Assembly (NCBI GenBank): GCA_047495785.1
Contig: JBLDXI010000009.1
Coordinates: 4,836,001-4,900,000 of the forward strand
Direction: 5' to 3'
DNA from: Lepidodermella squamata
Lineage: Eukaryota; Animalia; Gastrotricha
Length of the DNA: 64,000 nucleotides
Below, piece after piece: positions 1-64,000 of this stretch (position 1 is the stretch's first letter; every line of letters starts with the position of its first letter). Under the pieces are notes generated by a model. It worked only from the letters and a program-made list of their open reading frames with translations, did no database searches and was not told the origin of the DNA. Made by a program: the position numbers and the translations under genes.

Positions 1-1010
1 AAAAAACTAGAAAGCCACTTGGGGACCCTTTAGCCATAAAATTGGGTGAAAATACCATTTAATTCAGAGAGGGAAGTAGGGCAGCAGAACCGCTTAGGAT
101 GAGGAGATTCGACGTGAGGGTCCCCCTTTGGTATTATTTGACTGAGGTCACTTTGCTGGCGGATTGAACTGGTAGGAATGATCCCTATCCTTACTACAGA
201 TACAGCGCAAAACAGTTCTAGTTCGGGGATACCATCTTCGCCAAATTTTGCGTGTTGCTCTGATGGTCATAATGATGGCATCAATGGGATCCTTGGCAGC
301 ACGCGATTCTATCAGTTGATTCATATAGTCTACAAAAAAACACATCCACCAACCCGACCAGCCCCACATTCGCGACCGACCCAGCAAAAAGTAGTTGGAC
401 TTTGACACTGCATATCGAGACTAAGATGTCCGAGCATCGCGCACAGAGCTGCAGGTTTGTAAGAGAGCAACAAATTGAGAAATAGCGCACATCTTATTTT
501 CAATTTTTGGGAATTATCTTAGTTTCCCAGTTAGCTATATTTCTATTTATCATATTATGAGTTGTGCAGTTCGTAACGGCTAAATGATTGTTTGCACTTT
601 CAAGTTTGACGTTTGTCTGTTTGGTGAAACTGGACAACTTCACCGCTATTATACTTCGAATCAGGAAGCTAATCCAACTTTTTGCTTGTCACTCACTCAG
701 CCATTTGCCATTTGATGAAAGTGGGCGTTAAGGCTTGTGCAACCATTGACCCAGAATAGTAACCCTCTTCGCTACTGAATGCAAAGAGCGTCTGCTCTCT
801 AGAGCCTTCCTCCATGAGCAAATGACACAATTGTTGTAGCCGGAAGCACCATGTTGCTGCCTTGGGGAGTGTTTCGATGTTTTCGAGACTGGCGATCTTC
901 CTGTGAATGAAACTGAACGCCTCTCGCATTACATAAAGTCTATTCTAAGCTTGTTATCGAGTTTACTCGAACGATCCACCCAGCCATTCAGAAATATTGT
1001 TGGGCTTTTC

Positions 1011-1343
1011 ATGGCTTGGCTATTAACAACAACTTTCTTGATCATCGTAGCTGTTCACATTCGCCATGTAACATGCAACGGCTATATTGACAAGTTGAAA
1101 CAAACATCTCGCCATCAGTGTGCAAAATATTTCGGATTAGACTTCGTACCAACTCGGCAATTCATCGAAAAGCTGTCTGAATCAGGCGTTGTTCAATCAA
1201 GCAAACATGTTGTCATCAGGGGACTGCAGCTAGCAAGGCAATGCGCCGCGCTACCACTCAAAAAACGGCTTCAATTTTTGCAGCTTGTAGGCAGTTCGAG
1301 CAAGGCGGATCGGCAAACTCTCCAGCTGAAAGCTGAGCGTTGA
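1011..1343 (+). CDS. Small secreted Cys-motif array protein, member 1 (2-Cys subfamily)
   Basis: ATG 1011 gives signal peptide MAWLLTTTFLIIVAV; SRHQCAKYFG...CAALPLKKRL; AATAAA ~1448. Confidence 0.85.
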   Translation: MAWLLTTTFLIIVAVHIRHVTCNGYIDKLKQTSRHQCAKYFGLDFVPTRQFIEKLSESGVVQSSKHVVIRGLQLARQCAALPLKKRLQFLQLVGSSSKADRQTLQLKAER

Positions 1344-2021
1344 TCTATTATTACTTTACACTGAATGAAGAATCCTTGACCGATAATTCTTCGAAAATCA
1401 ATTGTTTCGCGATAAATCAATATTCAAAAGTGTCGTTTCATAACCTTAATAAATCAAAAATATTCCGCGTCTGTTGAGTTGCGAGAGTACTGTAATTCTC
1501 CAGCTGAAGATCTCATTAAATTTCAGCGCGGGGTACCTCTTCCACGAGAATTTCTTCCCGAGACCCGAGTTAAAATTTGATATGTGATATCTATCAATCT
1601 ATCGTGGCTCTTTTCTGCTTTCATTATTACAGATTACAGCTTGGAAATTTGGACCGCTAGCTCTCATGGGATGTGAAATCGCGGAGTTTAGACTTGATGA
1701 CGAATTTAATCATCTTTAAAGTCCCTTGACGGTTATTTATAGGCGCGCTGGTTTATTTTTTTCAAAACCAATCTATCATTATGAAAATTACCCTCTGCGC
1801 CATACCTTCAGGGATTCCATCAACGCATGCCAGATGTAAATTCTTGAACAATCCAAAAGGAATTTGCGCCAAGCTGATAAGTCCGAGAGTAACGTGACAC
1901 TAATGCACTGGGCTGTAATTGATATTAAATTTCTGTCTGCTTTGAAAATTTTTGCTTCATATTTATATAGCTCGTTTTGCATGGATTTTACAGTTTCCTA
2001 AAAATCGCATTATATTTTGAA

Positions 2022-2333
2022 ATGGCTGCATTAAACCTTGTCATAGCCGTGGCGCTATTCGCAAGTCAAGTGAAAGGCGACGATTTTCTAGCGAACTTCC
2101 GAGAGCAATCTTCACGCAGGCAATGTGCAAAGTTTTTCGGGTTGGAATCTATCCCGACTAGACGGCTGGTTGGTACAGATGCGAGACCCGTGGTTATCAG
2201 TCGGTTGGCGCGAACTTGCTTAGCCCTTCCAATAGAGAAACGTATCGCGTTCCTGCGCCTTGTCAGCGAAAAGGCGAGCAGTCTAAGCAAGCCAGTTTCG
2301 GCACAGTCATTCACCAGGCAATTAAAATTATAG
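2022..2333 (+). CDS. Array member 2 (2-Cys subfamily)
   Basis: Signal MAALNLVIAVALFASQVKG; SRRQCAKFFG...CLALPIEKRI. Confidence 0.85.
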   Translation: MAALNLVIAVALFASQVKGDDFLANFREQSSRRQCAKFFGLESIPTRRLVGTDARPVVISRLARTCLALPIEKRIAFLRLVSEKASSLSKPVSAQSFTRQLKL

Positions 2334-3549
2334 TTGAATATGATTTATCGTCTGCACAGTGATGCCACAATTTAGTCTCAATATTAAGCCTGACGGTTGG
2401 ATGCTTGGAAAAATCAGATATTTCAGGCTGAAGTTTAGTCTGCGGGAATGATTTGTGTACTTTCTGTTTTTCTTGTAAGCCGATTTCGGCGTTACGATTT
2501 GGTATTTGCTGAGCATTTAATGAGGCGTTAGAATAAACATCAGCGATTGCCAATAACCGTTTCTTCATTTCATAAGGTGTCGGTTGAATTATGTTTTCGT
2601 CGGTGATTTTTTGTGATTATGCGCAATTTTCTGGTTTGATTGCTAATTAAGCTATGGTATGGGGCAATGGGACATGGTGGCTTAGTTTCAGTATCTATGG
2701 TCTGAGGGCATATAGCTGAGACTGCGTAAATGTCCTAATAGTGACGGGAGACGGAACCAGGAACGGGTTCCCAAGTATGGTTCCCAAGTATTGGATCCTA
2801 CTTCTTTACTTATATTATTAAGGTCGTAGGGGAATGCCTCCGGTATCTTTCACAGGAGGAACGGTATCCTTCACAACTGCTAAATTGGTTCGGGCCAACA
2901 TTCTAACATCACAGGGTAGCAGGCAAAACTTTTAAAGTGACTAAGGCTGGGCCAAGGGCTCAGAGTACTAGGAATACTATTAGTAAAGGCGCTGACTGTG
3001 ATACGATAGCGAGGGACATGTGTGTAGTCTCCGCATCATCGAACGGCTGTGTCATGGTCCGAATTGCACGGGAATCGAGCAAGTTGCGAAACCGTGAATG
3101 CACTAAGGACGGATACGTTACGACAAATCTTCAAAATTCCTCTTCTTCGTCTCTATTCTCTATTTCATCCTTATGAAAACAACATATTATTTGAGCCTAA
3201 GCGATGTATAAACACGTCAACTTAACTACGGCAATACCGCAATTTCCTCAAAGCTGGTTCAACCAGGCGACTTTTTGAAATGGGCATAATACTGCGGAGG
3301 AGTATCAATCGGAAATAGTGAAACGTGAGTCAATGATAGAACGAGAAAGCCCAGGTGACTGTTGAACATCCTGTAAAGCTGTACATCACTCATTTCCTCC
3401 GTTTTCACCCACACTTGAAGGCCTAGCCGTAGCGTGAAAAATCGTCCGAGGCAGCTCAAGTTGTGGAAATCGACCCCCTTGCGTTACTTCCCTTGCAAAC
3501 AATTTTTCTAGCGATCAGTACAAAATCTCGACAGTTGCTTTCAGCCAAA

Positions 3550-3897
3550 ATGATTGTTAGACAGGCTGCAACTATAGGCTTGATTTTGGCCATGCTTTCT
3601 TGCTCAGATGGCTACGATTTTGTGTTCAAGCTCAAGCACCTAACCCGACGTCATTGCGCTCAAGTTTTCGGGTTCGATTTCATCCCAACACGCAACTTTA
3701 TCGATACATTGGCTCATTCAACTGTGATAAAGGCCAACAAGCAGTTCATATCTGCGCTGAGACTAGCAAGGCGATGCGCTCATCTGCCACTGAAGAAGCG
3801 ACTTCGATTTTTGATTATGGTTGGCAATTTGAAGGCAGCTAGAGTGAAAGCGAATGACAATTTACGGCCACGCAATGACACAAAAAGCGATGTTTGA
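3550..3897 (+). CDS. Array member 3 (2-Cys subfamily)
   Basis: Signal MIVRQAATIGLILAMLSCSDG; TRRHCAQVFG...CAHLPLKKRL; closest to member 1; AATAAA 3961. Confidence 0.85.
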   Translation: MIVRQAATIGLILAMLSCSDGYDFVFKLKHLTRRHCAQVFGFDFIPTRNFIDTLAHSTVIKANKQFISALRLARRCAHLPLKKRLRFLIMVGNLKAARVKANDNLRPRNDTKSDV

Positions 3898-4392
3898 TGT
3901 GTAATATGCTTGCCATTCATTAGTTTGTTGTTTTTTCTATTACCACGTTCCAAGTTCCAAAATAAAGCCTGATTCCTAATTATATCTAAGCATTGTCAAC
4001 TAGGTTTTCGAATTTTTCAGAAATTTGTTCTGTCCTACATAGGTATTTTCAAAAATTATTCCTATTCGAACTGAAAAGCTGATGGTTCCGGTTTCAACCA
4101 TTTCAACCACAATTTTATACATTGTTTCTAGCCATGTCTGCGAAATTCAAACTAGCTCTCATTAGGACCAAGAATCGTACCCCGCTAGCCTATAATAGTT
4201 AGTCTCACACCTCGCGCATTATTCAAGACTTCACACCCTAGAAAAGGAATCGGCGGATACTTATTGCCCACTGAGGCGTTATTCCGTTCCAGCCTAAAAG
4301 GAAACGTTAATGCAAAAGGTTTTCACTATTATTAAATATCCAGGCAGCTAACTAATAATTTCTAATAAAATAACCTACGCACTGGTCTGCGA

Positions 4393-4683
4393 ATGTCTCG
4401 GAATCGGAATACGATAGCTCGGTTCTTCGTGCTAGCTTTAACCATCGGAACCACATTTTCCCAGAGCTTATTCATAACGATGCTCGAGCACCACTCAAAA
4501 AATGCCTGCTCGACCTGCTTCGGGACGAATATCATCCCTACAGAGAAACTATTGGACGCTCTTCGTCTATCGCATCTCATGAAGCGGCCTACAATCTCAG
4601 CGATAGCGGCAACATATTACTGCGTGAAATCCCCACTAGCAAAGCGGCTACAAGTTCTGATAACTGCTAAATGTGTCATATGA
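4393..4683 (+). CDS. Array member 4 (4-Cys)
   Basis: Hydrophobic signal; SKNACSTCFG...CVKSPLAKRLQVLITAKC; AATAAA ~4708. Confidence 0.85.
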   Translation: MSRNRNTIARFFVLALTIGTTFSQSLFITMLEHHSKNACSTCFGTNIIPTEKLLDALRLSHLMKRPTISAIAATYYCVKSPLAKRLQVLITAKCVI

Positions 4684-4935
4684 TTGTGATTACGATTTGT
4701 GCGTGTAAATAAAATTAACTGGCCATTTCACGCGCGTATAACGTGACTATAAAGGGATCAAACGTCTTAGTAAAAGCGTGATTGCTATATTTTACATGTC
4801 AAGTGCGAACTATGATCTAGCCACCCACAGATTTTACTCTCAGAAAGGCTAATCCTGATGTTTCAATCGTTGTCGAGTTTTTGTCTTATCCATTTAACTT
4901 TTTCGGCAAAGAGAAAGTAAATACAGTTTTTCCGA

Positions 4936-5202
4936 ATGCTACGGCTAGTTTTGCTGACAGGGCTGATTCTGAGCATTTCAGCCCGGCCATCTGTGCTGAG
5001 TTCTCTGGACCAGAAAACGCGGAGTGCCTGTGCAAAATGCTTCGGTTCTAACGTCGTGCCAACTGCAGAAATGGTTCAAATGTACAAGCAAACGCGAATT
5101 TTTCGCGCGTCGTCCCACGCTATGGCATTTCGGTGCGCGATTTTGCCACTTAAAGACCGCCTGATTCTATTAGCAACAAGTTGTAGTAAAACTACGACTT
5201 GA
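4936..5202 (+). CDS. Array member 5 (4-Cys)
   Basis: Signal; TRSACAKCFG...CAILPLKDRLILLATSC; AATAAA ~5222. Confidence 0.88.
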   Translation: MLRLVLLTGLILSISARPSVLSSLDQKTRSACAKCFGSNVVPTAEMVQMYKQTRIFRASSHAMAFRCAILPLKDRLILLATSCSKTTT

Positions 5203-5478
5203 AAAGTGTGTAGTCGCACATAATAAACATCGATTTTATTGGCCTGAATCCAGTTCTTTTTCACGCTTCAATTAATGTCGTTTTGGCGTAGGAAGCCGCT
5301 CAATTACAGTTCATTGTTTTATTTCCAGGTATAAGTGCAAATGGACGTCGCGGTTATTTCCGGTTATGTAGTGCAGATTTTCAGGATTATGAGAGCATTC
5401 CTAAAATAAAACAAGGGGTCACGCCAACCTATAACCCACTCAATGTTCCGAAATTAATTTCAGTTTTTCAAATTAATC

Positions 5479-5784
5479 ATGCGGTTTTTTATCTTGATTT
5501 TTTGCATTGGCTTCGCATCGGCTATTCCACCAAAAATTTCCTCAGTTCTCGAGGAGAAAACGAGAGCTGGCTGTGCGAAATGTTTCGGCGCTTACATGGT
5601 TCCATCGCCTGAATTGATCGCTATTCTACGGCAGTCGCATCTGGTCAGCCGTTCTTCGATGAATGCTATGGAGATGGCTTTCGAGTGCGCTAATCAGCCC
5701 GTTATCCGACGTCTGCACTTCGTGCTCAGGTCAGGGTGCGTCAATTTACCGCGCGCCAAGACGCCTACGCGCAGCAATCAGTGA
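5479..5784 (+). CDS. Array member 6 (4-Cys)
   Basis: Signal; TRAGCAKCFG...CANQPVIRRLHFVLRSGC; AATAAA ~5829. Confidence 0.88.
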   Translation: MRFFILIFCIGFASAIPPKISSVLEEKTRAGCAKCFGAYMVPSPELIAILRQSHLVSRSSMNAMEMAFECANQPVIRRLHFVLRSGCVNLPRAKTPTRSNQ

Positions 5785-5958
5785 TTTGTTGTTTGTCTTG
5801 CTTTACTTACACAAGTGCTGTTTTACTTAATAAAGCCTAAATGAGCCGGATTATTAACTTCTTTCGTCAAAAGGAATCTTCGGAGTGCGTAGGTACAACA
5901 AATTATAGTCCGATCTCATTCCCGTAATATTTTTTCTGAATTTTTTTTCCGCGAAACA

Positions 5959-6210
5959 ATGCGCAGCTTCTCGATCTTCGCACTCCTCGTGTTCTGCTTT
6001 GCCTTTTTGGTGGCAGGGCAAATCGTGGCTGGGCAGTTTCGATTTGCTGGTGACGCCTCGCCACTGGAACGCTATGAGTACCAGAAAATGATGGCATCCC
6101 TCAAGGGCGAATCTAATGGCGGCAAGATTGCTTACAAAGACAAGCTGATTCCAAGCAAAGGGAAAAGTTCATCTCACAAACGAAGCTACGTCGAATATTT
6201 CGAAAAATAA
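5959..6210 (+). CDS. Small secreted protein without the Cys domain, embedded in the array
   Basis: Strong signal peptide MRSFSIFALLVFCFAFLVAG; Lys-rich mature part; KR before C-terminal SYVEYFEK. Confidence 0.65.
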   Translation: MRSFSIFALLVFCFAFLVAGQIVAGQFRFAGDASPLERYEYQKMMASLKGESNGGKIAYKDKLIPSKGKSSSHKRSYVEYFEK

Positions 6211-6379
6211 CAGACGTCATGCTGCGTAGAAAGAGTTGATTTCGAGAAAATTAGCTGCTCTTCAAGTTAATTAACTCATGCGTCTTAGGATACGCTCACG
6301 CAGTGGACATATACGTTTATATGTATTTCAGTTGAATAAAGTTTACCATCGATATGTTTTGGCACGTATTTCTAGCAAA

Positions 6380-6805
6380 ATGAGTTCATTTACTAGAAGA
6401 TATTTCTACATCGCAGGTTTGGGCATCTTCGCCATTGGTTTTGCTGAAAGTTTGCGAGTTACAGACCAGTATCGATATGGAAGATTCTCGGAGAGATTCT
6501 TGGCTAAGATGCCAGGTTGGACAAGTGCCAATATCTCGGCTTTTCTCACGACAGGACGAACTAACCTCATGCATAAATTCTACTATTCGGAGCGCGTGCA
6601 AAGCTTGACGCGAGCATCTTGCTTGAAATGTTTCGGCCCTGGTAGCAAGGTTATGTTGTCGCCGTTTGGAAGTGTCATCGCCGTCCATAATGTCCGCTAT
6701 CGTGGAGCTGCTAAAGGTGGACCTACAAATTACGTGCAATGCACTGAACTCCCAGTCGCTGATCGCATAGCTTTACTCGTCAAATACAAATGTAGTGTAT
6801 TTTGA
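6380..6805 (+). CDS. Array member 7 (4-Cys, long N-terminal pro-like region)
   Basis: ATG 6380 gives signal MSSFTRRYFYIAGLGIFAIGFAES; TRASCLKCFG...CTELPVADRIALLVKYKC; AATAAA ~6852. Confidence 0.85.
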   Translation: MSSFTRRYFYIAGLGIFAIGFAESLRVTDQYRYGRFSERFLAKMPGWTSANISAFLTTGRTNLMHKFYYSERVQSLTRASCLKCFGPGSKVMLSPFGSVIAVHNVRYRGAAKGGPTNYVQCTELPVADRIALLVKYKCSVF

Positions 6806-7258
6806 TTTTTTGGTACCTAAAAACAAGTCAAAAATCCCCAATTTTTTATTTAATAAAATGAGAATTTTTTCATGCAATGGAACAAGAAGGTTTTTTGACC
6901 TAATATCCGAGGAAGCTTCGAGTGGGTGCCTAAATGAGATTCCTAGGTCAATTAGTTAAATATTAGAGAAAATATCTCGTTTTTAAAGCTTCACTAGTGA
7001 TCCACGCTGCTGGCAGTGAGAGTACGTTGCTTCCCCTTATCACCGGACACAGCTGTCAATCAGTGCTCATTCCAAGTGGACAGCACGGCTTCATCAATAA
7101 CAATTAAATCATTAGATTTCAAGTCGTCTGGACATATCGCTCTCCAAACCGCGAATTAGTGTCAGCTCAATCAAGCGCATAATGTTCCGCGGCAGAGTGT
7201 CATCACTCGGTTATAAAAACGTCAAACAATTCACGCGGATTTTCATTCAAGATTCAAG

Positions 7259-7579
7259 ATGTTTCGATTATTTTACGTATTTATCCTGGCTGTTGTCGCT
7301 GCCCCGTTGCTAGCAAGCTTACTCGAGACGAGCGTTACTTTACCAATCCCTGCTAATGACTTGATGATACGATTGGATCTTATCACAAAATCTTGCTGCA
7401 TCAGATGCTACGTGCCCAAGGCCGACGCGCTGAAAGGTTACAAGAATCAGCTGGTCAAGCAAGTTCGAATTTTCCGGAAATTCATCGAAAGCATTACAAG
7501 CAAGACTGCACGGTGCTTCAAACTGCCTATACGCGAAAGAATCAAGATGCTAAAGAATGCCTCATGCCCCTGGTATTAG
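7259..7579 (+). CDS. Array member 8 (5-Cys, CCxxC)
   Basis: TATAAAA ~7212; signal; TKSCCIRCY...CFKLPIRERIKMLKNASC. Confidence 0.88.
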   Translation: MFRLFYVFILAVVAAPLLASLLETSVTLPIPANDLMIRLDLITKSCCIRCYVPKADALKGYKNQLVKQVRIFRKFIESITSKTARCFKLPIRERIKMLKNASCPWY

Positions 7580-8717
7580 GCGATTTGCATTTTATCACGG
7601 TTTCTGTAAGCTAATCAGTGTTGATTTTGTCATCGAGTGTAGCAATTGAAATAAATTATTGGCAATCGTTAATTTGAATTTGAAAGATTTAGTTTGGTTT
7701 AGATGCTGATTGCAGATTGCAGATTGCAGACAGTTGAAAAGATCGCTCAAGACCAGTGTGCGAAAGGATTGCGAAAGGATGCAGTTGAGGTGTTTTCTAT
7801 TACCTAACCGAAGAGGAAACCTTATATGAAACCTTACCGAAGAGCTTTTGGAGATCTGGCATCTGGCAGAAAAGGAAGCCTCTTGGTAATGCAATGGTTT
7901 CAAATGCATCGTATAGGAGGCCATGAACAACGGCCTATGGTTTATGTAACCTTACTTTATACCTCGCTCATAGATCTATGACCTCGCTGAATAATTCTGC
8001 CGAATAGTTTTGGACCTAGAATGCAGAGGATGCATGCTCCGACGAAATTCCCCGAAGATAATTAGAAAAGCTGAAATTTCTTAATTCTGGCTTTGAATTT
8101 TATGGTATACATTTCCCAGAATATACCAACTTTTTCATTTTAAAATTGCAAATTTTTTTGCTGGTTAGCAATATTTTTGCCTAAAAACTCTCCAGGTAAG
8201 ACATTTGATTCCTCCTTCATTTGTTTATTCCTTTCCATAGTATTTCATTTTTCGTTACTTTTAAATGGCACAAGCAAAGGCAACTTCACCGTAATAAACA
8301 TGGATTTTCCAATTCGATTAACGTAGATTAAGTTAAACATAAGGTAAGCAATTCAACTAATCATTTTATCACTTGTCAAAAATATTTTGCTAGCATGGCT
8401 TCTCGTTCCAGTCGTGTACAAAATGGCGCTGTTTCAGGCCATCAGTCCTGGAAATAATTTTAATGCAATGGCTATTTAGGACATGTACTGAACTGGAACA
8501 TATTCATAACTGTCAATTGCTGATTGCCTAAGTGGACAGGTTATAAAAAAATTAGAATCGGGCTATTAAACCTTCATTAGTATTACACATAGATCCTAAG
8601 TGGTTAAATTGTATCTCTACGCCAAGTTAAAGCGACATGTCACTCGTAAACATAATCGTAATATATAAACAGCGAGTCGAGTCGCTTTTTCATCGCTGAA
8701 GTTTCAATCTACGGAAA

Positions 8718-9038
8718 ATGTTCCGATTTCTGTTATTTGTGATATTTGCCCTGATTATTCCCGCGATTTTTGCAAGTAACAAACAAGCAACTGCCAGCTT
8801 ACAGACTCCAGCCTATTCAATCATGGCTCGCCTGGAACTAATAACGAAAGCCTGTTGTATCACATGTTTTGGGCCAGATATAAACTCGCTGACTGGCTAC
8901 GACAAACAGCTCATAAAACAAGTTCGAATATTTCGAAATTATATGGACAACGTCGCGCTGAGAGCCACGAAGTGCCTGCGTTCACCCATCAGAGACAGAA
9001 TAAAGATGCTCAAAGAGGCATCGTGCTCCTGGTATTGA
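8718..9038 (+). CDS. Array member 9 (5-Cys, CCxxC), paralog of member 8
   Basis: TATA ~8663; TKACCITCFG...CLRSPIRDRIKMLKEASC; AATAAA 9111. Confidence 0.88.
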   Translation: MFRFLLFVIFALIIPAIFASNKQATASLQTPAYSIMARLELITKACCITCFGPDINSLTGYDKQLIKQVRIFRNYMDNVALRATKCLRSPIRDRIKMLKEASCSWY

Positions 9039-9462
9039 GCCAAGCTATATTTTCTGATTTTTACACTGCGAACAAATTCTACCTATCATTGTTTTGAAGT
9101 CAATATTGTTAATAAAAGACAATTTTGTTCAGAAATCTCGGATGTGCGAAATATTACGCTGCAAGCTTATCAACATCAATTCCTTTTGTTTCTCGATTGA
9201 AAGCTGAAACTGCGGAGGGTGATTCTAAAGTGAGTAAAACACGTGAAGATATTGTTCCGGTCTTCAAAATACCCTTTCGCTGAAAAATGTCGCGACTGAG
9301 TAGCAGGTAGGGGAAAATACAGCTTTTATGAAATCGGATAATCCTCCTCTCACTTCCTTGCTTTGCCACCGCCTTGATGGACCCGGCCATCCGTAGGTAG
9401 TCAACACATCAAGCCGTGTCCTTTCAACATATTTTTCGATCACAAATCTAGTTCTAAAATAA

Positions 9463-9798
9463 ATGATGCCATTCAAAAGCACGTTTGCTATCCTCCTACT
9501 AATTTCAACTATTGACGGCGGTTATGCAGAATCGAATGTCGATCATCCTCAGGAATCTACCGAAGCGAAACTGAATGTGGCTCCTCATTTCGTTTCTTGG
9601 CTAAGGGATCGAACCAGACAGGCGTGTGCGAAATGCTTCGGCCTCCCAGATATTCCTTCTCCATCGCAAGCTGCTGTTTACTTGCAAATGCACTTCTTCA
9701 AGTCACAGCACCTTCCGCAGGCCAAAGCGTATGTCTGCGCTAATCTTAACGTCGTTGCACGCATGTCATACCTATCTGAAGCTGGTTGCATTTATTAA
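9463..9798 (+). CDS. Array member 10 (4-Cys, PxFxxW subfamily)
   Basis: Signal; PHFVSWLRDRTRQACAKCFG...CANLNVVARMSYLSEAGC. Confidence 0.88.
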   Translation: MMPFKSTFAILLLISTIDGGYAESNVDHPQESTEAKLNVAPHFVSWLRDRTRQACAKCFGLPDIPSPSQAAVYLQMHFFKSQHLPQAKAYVCANLNVVARMSYLSEAGCIY

Positions 9799-10776
9799 TC
9801 ATCAGGATTGCCAAGATGTTGGCTATTCGAACAATAAATAAGTTTTCTGTTAAGAACCGATTTTTGTGAAGATAAAGAAGTGAAAACGTTGCCTGGTCCT
9901 CAGAACTGTATTTTCTGATAATTGATCATCCAATCAAGTGACGTTCTATGGACTCACATTTTTAACCCATTTGCTTGCAACAAAGTTATCTTCAATTTCA
10001 CATATATGGGTTGATGTTTGATCAACTCGCCTTTGACTTTGAAAGAGTCAGGTATAGTTTCGCTCATTTGCTCATGGAATGTCTTCAGCGATGCAAAACA
10101 TTCTGACCCTAGCTTGTCAGTTTGAATTTGACAAGTGAATTCTTGTTTTCGCCTCTTTATTCATAACAGTTACATGAAAATTTATTATTTGGCACTTAGT
10201 CACCTTCAAACTGTCACTTTCAAACGTATAAACAAGTTTTCGGCCACGCTAAGATGGCTGAACTGGAATTTCGGCCATGATCCTGATGGTGTCAAAATTT
10301 AAACCTGCACAAAAATGATTATCGAATTATTTATATTCAATTGTAATCACGATGAAGTTATTTCGATGCATCTTCATGCTTCAATAGGTAATAACAGTCC
10401 CCAACTTGACAATTTGAAGCCTTGGGAATATTTGGCTTTGAAATATTAGTAAATACGATAATAACTCGAAATTGTTGTCACCTCGAAGTGAATTGTCCAT
10501 AATGTCTCATGAGCCGTGCTTCGGCAATTTTCTTAAATAAGGGCAAAAAGCAGCGTACAGGGCAAAACAAAGAATAAGTAGTACATCGATCTCAAACGAT
10601 GAAGATTTCATTTGAAAATGTTCATATCTGGGTTAATTTTGCTTATATTGACAGTTAATTATTGCTAGCTAATTGGGATGCTAATTGTTTGGGCAGTTTT
10701 CGCGGTTTGCTGTTAAATAAAAAAATGCAGGCATATTCTTGCAGTAGAAGCAATTTCCTTGTTTGCTATATAACCC

Positions 10777-11088
10777 ATGGTCGGAATTCAGGCAATTTTC
10801 GGTCTAGCATTTGTGCTAACTTGTGCCTCGGCTTTCAGGAAAACGACCGAGTTCTCAAAAGCTGCCAACCATGTCATGTTTCGGTTGGACCTGCAAACTA
10901 AGGCCTGTTGCAAGAAATGCTTTACAGTAAACTCAAAGCTATTCCGTGATGTAAGCACCTTCTACAGCCAAATTTGGTTCTTCAGAAGTTTAGCCGAGAG
11001 CTCATCGAAGCAAGCTGTGAAATGTTTCAAGCTGCCTCTTCACGCGAGAATCCAGCTACTACGCCACGCATCGTGCAACTTAATTTAG
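10777..11088 (+). CDS. Array member 11 (5-Cys, CCxxC)
   Basis: Signal; LDLQTKACCKKCF...CFKLPLHARIQLLRHASC. Confidence 0.88.
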   Translation: MVGIQAIFGLAFVLTCASAFRKTTEFSKAANHVMFRLDLQTKACCKKCFTVNSKLFRDVSTFYSQIWFFRSLAESSSKQAVKCFKLPLHARIQLLRHASCNLI

Positions 11089-11348
11089 CTCAGAGCTATC
11101 CCATGTGGTTTTCCTTGAATTTACACGTGGCCACGTCTCGATATTTTTTTGTAAATAAAAAATGCTAGATTGTAAGAAGCTTCCTCTCACAAACGTTATA
11201 TCATGTCACTTTTGCGATCAATGACTCAGGACGTGCGAGCGTGTCGGGTCCAATGCCATTACCCTTAATTAGATTCGCCTGAATTCAGGCATCTTACATC
11301 TATATAATACTGGACTATCGTCAAATTTCTGAAATTAGTTCTCACAAA

Positions 11349-11705
11349 ATGTTGAGGATCTCGGCCTTTGAATTTCTGATCATCATTTGCACTGCTGGGT
11401 CTTACTGCAGCACATGGGATTATGGACCAGTACTTCGAGGACCTTCAGCTCGCACTATCAAAATCGAATATCCTCAATTCGCTAGATGGCTTGATATCAG
11501 AACAAAGCAGGCATGTGTGAAATGCTTCAAAATCAAGGATGTTCCGACGCCGCAAGTTGCCCAGGCGTATTCTCAGCTCCTTTTCTTCAAAGGCCTTCGC
11601 GAGCAGAAGGTCAAAGCTTACGATTGCGTGCAAGCACATGTCTACGAAAGGATACGGATTCTTCAAAAAGAGGCGTGTATGGACATGCTGCGAAATGAGA
11701 AATAA
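11349..11705 (+). CDS. Array member 12 (PxFxxW subfamily)
   Basis: TATATAA ~11301; PQFARWLDIRTKQACVKCF...CVQAHVYERIRILQKEAC. Confidence 0.88.
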   Translation: MLRISAFEFLIIICTAGSYCSTWDYGPVLRGPSARTIKIEYPQFARWLDIRTKQACVKCFKIKDVPTPQVAQAYSQLLFFKGLREQKVKAYDCVQAHVYERIRILQKEACMDMLRNEK

Positions 11706-12416
11706 TCCTTTGGCACTGCAACTTGTTATTTCTTAGAAAGCTGGAATTATATAGTTTTCCGAAACAATAAAACTCTTGGCGGGTGTACCTACAGCGTTTT
11801 ATATATATTGATTATTCTAACCACTTCAAATAAATAATATGTTGATGGCATTTTCATTACGCCTAAGACGAGATAATATTTACTAAAACCCAATCACATA
11901 CACGACACTGACCTTTCCAGTAATTGCATTATTATATTGTCCACTTGCGATTTTGAGTGCATTCTGGTGATGGTCACTTCACCGGTTGAATCGGCACTTT
12001 TACGGAAATAACATTTCATGGTTTTATTCATGTTTTTCCTAGCTTGATTGAACGCGCCCTGTTTTTCAATTAGCAATCATCACGCATGACTCACTGCATT
12101 TTTTAAGAATTGCCGATTCTACTAATATCTCCATTTCTTTCGACAAGTATTCATTCTTCGCGATTTCTCGCTTGACTTTCTGTGCTACGCATTAGTTTCA
12201 AGTTGGAGCAGCATTCCACGCCAATTTTTCTCCTCCATACTAAAAACCTTTTTTGAGATTTCCCTTGAAATGAGGCTGCAGGGTGTAAAATTGGAGGCGA
12301 AACAGACCAAACGATATTTTGCTACGACATATTCCAGTCCCAATTCCCGATGAGATCGCCTTTGCTACCAAAATCCTACTGTTTTAAGTTTCAGCCATAT
12401 AGAATTATATAAAAAT

Positions 12417-12860
12417 ATGAATTTTCAGAAATTTTCAGTCTGGCTTTGCTACGCCATTGTGCTATGCTTGAGCGTTACATCAGCTTTCAGATCAACTATA
12501 GTTCATGGCTCGAAGAATCAAGGGCGATTTCGAAGCGGCCATATTTCGGGATTTCAGCTGTCTAAAATACCCCCGAATCAAGTTAACAATTTCAAGCATA
12601 GCAGCGAGGATCTTAAAATACCACCGCAATTCGTAGTCTGGCTACAGGAACAAACGAACCGAGCTTGTGCTCAGTGCTTTGGGCTGCAGGAGGTGCCATC
12701 GTCGACCTTAGCAGCAGTTTATCAGCAACTGCATTTTTTCAAAGCTCAAAACCTGCCTCAAGCCAAAGCTGTTGCTTGTTCAAAAATGGCGGCTGGAGCA
12801 AGGATAACATACCTGATCAAAGCTGGGTGCAACATACGTATAAACTTAACACCGCGTTAA
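12417..12860 (+). CDS. Array member 13 (PxFxxW subfamily)
   Basis: Signal; PQFVVWLQEQTNRACAQCFG...CSKMAAGARITYLIKAGC. Confidence 0.88.
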   Translation: MNFQKFSVWLCYAIVLCLSVTSAFRSTIVHGSKNQGRFRSGHISGFQLSKIPPNQVNNFKHSSEDLKIPPQFVVWLQEQTNRACAQCFGLQEVPSSTLAAVYQQLHFFKAQNLPQAKAVACSKMAAGARITYLIKAGCNIRINLTPR

Positions 12861-13741
12861 ATCCATGTTTAGAGTTAACTTTTTTGCGGCGAAGGTTTAA
12901 ATTTAGATCAATTAGTCAATAAATTTGAACGCGGTAAATGGCAGCGTATCAGTCAAATTCTTCATTGCTTGAAGAAACCCAAAACGACTACACTGAAATC
13001 AACTATGAGAGTAACTCAAAAACTCCGCCATTGCATTTGATTCAAAAAGAAAATCGATCCGACCTTAACTTCTATGCAAAATCGTCACTTTGAAGATGTT
13101 ATATTTATCCGGCATCTAACAGAATCTTCATTTGAGATAAATATCTGGTTTCAAATTTGAACATTTTCCTGAAATTAGCGAAACTCAATATTTCTGTTGA
13201 AGCTCACAAACATCGTGGATGCCTGGTCTCAATTAAAAACAGCTTCAACGCTCGAGGAAATCCACCGTCAACTTGTTTTCTGACCCATCAGAGTCCAAGT
13301 CTTTTTCATATATTAAATTTCCGAGTTTGAATGTTGCTCATAAATACATATAATTTCATATCGGTTGACCCAAAAGTAATGTACGTTGTAGTTCCTGATT
13401 ATTGGTTTGGGGTATTCAATCTTGAAACTTCACTGCTTTTGGGCTTTTTTAGGCTTATTCTTCTTGGATATTGGATATTCAATTTAGCTAGCTTCGAATT
13501 CCACGTGGATTGATGCTACCGCGTATGCTGGGAATTTCGCTAATCCCCAGCATTATTTAAATAATTTAGTACCTATTGAGTTCGAGTTATCGTCGATAAA
13601 AATAGTGAAGCATTATCTATCTTTACCCGCCCTTTTTGATTGTTTTCCCCCGTTGGCAGTAGCAACAGCGGCCGCATAGCGCGTAGGTGATACGTAACGC
13701 TAAAATAAATTCGTTTAAAATTAGACAACCCAGCAAGGAAA

Positions 13742-14187
13742 ATGATTTTCAACAAGCTTCTGCTGGTTCAGGCGATTCTATTACTAGCAGCACTGGACTG
13801 CAGTTGCGTCGAGTCTTCTACTTTTATCTCAACTCCCTTAGGTTCCAAGCACCGGTGGCTATCTCGAGGTAACGTGACACAATCAGACCTGGTAGCAACT
13901 GAATCGCAATCTAACCAAACTGCTTCAATCTCAGAGAATCCGTTGCAAGAAGAGAAGAAATCAAAATGGCTCCAATGTTTATGAAATGGATTCGAGAGCG
14001 AACGCGAAAGGCGTGTGCAAAATGCTTCGGTGTGGACGAAGTACCGCCTGCGATATTTGCGGCCATCTATCAGCACCTGCATTTCTTTAAGACTCAGCAT
14101 TTGCCCCAGGCAAAGGCATACAGCTGTGCGAACCTTCCCGTCGTAGCCCGCATCGCGTATCTCAGCCAGGCTGATTGTAAAATCTAA
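13742..14187 (+). pseudogene. Array member 14, frameshifted (pseudogene or homopolymer sequencing error)
   Basis: ORFs 13742-13984 and 13966-14187 together align with member 16; TC-A4-TG at 13961-13968 versus TC-A5-TG at 19228-19236. Confidence 0.75.
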
Positions 14188-14450
14188 CTATACATTGTTC
14201 AACAAGTTAGTGTTTCAACTGGAATTGTATGGAAAATAAAAAGTTTCCCGCGGACCCTAGGATCAGATTATTTCCGAAAGGTCCACCATGGTTTTCAAGC
14301 TTAAGCCGTCCTAAAAGCTCAAGTTATTATAGGCGAAGCGATCAAAAGCACGTCAAGTTATTGCTGTGTCTATGGTTTATAGTTTATAGATAGATTGTGT
14401 GAACGAATGTCCCGCAACCTCTAAGCCATGGAGAAGTAACATGAAACCCG

Positions 14451-14499
14451 CGAACTTTTATTTTCTTTTCTCGAACCATTTTAACTTAAAGCGTCGGAA
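14451..14499. repeat. MULE left terminal inverted repeat
   Basis: cgaacttttattttcttttctcgaaccattttaacttaaagcgtcggaa matches the reverse complement of 17182-17230 with 4 mismatches. Confidence 0.85.
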
Positions 14500-14640
14500 C
14501 CATCGGAATATTCAATTTTTATATTTTAAATAATAAGCATCGGAAAAGTCGCCTTTATATTTATTCTTATTTTCCGATGTGTTAAGACATTATGTTCGAT
14601 CAAATAAGTAACTTTCAAAGAGTCGCAAATTAAGACTTAA

Positions 14641-16997
14641 TTAAGAACGTCCCCGCCCCCGTCGGCGACCCGCGCCACGGCCGCGAGCAACCGCCGGAGC
14701 AACCAGCTCTTCTGGAAGCTCCACCCCGCGTCCACGACCGCGACCTCGGCTTCGTGTCATCGCTGCTGTAGCGGCAATCGGAGCATCTTCAACTGCCAGC
14801 AAATCAACTGATCCCTGTCCTCGTCCTGATCCACGGCCTCGGGGCCGCCCGCGACCTCTTCCTCGAACAACAGCGGGTAGTTGCTCCACTGTGGTGGCTT
14901 GTCCTCGACCACGTCCACGGCCGCGACCTCGTGCTCTAGAGCCTCGACCAATCGGTTCGGTTTCAGGAGGACCAGCAGGAAAAGTGGCTTCAGTAGCTGT
15001 TTCAGGAGCCATGCCAACCTGCTTAGCGAATTCCAGCGCACGACCGTGGCGAGGCGGCCTACCCCGAGGGTTACCGCGCAGCACCAGCGGAATCGACTGA
15101 AGATGTTTATCAATCGGTTTCGAATCCAGCTTGTGACCGAGAGCTACAACATGCTCGCACGGAATTTTCTTGGAACCTAAGCGGCACGTACAGCTGATAA
15201 GATTTGGCTCGGCAGTGATCAGTGAACAGAAGTCAATCGAACATTCAAATTGGGCCAAACTCGTCCACAAGGCTGTCGTTCGCGCTTCAGAAACAACACT
15301 GTTGACCTGCCAGCCAGGTTTCATAACGAGCCATGATGAGGGACCGACTTCTTCGAAGCACTGAGTGAAACGTAAAAACAGCTGGTAACCTTCTTTTTTA
15401 AGGCGGTCCGTTATCGCGGCTGACGTTGCGAACGGTTCTGAATTAACAACCCAACTCGAAATGACGTTGTCGGTTTTTGCCAAGAATGCGGTCAGGGCGT
15501 GAATCAATCGATGAGTCTGCTCGTTTTTGGTAACGTTGTTGAGGGATTCGTTGCCGTTATTAGTGCAGCAAAACTCTGAAGCCCCCTCGAACCAGTTAGC
15601 AAGAGGCCCGAAAATGTATATTGGCTCGAAATAAGCGACGAACTCAGCATAAACATCGGCGTGATCGCTGGCCGCCATCTCATCCTTGGCAAGCTGCCAC
15701 AACAGCAAAAACTAAAAATGAAAATTTTTTAATTTCGGAATATCTTAACACCGTCGGAATTACCTCAGGGCGTGACAATGCGAGCTGAACGAGCGTTAGT
15801 AGGTCGTGCACCTTGTACCACAATTTGATCCGACTCTCTGTAAACAAAGGTAAAATTGTCTTACGACCGTCGGAAAGAGGCAAATTACTTACGCCCAAAC
15901 CATTTCCGCGCGTTGAACTTCACATGAAAATAGCACATCAATCGTAGCACTGCTCCCTTGCCAAAGATTGTTTCGATTGCAGTAGTAATATAGCCCGCGC
16001 CATCTGCCATTACCGCCATCGGAAGATAAAGGGGCATAAACTTTCTCAAACTACGAAAAATGACCTCGTATGCTCTGCCGTTTTCGTTGCTCGCAACTCC
16101 GAGTAAAATGGGGTGAAACTTGCGGTTTTTGTCACTTGAGCCGCCAATAAAGACCTTGTGGCCACCCTGGATTACCTTGTGCGTGGCATCGATTTGGAAA
16201 CTTCTAGCGACGGCCAGAAGATTAAGGAGGAACGTGCAGCTAATGACAACTGCCCAGAACGGTTTCCTATCCTTGTTAGCCAGCGATTCCTCGACTTCGT
16301 AGTGGACGACATAAGGTTGTTTGTCATCGACAGGCTTCTGAGTTCGTGATTCGCACCAGGCACGAAGCTCGGCTGTTCCGAAAGAGCTTGAAAGCGCGTC
16401 AGGACCAACAGTTGCCATTCGATGTTTTCTCTTCAACTGTTGCTTCAAATTGGCGACTTGCCTCGTTGTCAGCTTTGGATTGTCTTTGATGAGCCGCTCC
16501 CTGATGTACTTGGGTGGATCATTGATATGATCCAGCACATATCGCCTCACCTCGGCTGTTAACACGCGTGTCGAATTGGTTGGATGCACATGAGCGCCGC
16601 CACACGAAAACACGGCTTGGTCAGGAGACCATTTGAGTACACCCCGATGGGGGCAATCCTTTGAGCCAGACTTCCGATGCTTACAGACGTAATAGCATGT
16701 TTGCTTGTTGAAACCGCTCTTCGTAGTGTCAATCCAGAGAATGCTGTAGTTCCGCTTGACAAAGTCCTTGGCTTCATGGAATGTAATGCCGAATGGCAAA
16801 GTTTCGAACAAATCAAACTCAAATTCATCTGTCGGCTTCGGGTCGGCAATAAAGTCATTTTCATCGTCAACCAGAGCAGGGTCATCTTCATCCCAGTCCT
16901 GATCTTGATTCTCGACCGACTGCCCATCGATAGCCTCGTCGGAGTCCTCAAATTCCTCTACACTTCCGTCAGATTCGTACAATTTCAAAAAATTCAT
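14641..16997 (-). CDS. MULE transposase, 3 exons (16997-15893, 15837-15764, 15711-14641), ~749 aa
   Basis: N-terminal C-C-H-H (WRKY/FLYWCH-like) finger; FQIDATHK, VMADGA, MCYFH (CxxH), TNNGNESLN (catalytic E); SWIM finger CTC...CEH; RGRG/GRP AT-hook-like tail; two GT-AG introns join the ORFs in frame. Confidence 0.9.
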
Positions 16998-17181
16998 GTT
17001 TCGAATGATGAAAAATGGGAGAATAAATTAATGTTTAATAAATCGTTCATTGCTGCTTCAATTTAGCGCGAATTCCGACGGTTTAAGGTAGTGTTACGAT
17101 ACATTAGTCGCGTGTTCCGATGAAATAAATCAAAACAAGTCATTCCGATGGTTTAATTTACTTTCCTTGCGATTTTTGTAT

Positions 17182-17230
17182 TTCCGACGCTTTAAGTCAA
17201 AATGGTACGCGAAAAGAAAATAAAGGTTCG
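17182..17230. repeat. MULE right terminal inverted repeat
   Basis: Reverse complement of 14451-14499 (45/49). Confidence 0.85.
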
Positions 17231-17629
17231 ATGACATTAGCTGAGTCCGCCATGGACATGCGGAATTTTTACTGCTCAAATTGTGTTGCTGACACCCGTG
17301 ACAGAATAGATTAACATCTTAAATTTGTCACTTTTCAAGCTTCATTCCCTTTGAGTAGGAAGCATGGACAGGCATGCTATGCATATCATGAGCAATACCG
17401 TGACCTGATGCATAAATTTGAAGTCTATTCTGAGAGAAATTGATTGAGTAAATTGATCAAGACACAGCCCAACAAGTGCTATAAATTAGCTGCACAAACT
17501 TGTTTAATACTTTGAACATGCAGACATTCAGCATTTAAGTCGCTCCTTTTCGACTATTTAAGCGACCTAACCACAAGCGACACAGAGTTTACAGCAGCAT
17601 AAATACAAAATTTTCAGTCACATAAGACA

Positions 17630-17995
17630 ATGCTGGTGGCACTTGTTACGTTTTTATCGTTTTGCTTGGCTTTAACGGAAGCTGAGCCACAACCACATGT
17701 TACTCCCAATCCAATCCAGTCAAGCGAAATTTCTCGCTCAGAAATACGGAATGGTCTTTCGTTTTTAAACATTTTTGCGTCGATTTTCGACTCGTCAACT
17801 AAAGAAGCCTGCGCGAGATGTTTCGGCGTCGATTGGCCGGCTACGGAGTTGATTCTGAAACAGCAACGTCTCTTCACTGGGTCGAACGACAGGAAAATCA
17901 TGCGAGCGGCTAATTGTATACGGCTGAGTGTCCTGGAACGTATGGCTTTTCTCGTCAAGAAAGGATGCCAGATTCCTGCGGCGATGAAATATTGA
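17630..17995 (+). CDS. Array member 15 (4-Cys, FDSSTKEAC subfamily)
   Basis: Signal; TKEACARCFG...CIRLSVLERMAFLVKKGC; AATAAA ~18048. Confidence 0.88.
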   Translation: MLVALVTFLSFCLALTEAEPQPHVTPNPIQSSEISRSEIRNGLSFLNIFASIFDSSTKEACARCFGVDWPATELILKQQRLFTGSNDRKIMRAANCIRLSVLERMAFLVKKGCQIPAAMKY

Positions 17996-19023
17996 CCTAG
18001 TGTGGTAAAACTTGATTAACGGTTAAAACGTCAAATTCGTTACCGGTGAATAAAATCTAGCACTTGTGCGTGAAAGGCTTTTTTGCTTAATAATTCCAAT
18101 TTCTCATATTCTTGAGCTAGCGGTGACCTTATTTCCAAAATTTTAGCTCGCGAAGTCAATTTGAAGCTTACACTGGGAAGATTCTGTGCGATAATCAAGA
18201 TAATCAAGATCCGTCACTTCCTTGATGAACTTGATGCGATTTTGATGGGTTTTCAAGGATCTATGAATTTTCACAAGTAAGTCAGTTCGATCATCATTGA
18301 TTGCGCATTTCTACCTGTGGCATTCTGTGATTCGTGAATCAATGTTAAGAGTTTATAGACTTCCAGACCCTCTTTCAGCGTGCTTTCTCCGGATGAGCCA
18401 CTCAGGGTTCCAGCAATACAGCTGTACTGTTCGCAACATTATACCCGCTGAATATCTAAATCTCATTTTTTAGCATTGATTAAGTAAACTTTGATATGCA
18501 GGGCCGATGTTCTAAAAGATCACCGTTTATCTTTTATCATAGTAATACCTCTTTTTTAGTATTCTATCCCAATTATAACAAAATGGCAAGTTAAGATTCG
18601 ATATTGAACTCATTGAACTCATTGTTTTTTTTTTAATTATTAGGGCAACGTGTTTTATCAACGTACAGACAGCGTCGAGTCAATGGCACGACCCGCGTTA
18701 ATTAAATTCGGTTCCAACGATTTCAATAACGATACAACATCGATACCTGACGAGGTTCAAGCTAATTTTAATATCTATATCAAAGTCGAATAAATATGTT
18801 TCCCCCATATGTTTGCAGGCGTACATTGCGTGAATCATGGTAGAAAGCTCACCCCTCAACATTGCTTTAATAATTCATTGCAAATTTCACTGGTGCAAAT
18901 AGCCACACAATCTATCTCCACCTGCAGTGTTTTCTCCCCTCGAAGTAGTAACAGTAGGCGTAAGAGCACCTGGGAGGAGCATAACATTGAAAATCAGTTT
19001 ACAATTTGGATTTTCCAAGAAAA

Positions 19024-19455
19024 ATGACATTTTTCAACATGTTCGTGATGGCGGTTAGTCTCTCAATCATTGGGCTGGCCTGCTGCAGCGCAGGACCTTC
19101 AGATGCTGGCTTAACTCCGTTAAGTTCGAAGCACAGGTGGCAGCCTAGAACCGAGATCTCAAAATCTAACCTGCTACCAAGCCAAACTACCCCGAAATCA
19201 GAAAAGTCTTTGCAAGCCGTAAAGAAGTCAAAAATGCATCCGATTTTCTTCAAGTGGATTCAGGAGCGAACGCAGAAAGCTTGTGCCATATGCTTCGGCG
19301 TGGAAGAGGTACCGCCTGCGATATTTGCAGCAATCTTCCAGCAACTTCATTTCTTCAAGGCTCATCATTTGCCGCAGGCTAGGGCTTACAGCTGCGCGAA
19401 TCTGCCTTTCGTTGCTCGAATGGCTTATCTCAACGAAGCCGGCTGCCGCATCTAA
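19024..19455 (+). CDS. Array member 16 (PxFxxW subfamily), intact paralog of member 14
   Basis: ATG 19024; PIFFKWIQERTQKACAICFG...CANLPFVARMAYLNEAGC; AATAAA 19505. Confidence 0.88.
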   Translation: MTFFNMFVMAVSLSIIGLACCSAGPSDAGLTPLSSKHRWQPRTEISKSNLLPSQTTPKSEKSLQAVKKSKMHPIFFKWIQERTQKACAICFGVEEVPPAIFAAIFQQLHFFKAHHLPQARAYSCANLPFVARMAYLNEAGCRI

Positions 19456-20598
19456 CTATTACCCTTGTTAGAATTTAGATCGAATGTATGATTTTTCAAG
19501 TTTCAATAAAACACTGTAGACACCGTCAAAAAAGCGAGATTGAAAAGAATTTTCTCAAAATAGCGTCCTGAAGCTTACAGTTATGCGCTCATTTCAATCA
19601 AGGTGGTTGATACATCAATAATTACTGATCGGAATAATTATTTGTGGCGTCCTTAATGTAATCTTTCGATATAAAGGCTAAGATTTTTTGAACGGAATGG
19701 CTAAAATGTTGTCCGATATAAATTTCGGCAATAATCACGTTTCGGCGAGATGATACGTGTAATTTCGAGTCACATGGATCATCTAATTTGTCGATTTAAA
19801 ATTATTTCATGATTTGCAAAGATCGTGATGAATATGTGGTTAGCTAATTCAGATACCGAGAACATTTGTGAGTAATAAGTAATGAGAAGTAATAATCTGC
19901 TCCAGTGCGACTTTGGGGATCACCCTAGGTGAACCCAGTTAAACGGGCCAGACAAGAAAATTAGAATTTATCCCACTGTATCGTTAATTTTGAGAGGTTT
20001 TCGAGCGTGTTTTAGTAGAAAACCTGCAACACGTTCTTGCTTCGCTCGTTTTTAAGTTGAAACGAGTAGACATTTTGGCAAAAGCAACAAAATTTGTTTC
20101 TATCCCTGGCAGCTCCGGGATTCAAGATCGCTCATCGATTTCTTCAGATTTCATTCGCAAAAGGTTTGATTAAACCTCAATGAACTTGCTTCGATGTATA
20201 ACAATGAGCAGCTCGATAACGATAATATAAATGCGAGATACATCTTTTGAAATCACAGAGATTTCTTCTGATAAGAAAGAAGGTAAGACTGGAAGCTGGC
20301 TAACAAAAGGTTCACTGTACCTATATGCGTTCACTTTTCAAGGTTTCACTGGCTTCAATTAGAGTAGAAATGATTTCACTCCCTCGGACTTGGGGCAGAC
20401 ATCACTCGGTACTCTGTGACCTATAGGAACTTCAAGACTTGAGCATGAAAGTCAAATTTATTTCAGAGATAATTGATTGAGTTAATCAAGATGAGCCTGG
20501 GGACTAAAATTAGCTTCATTAATCGGATAAATACATGAAATACGTACGATGCACTTTCGAAGCCAGACTTGTATCTTTTCCTCACAGCGAAAAAAATT

Positions 20599-20964
20599 AT
20601 GTTAGCAGCACTCATTACTCTTTTATCGTTAAACTTTGCCTTAGCTTCTGCTGACCTACACCAAAATTATGTTGCTACAAATTTCCAAGCTAACGAAATA
20701 TCTCGATCAAACAAATTGAGTAGTCAACCATTTTTAAGCATTTTTGCTTCGATTTTCGACTCGTCAACTAAAGAAGCTTGTGCAAAATGTTTCGGCGTCG
20801 ATTGGCCGGCTACGGAGTTGATTCTGAAACAGCACCGCCTCTTCACTGGGTCCAACGATAGGAAAATCATGCGCGCGGCTAATTGTGTACGGCTGAGTGT
20901 CCTGGAACGCATGGCTTTTCTCGTCAAAAGTGGATGTCAGTTTAATACAGCGATGAAAAACTGA
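20599..20964 (+). CDS. Array member 17, paralog of member 15
   Basis: ATG 20599 gives signal MLAALITLLSLNFALASA; core nearly identical to member 15; AATAAA ~21008. Confidence 0.88.
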   Translation: MLAALITLLSLNFALASADLHQNYVATNFQANEISRSNKLSSQPFLSIFASIFDSSTKEACAKCFGVDWPATELILKQHRLFTGSNDRKIMRAANCVRLSVLERMAFLVKSGCQFNTAMKN

Positions 20965-22249
20965 CCAAACAAATGTATATTTTTTGTTATGTGCCGCGTT
21001 ATCAGTGAATAAAAATGTGTAAATAACAACAATGTTATATTTTGGGTAAACATCAGTTCTTGAGCCAGAGGTGAAAATCGACCACATTTTTACACATTAA
21101 TGAGCCCGAATATTATATAAATTTCTGAGACATGATGTCTCGTAAATATCAACAATGCTTGCACTCATTACGCGTAAATTGCTATCAGATTTGTTCACGG
21201 GCTTGAATGAAGCATGTAGCAAATCAGATTAAGACGCGTCTTGTTTCGGCATGCATTGAGCGTATCTTGCTAGTCGTTAATTTCAGATTTTCGTGTGGAG
21301 TAGTAATAACAGGCGGCATTTTTCAACTTTGCTAGTTAACCAATTCACCTCAAAAACGGGTCATAATCAATGCACTGAGTATTGAGTCGCGGTCTGTCAG
21401 TCTCAAATGAAGAAGTTATCAGCTCATCTCACCGCATGACATCCCTCCCCATGCAGGAATCATGTGAAGTTATACTCGAGGCAGAATTCGCTGTATTCGA
21501 TCTATATCATAAACTTTGATACAGGCGATGATATAGATATATTTTCATTTTCAAGAACTAAGAATCATTGAGGCATTAGGTTGCTCCAAAATTAAGTATT
21601 CCTCGATATTTTTGCTTTAATTTCAACAAGTGCCATGAATTAATTGAAAATCAAATTTTTCCTTTCATTGTCAACAATTTCCGAAGTCAAAGACGATCTA
21701 AAACCCCGGTTATATCGGTATTTTTGCGCTTAGAATGATTGGATTTCACAAAATCTCAATTTTCTCAGTTCATTTGAATTCGAAAAAGAGATATAGTGAA
21801 AGTTGTTTGAAACGGACCATTTTAAATGGCGCGACCTCAGTCCGTTAAAGACAACTTTCCCTACATGTAATCCGAAAAAGCCCGTCCTTGATAGGTCTTA
21901 AGGTAGCTTTCAATCTTTCTAATTCAGTGGGCAAAATTCAATATTTTGAGCATTATCCATTGTCAGAAATTCAAATCCTTAATTTCCTGCTCTTATCGAG
22001 AAACTTTCAAAAATATTTAAAAAAAATCAGAAGGCACCGTGACTTCATCAGTTATTAGCTGAAAATTCCACATTTAATTAGCAAACTCCTCATATTTACT
22101 CAATGAACTCTTCACTTTTAAATTGTCTTCTTGGCGATGAGCATTCTGTGATTCTGAGATGGCTGTGAATTCGGCCTTTGATTGATACTGAATAGATACT
22201 AAGCACTCCATTTTCACTCACGAAGTCCGCCAGTAGTATCGCCATACCA

Positions 22250-25200
22250 TTATCAGCTGCGCACCACTCTTAATCCGACATTAGTTGACACTCGACCTCG
22301 AACGTTACACTGCGACACGCAACAGGGTACTGCGCCCGCTCGCTACTACTAGTAGGAAGCCCCGCGGATTAAGAGGGCGCGCGCGTGTTGTCACAACGCT
22401 AAATCAAGTCTGCTAAGTAAATAACGCGGCCTTTAAAAAGTACAATATTTACTCAGGCTGTAATTTGCTGACTGGCTGGACGATGATGATGATGAGCGAA
22501 AAGCGGGCGTGGCTAAGTAATATGCCTCATACATATAATCACAAAAATACACATAAATACACGCATATATTCGGCCCACTCCAAGTGAAAACTGAAGAGA
22601 CAGGACCTCTAAATAAATACTTACGATAATAGGCGCGTAGAAAATATTTAGCAGTAAGTATATTATCGTAAAAATTTTCTTACATCAGCTATGTATTGAA
22701 AGCCCATTTTCATCTTGAAAAACACGTAAACGCGCGTGTTATTTTTACATTGCAATGATTATTTCTTGTTATATTTTTCGCCCCAAAAGATGCGAGCCCT
22801 TGTGTAAGGTGTGGAAAAATGATGAATATATGCGCGCACGCGCGATAATTACGCCCTGATAATAGCGGTAATCTGCGCGTATGTGTGCGCTTGTGTGTGT
22901 GTCTAATCTTTTTTGCGCGCACGCTAATGCGCGTTGGTGAGCGCGCACAATATAGGTGTATATATATATGAAAATAATGCAATTTCTCGCGCGCGCGAGG
23001 CCCATCAACAGGTGAATTGGGCGTACGCTGCGCTGCTCTTTTCACGTAATGTTGGTTTAAATACATATCAAAGCCTTGAATTAAACAGCCAATTATCCGC
23101 TTTATTATATTTTTTCACGCGGATTTTATACATTTTAATCGAAACGAACCGGATTAAGTTTTTTTCGCCATTTTTCTGTGAGTTATTTAGTGCACTTGTG
23201 CCTGCCAACTTCGTTCACAAAGGGTTAGAAATGACTTTACTCGTTTGAAATTCCCGAGAGGCTAGTTATATTGTTATTGTTAGAGACGCGGGAAAAAACG
23301 CCTGTAATTTAGCGAATAATAGCTATTGAATGGCCAAAAAATGCGCATATTTATTACAAAAAAAAATATTTGGAAATTCGTCCACAAAATATTTCCTTTC
23401 TAAACTCTATTATTTAGCGAGAGTAACTAAAATAAATTTCTGCGAATCTCTTGATTTTTGATGCTTCTTTATCTCACCCTTTACCTTCTCGTCCTGTATC
23501 ATCAAAAAACTGTCGTGATTAATTTTCATCTTTATTCTCAATCGAAAACAAGCCTGAATGAGAGATGATCCTAATTTTGCACCGAGGGGGAGAATTTAAC
23601 ATAGCATTTTTCTATCACAGCTAGAATATTACGATTGAGCAGCCAGAATTATTGGTAAATTTATTTAAATATACAGATAAATTCCGTCGATAGCAACCTC
23701 ATTTTTACTTGGGCCGTAAATAAAAAATCAATATTTATTGCAGTTTTCCGATATTTAGATAAATATTGCTAGAAAATCTAATTTTAAGTGTATTTTTTTT
23801 TCTTGGCATATATCCTGTCACATCCTGAACTGCTATACAAGTATGTATTTAAGGTTCAATGAGCATGAAATCTTTTCGCGAGTTTTGTTTATTGCACTCG
23901 TCATTTTTGAACGAACACAAAAATTTAATCTTGAAAATGTTTGAAAAATAATTTTTACGTGACACGCAAACACGTCTATACAGCAGTTAGTAATAGATAT
24001 CGTTATTATTTATCATTAATCTCACTAATTTACATCTCGCGGGTAAAAATGTACCGGCTGCGCGTTGAACAGCTTTTTTCGCTCTATATTGTAAAGAGAC
24101 ATGGCTAGAAAAAAATCAATGCGTTCGCTATTCGAAAATCGCCCGCATTTTTCAAGCACTTTCAGGCTTATTATCATCATCATCAACGCCAGTGTATGTG
24201 TTTTTTTCGCCTCCATCGAGAATTCCTCGATGTTTTATGCGGAGCGATGGGTCATCGCGCTAATTTATGGCATTATTTTTTCGCTTCGATATAGATTTAA
24301 TTTATCCATCTTTTTATAGGTCTTGAGTAGCGGCCGCTTGAATACTCCGTGCTATAGGAAAATCGCTTTACTAAAATACCCCAATCGCCTTAAAATAGGA
24401 AATGTGGTTTCAGAAAGAATGTTTGCTTTTGAATAATTCGAACTTGAATTTCCCCAATTTATAAGCCAGAGTTCAGCTTTGTCCACTAGTTCTCAAGTTG
24501 AAGGATTATATATGGGCCAGCGCGTAAACAAATTGTCTAGCCTAATTGGTTCTGATCCAGTGCAGTTGCTTCCCAATAAATTCTAGAGCTTTTCGAATTT
24601 CAAGCGGATTCGGATTTTTTCGAAATTTTCGGAAAATTCGATCGGAACCAATAAAAATGTATATAATAAATGCAGGTATTTTTGTTTAATTTTTCAGAAT
24701 TTTTCGTAAATATCAGCGTAGCCTGTAAAATCCTATGTACTCATAAATAATTTTTCACTTTAATTTTTGAGAATTTTCTCACCTCAGTTCGAGTATTTTT
24801 TGCTTGTCGAGGTGCTTCATTATCGATTAATTTAGCAGATTTTCATAATATAGCAATGCTATAGGAATATCAAAAAATAATAATTGTCCTTTCGATTCAG
24901 GTCTCAATTTTTCAGGAATATTTAGGATTAATTCCTGCATGAATCTAAATTAGTTTTGGTGTTCCAGGATTTTTTGTTTTTTATGTGACTGTGTTATTCG
25001 AGATGGGAAATGAGCCTGTGAGAAGGAGCGCATCGAGCAGCCTTGCGTTGAAGCGTGATGCTCGCGTTGTAGCTGTTTATTTATAAACATATATCAGTAA
25101 ATTAACCATATCATCCATCGCACATACATCATCTCGTGCCTGTTGTGTAGCTTCTCACTTGACCACGAGCAGAGGCTCTCGATGGCGACAAACAAAACTT

Positions 25201-26700
25201 ATAATGACATTATCGTGAGCCAGCGAGCGACTGCTCACTTTGCAATAACAAAAACTTATTATCGCGATGAGATGCGAATATACGCACTAATTGCATTATA
25301 ATATTTTTATTATTATTTTATTTTTTGCCCTTTACGTTTCTCAGCGCGTGTGTATCTTATAGTGGTGTCGCTATAGTAGCCAATAATTTATATCGATATA
25401 TACAAATTTATTTACTCGACTGCGTTTTTCGGCCCCTGAGCGAAAAGTTTTATTACTACGACCGAATGTAAAATTTTGCATACTTATCTAGGCGGAAGTT
25501 TATTTTTCGGCCTAATTTTTGTTGCATTCAATCGCCGTTGCGTCACACACGCGGATTTGCAGTTCCGGTTCCGGTTGTTGTTTACGCCCCACTAGAGTCG
25601 TAATTTACAACAGCCGGTGGAAATTATATTGTCAAAGTAGTACGCGCTCGCTTTGCTGCGTGTAGTTAATTGTCGGCTATTATACTCGTTTGTTTACTGT
25701 TTGCCAATCGGATCTCGCTGGCGACTGGCGACTAGTGACCGACCGATATCATATAAGGCGCAGCTGGCGCGAGTAATTTAGTCGCGCGCACTTGACGACA
25801 CGCGACCCGGTTGTGCGCGTGTGCGCGTAATAAAACAAGCGCGAAAATTACTGCGCGCGCGCGCACTTACCATATCCTCGCGCGCAGCTGGTTAAATTGC
25901 GCACACGCCTCGGTTTGTTTTGCCTGCTAACGTGTTACCGCCACCACCTGTGAGTTGAAGAGTCAGCAGGCCTGTCAACTTCTTGTCGTTGCTATGTTCC
26001 GGAATCTACTACAACAACTCATTTCTTGTTGGGTGAGATGATGGTAGTTACACATGCACACACGACGTGGCTTCTGCTGCTTCTTCATGTTCTCTCCACA
26101 ACTCGAGAGCAAATATACACGTAGATATATGCCTGGACCTCTTCATAGCGACACGCCCCTCTACTTAATTTAGCCGTGTTTACTCGGTCTTCGCGCGCCC
26201 GGAAACTAACAACCGAAAAAACACGCCGTTTTTTTGGCCGCGCGTTGTTAAAAATGCGCGCGTTTTATGCCTCAGGCCAGCTAAAAGCCCCTTGTCGCCG
26301 TACTTCGTCGCCTGGTGTCAAGTTGCCGCAGCTCTAAATTATTATTATTTCCAGCCGTTTGTGTGTAAGTTGTATGTATACTACTGGTTAGTAGGCCGGG
26401 TATCATCGCGCGCTGTCTTCTTACTTATCATCCTCGCATGTACAGTCTACCAGCTTGATTTATAGCGACGCCTGTATTGTGCGCGCTAGTCTCGCGCCGA
26501 CCCGATAATTACCCGCCACTAGCATGTGCGCGTGTTGATAAATGGCTTTTTTGAACTTACCGCTGTTATGCTGTTTCCCAGCAGTGCTCGGGTATGGATA
26601 TATGATAATTAGGCATCTGGTTGCCTGCGCTATCGATCTGCGACACGCGCCAGTGCACAGCAGCTGTTTCACTTGTTTATTTTTTGGCAAAATTGAGTGA
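22250..26700. promoter_or_regulatory. Long non-coding interval with CpG/CGCG-rich blocks upstream of the Eph-like genes
   Basis: No credible ORF; dense CGCG runs at ~22.3-23.1 kb and ~25.0-26.7 kb; regulatory role is inference. Confidence 0.3.
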
Positions 26701-27168
26701 CTCGAACTTTCTGCGAGGAAAACATTACTGCCTCTGATGCGGTTCGCTGAACTTTGTTTGTTATTTATGAATAAAAATTGCATACATTTTAATCGTACCA
26801 TTTTCGCTAAAATTTACGATAATTCTTGACGTTTGCGCTTCCCTAATTATACGTCTTCTAGATCGACTGGACTGTTATTTTTTCCGCCATGTATAAAATA
26901 GTGTGTATCCGAGGCGTTATTAGGATAGGATCACTAATTTAGTAAAAATAATGAACGATCAGTAATAGGAATGGGGATAGGATAGGGAATGAAAATCAAG
27001 GTAAGCAATTGATGATGGATTGAGACCAAAGTCCATTTTTGGGATCTGAGACCTCTGGGATTTATAAATCACAAAATCGACAAAATGTAAAAAAAATCCG
27101 AAGTTAAATGAGAACATAATTTCTATCCTTGATTTTTTCCTTCCTAGATTTATTGAAGAATTTATATC

Positions 27169-29265
27169 ATGGTTTTGCGGTTGGTTCTGTTAACCCAAGC
27201 TGCGAGTTGGGTTGTCCAAGCCGGTGTGATAAGCAGCGGCTCAAACTGGCAGTCCATGTCTCCATTTCACGTTACGAAACTTGACTCAGGCTGGGGCAAT
27301 GAATGGCTGATACGCGGCTCCAACTGGCGCCACCACGTTCGCCAGAAAATGGTCCCAGGCGGGCAGTTTGACGAGGCTGGACAAGTCCCGGTTGTAGTCA
27401 CCCACGGCTTTTCATCCTGCCCCGATTCGACCCCGCCGAAACGCAATGGCCTATCGTCAAATACCTACCATTTACCTCAAGGAGCGTCTTTGCCAGCTGT
27501 TGTTACCGCTGAGTTCTCGTTTTTGATCAGTGAGGCCTGTATCGAAGCGCAGAGGCCTCATTGCGGGTCTTTGGAGTTATGGATGCTGGAGGGAGTCGCT
27601 CCAGCTTCAAACAGCATGCTAGCCAACGAAACTTACATCACTGCCGGGGCTCAGCAGCAACCGTACACCAGAGCTTCTTTTCTCAGTGACTCGGTAGTTT
27701 GGCCTGGCCAAGCTAATATGGCCTCAATCCCAACTAAGGAAGCGAATAATACTGGAATTAGGAAGTCAACGATTTCCTTTACAATTACGAGACCACCATT
27801 CAAGCTCCAGTTCCGAGATAGGAGAGGGGCTTGTATTGAGGTAACCGATACTCAGTTATCCCTAACGAGTTGCTACGTTGGCTCCGCGAAAAAATCCCTA
27901 CCGTTTGGTATGGCTGAGTCTGTGATGGACGGTGATGAATCAGCAGGGACTACGACGCCATCAAATGGCCCTACGACTCTAGCCCCAATTGGAATGACAA
28001 CACCATCAACGGAAGATCTGCTGTCTGGGCTGGACTGCAAGTGCCCGGCCGGTTATTTCAGACCTAGTAAGGCTTTATTTTACCCAAAATTCAGTATGAA
28101 TAATTTTTCGATTTTTTAGCTTACGATAGATGCGATCCATGCCCTATTGACACATTTTCCGAGTTCCCGCATTCGAATTCATTTTGCACATCATGCCCGT
28201 TGAGATCTTCTGCAGTTTTTACTGGAAGTAAGAGCTGCGTTTGCGACGAAGGCTCTTTCCGAGCACCTGGTGAAGGCGCTGATAAGCCTTGCTCCACCAC
28301 CCCGTCCCAAATTCGTCAACTAGTCGCGACTTATTTCGATGTCTACTCAGTCGCGCTTAACTGGACTGAGCCTGAAGATATGGGCGGCCGGACTGATATC
28401 ACCTACCAAGTCCAATGCGTTGCTGGATGCGATGATGTCGTCATTACGAGGAAGGATCCGCTTGGAGAGTTACGTGTTGCGGATATAAGGGTTAAGGAAT
28501 CGTTGGAGAAATCCTTTGTTACGCTACGCGTCTACTCGCTTAATGGAGTATCTGCTATTGCGGGTCCAAACCACGCAAAATACTTGGAAGCCGTCCTTAC
28601 GCTGAGGTCTTCAGATGCCGATGCGGCTTATGCTCACATTCCAGGTAACTTTTTCGAAATATCTCTAACCTATAGTTTGAGTTAAAGGATCAGAATCCTT
28701 AAATCAAGTTAAGGATGGGACTAGTAGGGAATGAGTCGAAGATAAATATTAGGAACTCATTGAGATATTAGGCACGTTACTTTGTTACCTTGAACTTTAT
28801 CTTTCAGATCGAGTTTTCATTTTGGTTGGAATCTTCGGTGGGGCAGCTCTTGTGGCTGCTTTCTTCCTCGTCTACGGCCTTTGGAGGCACTATAAGGATC
28901 GAAAACGCGGCCAGCCCATCACGGTCATCGTTTCCAGCCAAAGCGATGACGGTCTCGACCCTGGAAAAACGAAAATCGCTAGTCTGACCAGTGAGGATAA
29001 CAACGCACATCTCGGCGATGAGAGCCATCAACAGCCTCTGGTTTCGATAAGCAGTGACGATTATGAGAAGAAGTACACCAAGTTGCCGAGTGGTTCGCCG
29101 AGCAAACAGCCGTTGTTGCTGATGCAGGAAGAGCCGGAGGAGACACCGGCCGCTCAAACAGCTCAATCAACACAACAACTAACCGAGTCCCTATCAGCCC
29201 AAGTTTCGCCTAATTCGACTAACGAAGCTCACATGAGCACCTCAACCTCAGTCTTGTCTTCATAG
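27169..29265 (+). CDS. Kinase-less Eph-like single-pass receptor 1 (exons 27169-28066, 28120-28644, 28808-29265)
   Basis: Signal; divergent ligand-binding-like domain ending FRDRRGACIEV; CKCPAGY, CDPCPIDTF, CVCDEGSFRAPGEGADKPC (Eph Cys-rich region); FN3 LNWTEPEDMGGRTDITYQVQC...NGVS; TM; low-complexity tail to stop codon. Confidence 0.85.
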
Positions 29266-31615
29266 AAAGTCTAATCTCTATAACATGATGTAAAGTTATC
29301 GTTGCTACGAGAAAGCGTCCTTAGTTACTGAAGGAAGAAAGTCGTGACGAGAAGTGCCAATTCGGTTGTTGTCGATAACGATGTGCCAAGGTGCTTTAGA
29401 CACGTAACTAAGGACGCTCGAGGTCGTTACTACGCAAAATATGCATAATCACTCGCGAAATTAGCTGGAAGGATATCTTCACTGTGTTCTTTGGTGTCAA
29501 AATACTGTAAATAGCGCTTTGTATATTATTTTAACGGCTTTATCATCTGCACTGCCACGCAAAATGTGTAAAGTAGCTGAAAAATCTCATCATTAACTAA
29601 TCTCAGTCCATTTCATTATTTCTTATCATCATCACCTGTATTATTTTGCGTCTCGTTGAGAAGAAATTATTGTCGAGAAGGTTTTAATAAAAAATTCTGA
29701 ATTTTTTACACGCTGAAAGTCGGACTTTTGATTAAGGGTAAATCGAATTTCAGCCGCAGTGGGCATTTTTTATTGCGAATATTTACCATACCTGGAGCAA
29801 ACACCTCATTAGGCGAGCGGTTGCAGAGTAAACAAGGTGTACGGGGCAGGTATATCCTGATGAGGAAGTCGAAGGTGTGTGGTGTTAACGGGGCACTTCT
29901 CTCTGCTAATGCGGCAGGAAGCGCGCTTGTAAAATAACAATAACAGAAAGAGCCGCCACTCGCTGTTGGCGTAATTTTTGTGGTGTAATGGCGCAATGCA
30001 AAGTCTCATGTGAAATGTATTACAGGAAGCAGAGTAGTAAGCTCTTTTTTGCTGCTCTGGAAGAGCGGTGTCTCCGTGGGCGTTTTTAGCAATGAGTATA
30101 ACCACATCAGAGAAAGTGTACGTCCAGCAATCCAGGTCTACAACCAGGAGCAATTACCGCAGGAAGTCGCAACGCCGCTGAGATTATTTGTGAACTCAGT
30201 GACACGCGACACGCGATATCATTAGTAAAAGAATGTAGGCAGTTACTTGGCACGTAGCAACACCTCAATAAGCTATTTTTGCCAATAATCTCTTTACTTA
30301 TTTTTTACTTCAGCTAGTTTCAGCTTTGTTCAGCTAATTTATATTAAAATCTTCAAAGCGCATCGATGTATCGTTTTATCTTTTACCTGAAAACAGATGC
30401 ACTATAAGAGCTATTTTCTTGCTGGGTCAGCCATCAAATTTAATTATTTTCATTTTGGACAATTTATCAAGCCTGGTTTCCAGCTCGATTGATGATTTGC
30501 TTATAATGGGTTCATAATTAGCAATTAGATGAAAAATCGCATTTCGCAAGACGATCAATCCAATCATACAAGATTTCACGCAAGTGTTTTTAACGTTTCA
30601 AAGGTTCTCAGTTAAAAATCTACTATCTCTGACCTTTCGGCTTGGATGAGTAACAATAAGTCTCCAGCGTACTATCTACCGTACTGCTCGAAAATAATGT
30701 CTGTCTCGACGTAGGGGGCGTTGAATCACGATAAAATTGTGCGTGATGCGTGGTTCTCAGGAAAGGGCCCCTCGAGGAACCGTGTTGGAACGTAAGGAAG
30801 CTGCTTATCGGGGTTATTATGCCTTCGTCTTGCATATTTATGTTTGGAATTTTTCCACTTTTTTTAAGTCGATGATTGTACCGTAATTTACCCCTCATTT
30901 TGATCATAATTTGAAACCACAGTGTTCAGCTGCGTGTCCCCGTCCTTGAAAGGCGAAGAGATCAAATTAGCTGCAATCTATTCCTAATAAAGCCTAATTA
31001 TTAGCCCCATTATTAGCCAAATAAAGCCCAACGATATTCCTAATGTGGATCCATTTGAAATGCATCTCTTGCCTGCTATATATGTCACCTATATAATTTC
31101 GAACCCGATGTTCTTCCAGTTTCCAGTCAATGAACTTTCGGAAAAACCAGCCATAATTATGCTAGTTCAGTCGTAGTTTCGAATAGAATAGAAATTAAGG
31201 CTCTCTGAGTGCTCAGACATGCGTATGCTACGCCATGTGATGTTCAGTGATTTCCGGTATCCAGGATATCTGTAGCGTACCTTGTATGTTGCAATAATGT
31301 ACCTACTTGACCATGAATAGTTCTCAGTACGACCGCTCTTTTTGCATTGCACCCAAGCGTATTCTCACCTACTTATAACGCTACTTATTTTTGAAGATGC
31401 GTAATTACACCGACAAATAGCAGGAAATTTACCTGCACTTGACACCAGGCAAGAGGCCGCCGCAACCACCTGCTATACACCGCATGACGTCATGACAAAA
31501 GTGACACCGCAAATGTAGCGCTGCGCAGTGCGAAACCGAATCCCCACTTGTAAAACGTCCGAAGCTGCAAAACATGACGCCGTCGTACAATCGCGATCGA
31601 ATGCACGCTATCACC

Positions 31616-33858
31616 ATGGCTGGGGTCAGCGTTGTCTCGCTGTTGGCTAATCTGTTGCCCGTGATGTCTGTCCACGAGGAGGGCGAGGCTCACACGTTCT
31701 CGCCGTTTCGGGTCATGATCCTCGAACATGCCCAATTAGGCCCGAGTTGGTCGATTAATGGCTCCAATTGGCATCGGCACGTTTGGAGGGCTTACGATGA
31801 GTCTCCGTTCGGAAATTTAACGAACTTCACTACCACTACTACTACAAAACCAACGATTGAACGACCTATGATTCGAGTAACGAAAATGTTCAACTCAACT
31901 CACAACTCAACAGAGGATGCTCCGGATCTTGTTCCTGAAGACCCTGAAGAGGAAGAGGAAGATTTCCCCTCGCCAGGGAAATACTCCTTCTCATCCTGCT
32001 CCGAAACCACGAAGAAAGGACCGATGTTACCAAACGCGTTGCGTTCCCCACTTTTCGATAATCAAGTGTTACCAAGCCATCGATTGCCAGCGGTTGTGAT
32101 TGCTGATTTCACTCTTTACGTTTCCGAGACTTGCCTTCTAGCGAAAAGGCATAACTGTAGGAGAGGGATCGACGTCTACCTGTTGGAGCCAGCAACTCCA
32201 GGTAACAAGACCCATTTCAACAGGCGATTTATCTATCACGGAAATGTTTTGGCTGATAATTGGAAGACGAGCAATTACACGCGGCAACTCCTTTCCGTAG
32301 CTATTCGCGTTAATCGGGTACCGTTTCAAATCGAACTGCACGATTCGCGCGGTGCTTGTCTTGAAATTCGAAGCGTTAGGATGATGGCTCATAGTTGTCT
32401 TATAGCTCAAGCCTACTCTACAGCTGTGAGGCCAACGCCGAAGTCTGCTGCGTTAGCTCGGCTTCCGGAAAATAAATCCAAGCCGCAGGCTTTAGAGGAA
32501 CTTGAGTGTCAATGCCCTGCTGGGTTTAGCAGAGGAGAAGGTAAGTCGTGTGTACGTGAAAATTCACATTCCAATTTTACTCCATTCCAGATAATGAATG
32601 CGAATCGTGCCCAGCTGGAACTTTTACTGACACCCCGAACTTATTAAAAGAATGCATCCCTTGCCCAGATAATACGGAGGCTCCTTCCGTGGATAGCACA
32701 GTCTGCAAATGCGTTCCGAATACCTTTCGGGTGCCAAGTGAGGGTTTGAAATCTCCTTGCTCATCACCACCCTCAGAGCCGCCAGCTTTGAAAGGTAAGT
32801 CCATACTGACCTCTTTTCAGTTTTAAATGTATCTCATGGTTATAGTGACCTACCTCGACACCCATTCCGCTTCTATCAACTGGTCTGAGCCTTTGATAAC
32901 CGGAAATCGGTCCGATTTGACCTACAACGTGCAATGTATCAGTGGATGCCGAGACATAAACCTAATAAGAGATTGGGATGCTGCTGGAGCAGATCGCTCT
33001 GTCATTGTATCTCTGGATGATCCTTGGACAATCAAAAAACGACCTATCTCCCTTAGGGTCTATTCCTTGAATGGAGTATCAGCAATTGCCGGGCCTAAAT
33101 TTGCGAAATACATTGAAGCTGTGATAAAATTGCCACGGGCTGTTAACGAAACTGAGGACGTTGAGATTGGAGAGGTTGTGCCCAACTTTGTTCAGGTAGT
33201 TATGCAGACTTTAGGCCCACTTGGAGTCATGGGTATTATCGCCGGTTCGATTTCTTTATGCTGCTTTGCATTCTGCGCCTACCGAGCGTGGAAAGAGCCG
33301 GATTTTCGATCTCAGCGACCGATAAAGATCCTAGGAGAGCCGTCCCCACCCTCAAGCAGTAACCCAAGTCGAAGGCCCTCAAATGATTTGGATGATGAAT
33401 TGAAGAAAGAACTTAATCGACGAAGTTCTTCACTGTATCCTTATGAAAGAAGAAATTCTTCATTATATCCTGGAAAACTCGCCTTTTCCTCAAAAATCGA
33501 CCCAGGCCCTGCTCCAGCACCTGGCCAGTATAGGTCGAATGTACCTTTACTAACACCAGCAGCCGCCCTAAGAGCTTCAATGGCTGCTCCTTACCATATT
33601 CTAAGTCTAGTTCGGAACCGGCCCCAGAGTCGCAATCCTATGCCGAGTTTGCTGGACAATCCTCAGGCTGAGGACCATCATTCCTTCATTGGTAACGAAG
33701 ACCGAAAGCCACCGGCCTTCAATTCAATAGAGTTACAGAGTCCTCATCCGCCCACTTCATCTCCAGTCGCGCATCGATGCCCTCCGCCTGATGAGTACGA
33801 TCACGAGTCAAACAACTCTGCTGACGATGAAAGCATAAGATACCATCTTCCATACTAA
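31616..33858 (+). CDS. Kinase-less Eph-like single-pass receptor 2 (exons 31616-32540, 32591-32794, 32846-33858; upstream ATGs from 31574 possible)
   Basis: Paralog of receptor 1 (GSNWHRHV, LPAVV, DSRGACLEI, LRVYSLNGVSAIAGP); Cys-rich region, one FN3, TM, Pro/Ser-rich tail ending RYHLPY. Confidence 0.85.
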
Positions 33859-34077
33859 ATCATATCTAATGGGATTGACACCGAGTGATCTCCCGTCCTC
33901 ACATAGAGATTCCTAGAGAATAATGCTGTATATTTTTGCTTATTTTTGTCAATAAAAACCAGGTTGATTTTATTAAAAAGCGCTTCAGAAGCCTGAAATA
34001 GAAAGAAGTTGAAGGTTTCACAATTGAACAAAGGCTTCCGACATTTTATGACATCGAACAAACAAAAATCAATCTAA

Positions 34078-36903
34078 TCAAGTTGCGTTAGATGTCGGAG
34101 ATTTTTCTGGTATCGGACTTTTTGCTATAGAGGACCGGCTTTGGGAGCCAGCGGATTGTTTGCCATTTTCAGAGTCTTGATGCGATATTCTGGCTCTGGC
34201 TTGGCCTCGTCTGAAATAAAATCATCTCAGTGAAGTAATGTCAACTGGAGAAAGAACTCACTTCATTAGGTAAATTGCAACACCGATCGCCACTCCGACT
34301 ACGGCTAGACATCCTACAACGATGAGTAGGATAGCCCACCAAGTTAGAGCTCCGTAGTTCAGCCTAGAAGTCACTGTTGTTCCATGCAGGAGGTCTCCAT
34401 GCCCATCATCATGCCCATCAGTCGCCAATGAGGAGCAATCGACGTCAATCTCATACTCCGCCCCAGTTATCACAACATATCCTGGGGTTGTAATCTCCAT
34501 CTGGTGAGGATCGTTGTAGACCTGTTTAAGATCAGCAAGGTGCGGATCGATGGTTGAGTAACTTGACTTGACCGTCGCACCGTGAGAATCGACCGCGCCG
34601 TGGGAATCTGTATCTTTCGCGTGGCATTTCACGTCAACCTTCGGTGGAGAGGCTCCGTTTTTGTATATCGTCGTCGAGTTCTGGCAAATCATCGTACATA
34701 AGTGATCATCAGAAATGCCATGTCCGTCCCCGTGAGAATCTTCCCCAGCTTTCGTCGTGTAACCATGGTGATAGTCAATCGTGACTCCAGAGTCATGTTT
34801 TTCTCCATGACCTGTATCGTCGTGGGATGACTTGGTACTAGCTTCACTGCCATGCGGTTCAGTTGCTTTTTGAGCATCTGGCGATGGGGCATCTCCAAAT
34901 ACCAATTTTGTCGTTGTAGCCGTAGAGGCTTTGACAGATTCATGAGCTGAAGAAGTGGTCGCCTGTGTCGTGGTTGTAGTAGTGATTGAAGTTGCGACGG
35001 TCACTGCTTGGGTCTGAGCAGTTGTAGTTTCTGCTGCTGAACTTGCAAATGTGACAAGCCTCACATCAGGAGCTTTTGAAGTAGTTGTGGTAGTTGGCGT
35101 TGTTGTGGTCGATATTGTCGTAGTCGTGGGTTGAGTGGTCGTTGTCGTAGTCGTAGGTGGAGTGGTTTTTGTCGTTGTAGTTGCTGGAGTAGTCGTTGTA
35201 GTTGTCGATGTGGTCGGGGTAGTGGTTGTCGAAGAACTGGTAGTAGCCGCAGATGAGATCACAGCTTGAGCCACTATAAAACAGGGTCGATATATTATTT
35301 TCGCATGTTCATTGTCTCATACTCAATTGATTAGGGAAACAACAAATTTTGATGTTAAATTTAAACAAGACTCCCTAAGGAGTATTTACCTTCATGGGAG
35401 GATTAGCCTTAACAAATCTCACACAATGTTACTCGAATAACTCTAGTAAGCCCGATGAAATAAATCCTTACCTTCTGTCAGCAGGCGTTGAATGATTGAA
35501 GCTGGCTTGGTAGTAGTCGTAGTCGTGGTCATTGTCGTAGTTGTAGTCGTTGTCGGTCTGGTTGTGGTGGTAGTAGTTGTGGTAGTAGTTGTCCTAGTTG
35601 TACTAGTTGTGCTAGTTGAACTGGTTGTGCTGGTGCTAGTAGCAGGAGTGGTTGTAGATGATTTTGTAGTCGAAGTCGCCAACAATGGTCGCGATGTCGT
35701 AGTCGCAGTGGTCGACGTAGTAGTTTCATTCGTCAAAACTGACTCACATACAAACCGAAAATTCGTATCACTCATCGTCGAACACAGCTTGGCTTGCCAG
35801 CCATAACTTCCATCATCTCTCAGGACCAACGCAGCACATTGATTCGTCTCAGGTGAAATGGGTTCAGAAACTGAAACCCAACCTCGAAAACTCGACTTGA
35901 CCACACTGCTATCAGACTCATACGTCCAAAATCGATTCGTAGCCCCAATCCATACTTGAGGCACTGTGACTTTGACAGGATCCGACAAAATGTAGTTCAA
36001 CAAGCTTTGCCGATCTGATGATTCGATCATAGCCAATCTCCCGCCAAATTTGATGCAAAACACATCAGCATCCCGCCAGGTCAACTCTGGCAGCGCATAC
36101 AGGAATAAACAAGCTCCGTCCAAGCAGAAATTCGATAGTACAACCCCAGCAGCTAGCAGAGTTTGGTTGTTATAGGCCTGGTTCATATCAAATCTGCAGA
36201 CAAAAGGCAGGGGCAGGTTGCAGGATGCGTCTATCCATCGATTGCTAGATTGATCAACCTTAACTGCGGAACAAGAACCGCCAACAGTTGGCCGGCCCAA
36301 CATCCAGTTATCATAGGCTGATTTCTGGGTTGAAAATGCTAGACTGTTGAAGTTAGACCCACAAAACTCGCCGGGACTCCCTGAGCAGGGCAAGGTGCAA
36401 CTTGAACCAGGTGATCGCCAGGAGTAGGATGAGACACAGTAACACATTACTCCAAGCATCACAGCAGCATAAGGAGCAGTCTTGCTACATTGATCGATGC
36501 ATTTCGAGACGCTTAACGAGTCAGAGTAACTTCCGGTATCTTGTAGGGCTGAATCGTCAATTGACAACTGGTCATTACAGCCTTGACCTCTGAGTAAGGA
36601 ATTATCAGCAGCCCATCGCCATGTTGATTGAACATATTTCAGCCCGACGAGGACACGGCTCCAGCCTAGCTGCTCGATCGAATTCGCAAAAAACCTCTGT
36701 TCATCGGAGGATTTCGGAGCGGAAAGGCGGCGCTGCTGGGCTGTGCAGTAAGAAGCAGCGTCTGAATAGGATTTTACGTTCGAATTCTCGTAGAATGAAA
36801 AGCATTTTCCGTTGAAGAATTGGTCTTTCAGAGGATCCGGGCATAATTGACCACAAACTATCCCGAGTATAGCAGCAGTCACGCCTAGTCTGAGAACCAT
36901 CAT
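34078..36903 (-). CDS. CTLD(WSC-inserted)-CTLD mucin-stalk membrane lectin A (exons 36903-35472, 35273-34262, 34210-34078)
   Basis: Signal; CTLD motifs (C..F, YC, LVGL, WRW, WID.SC..LPFVC); WSC Cys pattern; second CTLD with VWIG; Thr-rich stalk; His-rich segment; TM WWAILLIVVG. Confidence 0.88.
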
Positions 36904-38441
36904 AATATTATGAAAAAAATCTAGGAAACAATGCACTCCATTTAGCTTCAAGTTCAGGCTGAATAATTCAATGACTGGAAGCCTAAAAGGGAGTAGGAAA
37001 TCAGACAACCACCAGCCCAACAGCTGATATATTTTGCTCCAGCCATTCAGTAGTAAAAAAGCAATCGAAAGATGTACAAAAGAGTTGTTATTAGGCGTAG
37101 ACAGCGTTGGGCATGCATGTTTGTGTGTCGAAGCGCATCGCTCTTGATCGATGACGCGTAGAATACCAATTGTTGCCCGGCAACAAACGCGTGTGAGCGC
37201 CCAACAGTTCGATATCGATGACACACAACGATGGTAAGAGAAAAATGTAGCCGTTAAATAAAAAAACAGCAATCATAGTGGTGATGTCCCTAGATTTAAG
37301 TCAAAAGCATGTAATGCCCACGGGTATCGCTCATACGTTGTCTAAAACCATTCATTGGTATTCGCATTGAGTTCGTGTTGAGGGAACTGGAACTCTCCTG
37401 CATTGTTCTAAAGTGTGCTACGTCGGCTGTTTTCGAGTTTTAGATTTCAGCTTTCAGCAGGATAAAATTATCAGTTTGCGAAGCATTGGTTTAATGCGCA
37501 CAAATAAAAGGGATCAAATCAGTAGCCACTTCTCATTTCGCTCACCGGATTTGCTCACTGCCAGGGCACCACGATTTTGTAGATATTGGTTATGGAGCCA
37601 CGTCGCTGAGTTCAGCGTACCATTCCTTGGCGGAGTTTGACAGCAGAAATTAAAAAAATTCCATATTGAACTTCCAACTGCGTCAAGTTGCTCCAAAATT
37701 GGAGGGCGGTTTGGGCATACGTTAGACCTGAAAAAACATTTACTTATACTTCTACTTTATTTAGGTATTACTTGATTTTTGAGCATGAAATCAGACAAAT
37801 TTTGAATATCAGTAAATTAGGCCGTAACGTGGTTCAGGGTACTCCCAGGGCCCTAATGGAGGGGAAATCACACTGAAAGCCCACCCCAATTAGGGTAATT
37901 TCTTTCTGGTGAATAATTCCGTCCTCCAATATGGGCGATCAGTCAGTCTTAAATGCATTGCCGAGCATTCTTTTCCAGAGAAACGGTTTCAGTGAGCACC
38001 TTGTTTTCTTGTGCGACTTTTGTTCTCACAAATTCACACATTCTCACAATTCGAACCTATCATTGATCGATGATTTTCGGAGTAAACCTTCAAAACTGTT
38101 ATTTAGCTCGAAGCCTTTTATCCTTATAGCAATTGTATCCAAAATCGTTTTCAAGACGCTGATTCATTATTTTACACTTTTGGTCATGGGACCATCCCGG
38201 ATAAAAGTTGAGGAGCACCTGATCAGAAATCTCTGCAGGTTATTAATGTTTCCTTTACTTCTTACTTCTGCCGCTTGTTTTTAGGGGTTGAGCAATATAC
38301 ATCTCAGAATTCAGAATTCATCGGTTACATTAGCGGCTCATCCTTTCAAACGCACAGCGACGGAATATTACTCTCTTGACTGGCCATTTTAGGATATAAG
38401 CAGGGTCAAATCATTCTCAGCAACTGCCAGCTTTCTATGCT

Positions 38442-38772
38442 TTAGGCGTTATTGATTGTGCCCCTGATAGCCGTTGACTTGCTGTACCGAGCGTTTTCCT
38501 CGGCCTCTTCTTCACGGGCGTTATTGATTGTGCCCCTGATAGCCGTTGACTTGCTGTACCGAGCGTTTTCCTCGGCCTCTTCTTCACGGGCGTTATTGAT
38601 TGTGCCCCTGATAGCCGTTGACTTGCTGTACCGAGCGTTTTCCTCGGCCTCTTCCTGTCGAGCTTGAATCGCCAAGACAGCGAAACATGCCTACAGTGAG
38701 CAGATGAATGAATAGCTATCATCCAGCATAACTACTTACCCCTAGAAGGGTGATAGCAACGAGCTTGTTCAT
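38442..38772 (-). CDS. Secreted multi-copy peptide precursor, 93 aa (exons 38772-38740, 38690-38442)
   Basis: Spliced: MNKLVAITLLG/ACFAVLAIQA signal, then 3 x R(Q/E)EEAEENAR-YSKSTAIRGTINNA; GTAAGT...CTGTAG intron, phase 0. Confidence 0.8.
38445..38654. repeat. 72-bp near-perfect tandem repeat x ~3 (coding)
   Basis: Units start at 38445, 38517 and 38589. Confidence 0.95.
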
Positions 38773-40061
38773 TTTGAAAAATGGAAAATAAATTGTATGA
38801 AATTATCAAAGTGTTTTGGAAAATGCATTTTTGAGCCATTTTGCAGTGTTATTTATCGGCGTTGCAGCGGCATCTGTGTTAACAAGGAGCGCTTGCTGTT
38901 AAAACAGATGCCGGTGATGATTAACGCGATTCAGGTGCTTGAAATATGAGGAATTTTTCATCTCACACATATCATTGTTTAATTTGCGCCTACAAACTTA
39001 TTTACCGGCGCTAACAGACACTTCTTCGCAGTCGAATCGTAGTATTGTAATAATTCCGAAAGAATATCATCTGAGTCAACAAAGCTGCTTTTTTCATTAA
39101 TTTCTTGCGCATAGCGCTACCTCAGTATTCGACGAAGCGGTACTTCGTTTTTGACGAAAATTCGTCACGGACAGTGAATCTTGAATACCAGCATTTTCTG
39201 AAACACCTGAAAAATACTCGCAATCTGGAATAAGCCGTTGCGCAAGTCTAGCGAGAATTTGATCAGCAATATCGAAGCAGAGCACCCAACATTTTGTCCT
39301 TAGCGTTCTTCGCCTTCTTGAAAATCCGCTTTTTCTCGCCTCAGCCTTATCAGCCGAAATTGACCGTCTTCATTGATAACACATTACAGCGCTAGGTTAG
39401 CCAATATCATTTTTTGTAAGAATATGCCGCAATAAGGACGCCAAAATTGCGCCAAAACCCAAAAATTGAACTTAGACATTTTTGCAGCGAAACAAGCTCA
39501 TTTATCGACAACTGTTGTATTGAACTAATCATCCTCGAATAGCGAAATTCAGCATGAAATATTATTTTTCGCGCTTTGATTTTTTGGCTAAAATTATTTA
39601 CAATTTACATTGGGAAGCAATTTTGACGTCCTAATGTCCTAACACATTACCTTTGTCCTATCAAGGCTTCTACTTACTCAAGAGTAATAGAGACTGCTAT
39701 GCAACAGATGCATTTTGTATGCATAGTTACGTATTTTTATGCGCTTCAACGAGCTGAATCCTCGCCTTTTAACCGGTGCGTGATCCCGCAAACTAAAGCC
39801 CTCGGTCTGTACGGTGCTTTAACACTTAGACTAATTAACCTGAGCCAATTAGCTGCTTGCGTGTCCGCGAAATAGATTCGGAGTTTAAATTCTCGAGGCT
39901 AAGCTTCAAACGTATTAGGGCCTTTAAGAACCTGGAATTAAGTCCGCTTCTTTAATTATCAAAACTTGTTTTATTGATCAATCTTCTACGCATATAAAAA
40001 CACAGACAAATTAGAAAGCGAATAATCTATAGCATCTACACGTGCCAATTTATACCGTTAT

Positions 40062-40517
40062 TCAACCTCGGAGAGCTTTCTCCAACAGAACAATCTCATG
40101 GGTGAGCTTCGTCAAGCATTCTGTACTTCGCTGAAAATTCTGCTTCGACATTTGACGGTGCAAATCGTTGAATGCCATCATCAGTGCCTTGCTCAACTCT
40201 GCAGTTCCTTTAGCAGTCGAACTAAATAACAATTGCTGCTTCTCCGTCAATGCAGGCAGATGTTCGAGCTTGCTGACTGCTGATTTCAGTTGAACCTCAG
40301 CCTCTGCGAACTCCACGGCGCAGGAAGATTGTTGAAGCTGTTTCAAAAACACTCGACGAAATTCGCTCAGAACTTGGTTGAACTTATTGATGCTGCCAAC
40401 ATAACGATCTAGCGACTTACCATCGCTTAGCGTCGTAGCTTCGTTGAATAAATAGTAGAGCTCTTTACTATGAGAGATTAGATTTTCAACAATTTTAGCA
40501 TTCGCTTTAGCGGCCAT
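40062..40517 (-). CDS. Hypothetical 151-aa helical protein
   Basis: ATG-initiated ORF with amphipathic helical pattern; AATAAA downstream (~39970 on minus); no recognisable family. Confidence 0.5.
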   Translation of the reverse strand: MAAKANAKIVENLISHSKELYYLFNEATTLSDGKSLDRYVGSINKFNQVLSEFRRVFLKQLQQSSCAVEFAEAEVQLKSAVSKLEHLPALTEKQQLLFSSTAKGTAELSKALMMAFNDLHRQMSKQNFQRSTECLTKLTHEIVLLEKALRG

Positions 40518-41408
40518 CTTTTCGACAAAAATGTGTACCTAAATCAAAAGAATAATTTGTAAGAAAGCGCAAATTACGTGTCTCCAGGCATTATTTATTA
40601 ATTTGAAATCAAATTATTTTCTTGCTGTTATTGGAATATTGCGCTAGCCAGTGTTTACCACCCCACATCCTAGCGACTTCGATCAATAAAACTTGCACTA
40701 AGCTGTGTTGCTAGAAAGTTCTTCTGATCTCTATAATGCATGATGGACCCAGCTTAAATTAACCACTTAATAAAGGAAGACGCGCCAAGTGTAACAATCT
40801 AGAGCTCATAAATAATGGACTAGCAAAAATCGGTTATGGAAGGATTTGGATGCAAATTTCACCTTGAGCCGCGAGCTCAAGTCGTATTCAGGATGCAACC
40901 TCTGCTATGGCAACTTGCACTCAATTTTTTCGTATCTGAACTCCACAAAGTCTATTCTATAGGCATTTTTCACACTTTTTAACTCGTGCGCTTTATTTGA
41001 AGTTCATCAGCAGTAAGTTGCGATGATTGAATAAAATGTGAAGAATCAAATCGTCCCTAACACCGAACACATTCGGAATGATTGCCGGATAATATCGGAG
41101 ATCCGGTGCACGAGAATCGCTGATCGAGTTAAAACTGACATAAATTACATCATTGTTCGACATCACCATGTTCAGTGAATCGGTTGTCAGTGAATTACCA
41201 GGTTTGATCGGAGCGTATAAAAACGCGGAGGCATTGTTGTCACCCAATTATTTATTGGGATAATTAGGATAATTTATTGAGACTTGCCTTGGGATTCCCG
41301 CTAATTTGAAATGAGCAGACGTAGGCAGAGGTGGATTATCGCACATTTCCGTCACATTTGCAATCAAAAGCGCCTACTTGGTTGAAATTTGGCGAGTTTA
41401 AAGAAACC

Positions 41409-42038
41409 ATGACAAAATATTCACAGAATTCCCTACTTTGCAAGGTATAGTTTCCGCAAACGAATACCGCTTCTTTGAGGACATGTAGTCCATTTATACT
41501 TCATGGATCATGGATACTCAATTTTTTTAATACCTTTACATATTTCCATCTAAAATATTTTTCCTCCAAGGTGTGTGGCCAGAAAACAGATGACTCTCTG
41601 AGGTGTGGAGCAAAGGTCTGTGAAGCTTGTAAGGTAATGCCTCCATTAATACCCTTCACTCCAAAATCTACATTATTACACATATATACTGTACAGAAGT
41701 TTTTCCAGCGAAATTACGACAAATCTGTGGAACTGAAATGTTCGGGTCATATTTCACCCGATGACGCGCTGAAATGCAGCGATCGAACTTTTCGAAGAAG
41801 CTGCAGAGGTTGCCGTCTAACGAAATGTTACCAAGTTGGCATGCGAACCCCAAATGCTAACCGGGCCCGAAGAGGTAGCTGTGTCAAATATCAGACAGGT
41901 CGCTCATCGATGATTCCTACCAATCACTTGCTATCGATTCATGAAGCGATGTTGGTGAATTTCTATGTTTCTCTTCTACTTGGCATGGTCACGGATGACT
42001 CAAAGCGAGATGGGGACAATGAAGGCGTCCGTTTTTAA
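41409..42038 (+). CDS. Nuclear-receptor-type C4 zinc-finger protein apparently lacking a ligand-binding domain (exons 41409-41444, 41571-41633, 41697-42038; ~146 aa)
   Basis: Spliced: CKVCG...CEACKKFFQR...C...C...RRSCRGCRLTKCYQVGM, the canonical NR DNA-binding domain pattern. Confidence 0.82.
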
Positions 42039-42380
42039 CAATATCCAAACAGAACATGAAAATATGTCCTAACATGTCATTTGTGTCTTTCGATTTTTGC
42101 ATAATTTTGCCCACTTAAAATTGAGCTTCATGTCCTTAATTATCGATTGTTAAGACAATTTAATTTTTGCTCTGCAATGGCGTACACATTTTCAGGACTA
42201 TTACGTACTAGAAATTTTATTCTATAAACAGGTTTTACAAGGCTCAGGCGAGTCGACTTTATTCCATGTCAATCAATCCTACTAATTGAGTCATACTTTG
42301 AAACATTGACATTTATTTGCGGCCTTTTGTAAACAGAAATGTAACAAGCCTTTAGAAAATAATAGCTTGAAAAAATGAGT

Positions 42381-42763
42381 CTATGATACACAGAATTGAC
42401 GTATCAAAGCTACTCGTTTCTCCGCCGGTTGCTGCAGACAATTCCTAGTCCGTGGAGTCTTTGCCAGATGCTGAAAAGGAAAACTTGAATAAATTAAAGT
42501 TAAAGTTAAAAAACGCCACTTACCCCAAAGCATTTGTAGCATTCGGAAACTGTAATTGCATCCAAATTATGGTCAAGGTAGTCCAAGATGTATGCCAGGT
42601 CGTCTAACGTCATATTCTGCAAATCTATCACGCTGCTGGCTCTGGAAGGACCATAGGATCCTACTGCGACTCCACTCCTCAGAAATAGCTTCGACCTCCT
42701 CTGACATTCGATATTCGAAAATAGCGCGAATGCAACCGTAAACACTGCTAGTAATGTCTTCAT
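42381..42763 (-). CDS. Dispersed, intron-containing member 18 of the secreted Cys-motif family (exons 42763-42524, 42470-42381; 109 aa)
   Basis: Signal; TVSECYKCFG|GTAAGT..TTTCAG|HLAKTPRTRNCLQQPAEKRVALIRQFCVS*; TATAAAA ~42820 on minus. Confidence 0.82.
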
Positions 42764-43431
42764 GGCCTTGTCTGAATTTATGAGCTGAAAAAATGATATT
42801 GCACTTGTAAAACGGCTTTTTATAGCTTGAATCGAGCGCGGGCGAAATCCCGGTTGAGATTTCCGGCTTACAAGTGACCGGACCGGATATTTTTAGGCCG
42901 ATGAAGCTTGTTCTTTTCGTCGCATTAATCTAGGGCGGTTTAGTAGAAATTTATACATCGCAGCGGCCACTTATATCGCAAAACTTCCAGAATTTAGTGT
43001 AGGCAGGAAGCGTGGGCGCATTTATTACTGATTCTGCCCGCCGGCATCGCTTGTAATCGGTCATGCGCGACTGATTTGTCTCTACGTCTTGCTTACTGGC
43101 GGCCACCAGTGCTTGTCAAATTCTTAGTCCACAGTCTATCAGCGATAATAGTAGATTCGACCATCATCGAGAACAGATATAAATTCAACATTTTATTTTT
43201 CGGATAGGTGATGTATAAGAAAGAACAGGGAGTTTTCAGCTAGAAAAAAATGAGTCGGATACGGGAATAGATACAAGGTACGAAAATCTAAAAAATCCCC
43301 GAATGCCGAAAGATATGAAAGTAATGGCAGTCGGAAAGAGGTGAGAGGTCATATAAGACAACAATTTTGAGTTTCAGTAAAGGAATTTCTAGGAGTTTCT
43401 AGGTTCGAACTGAGCAGGAGTTAGGTCGATA

Positions 43432-44854
43432 TCAAATAGCATCGCCCGAACATACGAATCGGCCATCAGCTACTTCATTACAGCTAGCCGTCTGCCACCC
43501 TTCACCATGAGCCGTAACAGCGAATAAGGTGCATTGATTCACATCAGGCATTTCCGGCTCATTTGTCGCTGGCAACCACGCTTGATTCGCGCCACTCACC
43601 AGTGTGACATTCTCAAAAGCTGCGTCAAACCAGCCATGGTTTGTCGCGCCGATCCAAGCTTGCATTGATCCGCCATTTCCAGCCAGACGACGGCCAATGT
43701 CGTACAGCATAGTGTTGATAAGTTCTTGCCGGTCGTTGTTTTCGATTTTGGCGAGGCGACCTCCATAACGGGCGCAGAATTTGTCAGCGTCAAACCAAGT
43801 CATCTTCGGGTTCGTGTAGAGATGGTAGCAAGGTCCGTTTGAGGCACAGGCCACTCGTTCAACGGCTAGAGGAATCTTTTGGGTGCGATTTCGAGTGTTC
43901 TTCATAAAACCTGGAAATATCATGCCATTTTAGTGCTTAATTCTAAAAAAACTCAGATTTTGTGATTCGACGAGACCATGAAGAATTTGAATGGAAAATC
44001 ATTCACTCGGAAATACTTTAAAAATTCCCCAACAATTAGTTTCGGAAAATTCTGGATAGGAATTTAGAAAATTTAGAAAAATGCTTCAAATGCTTACCGA
44101 ATTTGCAAATGAAAGGTAGCGCCAAGTTGCAGCTGGTATCTACCCAATAATTTTCCGCAGCATCCAGAACAATAGCAGCACAATCGCCACCAAGAGCTGG
44201 CCTGCCAGGGGCCCAGTTGGAAAAAGAATCCTCCGCCAGGGCATAAGTATAACTGCTAAAGGGCCCGCCACAGCTTTCATTCTTAGTGCTACCGAAGCAC
44301 TGCAGGTTGCAATTATCATTCGCCGATGGCCAATCGAATTCGTTAGCGGAACAACGGCAAAATTGACCACCTTGGAGAGAAGCAAATAATTTTGTGTCTC
44401 CGGTTTGCGCCAAGCAGAAGGCTGAACATTTCGCAGCGTTCATATTCGAGGCCTGAAGGAAATGAACATTTTTGAAGTCTGATGATGCGTCGTAGCAGCC
44501 TTGACCTCGGAGTAGCGTTTCGTCGGAAATCCATCTCCAAGCGGATTGGCGAAATCTCGGGGAAATGGCGAGTTTTGCCCAGCTTTGCGATTTCATCTCC
44601 TTTGCGATGTAAGCTCTTTCGTTCGATGAGTAGAGACTTGCAAGCCGATGGCCTTTCCCAAATCGCTGGCAGTGAGCAATCGCTTGGTCATAATCGAAAG
44701 GGCCGTCGGCTTCCTTCCTCGGCATGGAAAGTTCTTGGAGTGAGTAGCACTTCCCATTATCTTCAAAAAGCTTCCAGTTCCGTGCGGATTGGGGGCATCT
44801 GAGGCTCTGAGTCGAAGAAATTAACGTCCCCGTAATAAAGAGGATTAATTGCAT
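43432..44854 (-). CDS. Secreted CTLD(WSC-inserted)-CTLD lectin B, no stalk or TM (exons 44854-44098, 43910-43432)
   Basis: Same domain order as lectin A; stop codon directly after second CTLD (RFVCSGDAI*). Confidence 0.85.
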
Positions 44855-45575
44855 TTTTCTTATGAAGAAATGATATCAAACTGCGACGGAAGTCTCAGTT
44901 CCTTATGTATTGTTTGTCAGTCGCGATATTGCACTGGCTTGCAATGTATTTTGTGTTTGTATTAGGTGATTACTAATTCATGGTATTCCCCGCCGCATGA
45001 TAATATAGTTTAGAGGCCGATATCGAATTTTATCACCTGTCGCGTGAATATGTTGTGAGAGCGCAGTGACTAAAAACAGCAGATGAGTGCGGCAATCTCT
45101 GATGATATCCATACAAGCATTTAGAATTTAAAAGATGTTTATTACATTGTAATCGCTCAGCACATCATCATCGATGTTCTGCATGAGGTTGATACAACTT
45201 TCACTAGCAGTGCCAAATATATGAACTCATACGCCGGATTAGCGAAAAATAGCAACATAGGACTATACTCTGGTAATATACAACGCCGACCATCTCAACA
45301 ATGACACGTGTTAAAAAAACGATTCCGCGTCCCTCATCGACGTTAATTTTTATTGTTGACCGATAAACAGCAATCACAGGAATCATTTTTTTCAAGCGAT
45401 GGCTTCAGCAAGTCGCACATTTTTTCACGATAATATCAGTCTAATAGTAATCCATCAGTATTCTATATTATGGGATGGGCCAAGGAAGACGTGCGAAAAG
45501 TTTCAGCCCGGTGCTCAGTGTGTGGAACGGCGAATGATCTAAAATGGCTATCCCGTCCACCTATTGATAAAAATA

Positions 45576-45986
45576 CCGTACTGCCCGAAAAGCCAGTCAG
45601 CCTCGTATAAAAGCCGCCTCAAATATAAGACGGGGCTCTAGGCTCATTGCAACTAATAAAGGTCAGATTTGGGTCGGGTCGCCCACGCATGTATCATCAT
45701 TTCATGATTTATTGATTAATTTCGAAATAGTTTTAAGGAATTCGAATTCTACTACGTCATCACCATCATCGCCATCTCATCAGGATAAAAAACTGAGCCT
45801 TTGCCGATATAATTAGAGGCCAATTCATGGGGACTGGAAGTGTTGTATAGCGAAATGTGATGAGTTGAAGAGGGTTCGAAGTAATAAAGGTCAGGCCTCA
45901 AAGAAAGAGCAGTCTCAAATATAAGACTGGGTTTCGACTTGATTTGAAAAAAATGAAGGGCAGGGCCAACATTTCGGGCAGTACGG
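45576..45986. mobile_element. Non-autonomous Tc1/mariner-pogo-type MITE (~411 bp)
   Basis: Perfect 15-bp TIRs ccgtactgcccgaaa / tttcgggcagtacgg flanked by TA on both sides; internal direct repeats ctcaaatataagac and taataaaggtcag. Confidence 0.8.
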
Positions 45987-46937
45987 TAAGCTGAGTTTCA
46001 TATAAGATGCGATAACTCTTTATATATGGCTCTCCAGTAGCACACACTTGGCTTTGAAATGAAGATCTGCGCAAGTAGTTTGATATCAAATTAAGACAAG
46101 CGAGAGGCAGGAAACGCATGGTTACTTCAGCTTCGATGATTAGCGGTAGCTACTAAAATCTGTAGTTGAATCCTGCCGTCCTGCTGTATCAATCAAGTAA
46201 TGGAAAGATGGAACGTAAAATAATTGAATATTTTGCTAAAATTCTCATTTTTTATTATGGGACTCATTCCTGGCAAATGGGTACAGGCCAGAGGCCAATA
46301 GCTTCAATTTCAGCAAATTAACTGAATAATTCGAGAAATACCTACATCAACTTCTTGAGATGTCTCGAGAAGAAAACAAAGAGACTTGACAACGAATGGC
46401 CTTAGGTCACCCTCTGCAAACAGCCACTGCGCACTATAGTGTCCTCCCATCTTGAATATAACGGGAAATCAATTTTTATAGGTTTTTTACTGTCCTTTGG
46501 TTTTTTTCTTTGTAGTTGGAATTTTTCTATTTTTGGCTCACAATTGTGTTCATCGAAACGGTCTCTCATTCAGTGTCTTAGAACTGCAGCAACGGACCGC
46601 TTCCATCAGAATGTCTTTAAGATTCAAGATTAGAAAAACTATCAGTGTCGGCGCTATGCTTGTGACTAATCGCGATGATTCCAACGGTCATTACCAATAG
46701 CAATTGGCATTGTTGCACCGATGCGTCATCAACGCGCTTTTTTGTCGCATCGCTGCATCGCCCGGCAACGAGCGTACACCGCGCGCAGTTACTAGCACTA
46801 CCCAGCTTCCAATCGATCGACTGCCTACCAACGTCGCGTAAACAAACACATAGACGCAAGCGCTACAACAATAGCGGCTGGCAGCAGTAGTAGTTTTTTA
46901 TCACCGAACGAAATAACGATATTTTTTCTGCATAATA

Positions 46938-49509
46938 ATGCTGTCAATTTTGATTGTAACCGCAAGCCTTGTCCTCACCACAACTTTGGCTCAGCGTCCG
47001 TTTTGCCCTGAGACGGATCTCCTGAATCGAGGCGATGCTCAATGCTACGAATTCGCCGAAGACAAAACTGTCCAAACCTACGACGATGCTGTCTTGTTCT
47101 GCCAGAATAAAAACAAACAATTGGCTAATATTGAATCTCAAAGGCAGCTGAAATTCTTCGCAGACAAGATGCGGGAGAAACTCTGGTCACAAGTGTTTGT
47201 TGGACTGAAGTACTTGAAAACCGGTTGGAAATGGGTTGAGACTGATTTGCCGCTACGAAGCCAAGGTTGCCAGATGTCGACCTATTCCGAAGAATCTGGT
47301 TACCTCAGCACAATCGATCGTTCAATGACCGTTGAGAAATGCATAAATTACTGCTCTGGTAACGCTAATCTCTACGCAGCTGTTCAACAGGGCCATTTTT
47401 GCTACTGTTCAAACTACTTCATCTGGCCAACTTCGGCTTCGAACTGTACGATTCCTTGTTCTGGGTCTTCGGATCAGGTTTGCGGCGGAACCTTGGAGAG
47501 CAACACTTATTCAGCTGCTGATGGCTCGTATGACAATTGGATGAACAACAGGCCGACTGTTTATGGCAACTGTGCTGCGATAAGCGTTGATCGAGTCAAC
47601 AACATGTGGGTTGACTTGGGCTGCTCGGTCAACTTGCCATACATTTGCAAATTCGGTGAGTTCATTTCACAGTTTTAAGATACCCAACGATCAAAGAAGG
47701 ATCAGCGCTTGAGTAGTAATCATATCAGACATTTCAGCGTTAGATCAAAGCTAGATCAATATTAGCGCATTACCCATAGATTTGATCTTATTTTGATCAA
47801 ATGAAGCTCAAATTACATAGAATAATCTAGGTTTGAGCATTTTTCCTCTTGGTTTATTTGACCTGCGAATTTCGGACTTAAGAAAGGAAAAGAGCCCAAT
47901 TTCCTAACTTTTATTATCTGCTCACCCGTACTAATGTTTTCTGTTTTTCCAGGTGGTGAAACGATCAGTGTAGCTACAGATGATGCCGACGGTTTCCAAT
48001 GCGGTGACGGCATCTGCTATTATTTGTACTCAAGCAAACCTGCAAGTTGGGTCAACGCCCAGCGTTTCTGCATGGCAAAAGGTGGGAAACTTGCTACGGT
48101 CGATAAAGAGATCCGCCAAGAGATGGTTAACCGCCTCATTTTCTCGTCGAATCTCCGCGCTGAGAATCAAATTTGGATCGGAGCTGTCAACTACCAATGG
48201 TTCCTTGGCTCTGGATCTCAATTGGCTTTTGATGGTTGGATCTCTGCGAATGAGCCCGTTGCGCCTGAGACATATCCCTGCGCCGCAACTGCTGTGACCT
48301 ACGACGGCAAATTTGGTCTGAAAACTACAAAATGTGACGACTTGGTCGAAGGTGCGAACCGTTTCATCTGTGCCTCGCCTGCTGTTGGAGTTGACTTGCC
48401 CCCTGATATGACAACCACTCCTACTACGACGACCACGACCAGGCCAACGACTACCCGGACCACAACTACGACCTCGACTACAACAACCACTACAACAACT
48501 ACTACAACCACCACCCCAACTACAACTACAACAACACCTACAACAACACCTACAACAACTACAAGCACTTCTACAACGACTACTCCAGAGCCAACAACAA
48601 CGGAAGAGCCAACGACTACCACAGGTAAATTCCCTCTTCGTGACTAAAATATTAGATTAGTAATACGGCCTTTATCCAACGTTAAAGAACCCACGACGTC
48701 TACAACAACCACTTCAACCACCACATCAACAAGTACCACAACCCCCACCACAACAACTCCCACAACTACGACTAGCACTACTACCACAACAGGTGAATAT
48801 CCCGTGTTTTTGACCCCTCATCCCTATTTTTTACTTATTTCTACTTTGATCCCTCTATAATTTCGTTTTCCTCATTACAGAGCCTACGACAACAACTAGC
48901 ACCACGACAACCACAACTCGAGCACCAACTACCACAACTACAACAGTCAGGCCTACTACAACCACAGCGAAACCGACCACTACTGTCCGCATGTGTAATG
49001 CAACTTGCCGAAACGCTACAACTGGCAATTCGACAATTTACGAATGTTATGCCCGTTTCGCGACTTCAACTCAAGCTCCTGTAACCACCCGGGTGAATAA
49101 CTCATCAGGGACAACTAACATCGCACAAACAACGACAGCCAGGCCTACGACTGTTAAATCTAACGTGACTACTACAACTAAAATGTCGACGATCTACAGC
49201 GAGTGGTACGAATCGGAAGCGCCTTGTGGAGTTCTTTTGACTACGACTACCATTCAAAGTACAACAACAACAACTGATGCTGTGCAGGATCAAGGAGAAC
49301 CTCAAGCACTCTCCGCTACGAGCGAGACCCCGAAAAAATCTGCACTGCCTTGGTGGGCTATTCTTTTGATCGCCGTTGGTGGCGTGGTTGTGCTGGGCGT
49401 GATAGTTGGTGCGATAGTCTACGCCCTGAAAAAGCGGGCAATCGGTCAAGTGGATCCGAACAATATGCCAGAGACTGCTCGATCAATCGAAACTGCAAGA
49501 AAATCGTGA
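46938..49509 (+). CDS. CTLD(WSC-inserted)-CTLD mucin-stalk membrane lectin C (exons 46938-47655, 47953-48624, 48688-48792, 48881-49509)
   Basis: Paralog of A, B and D; phase-1 introns restore one reading frame; TM PWWAILLIAVGG; short tail. Confidence 0.88.
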
Positions 49510-50787
49510 AAGACTGACTTCGCTTAGAATTTTCAAATTTTACCCTCTAGTTTATTGATATTTCAACTCAAAAAATGAACATTCAAAAGCCTTGATTTGA
49601 GCTCCCGTTTGTGATTATTCTGTGTAAAGTCTTTCCCAAATTTGATGTAAATATGAGCCGGTTTGTTTTGGGAAAGAATAGGCCTCGATTACTCTCGCCT
49701 TTATTCTTGGCGATCAAATCACCCGTTAAACGTTTTGTTGGCAGCCAAACCCTCTCATCTTTCATCATTGGCTCTCGTTATTCGTTCAACGTTGTAAAGC
49801 TTGTAGATAATGTCTCAAAGCGTTAACCCTTTATGGATGTACATCTGTTACAAAAACCATGCAACCAATTTTTATACTGAAATTTTGATGAACACAAATT
49901 AAAACAAATGAAGAAATGTGTGGGAACCTTGCCAAATTTTCAAGCGGATTTCGACCATCGAATAGGATGGCTGTGTCTAACTTCGATTACATCGTAACGC
50001 GGAGCATGGAGCTTATCGATTATAAGTTGATGTAAAATTTAGTGCTTGAACTTGTTATTTTCTCTACCAATAAGCCTGTCAATCAAAGATCCCACCTTTC
50101 GACCCAAATATGGATATCGTCGCTCGTCGCAAGCAGACAAAAACAAAAACAACAAAATATGGAAATTGTTATACAAATGCACTAAAAGATCGGAATATTT
50201 TCTTTTATTTTGCAATTGCTCATCTCGCAGACCCATTTATCAGAAAAAATATATTGTATCATTTGTTTGAAAATTCACAATTTTAGTCATCTACACTCGC
50301 AAGCAGCAGCAACATTAAACCAATCGATTTTTCATAAATTCAGCAAAAATATATAGCATTAGAGTATTTTATACAATTTCAAATCTATTTACACAGATAA
50401 ATTGCACATAATTAAACAACGATTTTCCATCACAGATTGCAGGAGCATCACATTAGAAAATAGAATTATTATACGGATCTTAACAAAAGAAATCGATTTG
50501 TATACGAAGTGTAGGAAGTATCGCAAGCTAAATCCGATGCGTAAGACGAATCGATGGGCAGCCTCCCTTCCTATAATAATTTGCAAGGTGTTTATTGCAC
50601 GTGATGCAGTTAGACACTGCTCTAAAGTGGGTGACCATTAATCATTAATGAGAACTAAGTATTAAGCAAGAGGCGCAGTGCTAGACACGTAAACAAGATT
50701 CTTAATTGGTATCGCTTCTGAGGGCAGAAACCTAGGTACAAAAGGAGGAGCAAAAGAGCGAGCTGAAAAACGAAACAAAGAAAATCA

Positions 50788-53717
50788 CTAAACGTCTAAC
50801 AGGGTGTCTGGTTTTTCAGCTTCAACGGGAGGAGTAGGTGCCCGAGGCGTGTTCGATTTCGGCGTCGACGGTGCAGTCGGAGAGACGCGGCTAGCAGACC
50901 GGTTAGACATAGGCCGCGCTTTGTATTGCTTCTGGGTACCGGAGTTGCCGGTAGACTCACTCTTATGCTCACCGGATATTGGCATAACCATTGTCACTTC
51001 ACGCTGGGGATGGCCTTTCGGATTAGCCGTGCTCGGCCTAACCTGCGGCCTGTCTTTCCTGTAACAATTTTCAAAACATCTTGGATGAAAGCTGATTTAT
51101 CCAAAATTAACTCACTTGATGAGTAGGACAGCGACTCCAACAGCAACAATAATAACAATCATAGCAGCAAGGACAATAAGGAGGATACCCCACCATGGGA
51201 CTGAGGACATGGTCATCGAATTCGAATCTGAATTTCCGCCTTTCTGAGTATTCGCATATGGATTGTAAACATTAGGATCAATTTGGGCTTGTGGTGCAGT
51301 AACTTCTATCCTTGGCTGGACAGTCACTCCACTCAATAGTTCGCAATCTATCTCAAGGTCGTACTGAGAGCTGTAGACATACATTCCCATACTATTACGG
51401 CCGTCGTCGTTGCTCCTAGGGACAGGGCGGGATGATGGTTGCGTGCCCCAAGGATCGCGTTGCCAGCATTCGATATCAACCGTGAGGTTATTATTCCCCA
51501 ACCGGCCAATCCAAGTGATGTTTCGGCAAGTTGCTGGGCATAACGCAGCTGGAGGTTTCGTGATGATTGGCAGCCTCTTGGTAGTTATCTTCACCATCAA
51601 AGGTGTCGAAGTTTGACTTGACGATGTAGTTGTAGTGGGGGTGCTTGTACTTGTGCTAGTAGTCGTAGAGGTGGTGGTTGTTGAAGTGCTTGTAGTAGTT
51701 GGAGTAGTGGTTGAAGTCGACGTTGAAGTTGAAGTGCTCGGGGTGGTTGTTGTAGAAGTTGTTGACGTTGAGGTGGTTGTAGTAGGGCTCGTAGCCGCTT
51801 CCGTTCTAGTAGTTGTCGTAGGTTCAGTTGTGGTCGTAGTTGATGTCGTAGTAGTCGGCCGAGTTGTGGTGGTCGGCTCTGAAAGAGAAAAATACCCAAT
51901 GAAATTCAGTCAAGAAATCCTATTAAGCTTTAAGCGGTTTCATCACACGATTTAAGGGAAGCATTATAGGGTTAGAGCGTGAAGCATCGGGATTGAGGCG
52001 AGAGGGGGGTAGCAGGACGTTTCCAGGGGAGTGAAAGAACCTTCAGTAGTGGTGGTGGTAGTAGTAGAAGTGGTAGTTGTGGGCGTGGTAGTAGTAGTAG
52101 TAGTAGAAGTTGAAGTAGAAGTAGAAGTGCTAGTAGAAGTGCTAGTACTAGGGGTGGTAGTCGTACTTGTAGTAGTAGTAGGAGTTGAAGTGGTGGTAGT
52201 ACTGGTACTGGTACTGGTACTTGTACTTGTGCTGGTGGAGGTGGAGGTAGTCGTAGTACGCTCAGGGGTCGTAGTCGTTGTTTCTTCCTCCCAAACTGGG
52301 TAATCAATCGGAGGGGCTGTTTCAACCACTGCTTAGTTAAAATAGCATCAAATTAGGATCAAACCACCACGTGAAAAAATGTAAAAACACTCAAAATGAT
52401 CAGCTTACCCGGGACATCGGTAGCCACAACCGGTTTTTGAGTGGTCACGTCCACTAATGGTAGCGGGAACACTTCGGGCGGTCTTTCAGCCTTAATGTTA
52501 GGCCAGTAGTCGATCGTAGGGGCAATTGTTGAACTTGCACCTGGTGCCAAGCCAGAGCAAATGAAGCGATTGGTGACATCTGCCAAAGAATCGCATTTCT
52601 TTGACTTCCAACCGTAATTCCCATCTGAGTTCACAATCAAACCAACACAAGGATTCGCATCAGGTAGATTAGGTCCGTCAGACGATAGCCAGCCATTGAA
52701 TGTATTAACAGCCCCATCTGAGAAGTACCAGTCACGATTCGTAGCCCCAATCCAGGCTTGTTCGATATTTCCAGACGATGCGAATAGAAGAGCATTGATC
52801 GTATCCTGTCGGTCCAAGCTTTCAATCGAAGCTAATCGGCCGCCATTTCTTTTACAAAATCGATCCGCCTCCGGCCAGGTGAGTTGAGGAGTCGAATATA
52901 GGCTGAAGCAAGCATTCCGGCTGCAAGTCATAGTTTCAACCCCTTGGTCTGTCGCGTTGTTGATCAGCTCGAAGCGGCAGAAAAAGGGCAAGGCGAGATT
53001 ACAACTGGTATCAACCCAAAAGTTGTCGATCTTGTCAATTTGAATCGCGGCGCAACTTCCGCCAACTGTTGGCCGACCAGGTTTCCAGTTGTCGAAAACT
53101 TCCTCAGCCGTAGAGAAGATGTTGCTCGAAAATATATTTCCGCAGAGTTGCTCCTCAGAGCCAGAACACGGCATGGAGCAGTTGGAGTTGGGTTGCCGCC
53201 ACGTGTAGTTCTGAGAACAGTAGCATAGCGATCCAGCTTGGACTGCCGCGTACAAATTGCGAGATTTCGCACAGAAGTCGATGCATTTATCAATGGTCAT
53301 TGTGGCTAGGAACTTGCTTCTCATCCCCGACCGTTCGTCATAAGCATTTTCATTACAACCCTGGCCTCGAACTAGAGTGTGATCAGCGATCCACTTCCAG
53401 GCAGATTTTTTGTACCGCAACCCGATCAGAGCGTTGTTCCAAGATAGGATTGTCATAGTCCCAGCGAGAAATTGTTGCTCGTCAGAGGTTTTCGCCGTAG
53501 CCAGGTGTTTTCCGCGAGATGTACAGTAAGACTCGGCTTCGTCGTAAGTCAACTCAGGCATACCCTCCATAGGCTCGCCCCTGTCGATGAATTCATAGCA
53601 ATGAGTGCCAAATAACTGCTCGATGTTAGGATCAGCGCATTGCAAATCTTGACCGAGGGCTGTGGGTTGTAAGAAAATTGCGAGGAACCCAAGGAGTAAC
53701 CACCGTCCTGACCTCAT
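50788..53717 (-). CDS. CTLD(WSC-inserted)-CTLD mucin-stalk membrane lectin D (exons 53717-52409, 52328-52041, 51878-51116, 51058-50788)
   Basis: Signal MRSGRWLLLGFLAIFLQPTALG; same domain order; T/S stalk; TM PWWGILLIV; Pro/Ser tail ending TLLDV. Confidence 0.87.
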
Positions 53718-56005
53718 TTGTGGGTGGTCAAGACGTTGGTAATCACGGTTGAGCTTTGAGCGAATACCGCGGGTTAAACAGGATGCCGTGAAGCGTTTGA
53801 TCATAAATTGATCGAGAAGATACTAAAATTTGATAAAATCGACTAAAATTCTAGTCGCTTGTCGAGCTTTCAGCCCAGAATACTTTTCTAAATTAAGGAC
53901 AAGAGTAAATCATATTGAGATATACAAAAATTTAGAAAATATTGCTGACCTAATAAATGGGTTCAAACGGAAAAGGAAGAATAATTTTTTAGCACTTTTA
54001 AATTAGTCTGGCCAGTTAGATCAGGGACTGGCATTTTTTTCATAAAATTGACAAAAAAATCAAAAAATGCCGGCAGTGAAATCATTTGAGAGATAAAGGC
54101 CTTTTGTTTTAGCGCTAAACTGGACACGAATGTACAGTATGTAGCTATAGCTGCTTTGGTGTGCCCATCGAACTTCATCGTCATTTGTGTTTATCACCCG
54201 GCGCTTGGCAACACCGCTGCGACCATGCACCAGATGATAACACATGCGCTTCGGTCGATTTTTTGGGCGCGCGCCGCTATGCATCAGCTGCATTGTATTT
54301 ACGCGCCCTCGCCAAGTTACCGTTTTCGTTCGATTTTCGCTGCGAGCCGCGAATAAAAACCCAAGTTGCGGCCTCACGTGCACATCGACTCGAATTGTTG
54401 GGGAGCAGTGACATTAATAGATCGTGGCTGCTTTACGTCGTTTTATTTATGAGCCGGGCCATAGCCGTGTGTTTTGCTTTTCGAGCGCCATGCTGGCTCA
54501 CAACAACTTGGTGTGCTGCGTACCTAATAGCGCATCAATACTCGCGTTGGCGCGAAATCGTTTCACCGCGAGCGAAATTAATATTGCATCTGCAACGCAT
54601 CGGCTTTTGTTAGAAAAGCAGGTGGCCTTTTATTGCGAGTCATTTACAAGTCTCGATCGTTTCAATTGGTCGATAATCCCGGCTAATAATACATAGATAT
54701 CGTTCAATCCGTGAGAGTACCTCAGCATTCAGCATTGAATTGAACTGTCCCCGAAAGAGACAGGAAATACAGTACGTTTCAAAATTATATGACCAACACT
54801 TCCATGTTTGCGCGCACTAGCACACAAACATACCGGTTTTATTGCTACCCCATAAAAATGGCATGATTGCAGTCTCTTAACTTTGTTTAGTGAAGGGCTC
54901 ATTAGCGTTTTTTTCTCTCTCATTAAGAAACGAATGAAAATAAGCGGCTTTATACGCCATGATTAAATTTGCCTAAATTGAATTTTCGTTTCGAATTGCC
55001 GCATGATGCGAAAATAGTCTCGAAATTTTACAAAATAATCGCATAAATGTTGGAACCAAAAGTGAGCTCCTCAGAATTTTTTGAAGTCGGCGTTGAAGGC
55101 AGGCTAAGGAATCAAATGCTTATCAGGCTTGCGAGATCGCGCTACGAATCGGCAACAAAAGTTAATTACATAGCTGAATTGTACCCGCTATCTCTGAATT
55201 TTACGGAATCATTGTCGGAAACAGCTCTACTCAAAACAAATTTCAAGAAAATTCTCGCGATTTGCCGTAAATGCAATACGGCGTATTTGTGACCTGATTA
55301 GCGTGATAGCAATAAAAACTTTGTGAACATGGTGAATATGCTGCACACAAGAAAAAAATCTCGCCAAACAAGGATGTACTGGTCATATAATTCTGAAACG
55401 CACTGTACATACTGCGAATGAGCAACGCCGACCCGTTTGCCGATTGAATAAGTTTTAGAATTAAGGAATAAGTTTGCATAATGAATATAAGAAGTAAACC
55501 GCAGATGATAAGTGAAACCGCTTGCTGGTTTCGTAACTTGTCATAGTGCTGAATGTTTCGATGCATAAGCGAATCTTCAATCCGCTATCATGGTCCATGA
55601 ACTTACCGAATAACAGTGTCATTCTGGGCAAAAACGCGTTTTGTATTTGCAATATGATGTCGTATATACTTCGTTGATGTCAGTTTAGCAGTGTCTACCA
55701 GCATAATAGGGGCCTGCTGTAGCTTTCACACGCTTTTTAATGAAGTGAAACAAGTCATCTTCGCATTGAACAGCAACAACGAGTAAGTTGCACATTTATA
55801 CGTCAGTTTTGAACTGGGCTTGGAAGGTTGAAACGAACACGTTTATTAAAGAAGGAACAGTTTACAGTTTGAAAAATTGGAACCGGTAGAAGAATGAATC
55901 GTCGGAAATGTATATTTAGGCGATTCCACGCGGTTTGGAGGAAGTTATTGTATGCTATCAATCCCTTGTGTCAACAAATTGATAAGGCAGCTCTGCATTC
56001 ACAAT

Positions 56006-56260
56006 TCACACGTACAGGTTTCCGAATGGTCCAATTTTATCGGCGAATGACCCAACATTTTCGTTATTCGGCCGCATAAGTACTGATCCAAGTTCTCCAG
56101 CGCCGTCAAATTTCGACGTTGCAGCATGACTTTGATGCTTTCTCAGAATATCGCCTATTCTGAGACGAATTCGAAGTGGAAGTTTCTGGCCTGATGATGA
56201 GGCAGCCATAGTCGAAAGCAGCAGTAGTAATGCTGATAGTAAGGCTTGGAATTTGTTCAT
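56006..56260 (-). CDS. Small secreted Cys-free protein, paralog 1
   Basis: Signal MNKFQALLSALLLLLSTMAA; KLPLRIRLRIGDILRK; duplicate at 57474-57728. Confidence 0.8.
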   Translation of the reverse strand: MNKFQALLSALLLLLSTMAASSSGQKLPLRIRLRIGDILRKHQSHAATSKFDGAGELGSVLMRPNNENVGSFADKIGPFGNLYV

Positions 56261-57149
56261 ATTCCAACGCCTAATTTGCAGGATAATCTATTATTTCACC
56301 GATACAATTACTTAAATGCCAGTATTTATCCTTAGAATAAGGAAAAAAGTAAATTACAATGATCCCGCGCACAAATAAGAGCTATGTTTTCATTCGAAAA
56401 TACATTTATGGAGGCTATTTTTGTGAGCCCTACGCTCAACTTCATTTGCGCTTAATTCCGTCTTCCGCTTTCTTTCCTCCAAGTGTAATCAATAGCAATC
56501 AATATTGTCGTAGTTTAAACCGGGTGTCGGACGACAGTGGGCGGTTTAATTGCTTGCCTGCGTAACTCCTAGAAAGTTAGAACAAACATGGCTAAGACAT
56601 CATTGCCAAAGTGCAGCTAAATTTTAGCATCAGCTATAATCGATTATTCATGTTTTCCAGAGGTGAAACGCGGTTAAATTTAGTTTTATCCAGAGAACAA
56701 ACTGAATACTGCTGAGTAAACATAGCGAGCTGAACAAGAGAATCATTGGTGGAATTCAAGGGTGACATACCCTACATTTAAATATGTACCATCTTCTCGC
56801 GTTGGTACGAGACAGTGCGAGACAAGTGCAAGATGAGTGCAGCCTGACCCGCCAGAACTAAGGACCGATCCCGCAGCCCACCAGCACCACCGAAAACCCT
56901 CTCTCGTACTGACATTTCAATGCGGGATAATTGAAAATGATGCGGAAGCTGAGTATGGATATAGTGCGGGACATTGGGATCTAATCCGGGAAACACTCGC
57001 GATTCCGCGAAAGCTCATCTCGCATTTTATCAGGTGAGGAACAACCCCATGCGTGAACATGGTGCAAGGGCTGGGCCTGAATTCTGGGAATTCCAAAGTG
57101 CATTAATTAGAGTATTTCACAGCCAAGAATTCAGACCGGAGTTAGAAGA

Positions 57150-57169
57150 CCTAACCCTAACCCTAACCC
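57150..57169. repeat. Short interstitial (CCCTAA)n telomere-like tract
   Basis: cctaaccctaaccctaaccc. Confidence 0.5.
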
Positions 57170-57473
57170 GGAATTCAGCGGTAGGTGTCAAAGTATGGGT
57201 AGTTAAAAACTCTGAAATTTATTCATGAAGTATTCCGAATACTTATATATAGCAAGCGTAATAAAAATACAATAAAAGAACGCCTCAATGTCAATATAGG
57301 CTATAAATGTCGAGAAGTGATTTTCAGTTAATAAATTTAAAAGATTCAAAGTAGGAATGGCAGAACATAAGTCGGAAAAAATCGCATTGATGCAATTTTC
57401 AAGGAAAGCCTGCATATTTTCCAGCCCTTGTATCAGTTTTAATAATAAAAACAGCTCTGAATTCTCAAGTCAA

Positions 57474-57728
57474 TTAGAGGCTTCCGGACGGTCCGAATTC
57501 GTCGAATGTCCCAATGTTCTCGTCATTCGATCGCATGATCACTGCTCCAACATCTCCAGCGCCATCGAATTTCGACTCCCGATTTGCGGCAGCACCTTGA
57601 TTCTTATTCCTCAGAATATCACCAATTCGAAGCCGAATTCGAACTGGAAGTTTATTGCCAGAGGATGAGGCAGCCAGAGTTGAAAGCAGTAGCATTACAG
57701 CTAATAACACAGCTTGAAATTTGTTCAT
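57474..57728 (-). CDS. Small secreted Cys-free protein, paralog 2
   Basis: MNKFQAVLLAVMLLLSTLAA...KLPVRIRLRIGDILR; shares upstream and 3' flanking sequence with paralog 1. Confidence 0.8.
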   Translation of the reverse strand: MNKFQAVLLAVMLLLSTLAASSSGNKLPVRIRLRIGDILRNKNQGAAANRESKFDGAGDVGAVIMRSNDENIGTFDEFGPSGSL

Positions 57729-58722
57729 GCTTCAGCCTTTCGAGAGAATCTATGATTTTACCGGCAAAATTACTTTAATGCTAGTATTTATTCGCAGAAT
57801 ATGCAACTAAACCTAAATTACAATTATCCACACATGTTCCGCGTCGGAAATAAAATTGCACTAATTCCCGTCTCAGCTTTTTGTCCAAGTTCAATCAATA
57901 GAAATGTTATGCCGTAATTTGACCGCGTGGGCGGTTTAATTGCTTGCCTGCCTCGAAGTCCCAGAGTGTCAGAGCGAACAGGTTCAAAGCTTCCAAGATT
58001 GGGACCGAATTATATCGTTAGCGTCGTTGAATAACTCAGATTTAGGCTTGTTTACATCATGATTTTCAAGGTGATAGGTGACAAGTAAAAAGTCTTTTGT
58101 TTTTGTCTCTCAATTCACCTTAAAAGCCTCTTTTTACTTGTCACCCGTGACCTTGAAAAGGATGGAAACAAGCCTAAATCCGTGTGTTTCAACGACGCTA
58201 ACGATATCAGCAGCTATAATCGATTTTGGAGAGGGTTGTCACGTGCTCTCTGCCCTTTTCATCATTAACTGCTAGCTCAGCGCTCGTTCGAGCAATAGCG
58301 CGTGTCGCCATAATCTGTTACCGATCTTCGCGATATAACAGTAAATTGTAGCTCACCGACATGTTTATCCGTGTTTTAGATAGATATAGATTTTAGATAC
58401 CCTCAGTTTCACATTTCTAACGTTGGGAAACTTACCAAGCAGAGTTCAATCTGCTTCTGGACGATTCGAGGTTTTTCTCTTTTCATTAGCAACAGATTAT
58501 ACTGTTTAGAGTTTAGAGCGAGGAGAACAAAGTACCCACATCTAAAGTGCAATAAATCAGATTCATTGATTGAATAGAAATTATGTTGCTCAGAGCGATA
58601 TGCAAATATCGACCAGCAAATTCTGACGCAAGCCAATCGAGGTCGGAATTTATTTTAGAGTGCTATCACGGACTCTAATATGAACTCTAACATTAGAACG
58701 GATTCTAACATGAAGTGGGATA

Positions 58723-59264
58723 TCAAACAGGAGGGACTGGAATATCGCAGCTGATAGTTGTAATCTCTCTCACAAACATCGGGTGCACCTTGAAACGACC
58801 AGATTTCGGGTGCTTTAAAAAATTGCTAAAAAGTATCTGGGGTAACGTAACATAGCCAGGCCGTTGTGGAGCCAATTGAGCTACATCTTCACCAATATCG
58901 GAATGCCAGTTGATTGATATCAAATGTTCGTTTCTTTGCTGTAGTTTAGCCAGCAAATCAGTTTGTCTTTGTAACTGCTTCGTTTGTTCTTGTCGTTGCT
59001 TCCTAAGGCAAAATCGAACGTAAAAACTCTGGGCTTAGTTTCAGGAGAAAATTCTCACCTAATATGCAAACCTAAAACTAAACCTGAAATTGCACCCATA
59101 ACAGCCAGTATTGTGAATGTGATAACTACTATAGTCCAGTCCTCCAGGTCGAGTTTGTAGTGCTCAACGTATAAACTGCTGGTCGCGTCCATCGGAGCAA
59201 CAGTTGTTGTATGGCTGGGAACAGTTCCGGACATTTCGAAAAAATGTAACGAAGCTCTAGCCAT
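58723..59264 (-). CDS. Small single-pass membrane protein (exons ~59264-59059, 59002-58723; start uncertain)
   Basis: TM WTIVVITFTILAVMGAISGLVLGL, phase-2 intron, then RKQRQEQTKQ...APQRPGY; resembles the neighbouring gene. Confidence 0.6.
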
Positions 59265-59549
59265 CGTGATTAATAAGTGGTTCGCGTACTCTGTCGCGAT
59301 TTGTATATTGTAACTACGAGCTGTGTAATGAGAAGTATTGATCACTCAAAACAATCCATGTTTTTACAAAGGCGCGATAATGTCTGGTCACAAGGCTGTT
59401 TTTTTAGACGTGGTAACTCGGATACGATGACGTTCAAACGACGTAAACATGTTTTTTATTCATCAGCTGATCACCGTTACTTATAACCTGAATTTTTCCA
59501 ACAGAACGGGCAAGAAAACATGATCAGGTTTGGAAGCCATTGCTAGGAA

Positions 59550-60374
59550 CTAAGACGTGCGTTCCGTTTCCGGCCTGTTATGACTTGATGGGGTCGGCAA
59601 GTGCTCGGGTGTTATCGCTATGCTTGGCGCGCCTTTTTCACTGCCGTATAGGCTTGATCTTCTGACGTTGTCTTGGCTTGAACGGCTGACAGCTGACAAC
59701 TCCCTTCTAGCAGCCATGTCTGGTGTCAGGAAAGGGTCGCCACTACCCCGCCTCGATACTACATCACTCGGTGCGCCGAGATTTAGCGTCTCGGGGTGAA
59801 CTTGAGGGTGACCAAAAGCGGGCGCAGATGGGTATGGCAACGGTGGTGCCGACGGGTATGGCGGCGGCGGGTCCGGATAGGCTGGATAGCCGGGTAACTG
59901 CGGGTCGCAAACACTCCGCCGCTGGCCTATTTGCCGCTGCTCATCGATGCGCTTCATTTCATCCGAATGCTGCTTCAACTCTTGCTCCCTCTGCTTCTTT
60001 CTAAATTAGCAATCAACTTGGGCTTCACATATTTGCCATAGCATTTTAACAAACCTCTTCAGGTAATAGATGAGAGCGTATCCACCGCCGCCAATCGCGA
60101 GAACGAGGGCCATAATGATCAACAGAATTGCCCACCAGGCTAGGCTTGAGTCTGAATCGTCTGAATCGCTAGAGTTCCTCGAGCCAGATCCCCTGTTCAT
60201 CGCCACAACTAAAGATGAATAAAATCATCAAAAACTGATCAATTTTAGGCCAAATCGGATCGAATTTCGATCAGACATTTTTTGCTCAAATTTTGATCAA
60301 AACTAGAACGCTTTGAAACACAGAGAGATAAAGCTTAAATCAAACTTACGAACTCCAGCGCCGCCAGCTCCCAT
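59550..60374 (-). CDS. Small single-pass membrane protein with PPxY/PSAP motifs (exons 60374-60350, 60208-60055, 60000-59550)
   Basis: MGAGGAGVLVAMNRGSG...SLAWWAILLIIMALVLAIGGGGYALIYYLKRKKQREQE...DPPPPYPSAPPLPYPSAP; canonical splice sites in frame. Confidence 0.75.
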
Positions 60375-62699
60375 TTCTTCAGTTTATTTTTTCTAATCAA
60401 ATTCAAAATTCACTTAATTAAAAATTGAGTTCAATACAAAAACATCCTCAACGGTGTCAACAGGCTGATAATTTATGGTAAAACCTTCGCTGTTTGAAAT
60501 AAAAGTATGATGCACTTTGCAATGACAATAGCTTAATGGAAAACGCCCTGCTGAATAATTGATTGAACAAGAGAAACAAGAGGTTGCGTAGGCCTTATCA
60601 ATCGATTCTAGCCTCGCAGCCTAGGCTGTTAAAGGTTTTTTATTGTTGCAGTACAAGCGCTTGGTAACTAATTGGACAAGTTTGAGTTGACAATAAAAGT
60701 TTGATGACGGTGAGTTTTAAATAGTTTTACCTCTCGAGGGTTTTATCAATTTGTCTGTGTTTTCAAGGCATCGCAATGAAACTGAAAAAGAGTTATTAAT
60801 TGAATACGACACACCAGAAAGTGAGAAGACGCAGAAATGTGACGATCTGAAAGCGTCTTGTGTGCTAAGTGTTTATTCATTGAATCACGGATTGTAAATA
60901 AGTAGGGCGAGCAGAACGTGTTTCTGCGGCTGGGAGCAAATATTTTTTCAAATAGTCACCGACCTGTGGTGGCTATTTTTGCGACAATTTTTCAGCAGCT
61001 GAGGGCAGTGCCCTTGTGGCTACACAAAAGTCAATGATGTTATTGATCAATTGTCGCAGCATCGGAAAAATTGATAGACTTAGCTTACCTAATGTCGGTG
61101 TTGTTTTTCATTTGAGGACACGCCCAGTCCTTTTTATACTCATACCGCAATGCAATTTTGTTTATTGTTCCTGCCGTTGTTTGTCATTGTTGGTATGACG
61201 TAGCACTATTTTCGCTGAGCGCCATTGCTAAAGTGAAATGACTCATCCTGTTGCGGTATTTGTGATAACTCGCCGCATTTCGTGCCTTTAGACGTTTCCT
61301 GGGTCTGCCAGGCGTGACCTTAAGACATGCACTTTTCGGGACACGCGATTCTCCTTAACGTGACGAAAATATGCGAAATTTCGCCCGCGGCAAAACCTCT
61401 CACAACTCCCTGTTTTTCTGATAAGCCGACAGCTTCCCGTTATCCATTCATTTACTAAACAGTTTGGATTATTACGCGGCTCAAGCGAAAGAGTAGGACC
61501 AAGATTTCAGCAGCTGCTTACTTCAGCAATTTCACTTGGTCATCATAAACATCGCTTGAGAATAGTTTTACAATTATTCCTGATTCCGTATCGTGAATGG
61601 CGCAACGTTTAGCAGCGAAGAATGTTTTACTCCAGCCAAGTTTCAGCGAAATTTACTATCTTGTATCCCTTGTACTCCCTCGCTGTGTTTACGTGCCTGT
61701 CTGCTTTCGATAAATCATCCATCACCCCGCCCACTTGTGTCCACAGCGCACTGCCGTCGGCAAGCGCATATAATCTCGCGACCCCGCGTCATTGATATCT
61801 TTACTTATTTTGTCTCCCCTGTTTATGTGATATCAATGAACAATAAATATTTGAATTTAGATTTAGTATATGATTCTTAAGCTATGATTCTTTACCAGAT
61901 TAAAACAATTAATGTTTTTTGTTTACATGGATATTTTGTGTAGCTTCGCATGCTGCATAGCCAAATTTCTCCCCATATAACTTAAAACATGCTACAATCA
62001 GTTGCTGTGATTGGAGACCATACTTTTTTATGTGCAATTTGCGATTTTTTTCTAAAGTTACATTAATTTAAACTATAAAATACCATTTAGCCCTCTATTA
62101 TAAACTGAACTCATTTCTTAGCTTCGTATAAATCGCTTCGTATATTATCTAAATTTGTGTATTCATTGTTTCCCGTTTATTTCGCGATTTCATAAGCCAA
62201 ATAAAAGACAGTCCTCTGATACACCGTAAGTTTAGGTGAATATCCCATTTCCCTAAAATCTGAAATCGAGACCGTTCGCTTGAGAAGGGAATAACATGTT
62301 GTTATGGTTTGGCTAACGTCCTGAGGTACCCTTAACTTACCTCCTTCTTCGATTGTGACTTTTTTCCTATCAACTTTTTTGTCTCAACTTATAATCCTGG
62401 GTTCAAATAATTTGCGGCGGCAGTTACAAGGTTCGAATCCTTGGAAATCCTTGATAATCGGAACCGAATTTCGCTCTGCCTTCTTGACTGGACACTGGAC
62501 CACAACTAATATACATCTACCGCAAACTGTTTTACTGATCTGTTGTAGTGCCGGACATTTTCCTTATCATCTTCATCTTTCCGAATATTCAAGAATAGTT
62601 AACTCCGCGATCCATTTATTTTCAACTAACTAAACAGGTCCGTTATCACCCTAGAAGAGGAGAGGGGTTCCTAAAATAAATAATCGTGAAGCACTATTT

Positions 62700-64000
62700 T
62701 ACGAAGCTCTCAAGGAACAGTAAGTGCGATTTTCTTCTGTTCATTTTTTAAGTGACGCGCTAAAGCTACCTATGGCGTGCCGTGAATGCCGCCATATACC
62801 CGAAAGGCGCGCGCGTGTCACCAATTCGATCAACCGATATTCGCGGCACGTGAGAATCAAAAATGGCCGCGTAATTAGCTTCATTCTCGCCCGCATTTAG
62901 CGAGTGAGTGATCGCACGCACGCGCGCGTCTAATTTCGCAAGTAATCGAGTGCAAAACGCCTGCTAATAACTGACAATCATCACATAAACAATTGCGCAT
63001 TCGCCCGAAGGGGCTGCCGGCGTAAACAACGAAACTGTACACATACCTTTCTTTGGCCATGATTATCGGCCCGGTGCACCGATAAAATGTGACGTTTTTA
63101 CACAAGGGCGCGGCCCTGACCGATTTACTCTTCGTTCTTTTAGGGAGGTGTCGCGCCGATATATATACATATATATAATAGTAAACAGTTTCTCCAACTG
63201 TTGTGAGCGCGTATAAAATATTCGCGTAAGGTGCGTAATCGAGGCTGTGCGCGCAAAAATATTTCGCGCGCTCTAGCGCGTGATATAAAAATCGCATAAA
63301 ATATGCCATGAATAAAAAGGTGTGGCCAGATATGTGTATATGTGTATATATGTGCGGTGTTTATTGTACCTTGCCTCATATAGGGGAAATATTCTATTAT
63401 CCTACATTACGACGACTGACCACTGCCCCCTTACTGTGTTGGCAACGTTGTCCTTAACAACGCGGACTATCGAGTCGCAGTAGTAGTAGCAGCAATAATA
63501 ATAATAATAACAGTGCGACTGCCACCGATCGCAGCCAATTTTTCAGTCTTGTGCGCCGCGATAATAATGCAGCGGTAAAATAACAATAACAATAATTCAT
63601 ATTTTATCGTATTTAATTTTTCCTAGCCAGGCCTTGAAACAAGGCCTAAAAACAGGCGGCTCTAGTGTTTCCGTGACCGGCCGCCACCCCCTGCCACTGC
63701 CATTAGTCGCGCGTTTTGCGCGTAAAAACTCGTGTGTGCGCAACGATTTTTCGCGCCCTCGCCTCCTCTCACTCCGTGCCGGCCGAGCGCTACCGAAAAC
63801 AGCCGGAAACGGGTGACGTGTTTTTCTAGCGGCGCTTAAATAGTCGCAATTATTTTGAAACTAACCAACGCATCCGGCCGGCCGACGTCTGACCACTTGT
63901 TATCGATGTAGTTATTAGCTGCTTCATTGTTTTCATCGGGACAAAGCAGCTCGGAATCCGTCCTCGTACGTCTAAATTCAATCCCGAGAAAGAGACGCGA
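62700..64000. promoter_or_regulatory. CpG/CGCG-rich non-coding block, possibly regulatory region of a gene outside the window
   Basis: CGCG-dense with TA-dinucleotide tracts; only spurious ORFs. Confidence 0.3.

Follow-up and report, generated by a model that had tools for sequence, protein, structure and literature searches.

Small secreted disulfide proteins encoded in tandem arrays supply much of the defence, signalling and secretions of invertebrates, and several of their scaffolds are now useful tools; invertebrate genomes commonly contain orphan secreted families of this sort. Saposin-like proteins (SAPLIPs: NK-lysin, amoebapores, nematode caenopores) have ~80 residues and six cysteines in three nested disulfides, the first paired with the last, and include cationic members and invertebrate multigene clusters with defence roles. 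The non-specific lipid-transfer proteins (nsLTPs) are plant proteins with a fixed eight-cysteine motif; the 7-kDa type, nsLTP2, is small, basic, four-helical, disulfide-stapled and secreted, and is encoded by a tandem multigene family. Arthropod chemosensory proteins (CSPs) have ~110 residues, six helices and disulfides between neighbouring cysteines, and eclosion hormone, CHH/ITP and attractin have six cysteines. Defensins, knottins and Kunitz domains are beta-rich or alpha/beta folds with at least three knotting disulfides.

Here we describe a tandem array from Lepidodermella squamata, found in a 64,000-nt stretch of DNA (the window; GCA_047495785.1 JBLDXI010000009.1:4836001-4900000), whose protein family is undescribed in Pfam or PDB. 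Like SAPLIPs, the members of this family are predicted to be small, secreted and all-alpha, with disulfides that would link a CxxC in the first helix to the domain's C-terminal portion; they differ in having four cysteines (two in members 1–3), a probably crossed pairing and a C3–C4 distance of 16–17. With nsLTP2 they would share a basic, secreted, disulfide-held four-helix build of ~7–8 kDa and large tandem families, and one clade (members 8, 9 and 11) has an adjacent Cys-Cys, likewise seen in nsLTP2; this resemblance is an analogy at most. The nematode insulin-like clusters, too, consist of many short genes with signal peptides, whose helical, disulfide-linked products conserve little beyond the Cys scaffold. 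However, the array family lacks the B-chain/A-chain Cys arrangement of insulin/relaxin and a consistent dibasic site, and its pI is uniformly basic. CSP/OS-D proteins, eclosion hormone, CHH/ITP and Aplysia attractin likewise resemble the predicted proteins in being secreted and all-alpha with few disulfides, and CSPs also have exactly four cysteines including a CxxC.

Members of the array

Seventeen ORFs, all on the + strand, lie between positions 1011 (first ATG) and 20964 (last stop), a span of 20 kb. They comprise 16 intact genes and one frameshifted gene, and a dispersed 18th member lies outside. Each of the 17 encodes a basic core of ~70 aa, preceded by a signal-like N-terminus and a variable spacer. 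As a working definition, we take a member to have a signal peptide, a variable spacer and then a core with [TS] at C1-4, C1-x2-C2-[FY]-G, C3, Arg at C3+8, Leu at C3+12 and C4 at C3+16/17, where C1 to C4 are the core cysteines. This arrangement is complete in 14/17 members; members 1–3 lack C2 and C4. Features are listed below, with AATAAA positions in nt after the stop codon and TATA positions relative to the ATG. The length of member 7 is counted from the ATG that yields a signal-like N-terminus, and the two pieces of member 14 were analysed separately, with the frameshift left uncorrected.

Member 1, 1011..1343, + strand: 110 aa; two-Cys form with other residues at C2 and C4; C-terminal tail long and basic; core HMM E = 1.6e-23; AATAAA +105
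Member 2, 2022..2333, + strand: 103 aa; two-Cys form; HMM E = 1.4e-17; the sole member with neither AATAAA nor ATTAAA in the 200 nt after the stop
Member 3, 3550..3897, + strand: 115 aa; two-Cys form, basic tail; AATAAA +64
Member 4, 4393..4683, + strand: 96 aa; four-Cys core; AATAAA +25
Member 5, 4936..5202, + strand: 88 aa; four-Cys core almost directly behind the signal peptide; AATAAA +20
Member 6, 5479..5784, + strand: 101 aa; four-Cys core; AATAAA +45
Member 7, 6380..6805, + strand: 141 aa; long spacer; four additional residues behind the CFG motif; HMM E = 1.6e-19; AATAAA +47
Member 8, 7259..7579, + strand: 106 aa; five-Cys form, additional Cys at C1-1; TATA -47; AATAAA +71
Member 9, 8718..9038, + strand: 106 aa; five-Cys form; TATA -56; AATAAA +73
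Member 10, 9463..9798, + strand: 111 aa; four-Cys core; AATAAA +35
Member 11, 10777..11088, + strand: 103 aa; additional Cys at C1-1; AATAAA +66
Member 12, 11349..11705, + strand: 118 aa; four-Cys core; TATA -48; AATAAA +61
Member 13, 12417..12860, + strand: 147 aa; long spacer, four-Cys core; AATAAA +58
Member 14, 13742..14187, + strand: broken gene; core E = 3.2e-32, the top-scoring core of the window; AATAAA +48
MULE-type DNA transposon, 14426..17255, - strand: between members 14 and 15; not a family member
Member 15, 17630..17995, + strand: 121 aa; AATAAA +54
Member 16, 19024..19455, + strand: 143 aa; AATAAA +50
Member 17, 20599..20964, + strand: 121 aa; AATAAA +44
Member 18, 42381..42763, - strand: outside the array interval, on the strand opposite to it

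An earlier sequence-only reading of the window had described 17 intronless, same-strand genes, most with their own AATAAA and several with TATA boxes. All of the ORFs are present at these positions on the + strand. Sixteen are intact; in member 14 the signal-plus-spacer and the core are in two reading frames, separated by one frameshift, and the core is otherwise intact. The coding parts of the 17 array members are indeed intronless, but the 18th member has an intron. An AATAAA follows the stop codon by 20–105 nt in 16/17 members; the background frequency in a random 150-nt window is 22% for the + strand and 7% for the - strand. Members 8, 9 and 12 have TATA-like motifs between -47 and -56 relative to the ATG. 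Putative signal peptides were judged from N-terminal hydrophobicity alone: a hydrophobic stretch follows the first ATG in 16/17 members (10-residue Kyte-Doolittle maximum 2.2–3.65), and that of member 14 is in its separate N-terminal piece.

The ORFs might instead be products of chance, decayed pseudogenes, ORFs of a repeated mobile element or exons of a single large gene, a reading that could draw on the absence of the proteins from public protein collections, on the frameshifted member and on the transposon within the array. However, each unit has its own signal-like ATG start and its own stop, besides the AATAAA at 16/17, and the frames are open despite saturated synonymous sites in most paralogue pairs. 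The dN/dS values (see below) are far below 1 even though the flanks of the paralogues have diverged past detection; DNA similarity between paralogues is restricted to the core coding sequence and ends at the stop codon, and no repeated flanks or terminal repeats were found around the array units. Independent homologues of identical build exist elsewhere. Four independently found outside proteins jointly retrieve all 17 ORFs (phmmer, E down to 3e-12) and have no other match among 1566 six-frame segments of the window; chance is excluded. This alternative fails on the sequence evidence and has a negligible probability. We conclude that the gene family is almost certainly real.

Core scaffold and predicted fold

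Across the 17 members, C1 and C3 are invariant, as is the Arg at C3+8 (17/17). Position C1-4 is T in 14 and S in 3, C2+1 is F in 16 and Y in one, and C2+2 is G in 14. Downstream, C3+3 is L in 12, C3+4 is P in 12 and C3+12 is L in 16. C2 is a Cys in 14/17 members, the remaining three (members 1–3) having one of Y, F and V each; C4 lies 16–17 positions past C3 in 14 members and is missing from the same three. Core pI is 8.9–11.6, with a net charge of +3 to +14. The [T/S] at C1-4, the Arg eight residues past C3 and the basic, helical character of the core, all noted in the sequence-only reading, thus hold, the last with four helices in the AlphaFold model; the CxxC that it ascribed to every member is found in 14/17 and is absent from members 1–3, which lack C2 (and C4).

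Given that C2 and C4 are lost together in members 1–3, the disulfides would be C1–C3 and C2–C4, a crossed arrangement. However, member 3 clusters with members 1 and 2 (96% bootstrap), and since the three form one clade, the co-loss is a single evolutionary event. Members 8 and 9 are sisters (100% bootstrap) and are joined by member 11 (98% bootstrap); in this clade the additional Cys at C1-1 is conserved, giving an odd number of cysteines in the mature proteins.

AlphaFold2 modelled the member 10 core with a pLDDT of 87.8 and a pTM of 0.72 (all five models 82–88) from an alignment of only 17–23 sequences, and placed helices at residues 2–17, 26–38, 44–52 and 56–65. These helices recur in the model of a second subfamily, and the full-length model of member 15 has a separate N-terminal signal helix, a low-confidence spacer and a four-helix core. 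C1 and C2 would then lie three residues apart at the end of the long helix 1, C3 at the end of helix 3 and C4 behind helix 4. The Thr/Ser one helical turn ahead of C1 would be a scaffold position; Phe-Gly would cap helix 1 and Pro open helix 2, with Leu-Pro forming a turn behind C3 and the invariant Arg and the Leu inside helix 4. We infer secretion, the disulfide pairing and the fold, and consider a secreted, disulfide-stapled four-helix domain to be very probable.

The sequence-only reading could match the cysteine spacing to none of the saposin-like, defensin, knottin, insulin or Kunitz families, and proposed an HMM search and AlphaFold with Foldseek as checks. When all 17 members were run through hmmscan at E <= 1, Pfam-A yielded nothing relevant: the four matches were one-off and unrelated, and none was to any of these families (for saposin-like proteins, a statement about sequence). 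A profile search of PDB sequences returned no match at E <= 10. The confident four-helix model and a second model were compared with PDB using Foldseek, a method that is weak on small helical proteins; the best E was 1.5–1.6 (TM <= 0.34). The claim that no described family matches agrees with the Pfam, PDB sequence and PDB Foldseek searches, although, given that weakness of Foldseek, a distant relationship with some known helical family is conceivable.

The closest described families were compared in turn. For SAPLIPs, there was no SapB/SAPLIP match in Pfam (E <= 1) or among PDB sequences (E <= 10), and the six-cysteine pattern conflicts with a core of four cysteines, or two in members 1–3, and with the crossed pairing that the co-loss of C2 and C4 implies. 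As to the fold, the Foldseek matches listed, from predicted models at the E and TM values above and by a method weak on such small proteins, included no saposin-fold chain. The nsLTP/bifunctional inhibitor family has eight cysteines rather than four and no support from Pfam or Foldseek. Neither a Pfam insulin match nor a consistent dibasic site was found, and the Cys pattern differs from that of the insulin/relaxin superfamily. Defensins, knottins and Kunitz domains have no Pfam match, and the core is predicted to be all-alpha and to have no more than two disulfides. CSP/OS-D and odorant-binding (OBP) proteins also lack a Pfam match and have ~110–120 aa and six helices, as against ~70 aa and four in the core; neither the Pfam and PDB sequence searches nor the listed Foldseek matches contained a CSP, helical hormone or pheromone. 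We conclude that this is a novel protein family of an ordinary kind.

Relatives, selection and candidate functions

A profile search of 1.84 billion proteins identified four unnamed clusters (P0002–P0005; E 1e-12 to 2e-6), all on eukaryote-like metagenome contigs. All four agree with the working definition, having the signal, spacer and core build and the invariant C1, C3 and Arg of the window members. There are 1–2 copies per contig, and the window has no gene neighbourhood in common with these contigs. The best window match of P0002 and P0003 is member 5, and in a tree the window members are not set apart from the outside relatives (2% bootstrap). The description of the family as lineage-specific was thus too strong, since other eukaryote-like metagenome contigs encode relatives in which C1, C3 and the Arg are likewise invariant. 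Given the confident model, the lack of a Pfam or PDB relative and homologues only on unannotated metagenome contigs, this is a well-defined unknown family that can be searched for in unannotated genomes. The array illustrates how short single-exon genes are missed by annotation and protein databases; the family alone answers no long-standing question.

The dN/dS ratio was calculated from the only two paralogue pairs with unsaturated synonymous sites, members 14/16 and 15/17, which are nearest paralogues with cores 76% and 89% identical, respectively. Core dN/dS is 0.08 for 14/16 and 0.19 for 15/17, and that of the N-terminal spacer is 0.41–0.62. The cores are under purifying selection, and only the spacer is relaxed. 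The family had been called diversifying, and a dN/dS comparison across paralogues had been proposed; that comparison reveals no diversifying selection on the core.

We favour, tentatively and at a little under even chances, an old array of genes of an undescribed family encoding a cationic scaffold repertoire, with defence or surface binding as the leading guess. The genes would be transcribed separately, with single-exon coding parts. Each precursor would consist of a cleavable signal peptide, a fast-evolving, probably disordered spacer of about 0–60 residues and a conserved, cationic, ~8-kDa domain with four alpha-helices. Since most positions outside the conserved scaffold vary among paralogues, the array may be a repertoire of surfaces on one rigid, secreted, cationic scaffold, long kept by purifying selection. 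The products could be extracellular binding proteins of a host-defence or surface-protection type that adhere by charge to anionic targets, e.g. microbial envelopes or mucus. Other window genes encode extracellular, lineage-restricted C-type lectin/WSC mucin-like receptors, and we count these neighbours as context for this explanation. The sequence-only reading had suggested toxin/antimicrobial, mucus/adhesive or pheromone effectors as candidate roles. A defence or surface-binding function is possible but doubtful, and a defence role in particular is a guess: purifying selection on the core and the long survival of its separate paralogues are no less compatible with a family of ligands.

Such ligands would be hormone-, cytokine- or pheromone-like, with receptor-bound helical cores and the spacer as a pro-region, comparable to clustered nematode insulin-like peptide genes and to invertebrate helical pheromones or hormones. 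A small, helical, disulfide-stapled core under strong purifying selection behind a fast-evolving region, the long retention of many distinct paralogues and the presence of relatives at just 1–2 copies per contig are consistent with signalling, as are a short motif common to the spacers of members 14 and 16 and a Lys-rich stretch directly ahead of the core. However, no consistent dibasic site precedes the core, which in members 1–6 directly follows the signal peptide; the uniformly high pI is atypical of hormone families; Pfam gave no match to insulin, eclosion hormone, CHH or pheromone families; and no receptor gene is consistently linked, a Cys-loop channel gene adjoining one relative only. 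We consider signalling ligands unlikely, and less likely still that these are structural or gland-secretion parts (mucus, egg envelope, cuticle or adhesive), i.e. small basic proteins binding to an anionic matrix or cross-linking it, in some cases through a free Cys. The odd Cys count and conserved C1-1 Cys of the 8/9/11 clade would permit covalent dimers or cross-links, the cores are basic, the high Ser, Thr and Pro content of the spacers would allow O-glycosylation, and the window abounds in Thr-rich mucin-like genes. Yet most matrix proteins, in contrast to these, have repeats or a low-complexity body; the compact, folded scaffold and its invariant Arg are more suggestive of a binding domain, and nearness to mucin-like genes may be coincidence. 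Carriers of lipids or small hydrophobic molecules, with four helices round a small hydrophobic cavity (cf. nsLTP2 and chemosensory proteins), would fit a ~8 kDa, basic, four-helical, disulfide-stapled, secreted tandem multigene family, but we regard them as very improbable: there are two disulfides only, Pfam gave no match to LTP, OBP or CSP families, and no structure of these types is among the Foldseek matches listed.

Whatever the function, we regard as evenly balanced the broader proposal of an undescribed family, possibly with a new small fold, a cationic domain of four helices with crossed disulfides on a CxxC, forming an 18-gene repertoire kept in a poorly sampled animal lineage and occurring also in other micro-animals known only from metagenomes. 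It may have been overlooked in such animals because small single-exon genes escape annotation. If the proposal is true, the family would be a new class of effectors or ligands secreted by invertebrates.

The dispersed member and the transposon

Member 18 is encoded by two exons (42763-42524 and 42470-42384, without the stop codon), separated by a 53-nt intron (GTAAGT...TTTTCAG) directly behind the CFG motif. Its N-terminus is signal-like; it has all four cysteines, Arg at C3+8 and C4 at C3+16, and agrees with the working definition except for a shortened C2–C3 segment of only ~13 residues, as against 28–38 in the other members. A TATA lies ~55 nt upstream and an AATAAA downstream. Scored singly against the core profile, the exons gave E = 0.031 and 0.0045 (1566 segments).

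The MULE-type element within the array has 74-nt imperfect terminal inverted repeats and Pfam matches to MULE (1.4e-6) and SWIM (1.7e-4). Its transposase coding region, which contains both domains, is interrupted once by a frame change (an intron or a break), and GC rises to 48% at the element.

A tandem array built on one core signature

An ORF listing of positions 1-22500, together with a six-frame scan for C-x2-[CYFV]-[FY], yielded exactly 17 ORFs at 1011-20964, all on the + strand and numbered here from 5′ to 3′; the signature scan revealed no further convincing copy within this interval. In each member, an ATG precedes a hydrophobic stretch (10-residue Kyte-Doolittle maximum 2.2-3.65), and a variable spacer and a basic core (pI 8.9-11.6, net charge +3 to +14) come next. 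In member 14 (13742-14187), one frameshift separates the signal-plus-spacer part from the core, which leaves the hydrophobic stretch on a piece of its own, upstream and in a different frame; we kept the frameshift and compared the two pieces separately. In a MAFFT alignment of the 17 members, the first and third core cysteines (C1 and C3) and an Arg at C3+8 are invariant, and Phe at C2+1 and Leu at C3+12 are nearly so.

Other conserved columns of the core, counted over the 17 members (positions relative to core cysteines C1 to C4)
C1-4: Thr in 14, Ser in 3
C1-3: Arg or Lys in 15
C2: Cys in 14
C2+2: Gly in 14
C3+3 and C3+4: Leu in 12 and Pro in 12, respectively
C4: 16-17 positions after C3 in 14 of 17

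A sequence-only reading had described an array of 17 same-strand ORFs with a shared scaffold, and the ORF listing, alignment and column counts show that this description was accurate. As a rule for every member, the scaffold holds for C1, C3 and the Arg, but not for C2 or C4, both of which are missing from members 1-3. Members 8, 9 and 11 carry an additional Cys at C1-1.

A profile made from the cores also matched two neighbouring segments of the minus strand at about 42.4-42.9 kb, whose DNA reads as the two exons of an additional member.
42381-42763, minus strand: member 18, two exons read in DNA, with the exons scored singly against the core profile

Its 53-nt intron (GTAAGT...TTTTCAG) lies immediately 3′ of the CFG motif. 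Member 18 has a signal-like start, the Arg at C3+8, C4 at C3+16, and its own TATA and AATAAA; compared with the other members, its C2-C3 segment is strongly shortened. The claim of 17 intronless genes holds for the coding parts of the array genes, but the family extends outside that interval to an intron-containing gene.

We found AATAAA 20-105 nt past the stop codon in 16/17 array members, as compared to 7-22% of random 150-nt windows, bearing out the suggestion that most members have their own signal. The TATA boxes attributed to several array genes correspond to TATA-like motifs 47-56 nt 5′ of the ATG of members 8, 9 and 12; including member 18, four genes carry TATA at about -47 to -56. 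Additionally, TTTCAG-type motifs resembling splice acceptors occur 5-45 nt upstream of the ATGs of six members, at 3550, 5479, 6380, 12417, 17630 and 42763 (minus strand). These motifs suggest that part of the family may have 5′-UTR introns or undergo trans-splicing.

Predicted fold and relatives of the family

AlphaFold2 modelling of the member 10 core, using the 17-sequence alignment, gave a pLDDT of 87.8 and a pTM of 0.72, with all five models at 82-88. Helices are predicted at residues 2-17, 26-38, 44-52 and 56-65. Helix 1 ends with C1 (residue 14) and C2 (17), and helix 3 with C3 (51); helix 4 contains the invariant Arg (59) and is followed by C4 (68). When member 15 was modelled at full length, the same four helices recurred behind a signal helix and a spacer of low confidence (residues 18-40); here, helix 1 begins about 20 residues ahead of C1. 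Relative to the predicted helices, the conserved residues would lie at helix caps, in the turn that follows C3 and at sites where the core packs. Given that C2 and C4 were lost together in the clade of members 1-3, and that C1 and C3 are invariant, the sequences argue for disulfide pairing of C1 with C3 and of C2 with C4; the joint loss is a single evolutionary event.

A Pfam search with all 17 members at E ≤ 1 returned nothing relevant. Four matches (Flg_bbr_C, DKCLD and two DUFs; E 0.006-0.17) were rejected as noise, being unrelated and each to one member. Searching PDB sequences with a profile gave no match at E ≤ 10. Foldseek comparison of both models to PDB gave a best E of 1.5-1.6 with TM ≤ 0.34, and the matches listed include none with a saposin, insulin, lipid-transfer, chemosensory or hormone fold. 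By these searches of Pfam and the PDB, the family is unrecognised, as had been proposed, and lacks known relatives.

The families that come closest by analogy are the saposin-like proteins, nsLTP2 of plants, the insulin-like clusters of nematodes and the chemosensory proteins of arthropods. In saposin-like proteins, too, a CxxC in helix 1 is tied to the C-terminal part, but the cysteines number six and form nested pairs, whereas the core here has four, or two in members 1-3; nsLTP2 is similarly basic, four-helical and about 7 kDa, but has eight cysteines. The array proteins lack the testable hallmarks of each of the four families. We file these proteins as a new family of a familiar kind, namely small secreted disulfide-stabilised proteins in tandem arrays.

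When the core profile was run with HMMER against the full set of 1.84 billion representative proteins, four true relatives emerged (P0002-P0005; E 1e-12 to 2e-6), all with a putative signal peptide, a spacer, a core and identical invariant residues. Their precomputed Pfam entries are blank, and they are known only from three ENA metagenome assemblies with no names attached. The GC content of the contigs on which they lie is 37-40%, and eukaryotic genes on these contigs include ubiquitin-E1 pieces, a Cys-loop receptor, and alkaline phosphatase in pieces. Each contig has one or two family copies, with a tandem pair on two of them (L001 and L002), and searching the contigs revealed no further members. 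In the reverse search, the outside proteins jointly recovered all 17 array members and nothing else in the window. A neighbour-joining tree did not group the window members apart from the outside relatives (2% bootstrap) and left the deep branching order unresolved. Since the window members are not monophyletic, the family predates the lineage of this genome; the proposal that it is lineage-specific is too strong in view of this tree and of the relatives on other eukaryote-like contigs.

Other searches added no relatives. A word-indexed protein search gave no match with the 17-member alignment, and only P0004, already known, with a 23-member alignment. JGI metagenome scans gave 119 pattern matches with a 4-member alignment and 392 with P0002 alone, none of which was confirmed. 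Two members looked up as exact sequences had no record, and the public protein collection searched contains neither the window proteins nor close relatives of the genes next to them. Given this absence, and that short single-exon genes are easily missed by eukaryotic annotation, the apparent rarity of the family is a lower bound. One further candidate from the HMMER search, P0006, was rejected: this 641-aa protein has no Cys and five repeats, and its match (E = 5e-4) covers no more than about 20 positions of the profile, near the FG...P segment. On two of the outside contigs (L003 1608-1886 and L007 179-457), a small ORF of 92 aa with a signal-like N-terminus, unrelated to the family, adjoins the family gene.

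Duplication history, selection and possible function

Protein identity between paralogues is 18-75%, and most pairs show saturation at synonymous sites, indicating that the array is old. Even for the closest pairs, similarity at the DNA level is limited to the part that encodes the core and goes no further than the stop codon, with flanks diverged beyond detection. Neighbour-joining clades comprise members 1, 2 and 3 (96% bootstrap), 8, 9 and 11 (98%), 10, 13, 14 and 16 (100%), and 15 and 17 (100%). These clades are partly interleaved along the array; hence, duplication was not simply neighbour-to-neighbour. Members 14/16 (13963-14191 / 19231-19459) and 15/17 (17715-17997 / 20684-20966) resemble a duplicated two-gene unit. 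However, their synonymous divergence differs about 5-fold (dS of about 1.55 and 0.33, respectively), reflecting either separate duplication events or gene conversion on 15/17.

For these two pairs, the only measurable ones, core dN/dS is 0.08 (14/16) and 0.19 (15/17), whereas that of the signal-plus-spacer part is 0.41-0.62. The core is under purifying selection, and constraint on the spacer is relaxed, contrary to the expectation of diversifying selection. We conclude that the genes are real and their core is conserved; the original observation is confirmed, and its interpretation is partly supported.

Each product would be a secreted protein with two disulfide staples and a four-helix fold, a rigid scaffold that could present different surfaces across paralogues. 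Our best-fitting guess, a tentative one, is that these are extracellular binders that serve defence or protect surfaces, since the proteins are uniformly cationic and predicted to be rigid and secreted, many distinct paralogues have been kept, and the region is full of other extracellular and lineage-restricted genes, namely C-type lectins with a nested WSC domain and mucin-like stalks. The strong constraint on the core would fit signalling ligands equally well, a role that we regard as possible but doubtful. The odd Cys in the clade of members 8, 9 and 11 would suit matrix or gland components, although we consider this explanation unlikely, and a role as small-molecule carriers is improbable.

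Neighbouring genes and a transposon

Window GC is about 42%, introns are few and short (about 53 nt), and the genome is compact; Rfam and tRNA scans of the window found nothing. The array is interrupted by a transposon, and several other genes lie within the array and beyond it.
5959-6210, + strand: 83-aa ORF between members 6 and 7
14426-17255, transposase on the minus strand: MULE-type DNA transposon between members 14 and 15
27169-29265 and 31574-33858, + strand: a pair of receptor-like paralogues, each split into 2-3 ORF pieces
34258-35274 (minus), 48991-49509 (+) and 51112-52329 (minus): Thr-rich mucin-like ORFs adjoining lectin genes
35443-37272 (minus), 43432-44854 (minus), 46938-48647 (+) and 52359-53804 (minus): four WSC-in-C-type-lectin paralogues (Pfam)
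41475-42038, + strand: ORF encoding a DNA-binding domain of the nuclear-receptor C4 zinc-finger type (Pfam zf-C4, E = 1.4e-6), adjoining member 18

The nuclear-receptor domain and the C-type lectins indicate an animal origin. In the four lectin paralogues, Pfam places the first part of Lectin_C, WSC and the last part of Lectin_C in that order, after which come another C-type lectin domain and a mucin-like stretch rich in Thr; their single database relative (P0001; Logan run SRR23086389) is 50% identical. The mucin-like ORFs have no Pfam match and end in a hydrophobic segment resembling a membrane anchor; they may be further exons of the adjoining lectin genes. Pieces of the receptor-like genes are about 80-180 nt apart, and these gaps are probably short introns. 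Each of the two genes has Cys-rich, fibronectin-like and membrane-anchor-like segments, with a weak match to cEGF as the sole Pfam hit.

The transposon has imperfect terminal inverted repeats of 74 nt with 78% complementarity, raised GC (48%), and a transposase with MULE and SWIM domains (Pfam) whose coding region is interrupted once; a target-site duplication is not clear at the repeat ends as called. The 83-aa ORF, which is unrelated to the family and has neither its signature nor a Pfam match, has a signal-like N-terminus and a Lys-rich body, and may be another small secreted-protein gene.

What the first reader, a model, noticed from the sequence alone, without database searches (positions are those of the whole stretch)
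34078..53717. WSC domain nested inside a C-type lectin domain in four paralogs
In all four genes the first CTLD is interrupted right after its W(R/K)W motif (e.g. WRWAADNSLL) by a ~90-aa WSC-type module (GC...C..C....YAA...C.C...C..PC.G...CG). The CTLD then resumes with (Y/F)xNW...RP...C...W(I/V)D..C...LP(F/Y).C. This is a domain insertion into the CTLD long-loop region rather than a tandem fusion. EPN/QPD is replaced by RP(T/A), so glycan recognition may have shifted to the WSC insert (WSC domains are known carbohydrate binders). I am not aware of this nested architecture being described.
Basis: partly seen in the sequence, partly recalled or inferred. Interest (0 to 1): 0.78.

Follow-up and report, generated by a model that had tools for sequence, protein, structure and literature searches.

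The report
WSC domain nested inside C-type lectin fold
Four neighbouring genes of a small invertebrate (probably a gastrotrich) encode cell-surface proteins in which a complete WSC domain is inserted into a loop of a C-type lectin-like domain. I found no paper describing this two-in-one arrangement, and its ligand and function are untested.

Summary
In all four genes the N-terminal piece matches Pfam Lectin_C positions 3-62. An 87-91 aa WSC domain follows, and the C-terminal piece then matches Lectin_C positions 68-107. A family profile aligns one uninterrupted DEC-205 CTLD on both sides of the insert and Kremen's WSC in the middle.

An AlphaFold2 model (pLDDT 91.9) superposes on solved single CTLDs across residues 1-223 (Z up to 19.5, rmsd 1.2 Å). 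The insert matches Kremen's WSC.

The family is larger than four. At least 15 copies exist in this genome, which is 15 of its 26 detected WSC domains. One-to-one orthologues occur in unnamed public assemblies, and one member is in the annelid Owenia fusiformis.

The calcium/sugar motifs are lost in all 23 members. Two paralogs keep a shared phase-1 intron at the WSC/C-half junction. No paper describing the arrangement was found.

Function is inferred only: mostly mucin-stalked, membrane-anchored, calcium-independent recognition or adhesion proteins. This is a new variant of known kinds and of moderate interest. The scan noted the same architecture on the adjacent window (s1-384576).

The parts
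36847..36903 (-). w1 predicted signal peptide (MMVLRLGVTAAILGIVCGQ)
   Evidence: Hydrophobic N-terminus just before the first CTLD cysteine. By eye; no predictor was run.
36592..36843 (-). w1 CTLD N-half (beta0/beta1, alpha1, alpha2, beta2, WRW)
   Evidence: Pfam Lectin_C profile positions 3-62, 20.2 bits when scanned alone.
36328..36591 (-). w1 WSC insert (88 aa, 8 Cys)
   Evidence: Pfam WSC 35.7 bits, above the 27.8 cut-off.
36190..36327 (-). w1 CTLD C-half (YDNW, RPT, C2, WID, C3, C4)
   Evidence: Lectin_C profile positions 68-107, 22.2 bits when scanned alone.
35743..36084 (-). w1 second, uninterrupted CTLD
   Evidence: Lectin_C best stretch, profile positions 3-106.
34948..35733 (-). w1 Thr-rich mucin-like stalk, two blocks with a probable intron near 35320-35500
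   Evidence: Translations. The exon joins are not determined.
34261..34341 (-). w1 transmembrane segment; the frame stops 2 residues after it
   Evidence: WWAILLIVVGCLAVVGVAIGVAIYLMK followed by a stop.
44804..44854 (-). w2 predicted signal peptide
   Evidence: by eye.
44510..44797 (-). w2 CTLD N-half
   Evidence: Lectin_C profile positions 5-62, 16.8 bits when scanned alone. The WIGL-equivalent is degraded to AISP.
44237..44509 (-). w2 WSC insert (91 aa)
   Evidence: Pfam WSC 25.8 bits, just under the cut-off. All 8 Cys are kept.
44099..44236 (-). w2 CTLD C-half
   Evidence: Lectin_C profile positions 68-107, 26.4 bits.
43450..43806 (-). w2 second CTLD (separate exon). No Thr-rich or TM exon lies within about 700 nt downstream, so w2 is probably secreted.
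46938..46994 (+). w3 predicted signal peptide
   Evidence: by eye.
47004..47255 (+). w3 CTLD N-half
   Evidence: Lectin_C profile positions 3-60, 28.6 bits.
47256..47516 (+). w3 WSC insert (87 aa)
   Evidence: Pfam WSC 46.4 bits.
47517..47654 (+). w3 CTLD C-half
   Evidence: Lectin_C profile positions 68-107, 22.9 bits.
48039..48371 (+). w3 second CTLD (exon 2)
48411..48990 (+). w3 Thr-rich stalk (several exons or blocks)
49351..49428 (+). w3 transmembrane segment, followed by a 26-aa cytoplasmic tail that runs to 49506
53652..53717 (-). w4 predicted signal peptide (MRSGRWLLLGFLAIFLQPTALG)
   Evidence: by eye.
53370..53639 (-). w4 CTLD N-half
   Evidence: Lectin_C profile positions 3-62, 31.8 bits. 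In the model: strands at 7-10, 13-18, 69-76 and 81-83, helices at 32-41 and 52-64.
53109..53369 (-). w4 WSC insert (87 aa)
   Evidence: Pfam WSC 46.4 bits. Model residues 92-176 form one helix plus strands. Foldseek matches Kremen's WSC at 27% identity.
52971..53108 (-). w4 CTLD C-half
   Evidence: Lectin_C profile positions 68-107, 18.3 bits. Model strands at 196-200, 208-211 and 219-222.
52557..52886 (-). w4 second CTLD
   Evidence: Lectin_C profile positions 2-105.
51700..52287 (-). w4 Thr-rich stalk (two blocks)
51115..51195 (-). w4 transmembrane segment; the frame stops 2 residues after it

Best explanation
These genes belong to one family of secreted-pathway proteins found in spiralian animals.

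Architecture. Each protein starts with a signal peptide. A composite head follows: a long-form C-type lectin-like domain (CTLD) with a complete WSC (PAN/Apple-like) domain grafted into the first part of its long-loop region. The graft sits between the WxW strand and the (Y/F)xNW...RP(T/S/A) segment, which corresponds to the EPN calcium/sugar motif of classical lectins. A second, uninterrupted CTLD comes next. In most members (w1, w3 and w4 here) a Thr-rich, presumably O-glycosylated stalk, a small three-cysteine juxtamembrane motif and one transmembrane helix follow, with little or no cytoplasmic tail. w2 appears to lack the stalk and anchor.

Shown. The nesting is shown at sequence and predicted-structure level. 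So are the loss of the calcium/sugar motifs, the family size, orthologues in other assemblies and in an annelid, and a shared phase-1 intron at the 3' junction of the insert.

Inferred. The head binds its ligand without the classical calcium site. The CTLD probably serves as a rigid scaffold, and the WSC, alone or with the neighbouring CTLD surface, does the binding. The proteins therefore act as mucin-like surface recognition or adhesion molecules that have diversified by tandem duplication. Because most lack a tail, they are unlikely to signal on their own. The arrangement most likely arose once, by insertion of a WSC exon into a phase-1 intron of a CTLD gene, before gastrotrichs and annelids diverged.
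For: - Split Pfam hits: Lectin_C 3-62, then WSC, then Lectin_C 68-107, in all four genes.
- A family profile aligns one uninterrupted DEC-205 CTLD on both sides of the insert and Kremen1's WSC in the middle.
- 29 canonical CTLDs of the same genome align with a single gap over the WSC.
- The AF2 model has pLDDT 91.9 and pTM 0.80. Solved CTLDs superpose over model range 1-223 with Z 17-19.5 and TM-score per target 0.75-0.83. Kremen's WSC matches the insert.
- Fourteen cysteines are invariant in the 12 aligned paralogs of this genome.
- None of 23 members has EPN/QPD or the Asn of WND, whereas 18 of 29 canonical CTLDs of the genome have E-P-x and 14 of 29 have x-N-D.
- At least 15 nested copies exist, which is 15 of the genome's 26 WSC hits.
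- Eleven 50%-identity cluster representatives in 1.84 billion proteins have the full nested match. One is from Owenia fusiformis and has the same junctions and a second CTLD.
- A tree of the CTLD columns alone and a tree of the WSC columns alone each need only one change of the 'nested' label.
- L011 and L016 share a phase-1 intron six codons before the W of (Y/F)xNW.
- Thr-rich blocks, TM segments and near-absent tails were read from translations.
Against: - No expression, localisation or binding data exist, so the function is entirely inferred.
- The first AF2 run, using only 12 nested sequences, was poor (pLDDT 61, C-half about 31). The confident model needed canonical CTLD rows in the alignment, which favours a CTLD solution.
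- I had no model coordinates, so I did not measure the WSC/CTLD interface or the position of the WSC relative to the old sugar site.
- Isolated fungal WSC domains lack an obvious glycan pocket (PMC9024836), and Kremen's WSC binds protein, so 'glycan binder' is not secure.
- Support for placing Owenia with the rest in the CTLD tree is weak (SH-aLRT 59).
- Signal peptides, TM segments and exon joins were judged by eye, without RNA data.
- The intron could have been gained rather than inherited.
Confidence: 0.6

Rival explanations
1. The nesting is real, but the WSC is not the binding module. The two calcium-independent CTLDs bind protein or other ligands through secondary sites, as many non-lectin CTLDs do. 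On this reading the WSC is a structural spacer, an oligomerisation module or a clustering module.
For: The C-half of the split CTLD is the best-conserved segment, with mean pairwise identity 0.43 against 0.37 for the WSC and 0.32 for the N-half. Fungal Wsc1's WSC is proposed to act through aromatic clusters and sensor clustering rather than a glycan pocket (PMC9024836). Many CTLDs bind non-sugar ligands (established knowledge; reviews listed).
Against: The WSC keeps all 8 cysteines and the CG motif in every member. It also carries a hypervariable loop, residues about 96-112 of the w4 head, as expected of a specificity determinant. In addition, 15 of the genome's 26 WSC domains are kept in this context.
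Confidence: 0.25
2. The proteins are animal counterparts of the fungal Wsc1-type wall sensors. A WSC-bearing head is lodged in the cuticle or glycocalyx, a glycosylated Thr-rich stalk acts as a spring, and a single TM helix reports mechanical stress.
For: The overall order is the same as in yeast Wsc1: WSC head, Ser/Thr-rich stalk, single TM helix (PMC9024836, PMC2885430).
Against: w1, w4 and the orthologue P0012 end one or two residues after the TM helix, so they have no tail to signal with. w2 seems to lack the stalk and anchor. The WSC here is embedded in a CTLD and followed by another CTLD, unlike the fungal sensors. No homology exists outside the WSC itself.
Confidence: 0.07
3. The arrangement is an artefact. 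Either an assembly chimera (the probable source genome was assembled from amplified DNA), or a WSC exon that is never joined to the CTLD exons, or decaying pseudogenes.
For: The probable source assembly used multiple displacement amplification, which makes chimeric reads (PMC11660948). The WSC of w2 scores below Pfam's cut-off and its WIGL motif is degraded.
Against: The same uninterrupted reading frame occurs in 13 paralogs on four contigs. It also occurs in independently assembled proteins from ENA, Logan and NCBI, including a 62-Mb Owenia scaffold. Fourteen cysteines are invariant in the 12 aligned paralogs of this genome, and paralogs pair one-to-one with orthologues.
Confidence: 0.02

Closest known systems
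Polycystin-1 / sea-urchin REJ ectodomains (PKD1 family)
   Same: Animal surface proteins that combine a WSC domain and a C-type lectin-like domain in one ectodomain (PMC1934368, PMC9672506, found).
   Different: There the two domains lie side by side, separated by other modules, in huge 11-TM proteins with REJ, GPS and PLAT parts. Here the WSC lies inside the CTLD, the proteins are small with a single TM helix, and no PKD, REJ or GPS domain was found.
Kremen1/2 (Kringle-WSC-CUB type I receptors)
   Same: Closest solved WSC structure: profile E about 1e-10 over positions 85-170 and Foldseek 27% identity. Also a type I membrane protein.
   Different: Kremen's WSC is a free-standing module between a Kringle and a CUB domain and binds Dickkopf/LRP6. 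It has no CTLD and no mucin stalk. This genome does have Kringle-WSC-CTLD tandem genes elsewhere, and they are distinct from the nested family.
Fungal Wsc1-type cell-wall integrity sensors
   Same: WSC head, Ser/Thr-rich glycosylated stalk, single TM helix (PMC9024836, PMC2885430).
   Different: The fungal head is a bare WSC and the cytoplasmic tail is needed for signalling. Here the WSC is nested in a CTLD, a second CTLD follows, and most members have essentially no tail.
Mucin-stalked type I CTLD receptors of vertebrates (thrombomodulin, CD93, endosialin, CLEC14A; CTLD group XIV). Recalled from established knowledge, not tested here.
   Same: N-terminal non-calcium CTLD, mucin-like stalk, single TM helix, short tail.
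   Different: These have no WSC and no whole-domain insertion in the CTLD, and sushi/EGF modules replace the second CTLD. No specific sequence relationship was seen.
Bivalve CTLD proteins that carry a WSC domain
   Same: A CTLD and a WSC in one lophotrochozoan protein, listed among architectures unique to bivalves (PMC10140915).
   Different: The paper does not say the WSC lies inside the CTLD, and its supplements hold no further detail. Whether they are nested is unknown.

Membership tests
C-type lectin-like domain (CTLD) superfamily, Pfam PF00059 | Significant match to the Lectin_C profile over the whole domain | tested here: met
   The exon-1 proteins that hold only the split CTLD score 37.3 bits (w2) and 38.7 bits (w3) against a 22.6 cut-off. 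The halves cover profile positions 3-62 and 68-107.
C-type lectin-like domain (CTLD) superfamily, Pfam PF00059 | Four core cysteines C1-C4, plus C0/C0' in long-form domains | tested here: met
   C1, C14, C39, C196, C213 and C221 of the w4 head are invariant in 12 paralogs. C39 and C221 are invariant across all 52 rows including canonical CTLDs, and C196 and C213 are at least 90% conserved.
C-type lectin-like domain (CTLD) superfamily, Pfam PF00059 | The CTLD double-loop fold | tested here: met
   The predicted structure superposes on codakine, ASGR1, CL-K1 and others with Z 17-19.5 and rmsd 1.2-2.1 Å. This is a prediction, not an experiment.
Classical calcium-dependent C-type lectin CRD | EPN or QPD motif plus WND motif (calcium site 2 ligands) | tested here: not met
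   None of 23 nested members has EPN/QPD; they carry RPT, RPS, RPA and similar, and Owenia has EPR. None of 23 has Asn in the WND position. The second CTLDs also lack WND.
WSC domain, Pfam PF01822 | Profile match above the curated cut-off | tested here: met
   w1 35.7, w3 46.4 and w4 46.4 bits against 27.8. w2 scores 25.8 bits, just below. Fifteen nested WSC hits are above the cut-off genome-wide.
WSC domain, Pfam PF01822 | Eight conserved cysteines and the CG(G) motif; PAN/Apple-like fold | tested here: met
   C95, C119, C123, C139, C141, C154, C158, C166 and G167 are invariant. The model shows one helix plus strands. Foldseek matches Kremen's WSC. The disulfide pattern itself is not testable here.
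Fungal Wsc-type wall-stress sensors | Cytoplasmic tail that couples to signalling | tested here: not met
   w1, w4 and P0012 stop 1-2 residues after the TM helix. w3 has 26 residues with no recognised motif.
Polycystin-1 / REJ family | REJ, GPS/GAIN and PLAT modules and multiple TM helices | tested here: not met
   Pfam finds only Lectin_C and WSC in the four genes and in eight relatives. Each has a single TM segment.

The most novel reading that the evidence does not exclude
An ancient spiralian invention. The calcium/sugar site of a C-type lectin fold was abandoned and a whole WSC domain was grafted into the same long loop. This would create a composite, calcium-independent recognition head in which the CTLD is only a scaffold. 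The head then diversified, through a hypervariable WSC loop and tandem duplication, into a repertoire of surface recognition molecules. It would be the first whole-domain graft reported in the CTLD long loop and a natural precedent for using that loop as an engineering site.
Probability: 0.3. Interest if true: 0.62.

Novelty: new variant of a known kind. Interest (0 to 1): 0.45.

Why it matters
The long-loop region is the part of the C-type lectin fold that normally makes the calcium and sugar site. It is also known for domain swapping and for tolerating variation. A complete, independently folding 87-91-residue domain accommodated in it, and kept with every cysteine across at least 15 paralogs of this genome and in an annelid, suggests that the fold tolerates far larger grafts than loop variation. 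It also gives a natural example of how a lectin scaffold can change its recognition module.

The finding also identifies a sizeable, previously unremarked surface-protein family in gastrotrichs, a phylum with almost no functional genomics. More than half of the genome's detected WSC domains sit in this context.

The practical value is modest until a ligand or an expression site is known.

Tried and rejected
- The first AF2 run, on 12 nested sequences only, gave pLDDT 61 with an unusable C-half. I replaced it with a 52-row alignment (A2).
- The search for homologous proteins found few members in three runs and missed several that the exhaustive search found. Its blanks say little.
I therefore could not read the genomic context or intron structure of the outside relatives, including Owenia.
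- The listing of cluster members gave no names for P0001-P0003.
- The ESM Atlas gave only weak, uninformative neighbours, at most 0.84.
- I checked whether three other WSC loci (L032, L035, L036) were further nested cases, because the family HMM extended into their upstream sequence. They are not: a LamG-like end precedes the WSC and a CTLD follows in later exons.
- I tried to locate the other split CTLD reported by the scan (s1-407516) through a Kringle search. The genome has at least 150 Kringle hits, so I gave up.
- Literature searches for a described nested CTLD/WSC found nothing relevant (supplement search).
- I did not attempt dN/dS among paralogs. At 40-47% protein identity the synonymous sites are saturated.
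- I did not model joined exons. Exon joins for the stalk and TM parts are left undetermined.

Full report
**What is in the window.** The interval 34078-53717 holds four paralogous genes on both strands, with unrelated genes between them. I call them w1 (34.2-36.9 kb, minus strand), w2 (43.4-44.9 kb, minus), w3 (46.9-49.5 kb, plus) and w4 (51.1-53.7 kb, minus). The window is G000:C9:4836001-4900000 of a 121.2-Mb, 151-contig eukaryotic assembly.

Other agents of this scan took the genome for the gastrotrich Lepidodermella squamata. The published assembly of that species has 122 Mb, 157 contigs and 43% GC (PMC11660948). This fits the size and the window's 42-46% GC. I did not test the identity further.

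- Pfam finds Lectin_C and WSC in each gene, with Lectin_C in two or three stretches.
- Scanned alone, the N-terminal pieces match Lectin_C profile positions 3-62 (5-62 in w2, 3-60 in w3). The C-terminal pieces match 68-107 in all four genes.
- About five profile positions are therefore missing exactly where 87-91 residues of WSC lie.
- The reading frame is continuous through all three pieces.
- In an alignment of 12 paralogs, 14 cysteines are invariant. Six are those of a long-form CTLD (C0, C0', C1-C4) and eight are those of a WSC domain. The WxW tryptophans, the GC at the WSC start, the CG near its end, the W of (Y/F)xNW and the P of RP(T/S/A) are also invariant.

**It is a true insertion, not two fragments.**
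- A profile of the family searched against PDB sequences aligns DEC-205 CTLD1 residues 188-266 to profile positions 2-81 and residues 270-312 to positions 175-215. Three residues of a normal CTLD therefore stand where the insert is. Kremen1's WSC aligns to positions 85-170.
- Twenty-nine uninterrupted CTLDs from the same genome align to the nested domains with one clean gap over the WSC. Their 'W.W.DGS...W..(E/Q)P' stretch straddles it.
- AlphaFold2 on the 12 nested sequences alone was poor (pLDDT 61). With 52 rows (12 paralogs, 11 outside relatives, 29 canonical CTLDs) the w4 head gave mean pLDDT 91.9 and pTM 0.80, with no segment under 50.
- Foldseek matched single solved CTLDs over about 220-230 alignment columns, with TM-score per target of 0.75-0.83. 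It matched Kremen's WSC at 27% identity over about 106 columns.
- VIA-align gave Z 17-19.5 and rmsd 1.2-2.1 Å over 116-125 residues, with model range 1-223, for 50 different CTLD entries. The best was codakine 2vuv: Z 19.5, 1.2 Å, 119 of 129 residues.
- In the model the CTLD elements are strands 7-10, 13-18, 69-76 and 81-83, helices 32-41 and 52-64, then strands 196-200, 208-211 and 219-222. Residues 92-176 form one helix and several strands. This fits the PAN/Apple-like WSC fold of yeast Wsc1 and Kremen (PMC9024836).
- Caveat: the canonical rows in the alignment favour a CTLD solution, and I had no coordinates to measure the interface.

**Where the insert sits.** It lies after WxW-x-x-x-x-L and before x-x-x-(Y/F)-x-N-W-x-x-x-R-P-(T/S/A). 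That is the first part of the long-loop region, about 12 residues upstream of the position of the EPN motif. The placement is inferred from the alignments and from established CTLD anatomy.
- None of 23 nested members has EPN/QPD, and none has the Asn of WND. Among the 29 canonical CTLDs of the genome, 18 have E-P-x and 14 have x-N-D.
- The W of WIGL is replaced in 22 of the 23 members.
- The second CTLDs also lack WND.
- These are therefore CTLDs in the broad sense, not classical calcium-dependent lectin domains.

**Size and spread of the family.**
- The genome holds at least 15 nested copies. Eleven lie within about 180 kb of contig C9, one of them 600 nt beyond the window's end. The others are on C31, C32 and C42.
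- These copies account for 15 of the 26 WSC hits in the genome.
- The remaining WSCs lie in side-by-side arrangements with CTLDs or in other contexts.
- An exhaustive profile search of 1.84 billion representatives returned many multi-WSC and multi-CTLD proteins. Among the best 150, only 11 had one continuous match over the whole nested profile. A domain-table check found no further N-half/WSC/C-half triple.
- Only the top 150 of 288 proteins with E at most 1e-30 were visible, so more distant members may exist.
- Most outside members pair one-to-one with paralogs of this genome at roughly 60-70% identity. The expansion therefore predates the split from at least one related species.
- One member, P0129, is an NCBI 'unnamed protein product, partial' of the annelid Owenia fusiformis. 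It has the same junctions (…SQGC… and …YSNW…) and a canonical second CTLD.

**Origin.**
- A tree of the CTLD columns alone puts all 23 nested domains on one side of a branch. SH-aLRT is 59 with Owenia and 90 for the other 22.
- A tree of the WSC part alone separates the 23 nested WSCs from the genome's 10 other WSCs with SH-aLRT 85.
- Both trees are compatible with a single insertion event.
- Two paralogs on different contigs (L011 on C9, L016 on C42) keep an intron at the same place and in the same phase. It is phase 1, six codons before the W of (Y/F)xNW, at the WSC/C-half junction. The other paralogs have no intron there, and none has one at the 5' junction.
- This fits insertion of a WSC exon into a phase-1 intron followed by intron loss, but one surviving intron does not prove it.

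**The rest of the proteins.**
- Each gene starts with a hydrophobic signal-like segment.
- w1, w3 and w4 continue, after the second CTLD, with 60-180 residues of Thr-rich sequence. A short motif with three cysteines and N-glycosylation sequons follows, then a 26-27-residue hydrophobic segment.
- w1, w4 and the outside orthologue P0012 stop one or two residues after that segment. w3 has a 26-residue tail.
- w2 has no stalk or anchor exon within about 700 nt downstream and is probably secreted.
The stalk and TM joins are undetermined.

**What it most likely does.** This section is inference.
- The layout is that of a mucin-stalked surface molecule holding a two-CTLD head away from the membrane.
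- The classical site is gone in both CTLDs, and a WSC sits in the loop that used to form it. The simplest reading is calcium-independent recognition by the WSC or by a composite WSC/CTLD surface, with the CTLD as scaffold.
- WSC domains bind beta-glucan in some fungal proteins and protein in Kremen (PMC9024836), so the ligand class is open.
- A loop just after the first WSC strand (about residues 96-112 of the head) varies in sequence and length among paralogs. It is a candidate specificity determinant.
- Against a dominant role for the WSC, the C-half of the CTLD is the most conserved segment (0.43, against 0.37 for the WSC and 0.32 for the N-half).
- The resemblance to fungal Wsc1 sensors (WSC head, Ser/Thr stalk, TM helix) is striking. 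It is weakened by the near absence of cytoplasmic tails.
- An assembly or annotation artefact is excluded for practical purposes, because the architecture recurs in independent assemblies.

**Novelty.** Full-text searches for WSC with C-type lectin or CTLD, for domain insertion in the long loop, for nested domains, and for the two Pfam accessions together found no description of this arrangement.
- Polycystin-1 and REJ proteins and some bivalve CTLD proteins combine the two domains. Polycystin-1 and REJ have them as separate modules, and the bivalve paper does not say whether the WSC is nested (PMC1934368, PMC9672506, PMC10140915).
- The L. squamata genome paper mentions neither domain.
- Because an Owenia protein with the architecture is public, automatic domain-architecture listings very probably contain it. 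I could not query InterPro.
- The scan itself noted the same architecture on the adjacent window (s1-384576). It also noted a different CTLD of this genome split by a four-domain insert (s1-407516), which I did not locate or test. If that note holds, this genome may have used the CTLD long loop as an insertion site more than once.

**Verdict.** The functional interpretation is plausible but untested. This is a new variant (a nested architecture) built from two well-known domain kinds, and it is of moderate interest.

Noticed in passing
G000 C19:194593-200813, C34:1251307-1258478, C28:870852-881345 (loci L021-L023, L059, L064, L070, L072): The non-nested WSC domains of this genome mostly sit in side-by-side Kringle-WSC-CTLD(-CTLD...) genes. 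These have a Kremen-like Kringle-WSC start followed by C-type lectin-like domains. Their WSCs form a group separate from the nested ones.
   Followed up: partly
L011 (G000:C9:4771354-4775028) and L016 (G000:C42:4194445-4197951): These two paralogs keep a phase-1 intron at the same codon, at the WSC/C-half junction. The other 13 copies have lost it or never had it. It may be a relic of insertion by exon shuffling.
   Followed up: yes
window 34612-34704(-), 48991-59059 region start 48991-49059(+), 51454-51546(-): A short conserved juxtamembrane motif with three cysteines and N-x-T sequons (C..(I/T)C.N.T ... C) lies between the Thr-rich stalk and the TM helix in w1, w3 and w4. It has no Pfam match.
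   Followed up: no
window 41475-42038 (+): An open frame with nuclear-receptor-type zinc-finger strings (C..C ... CRGCRLTKCYQVGM) lies between the lectin genes. It is probably an exon of a nuclear hormone receptor gene.
   Followed up: no
window 38435-38722 (-): An open frame with three near-identical copies of a 24-residue unit (SITPVKKRPRKTLGTASQRLSGAQ).
   Followed up: no
G000 genome-wide: The repertoires of C-type lectin-like domains (150 hits scored of 774 candidates) and of Kringle domains (150 of 214) are very large, many in tandem arrays, for example on C36 and C24.
   Followed up: no
L024 (G000:C7:129476-132721): One WSC domain lies in a single open frame upstream of sequence that looks like a branching-type (GT14-like) glycosyltransferase. 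I judged this by eye and did not scan it.
   Followed up: no
window 32827-33858 (+): A 343-aa open frame with a fibronectin-III-like stretch, a TM segment and a Ser/Pro-rich tail lies just upstream of the finding. It is probably the last exon of an unrelated receptor-like gene.
   Followed up: no
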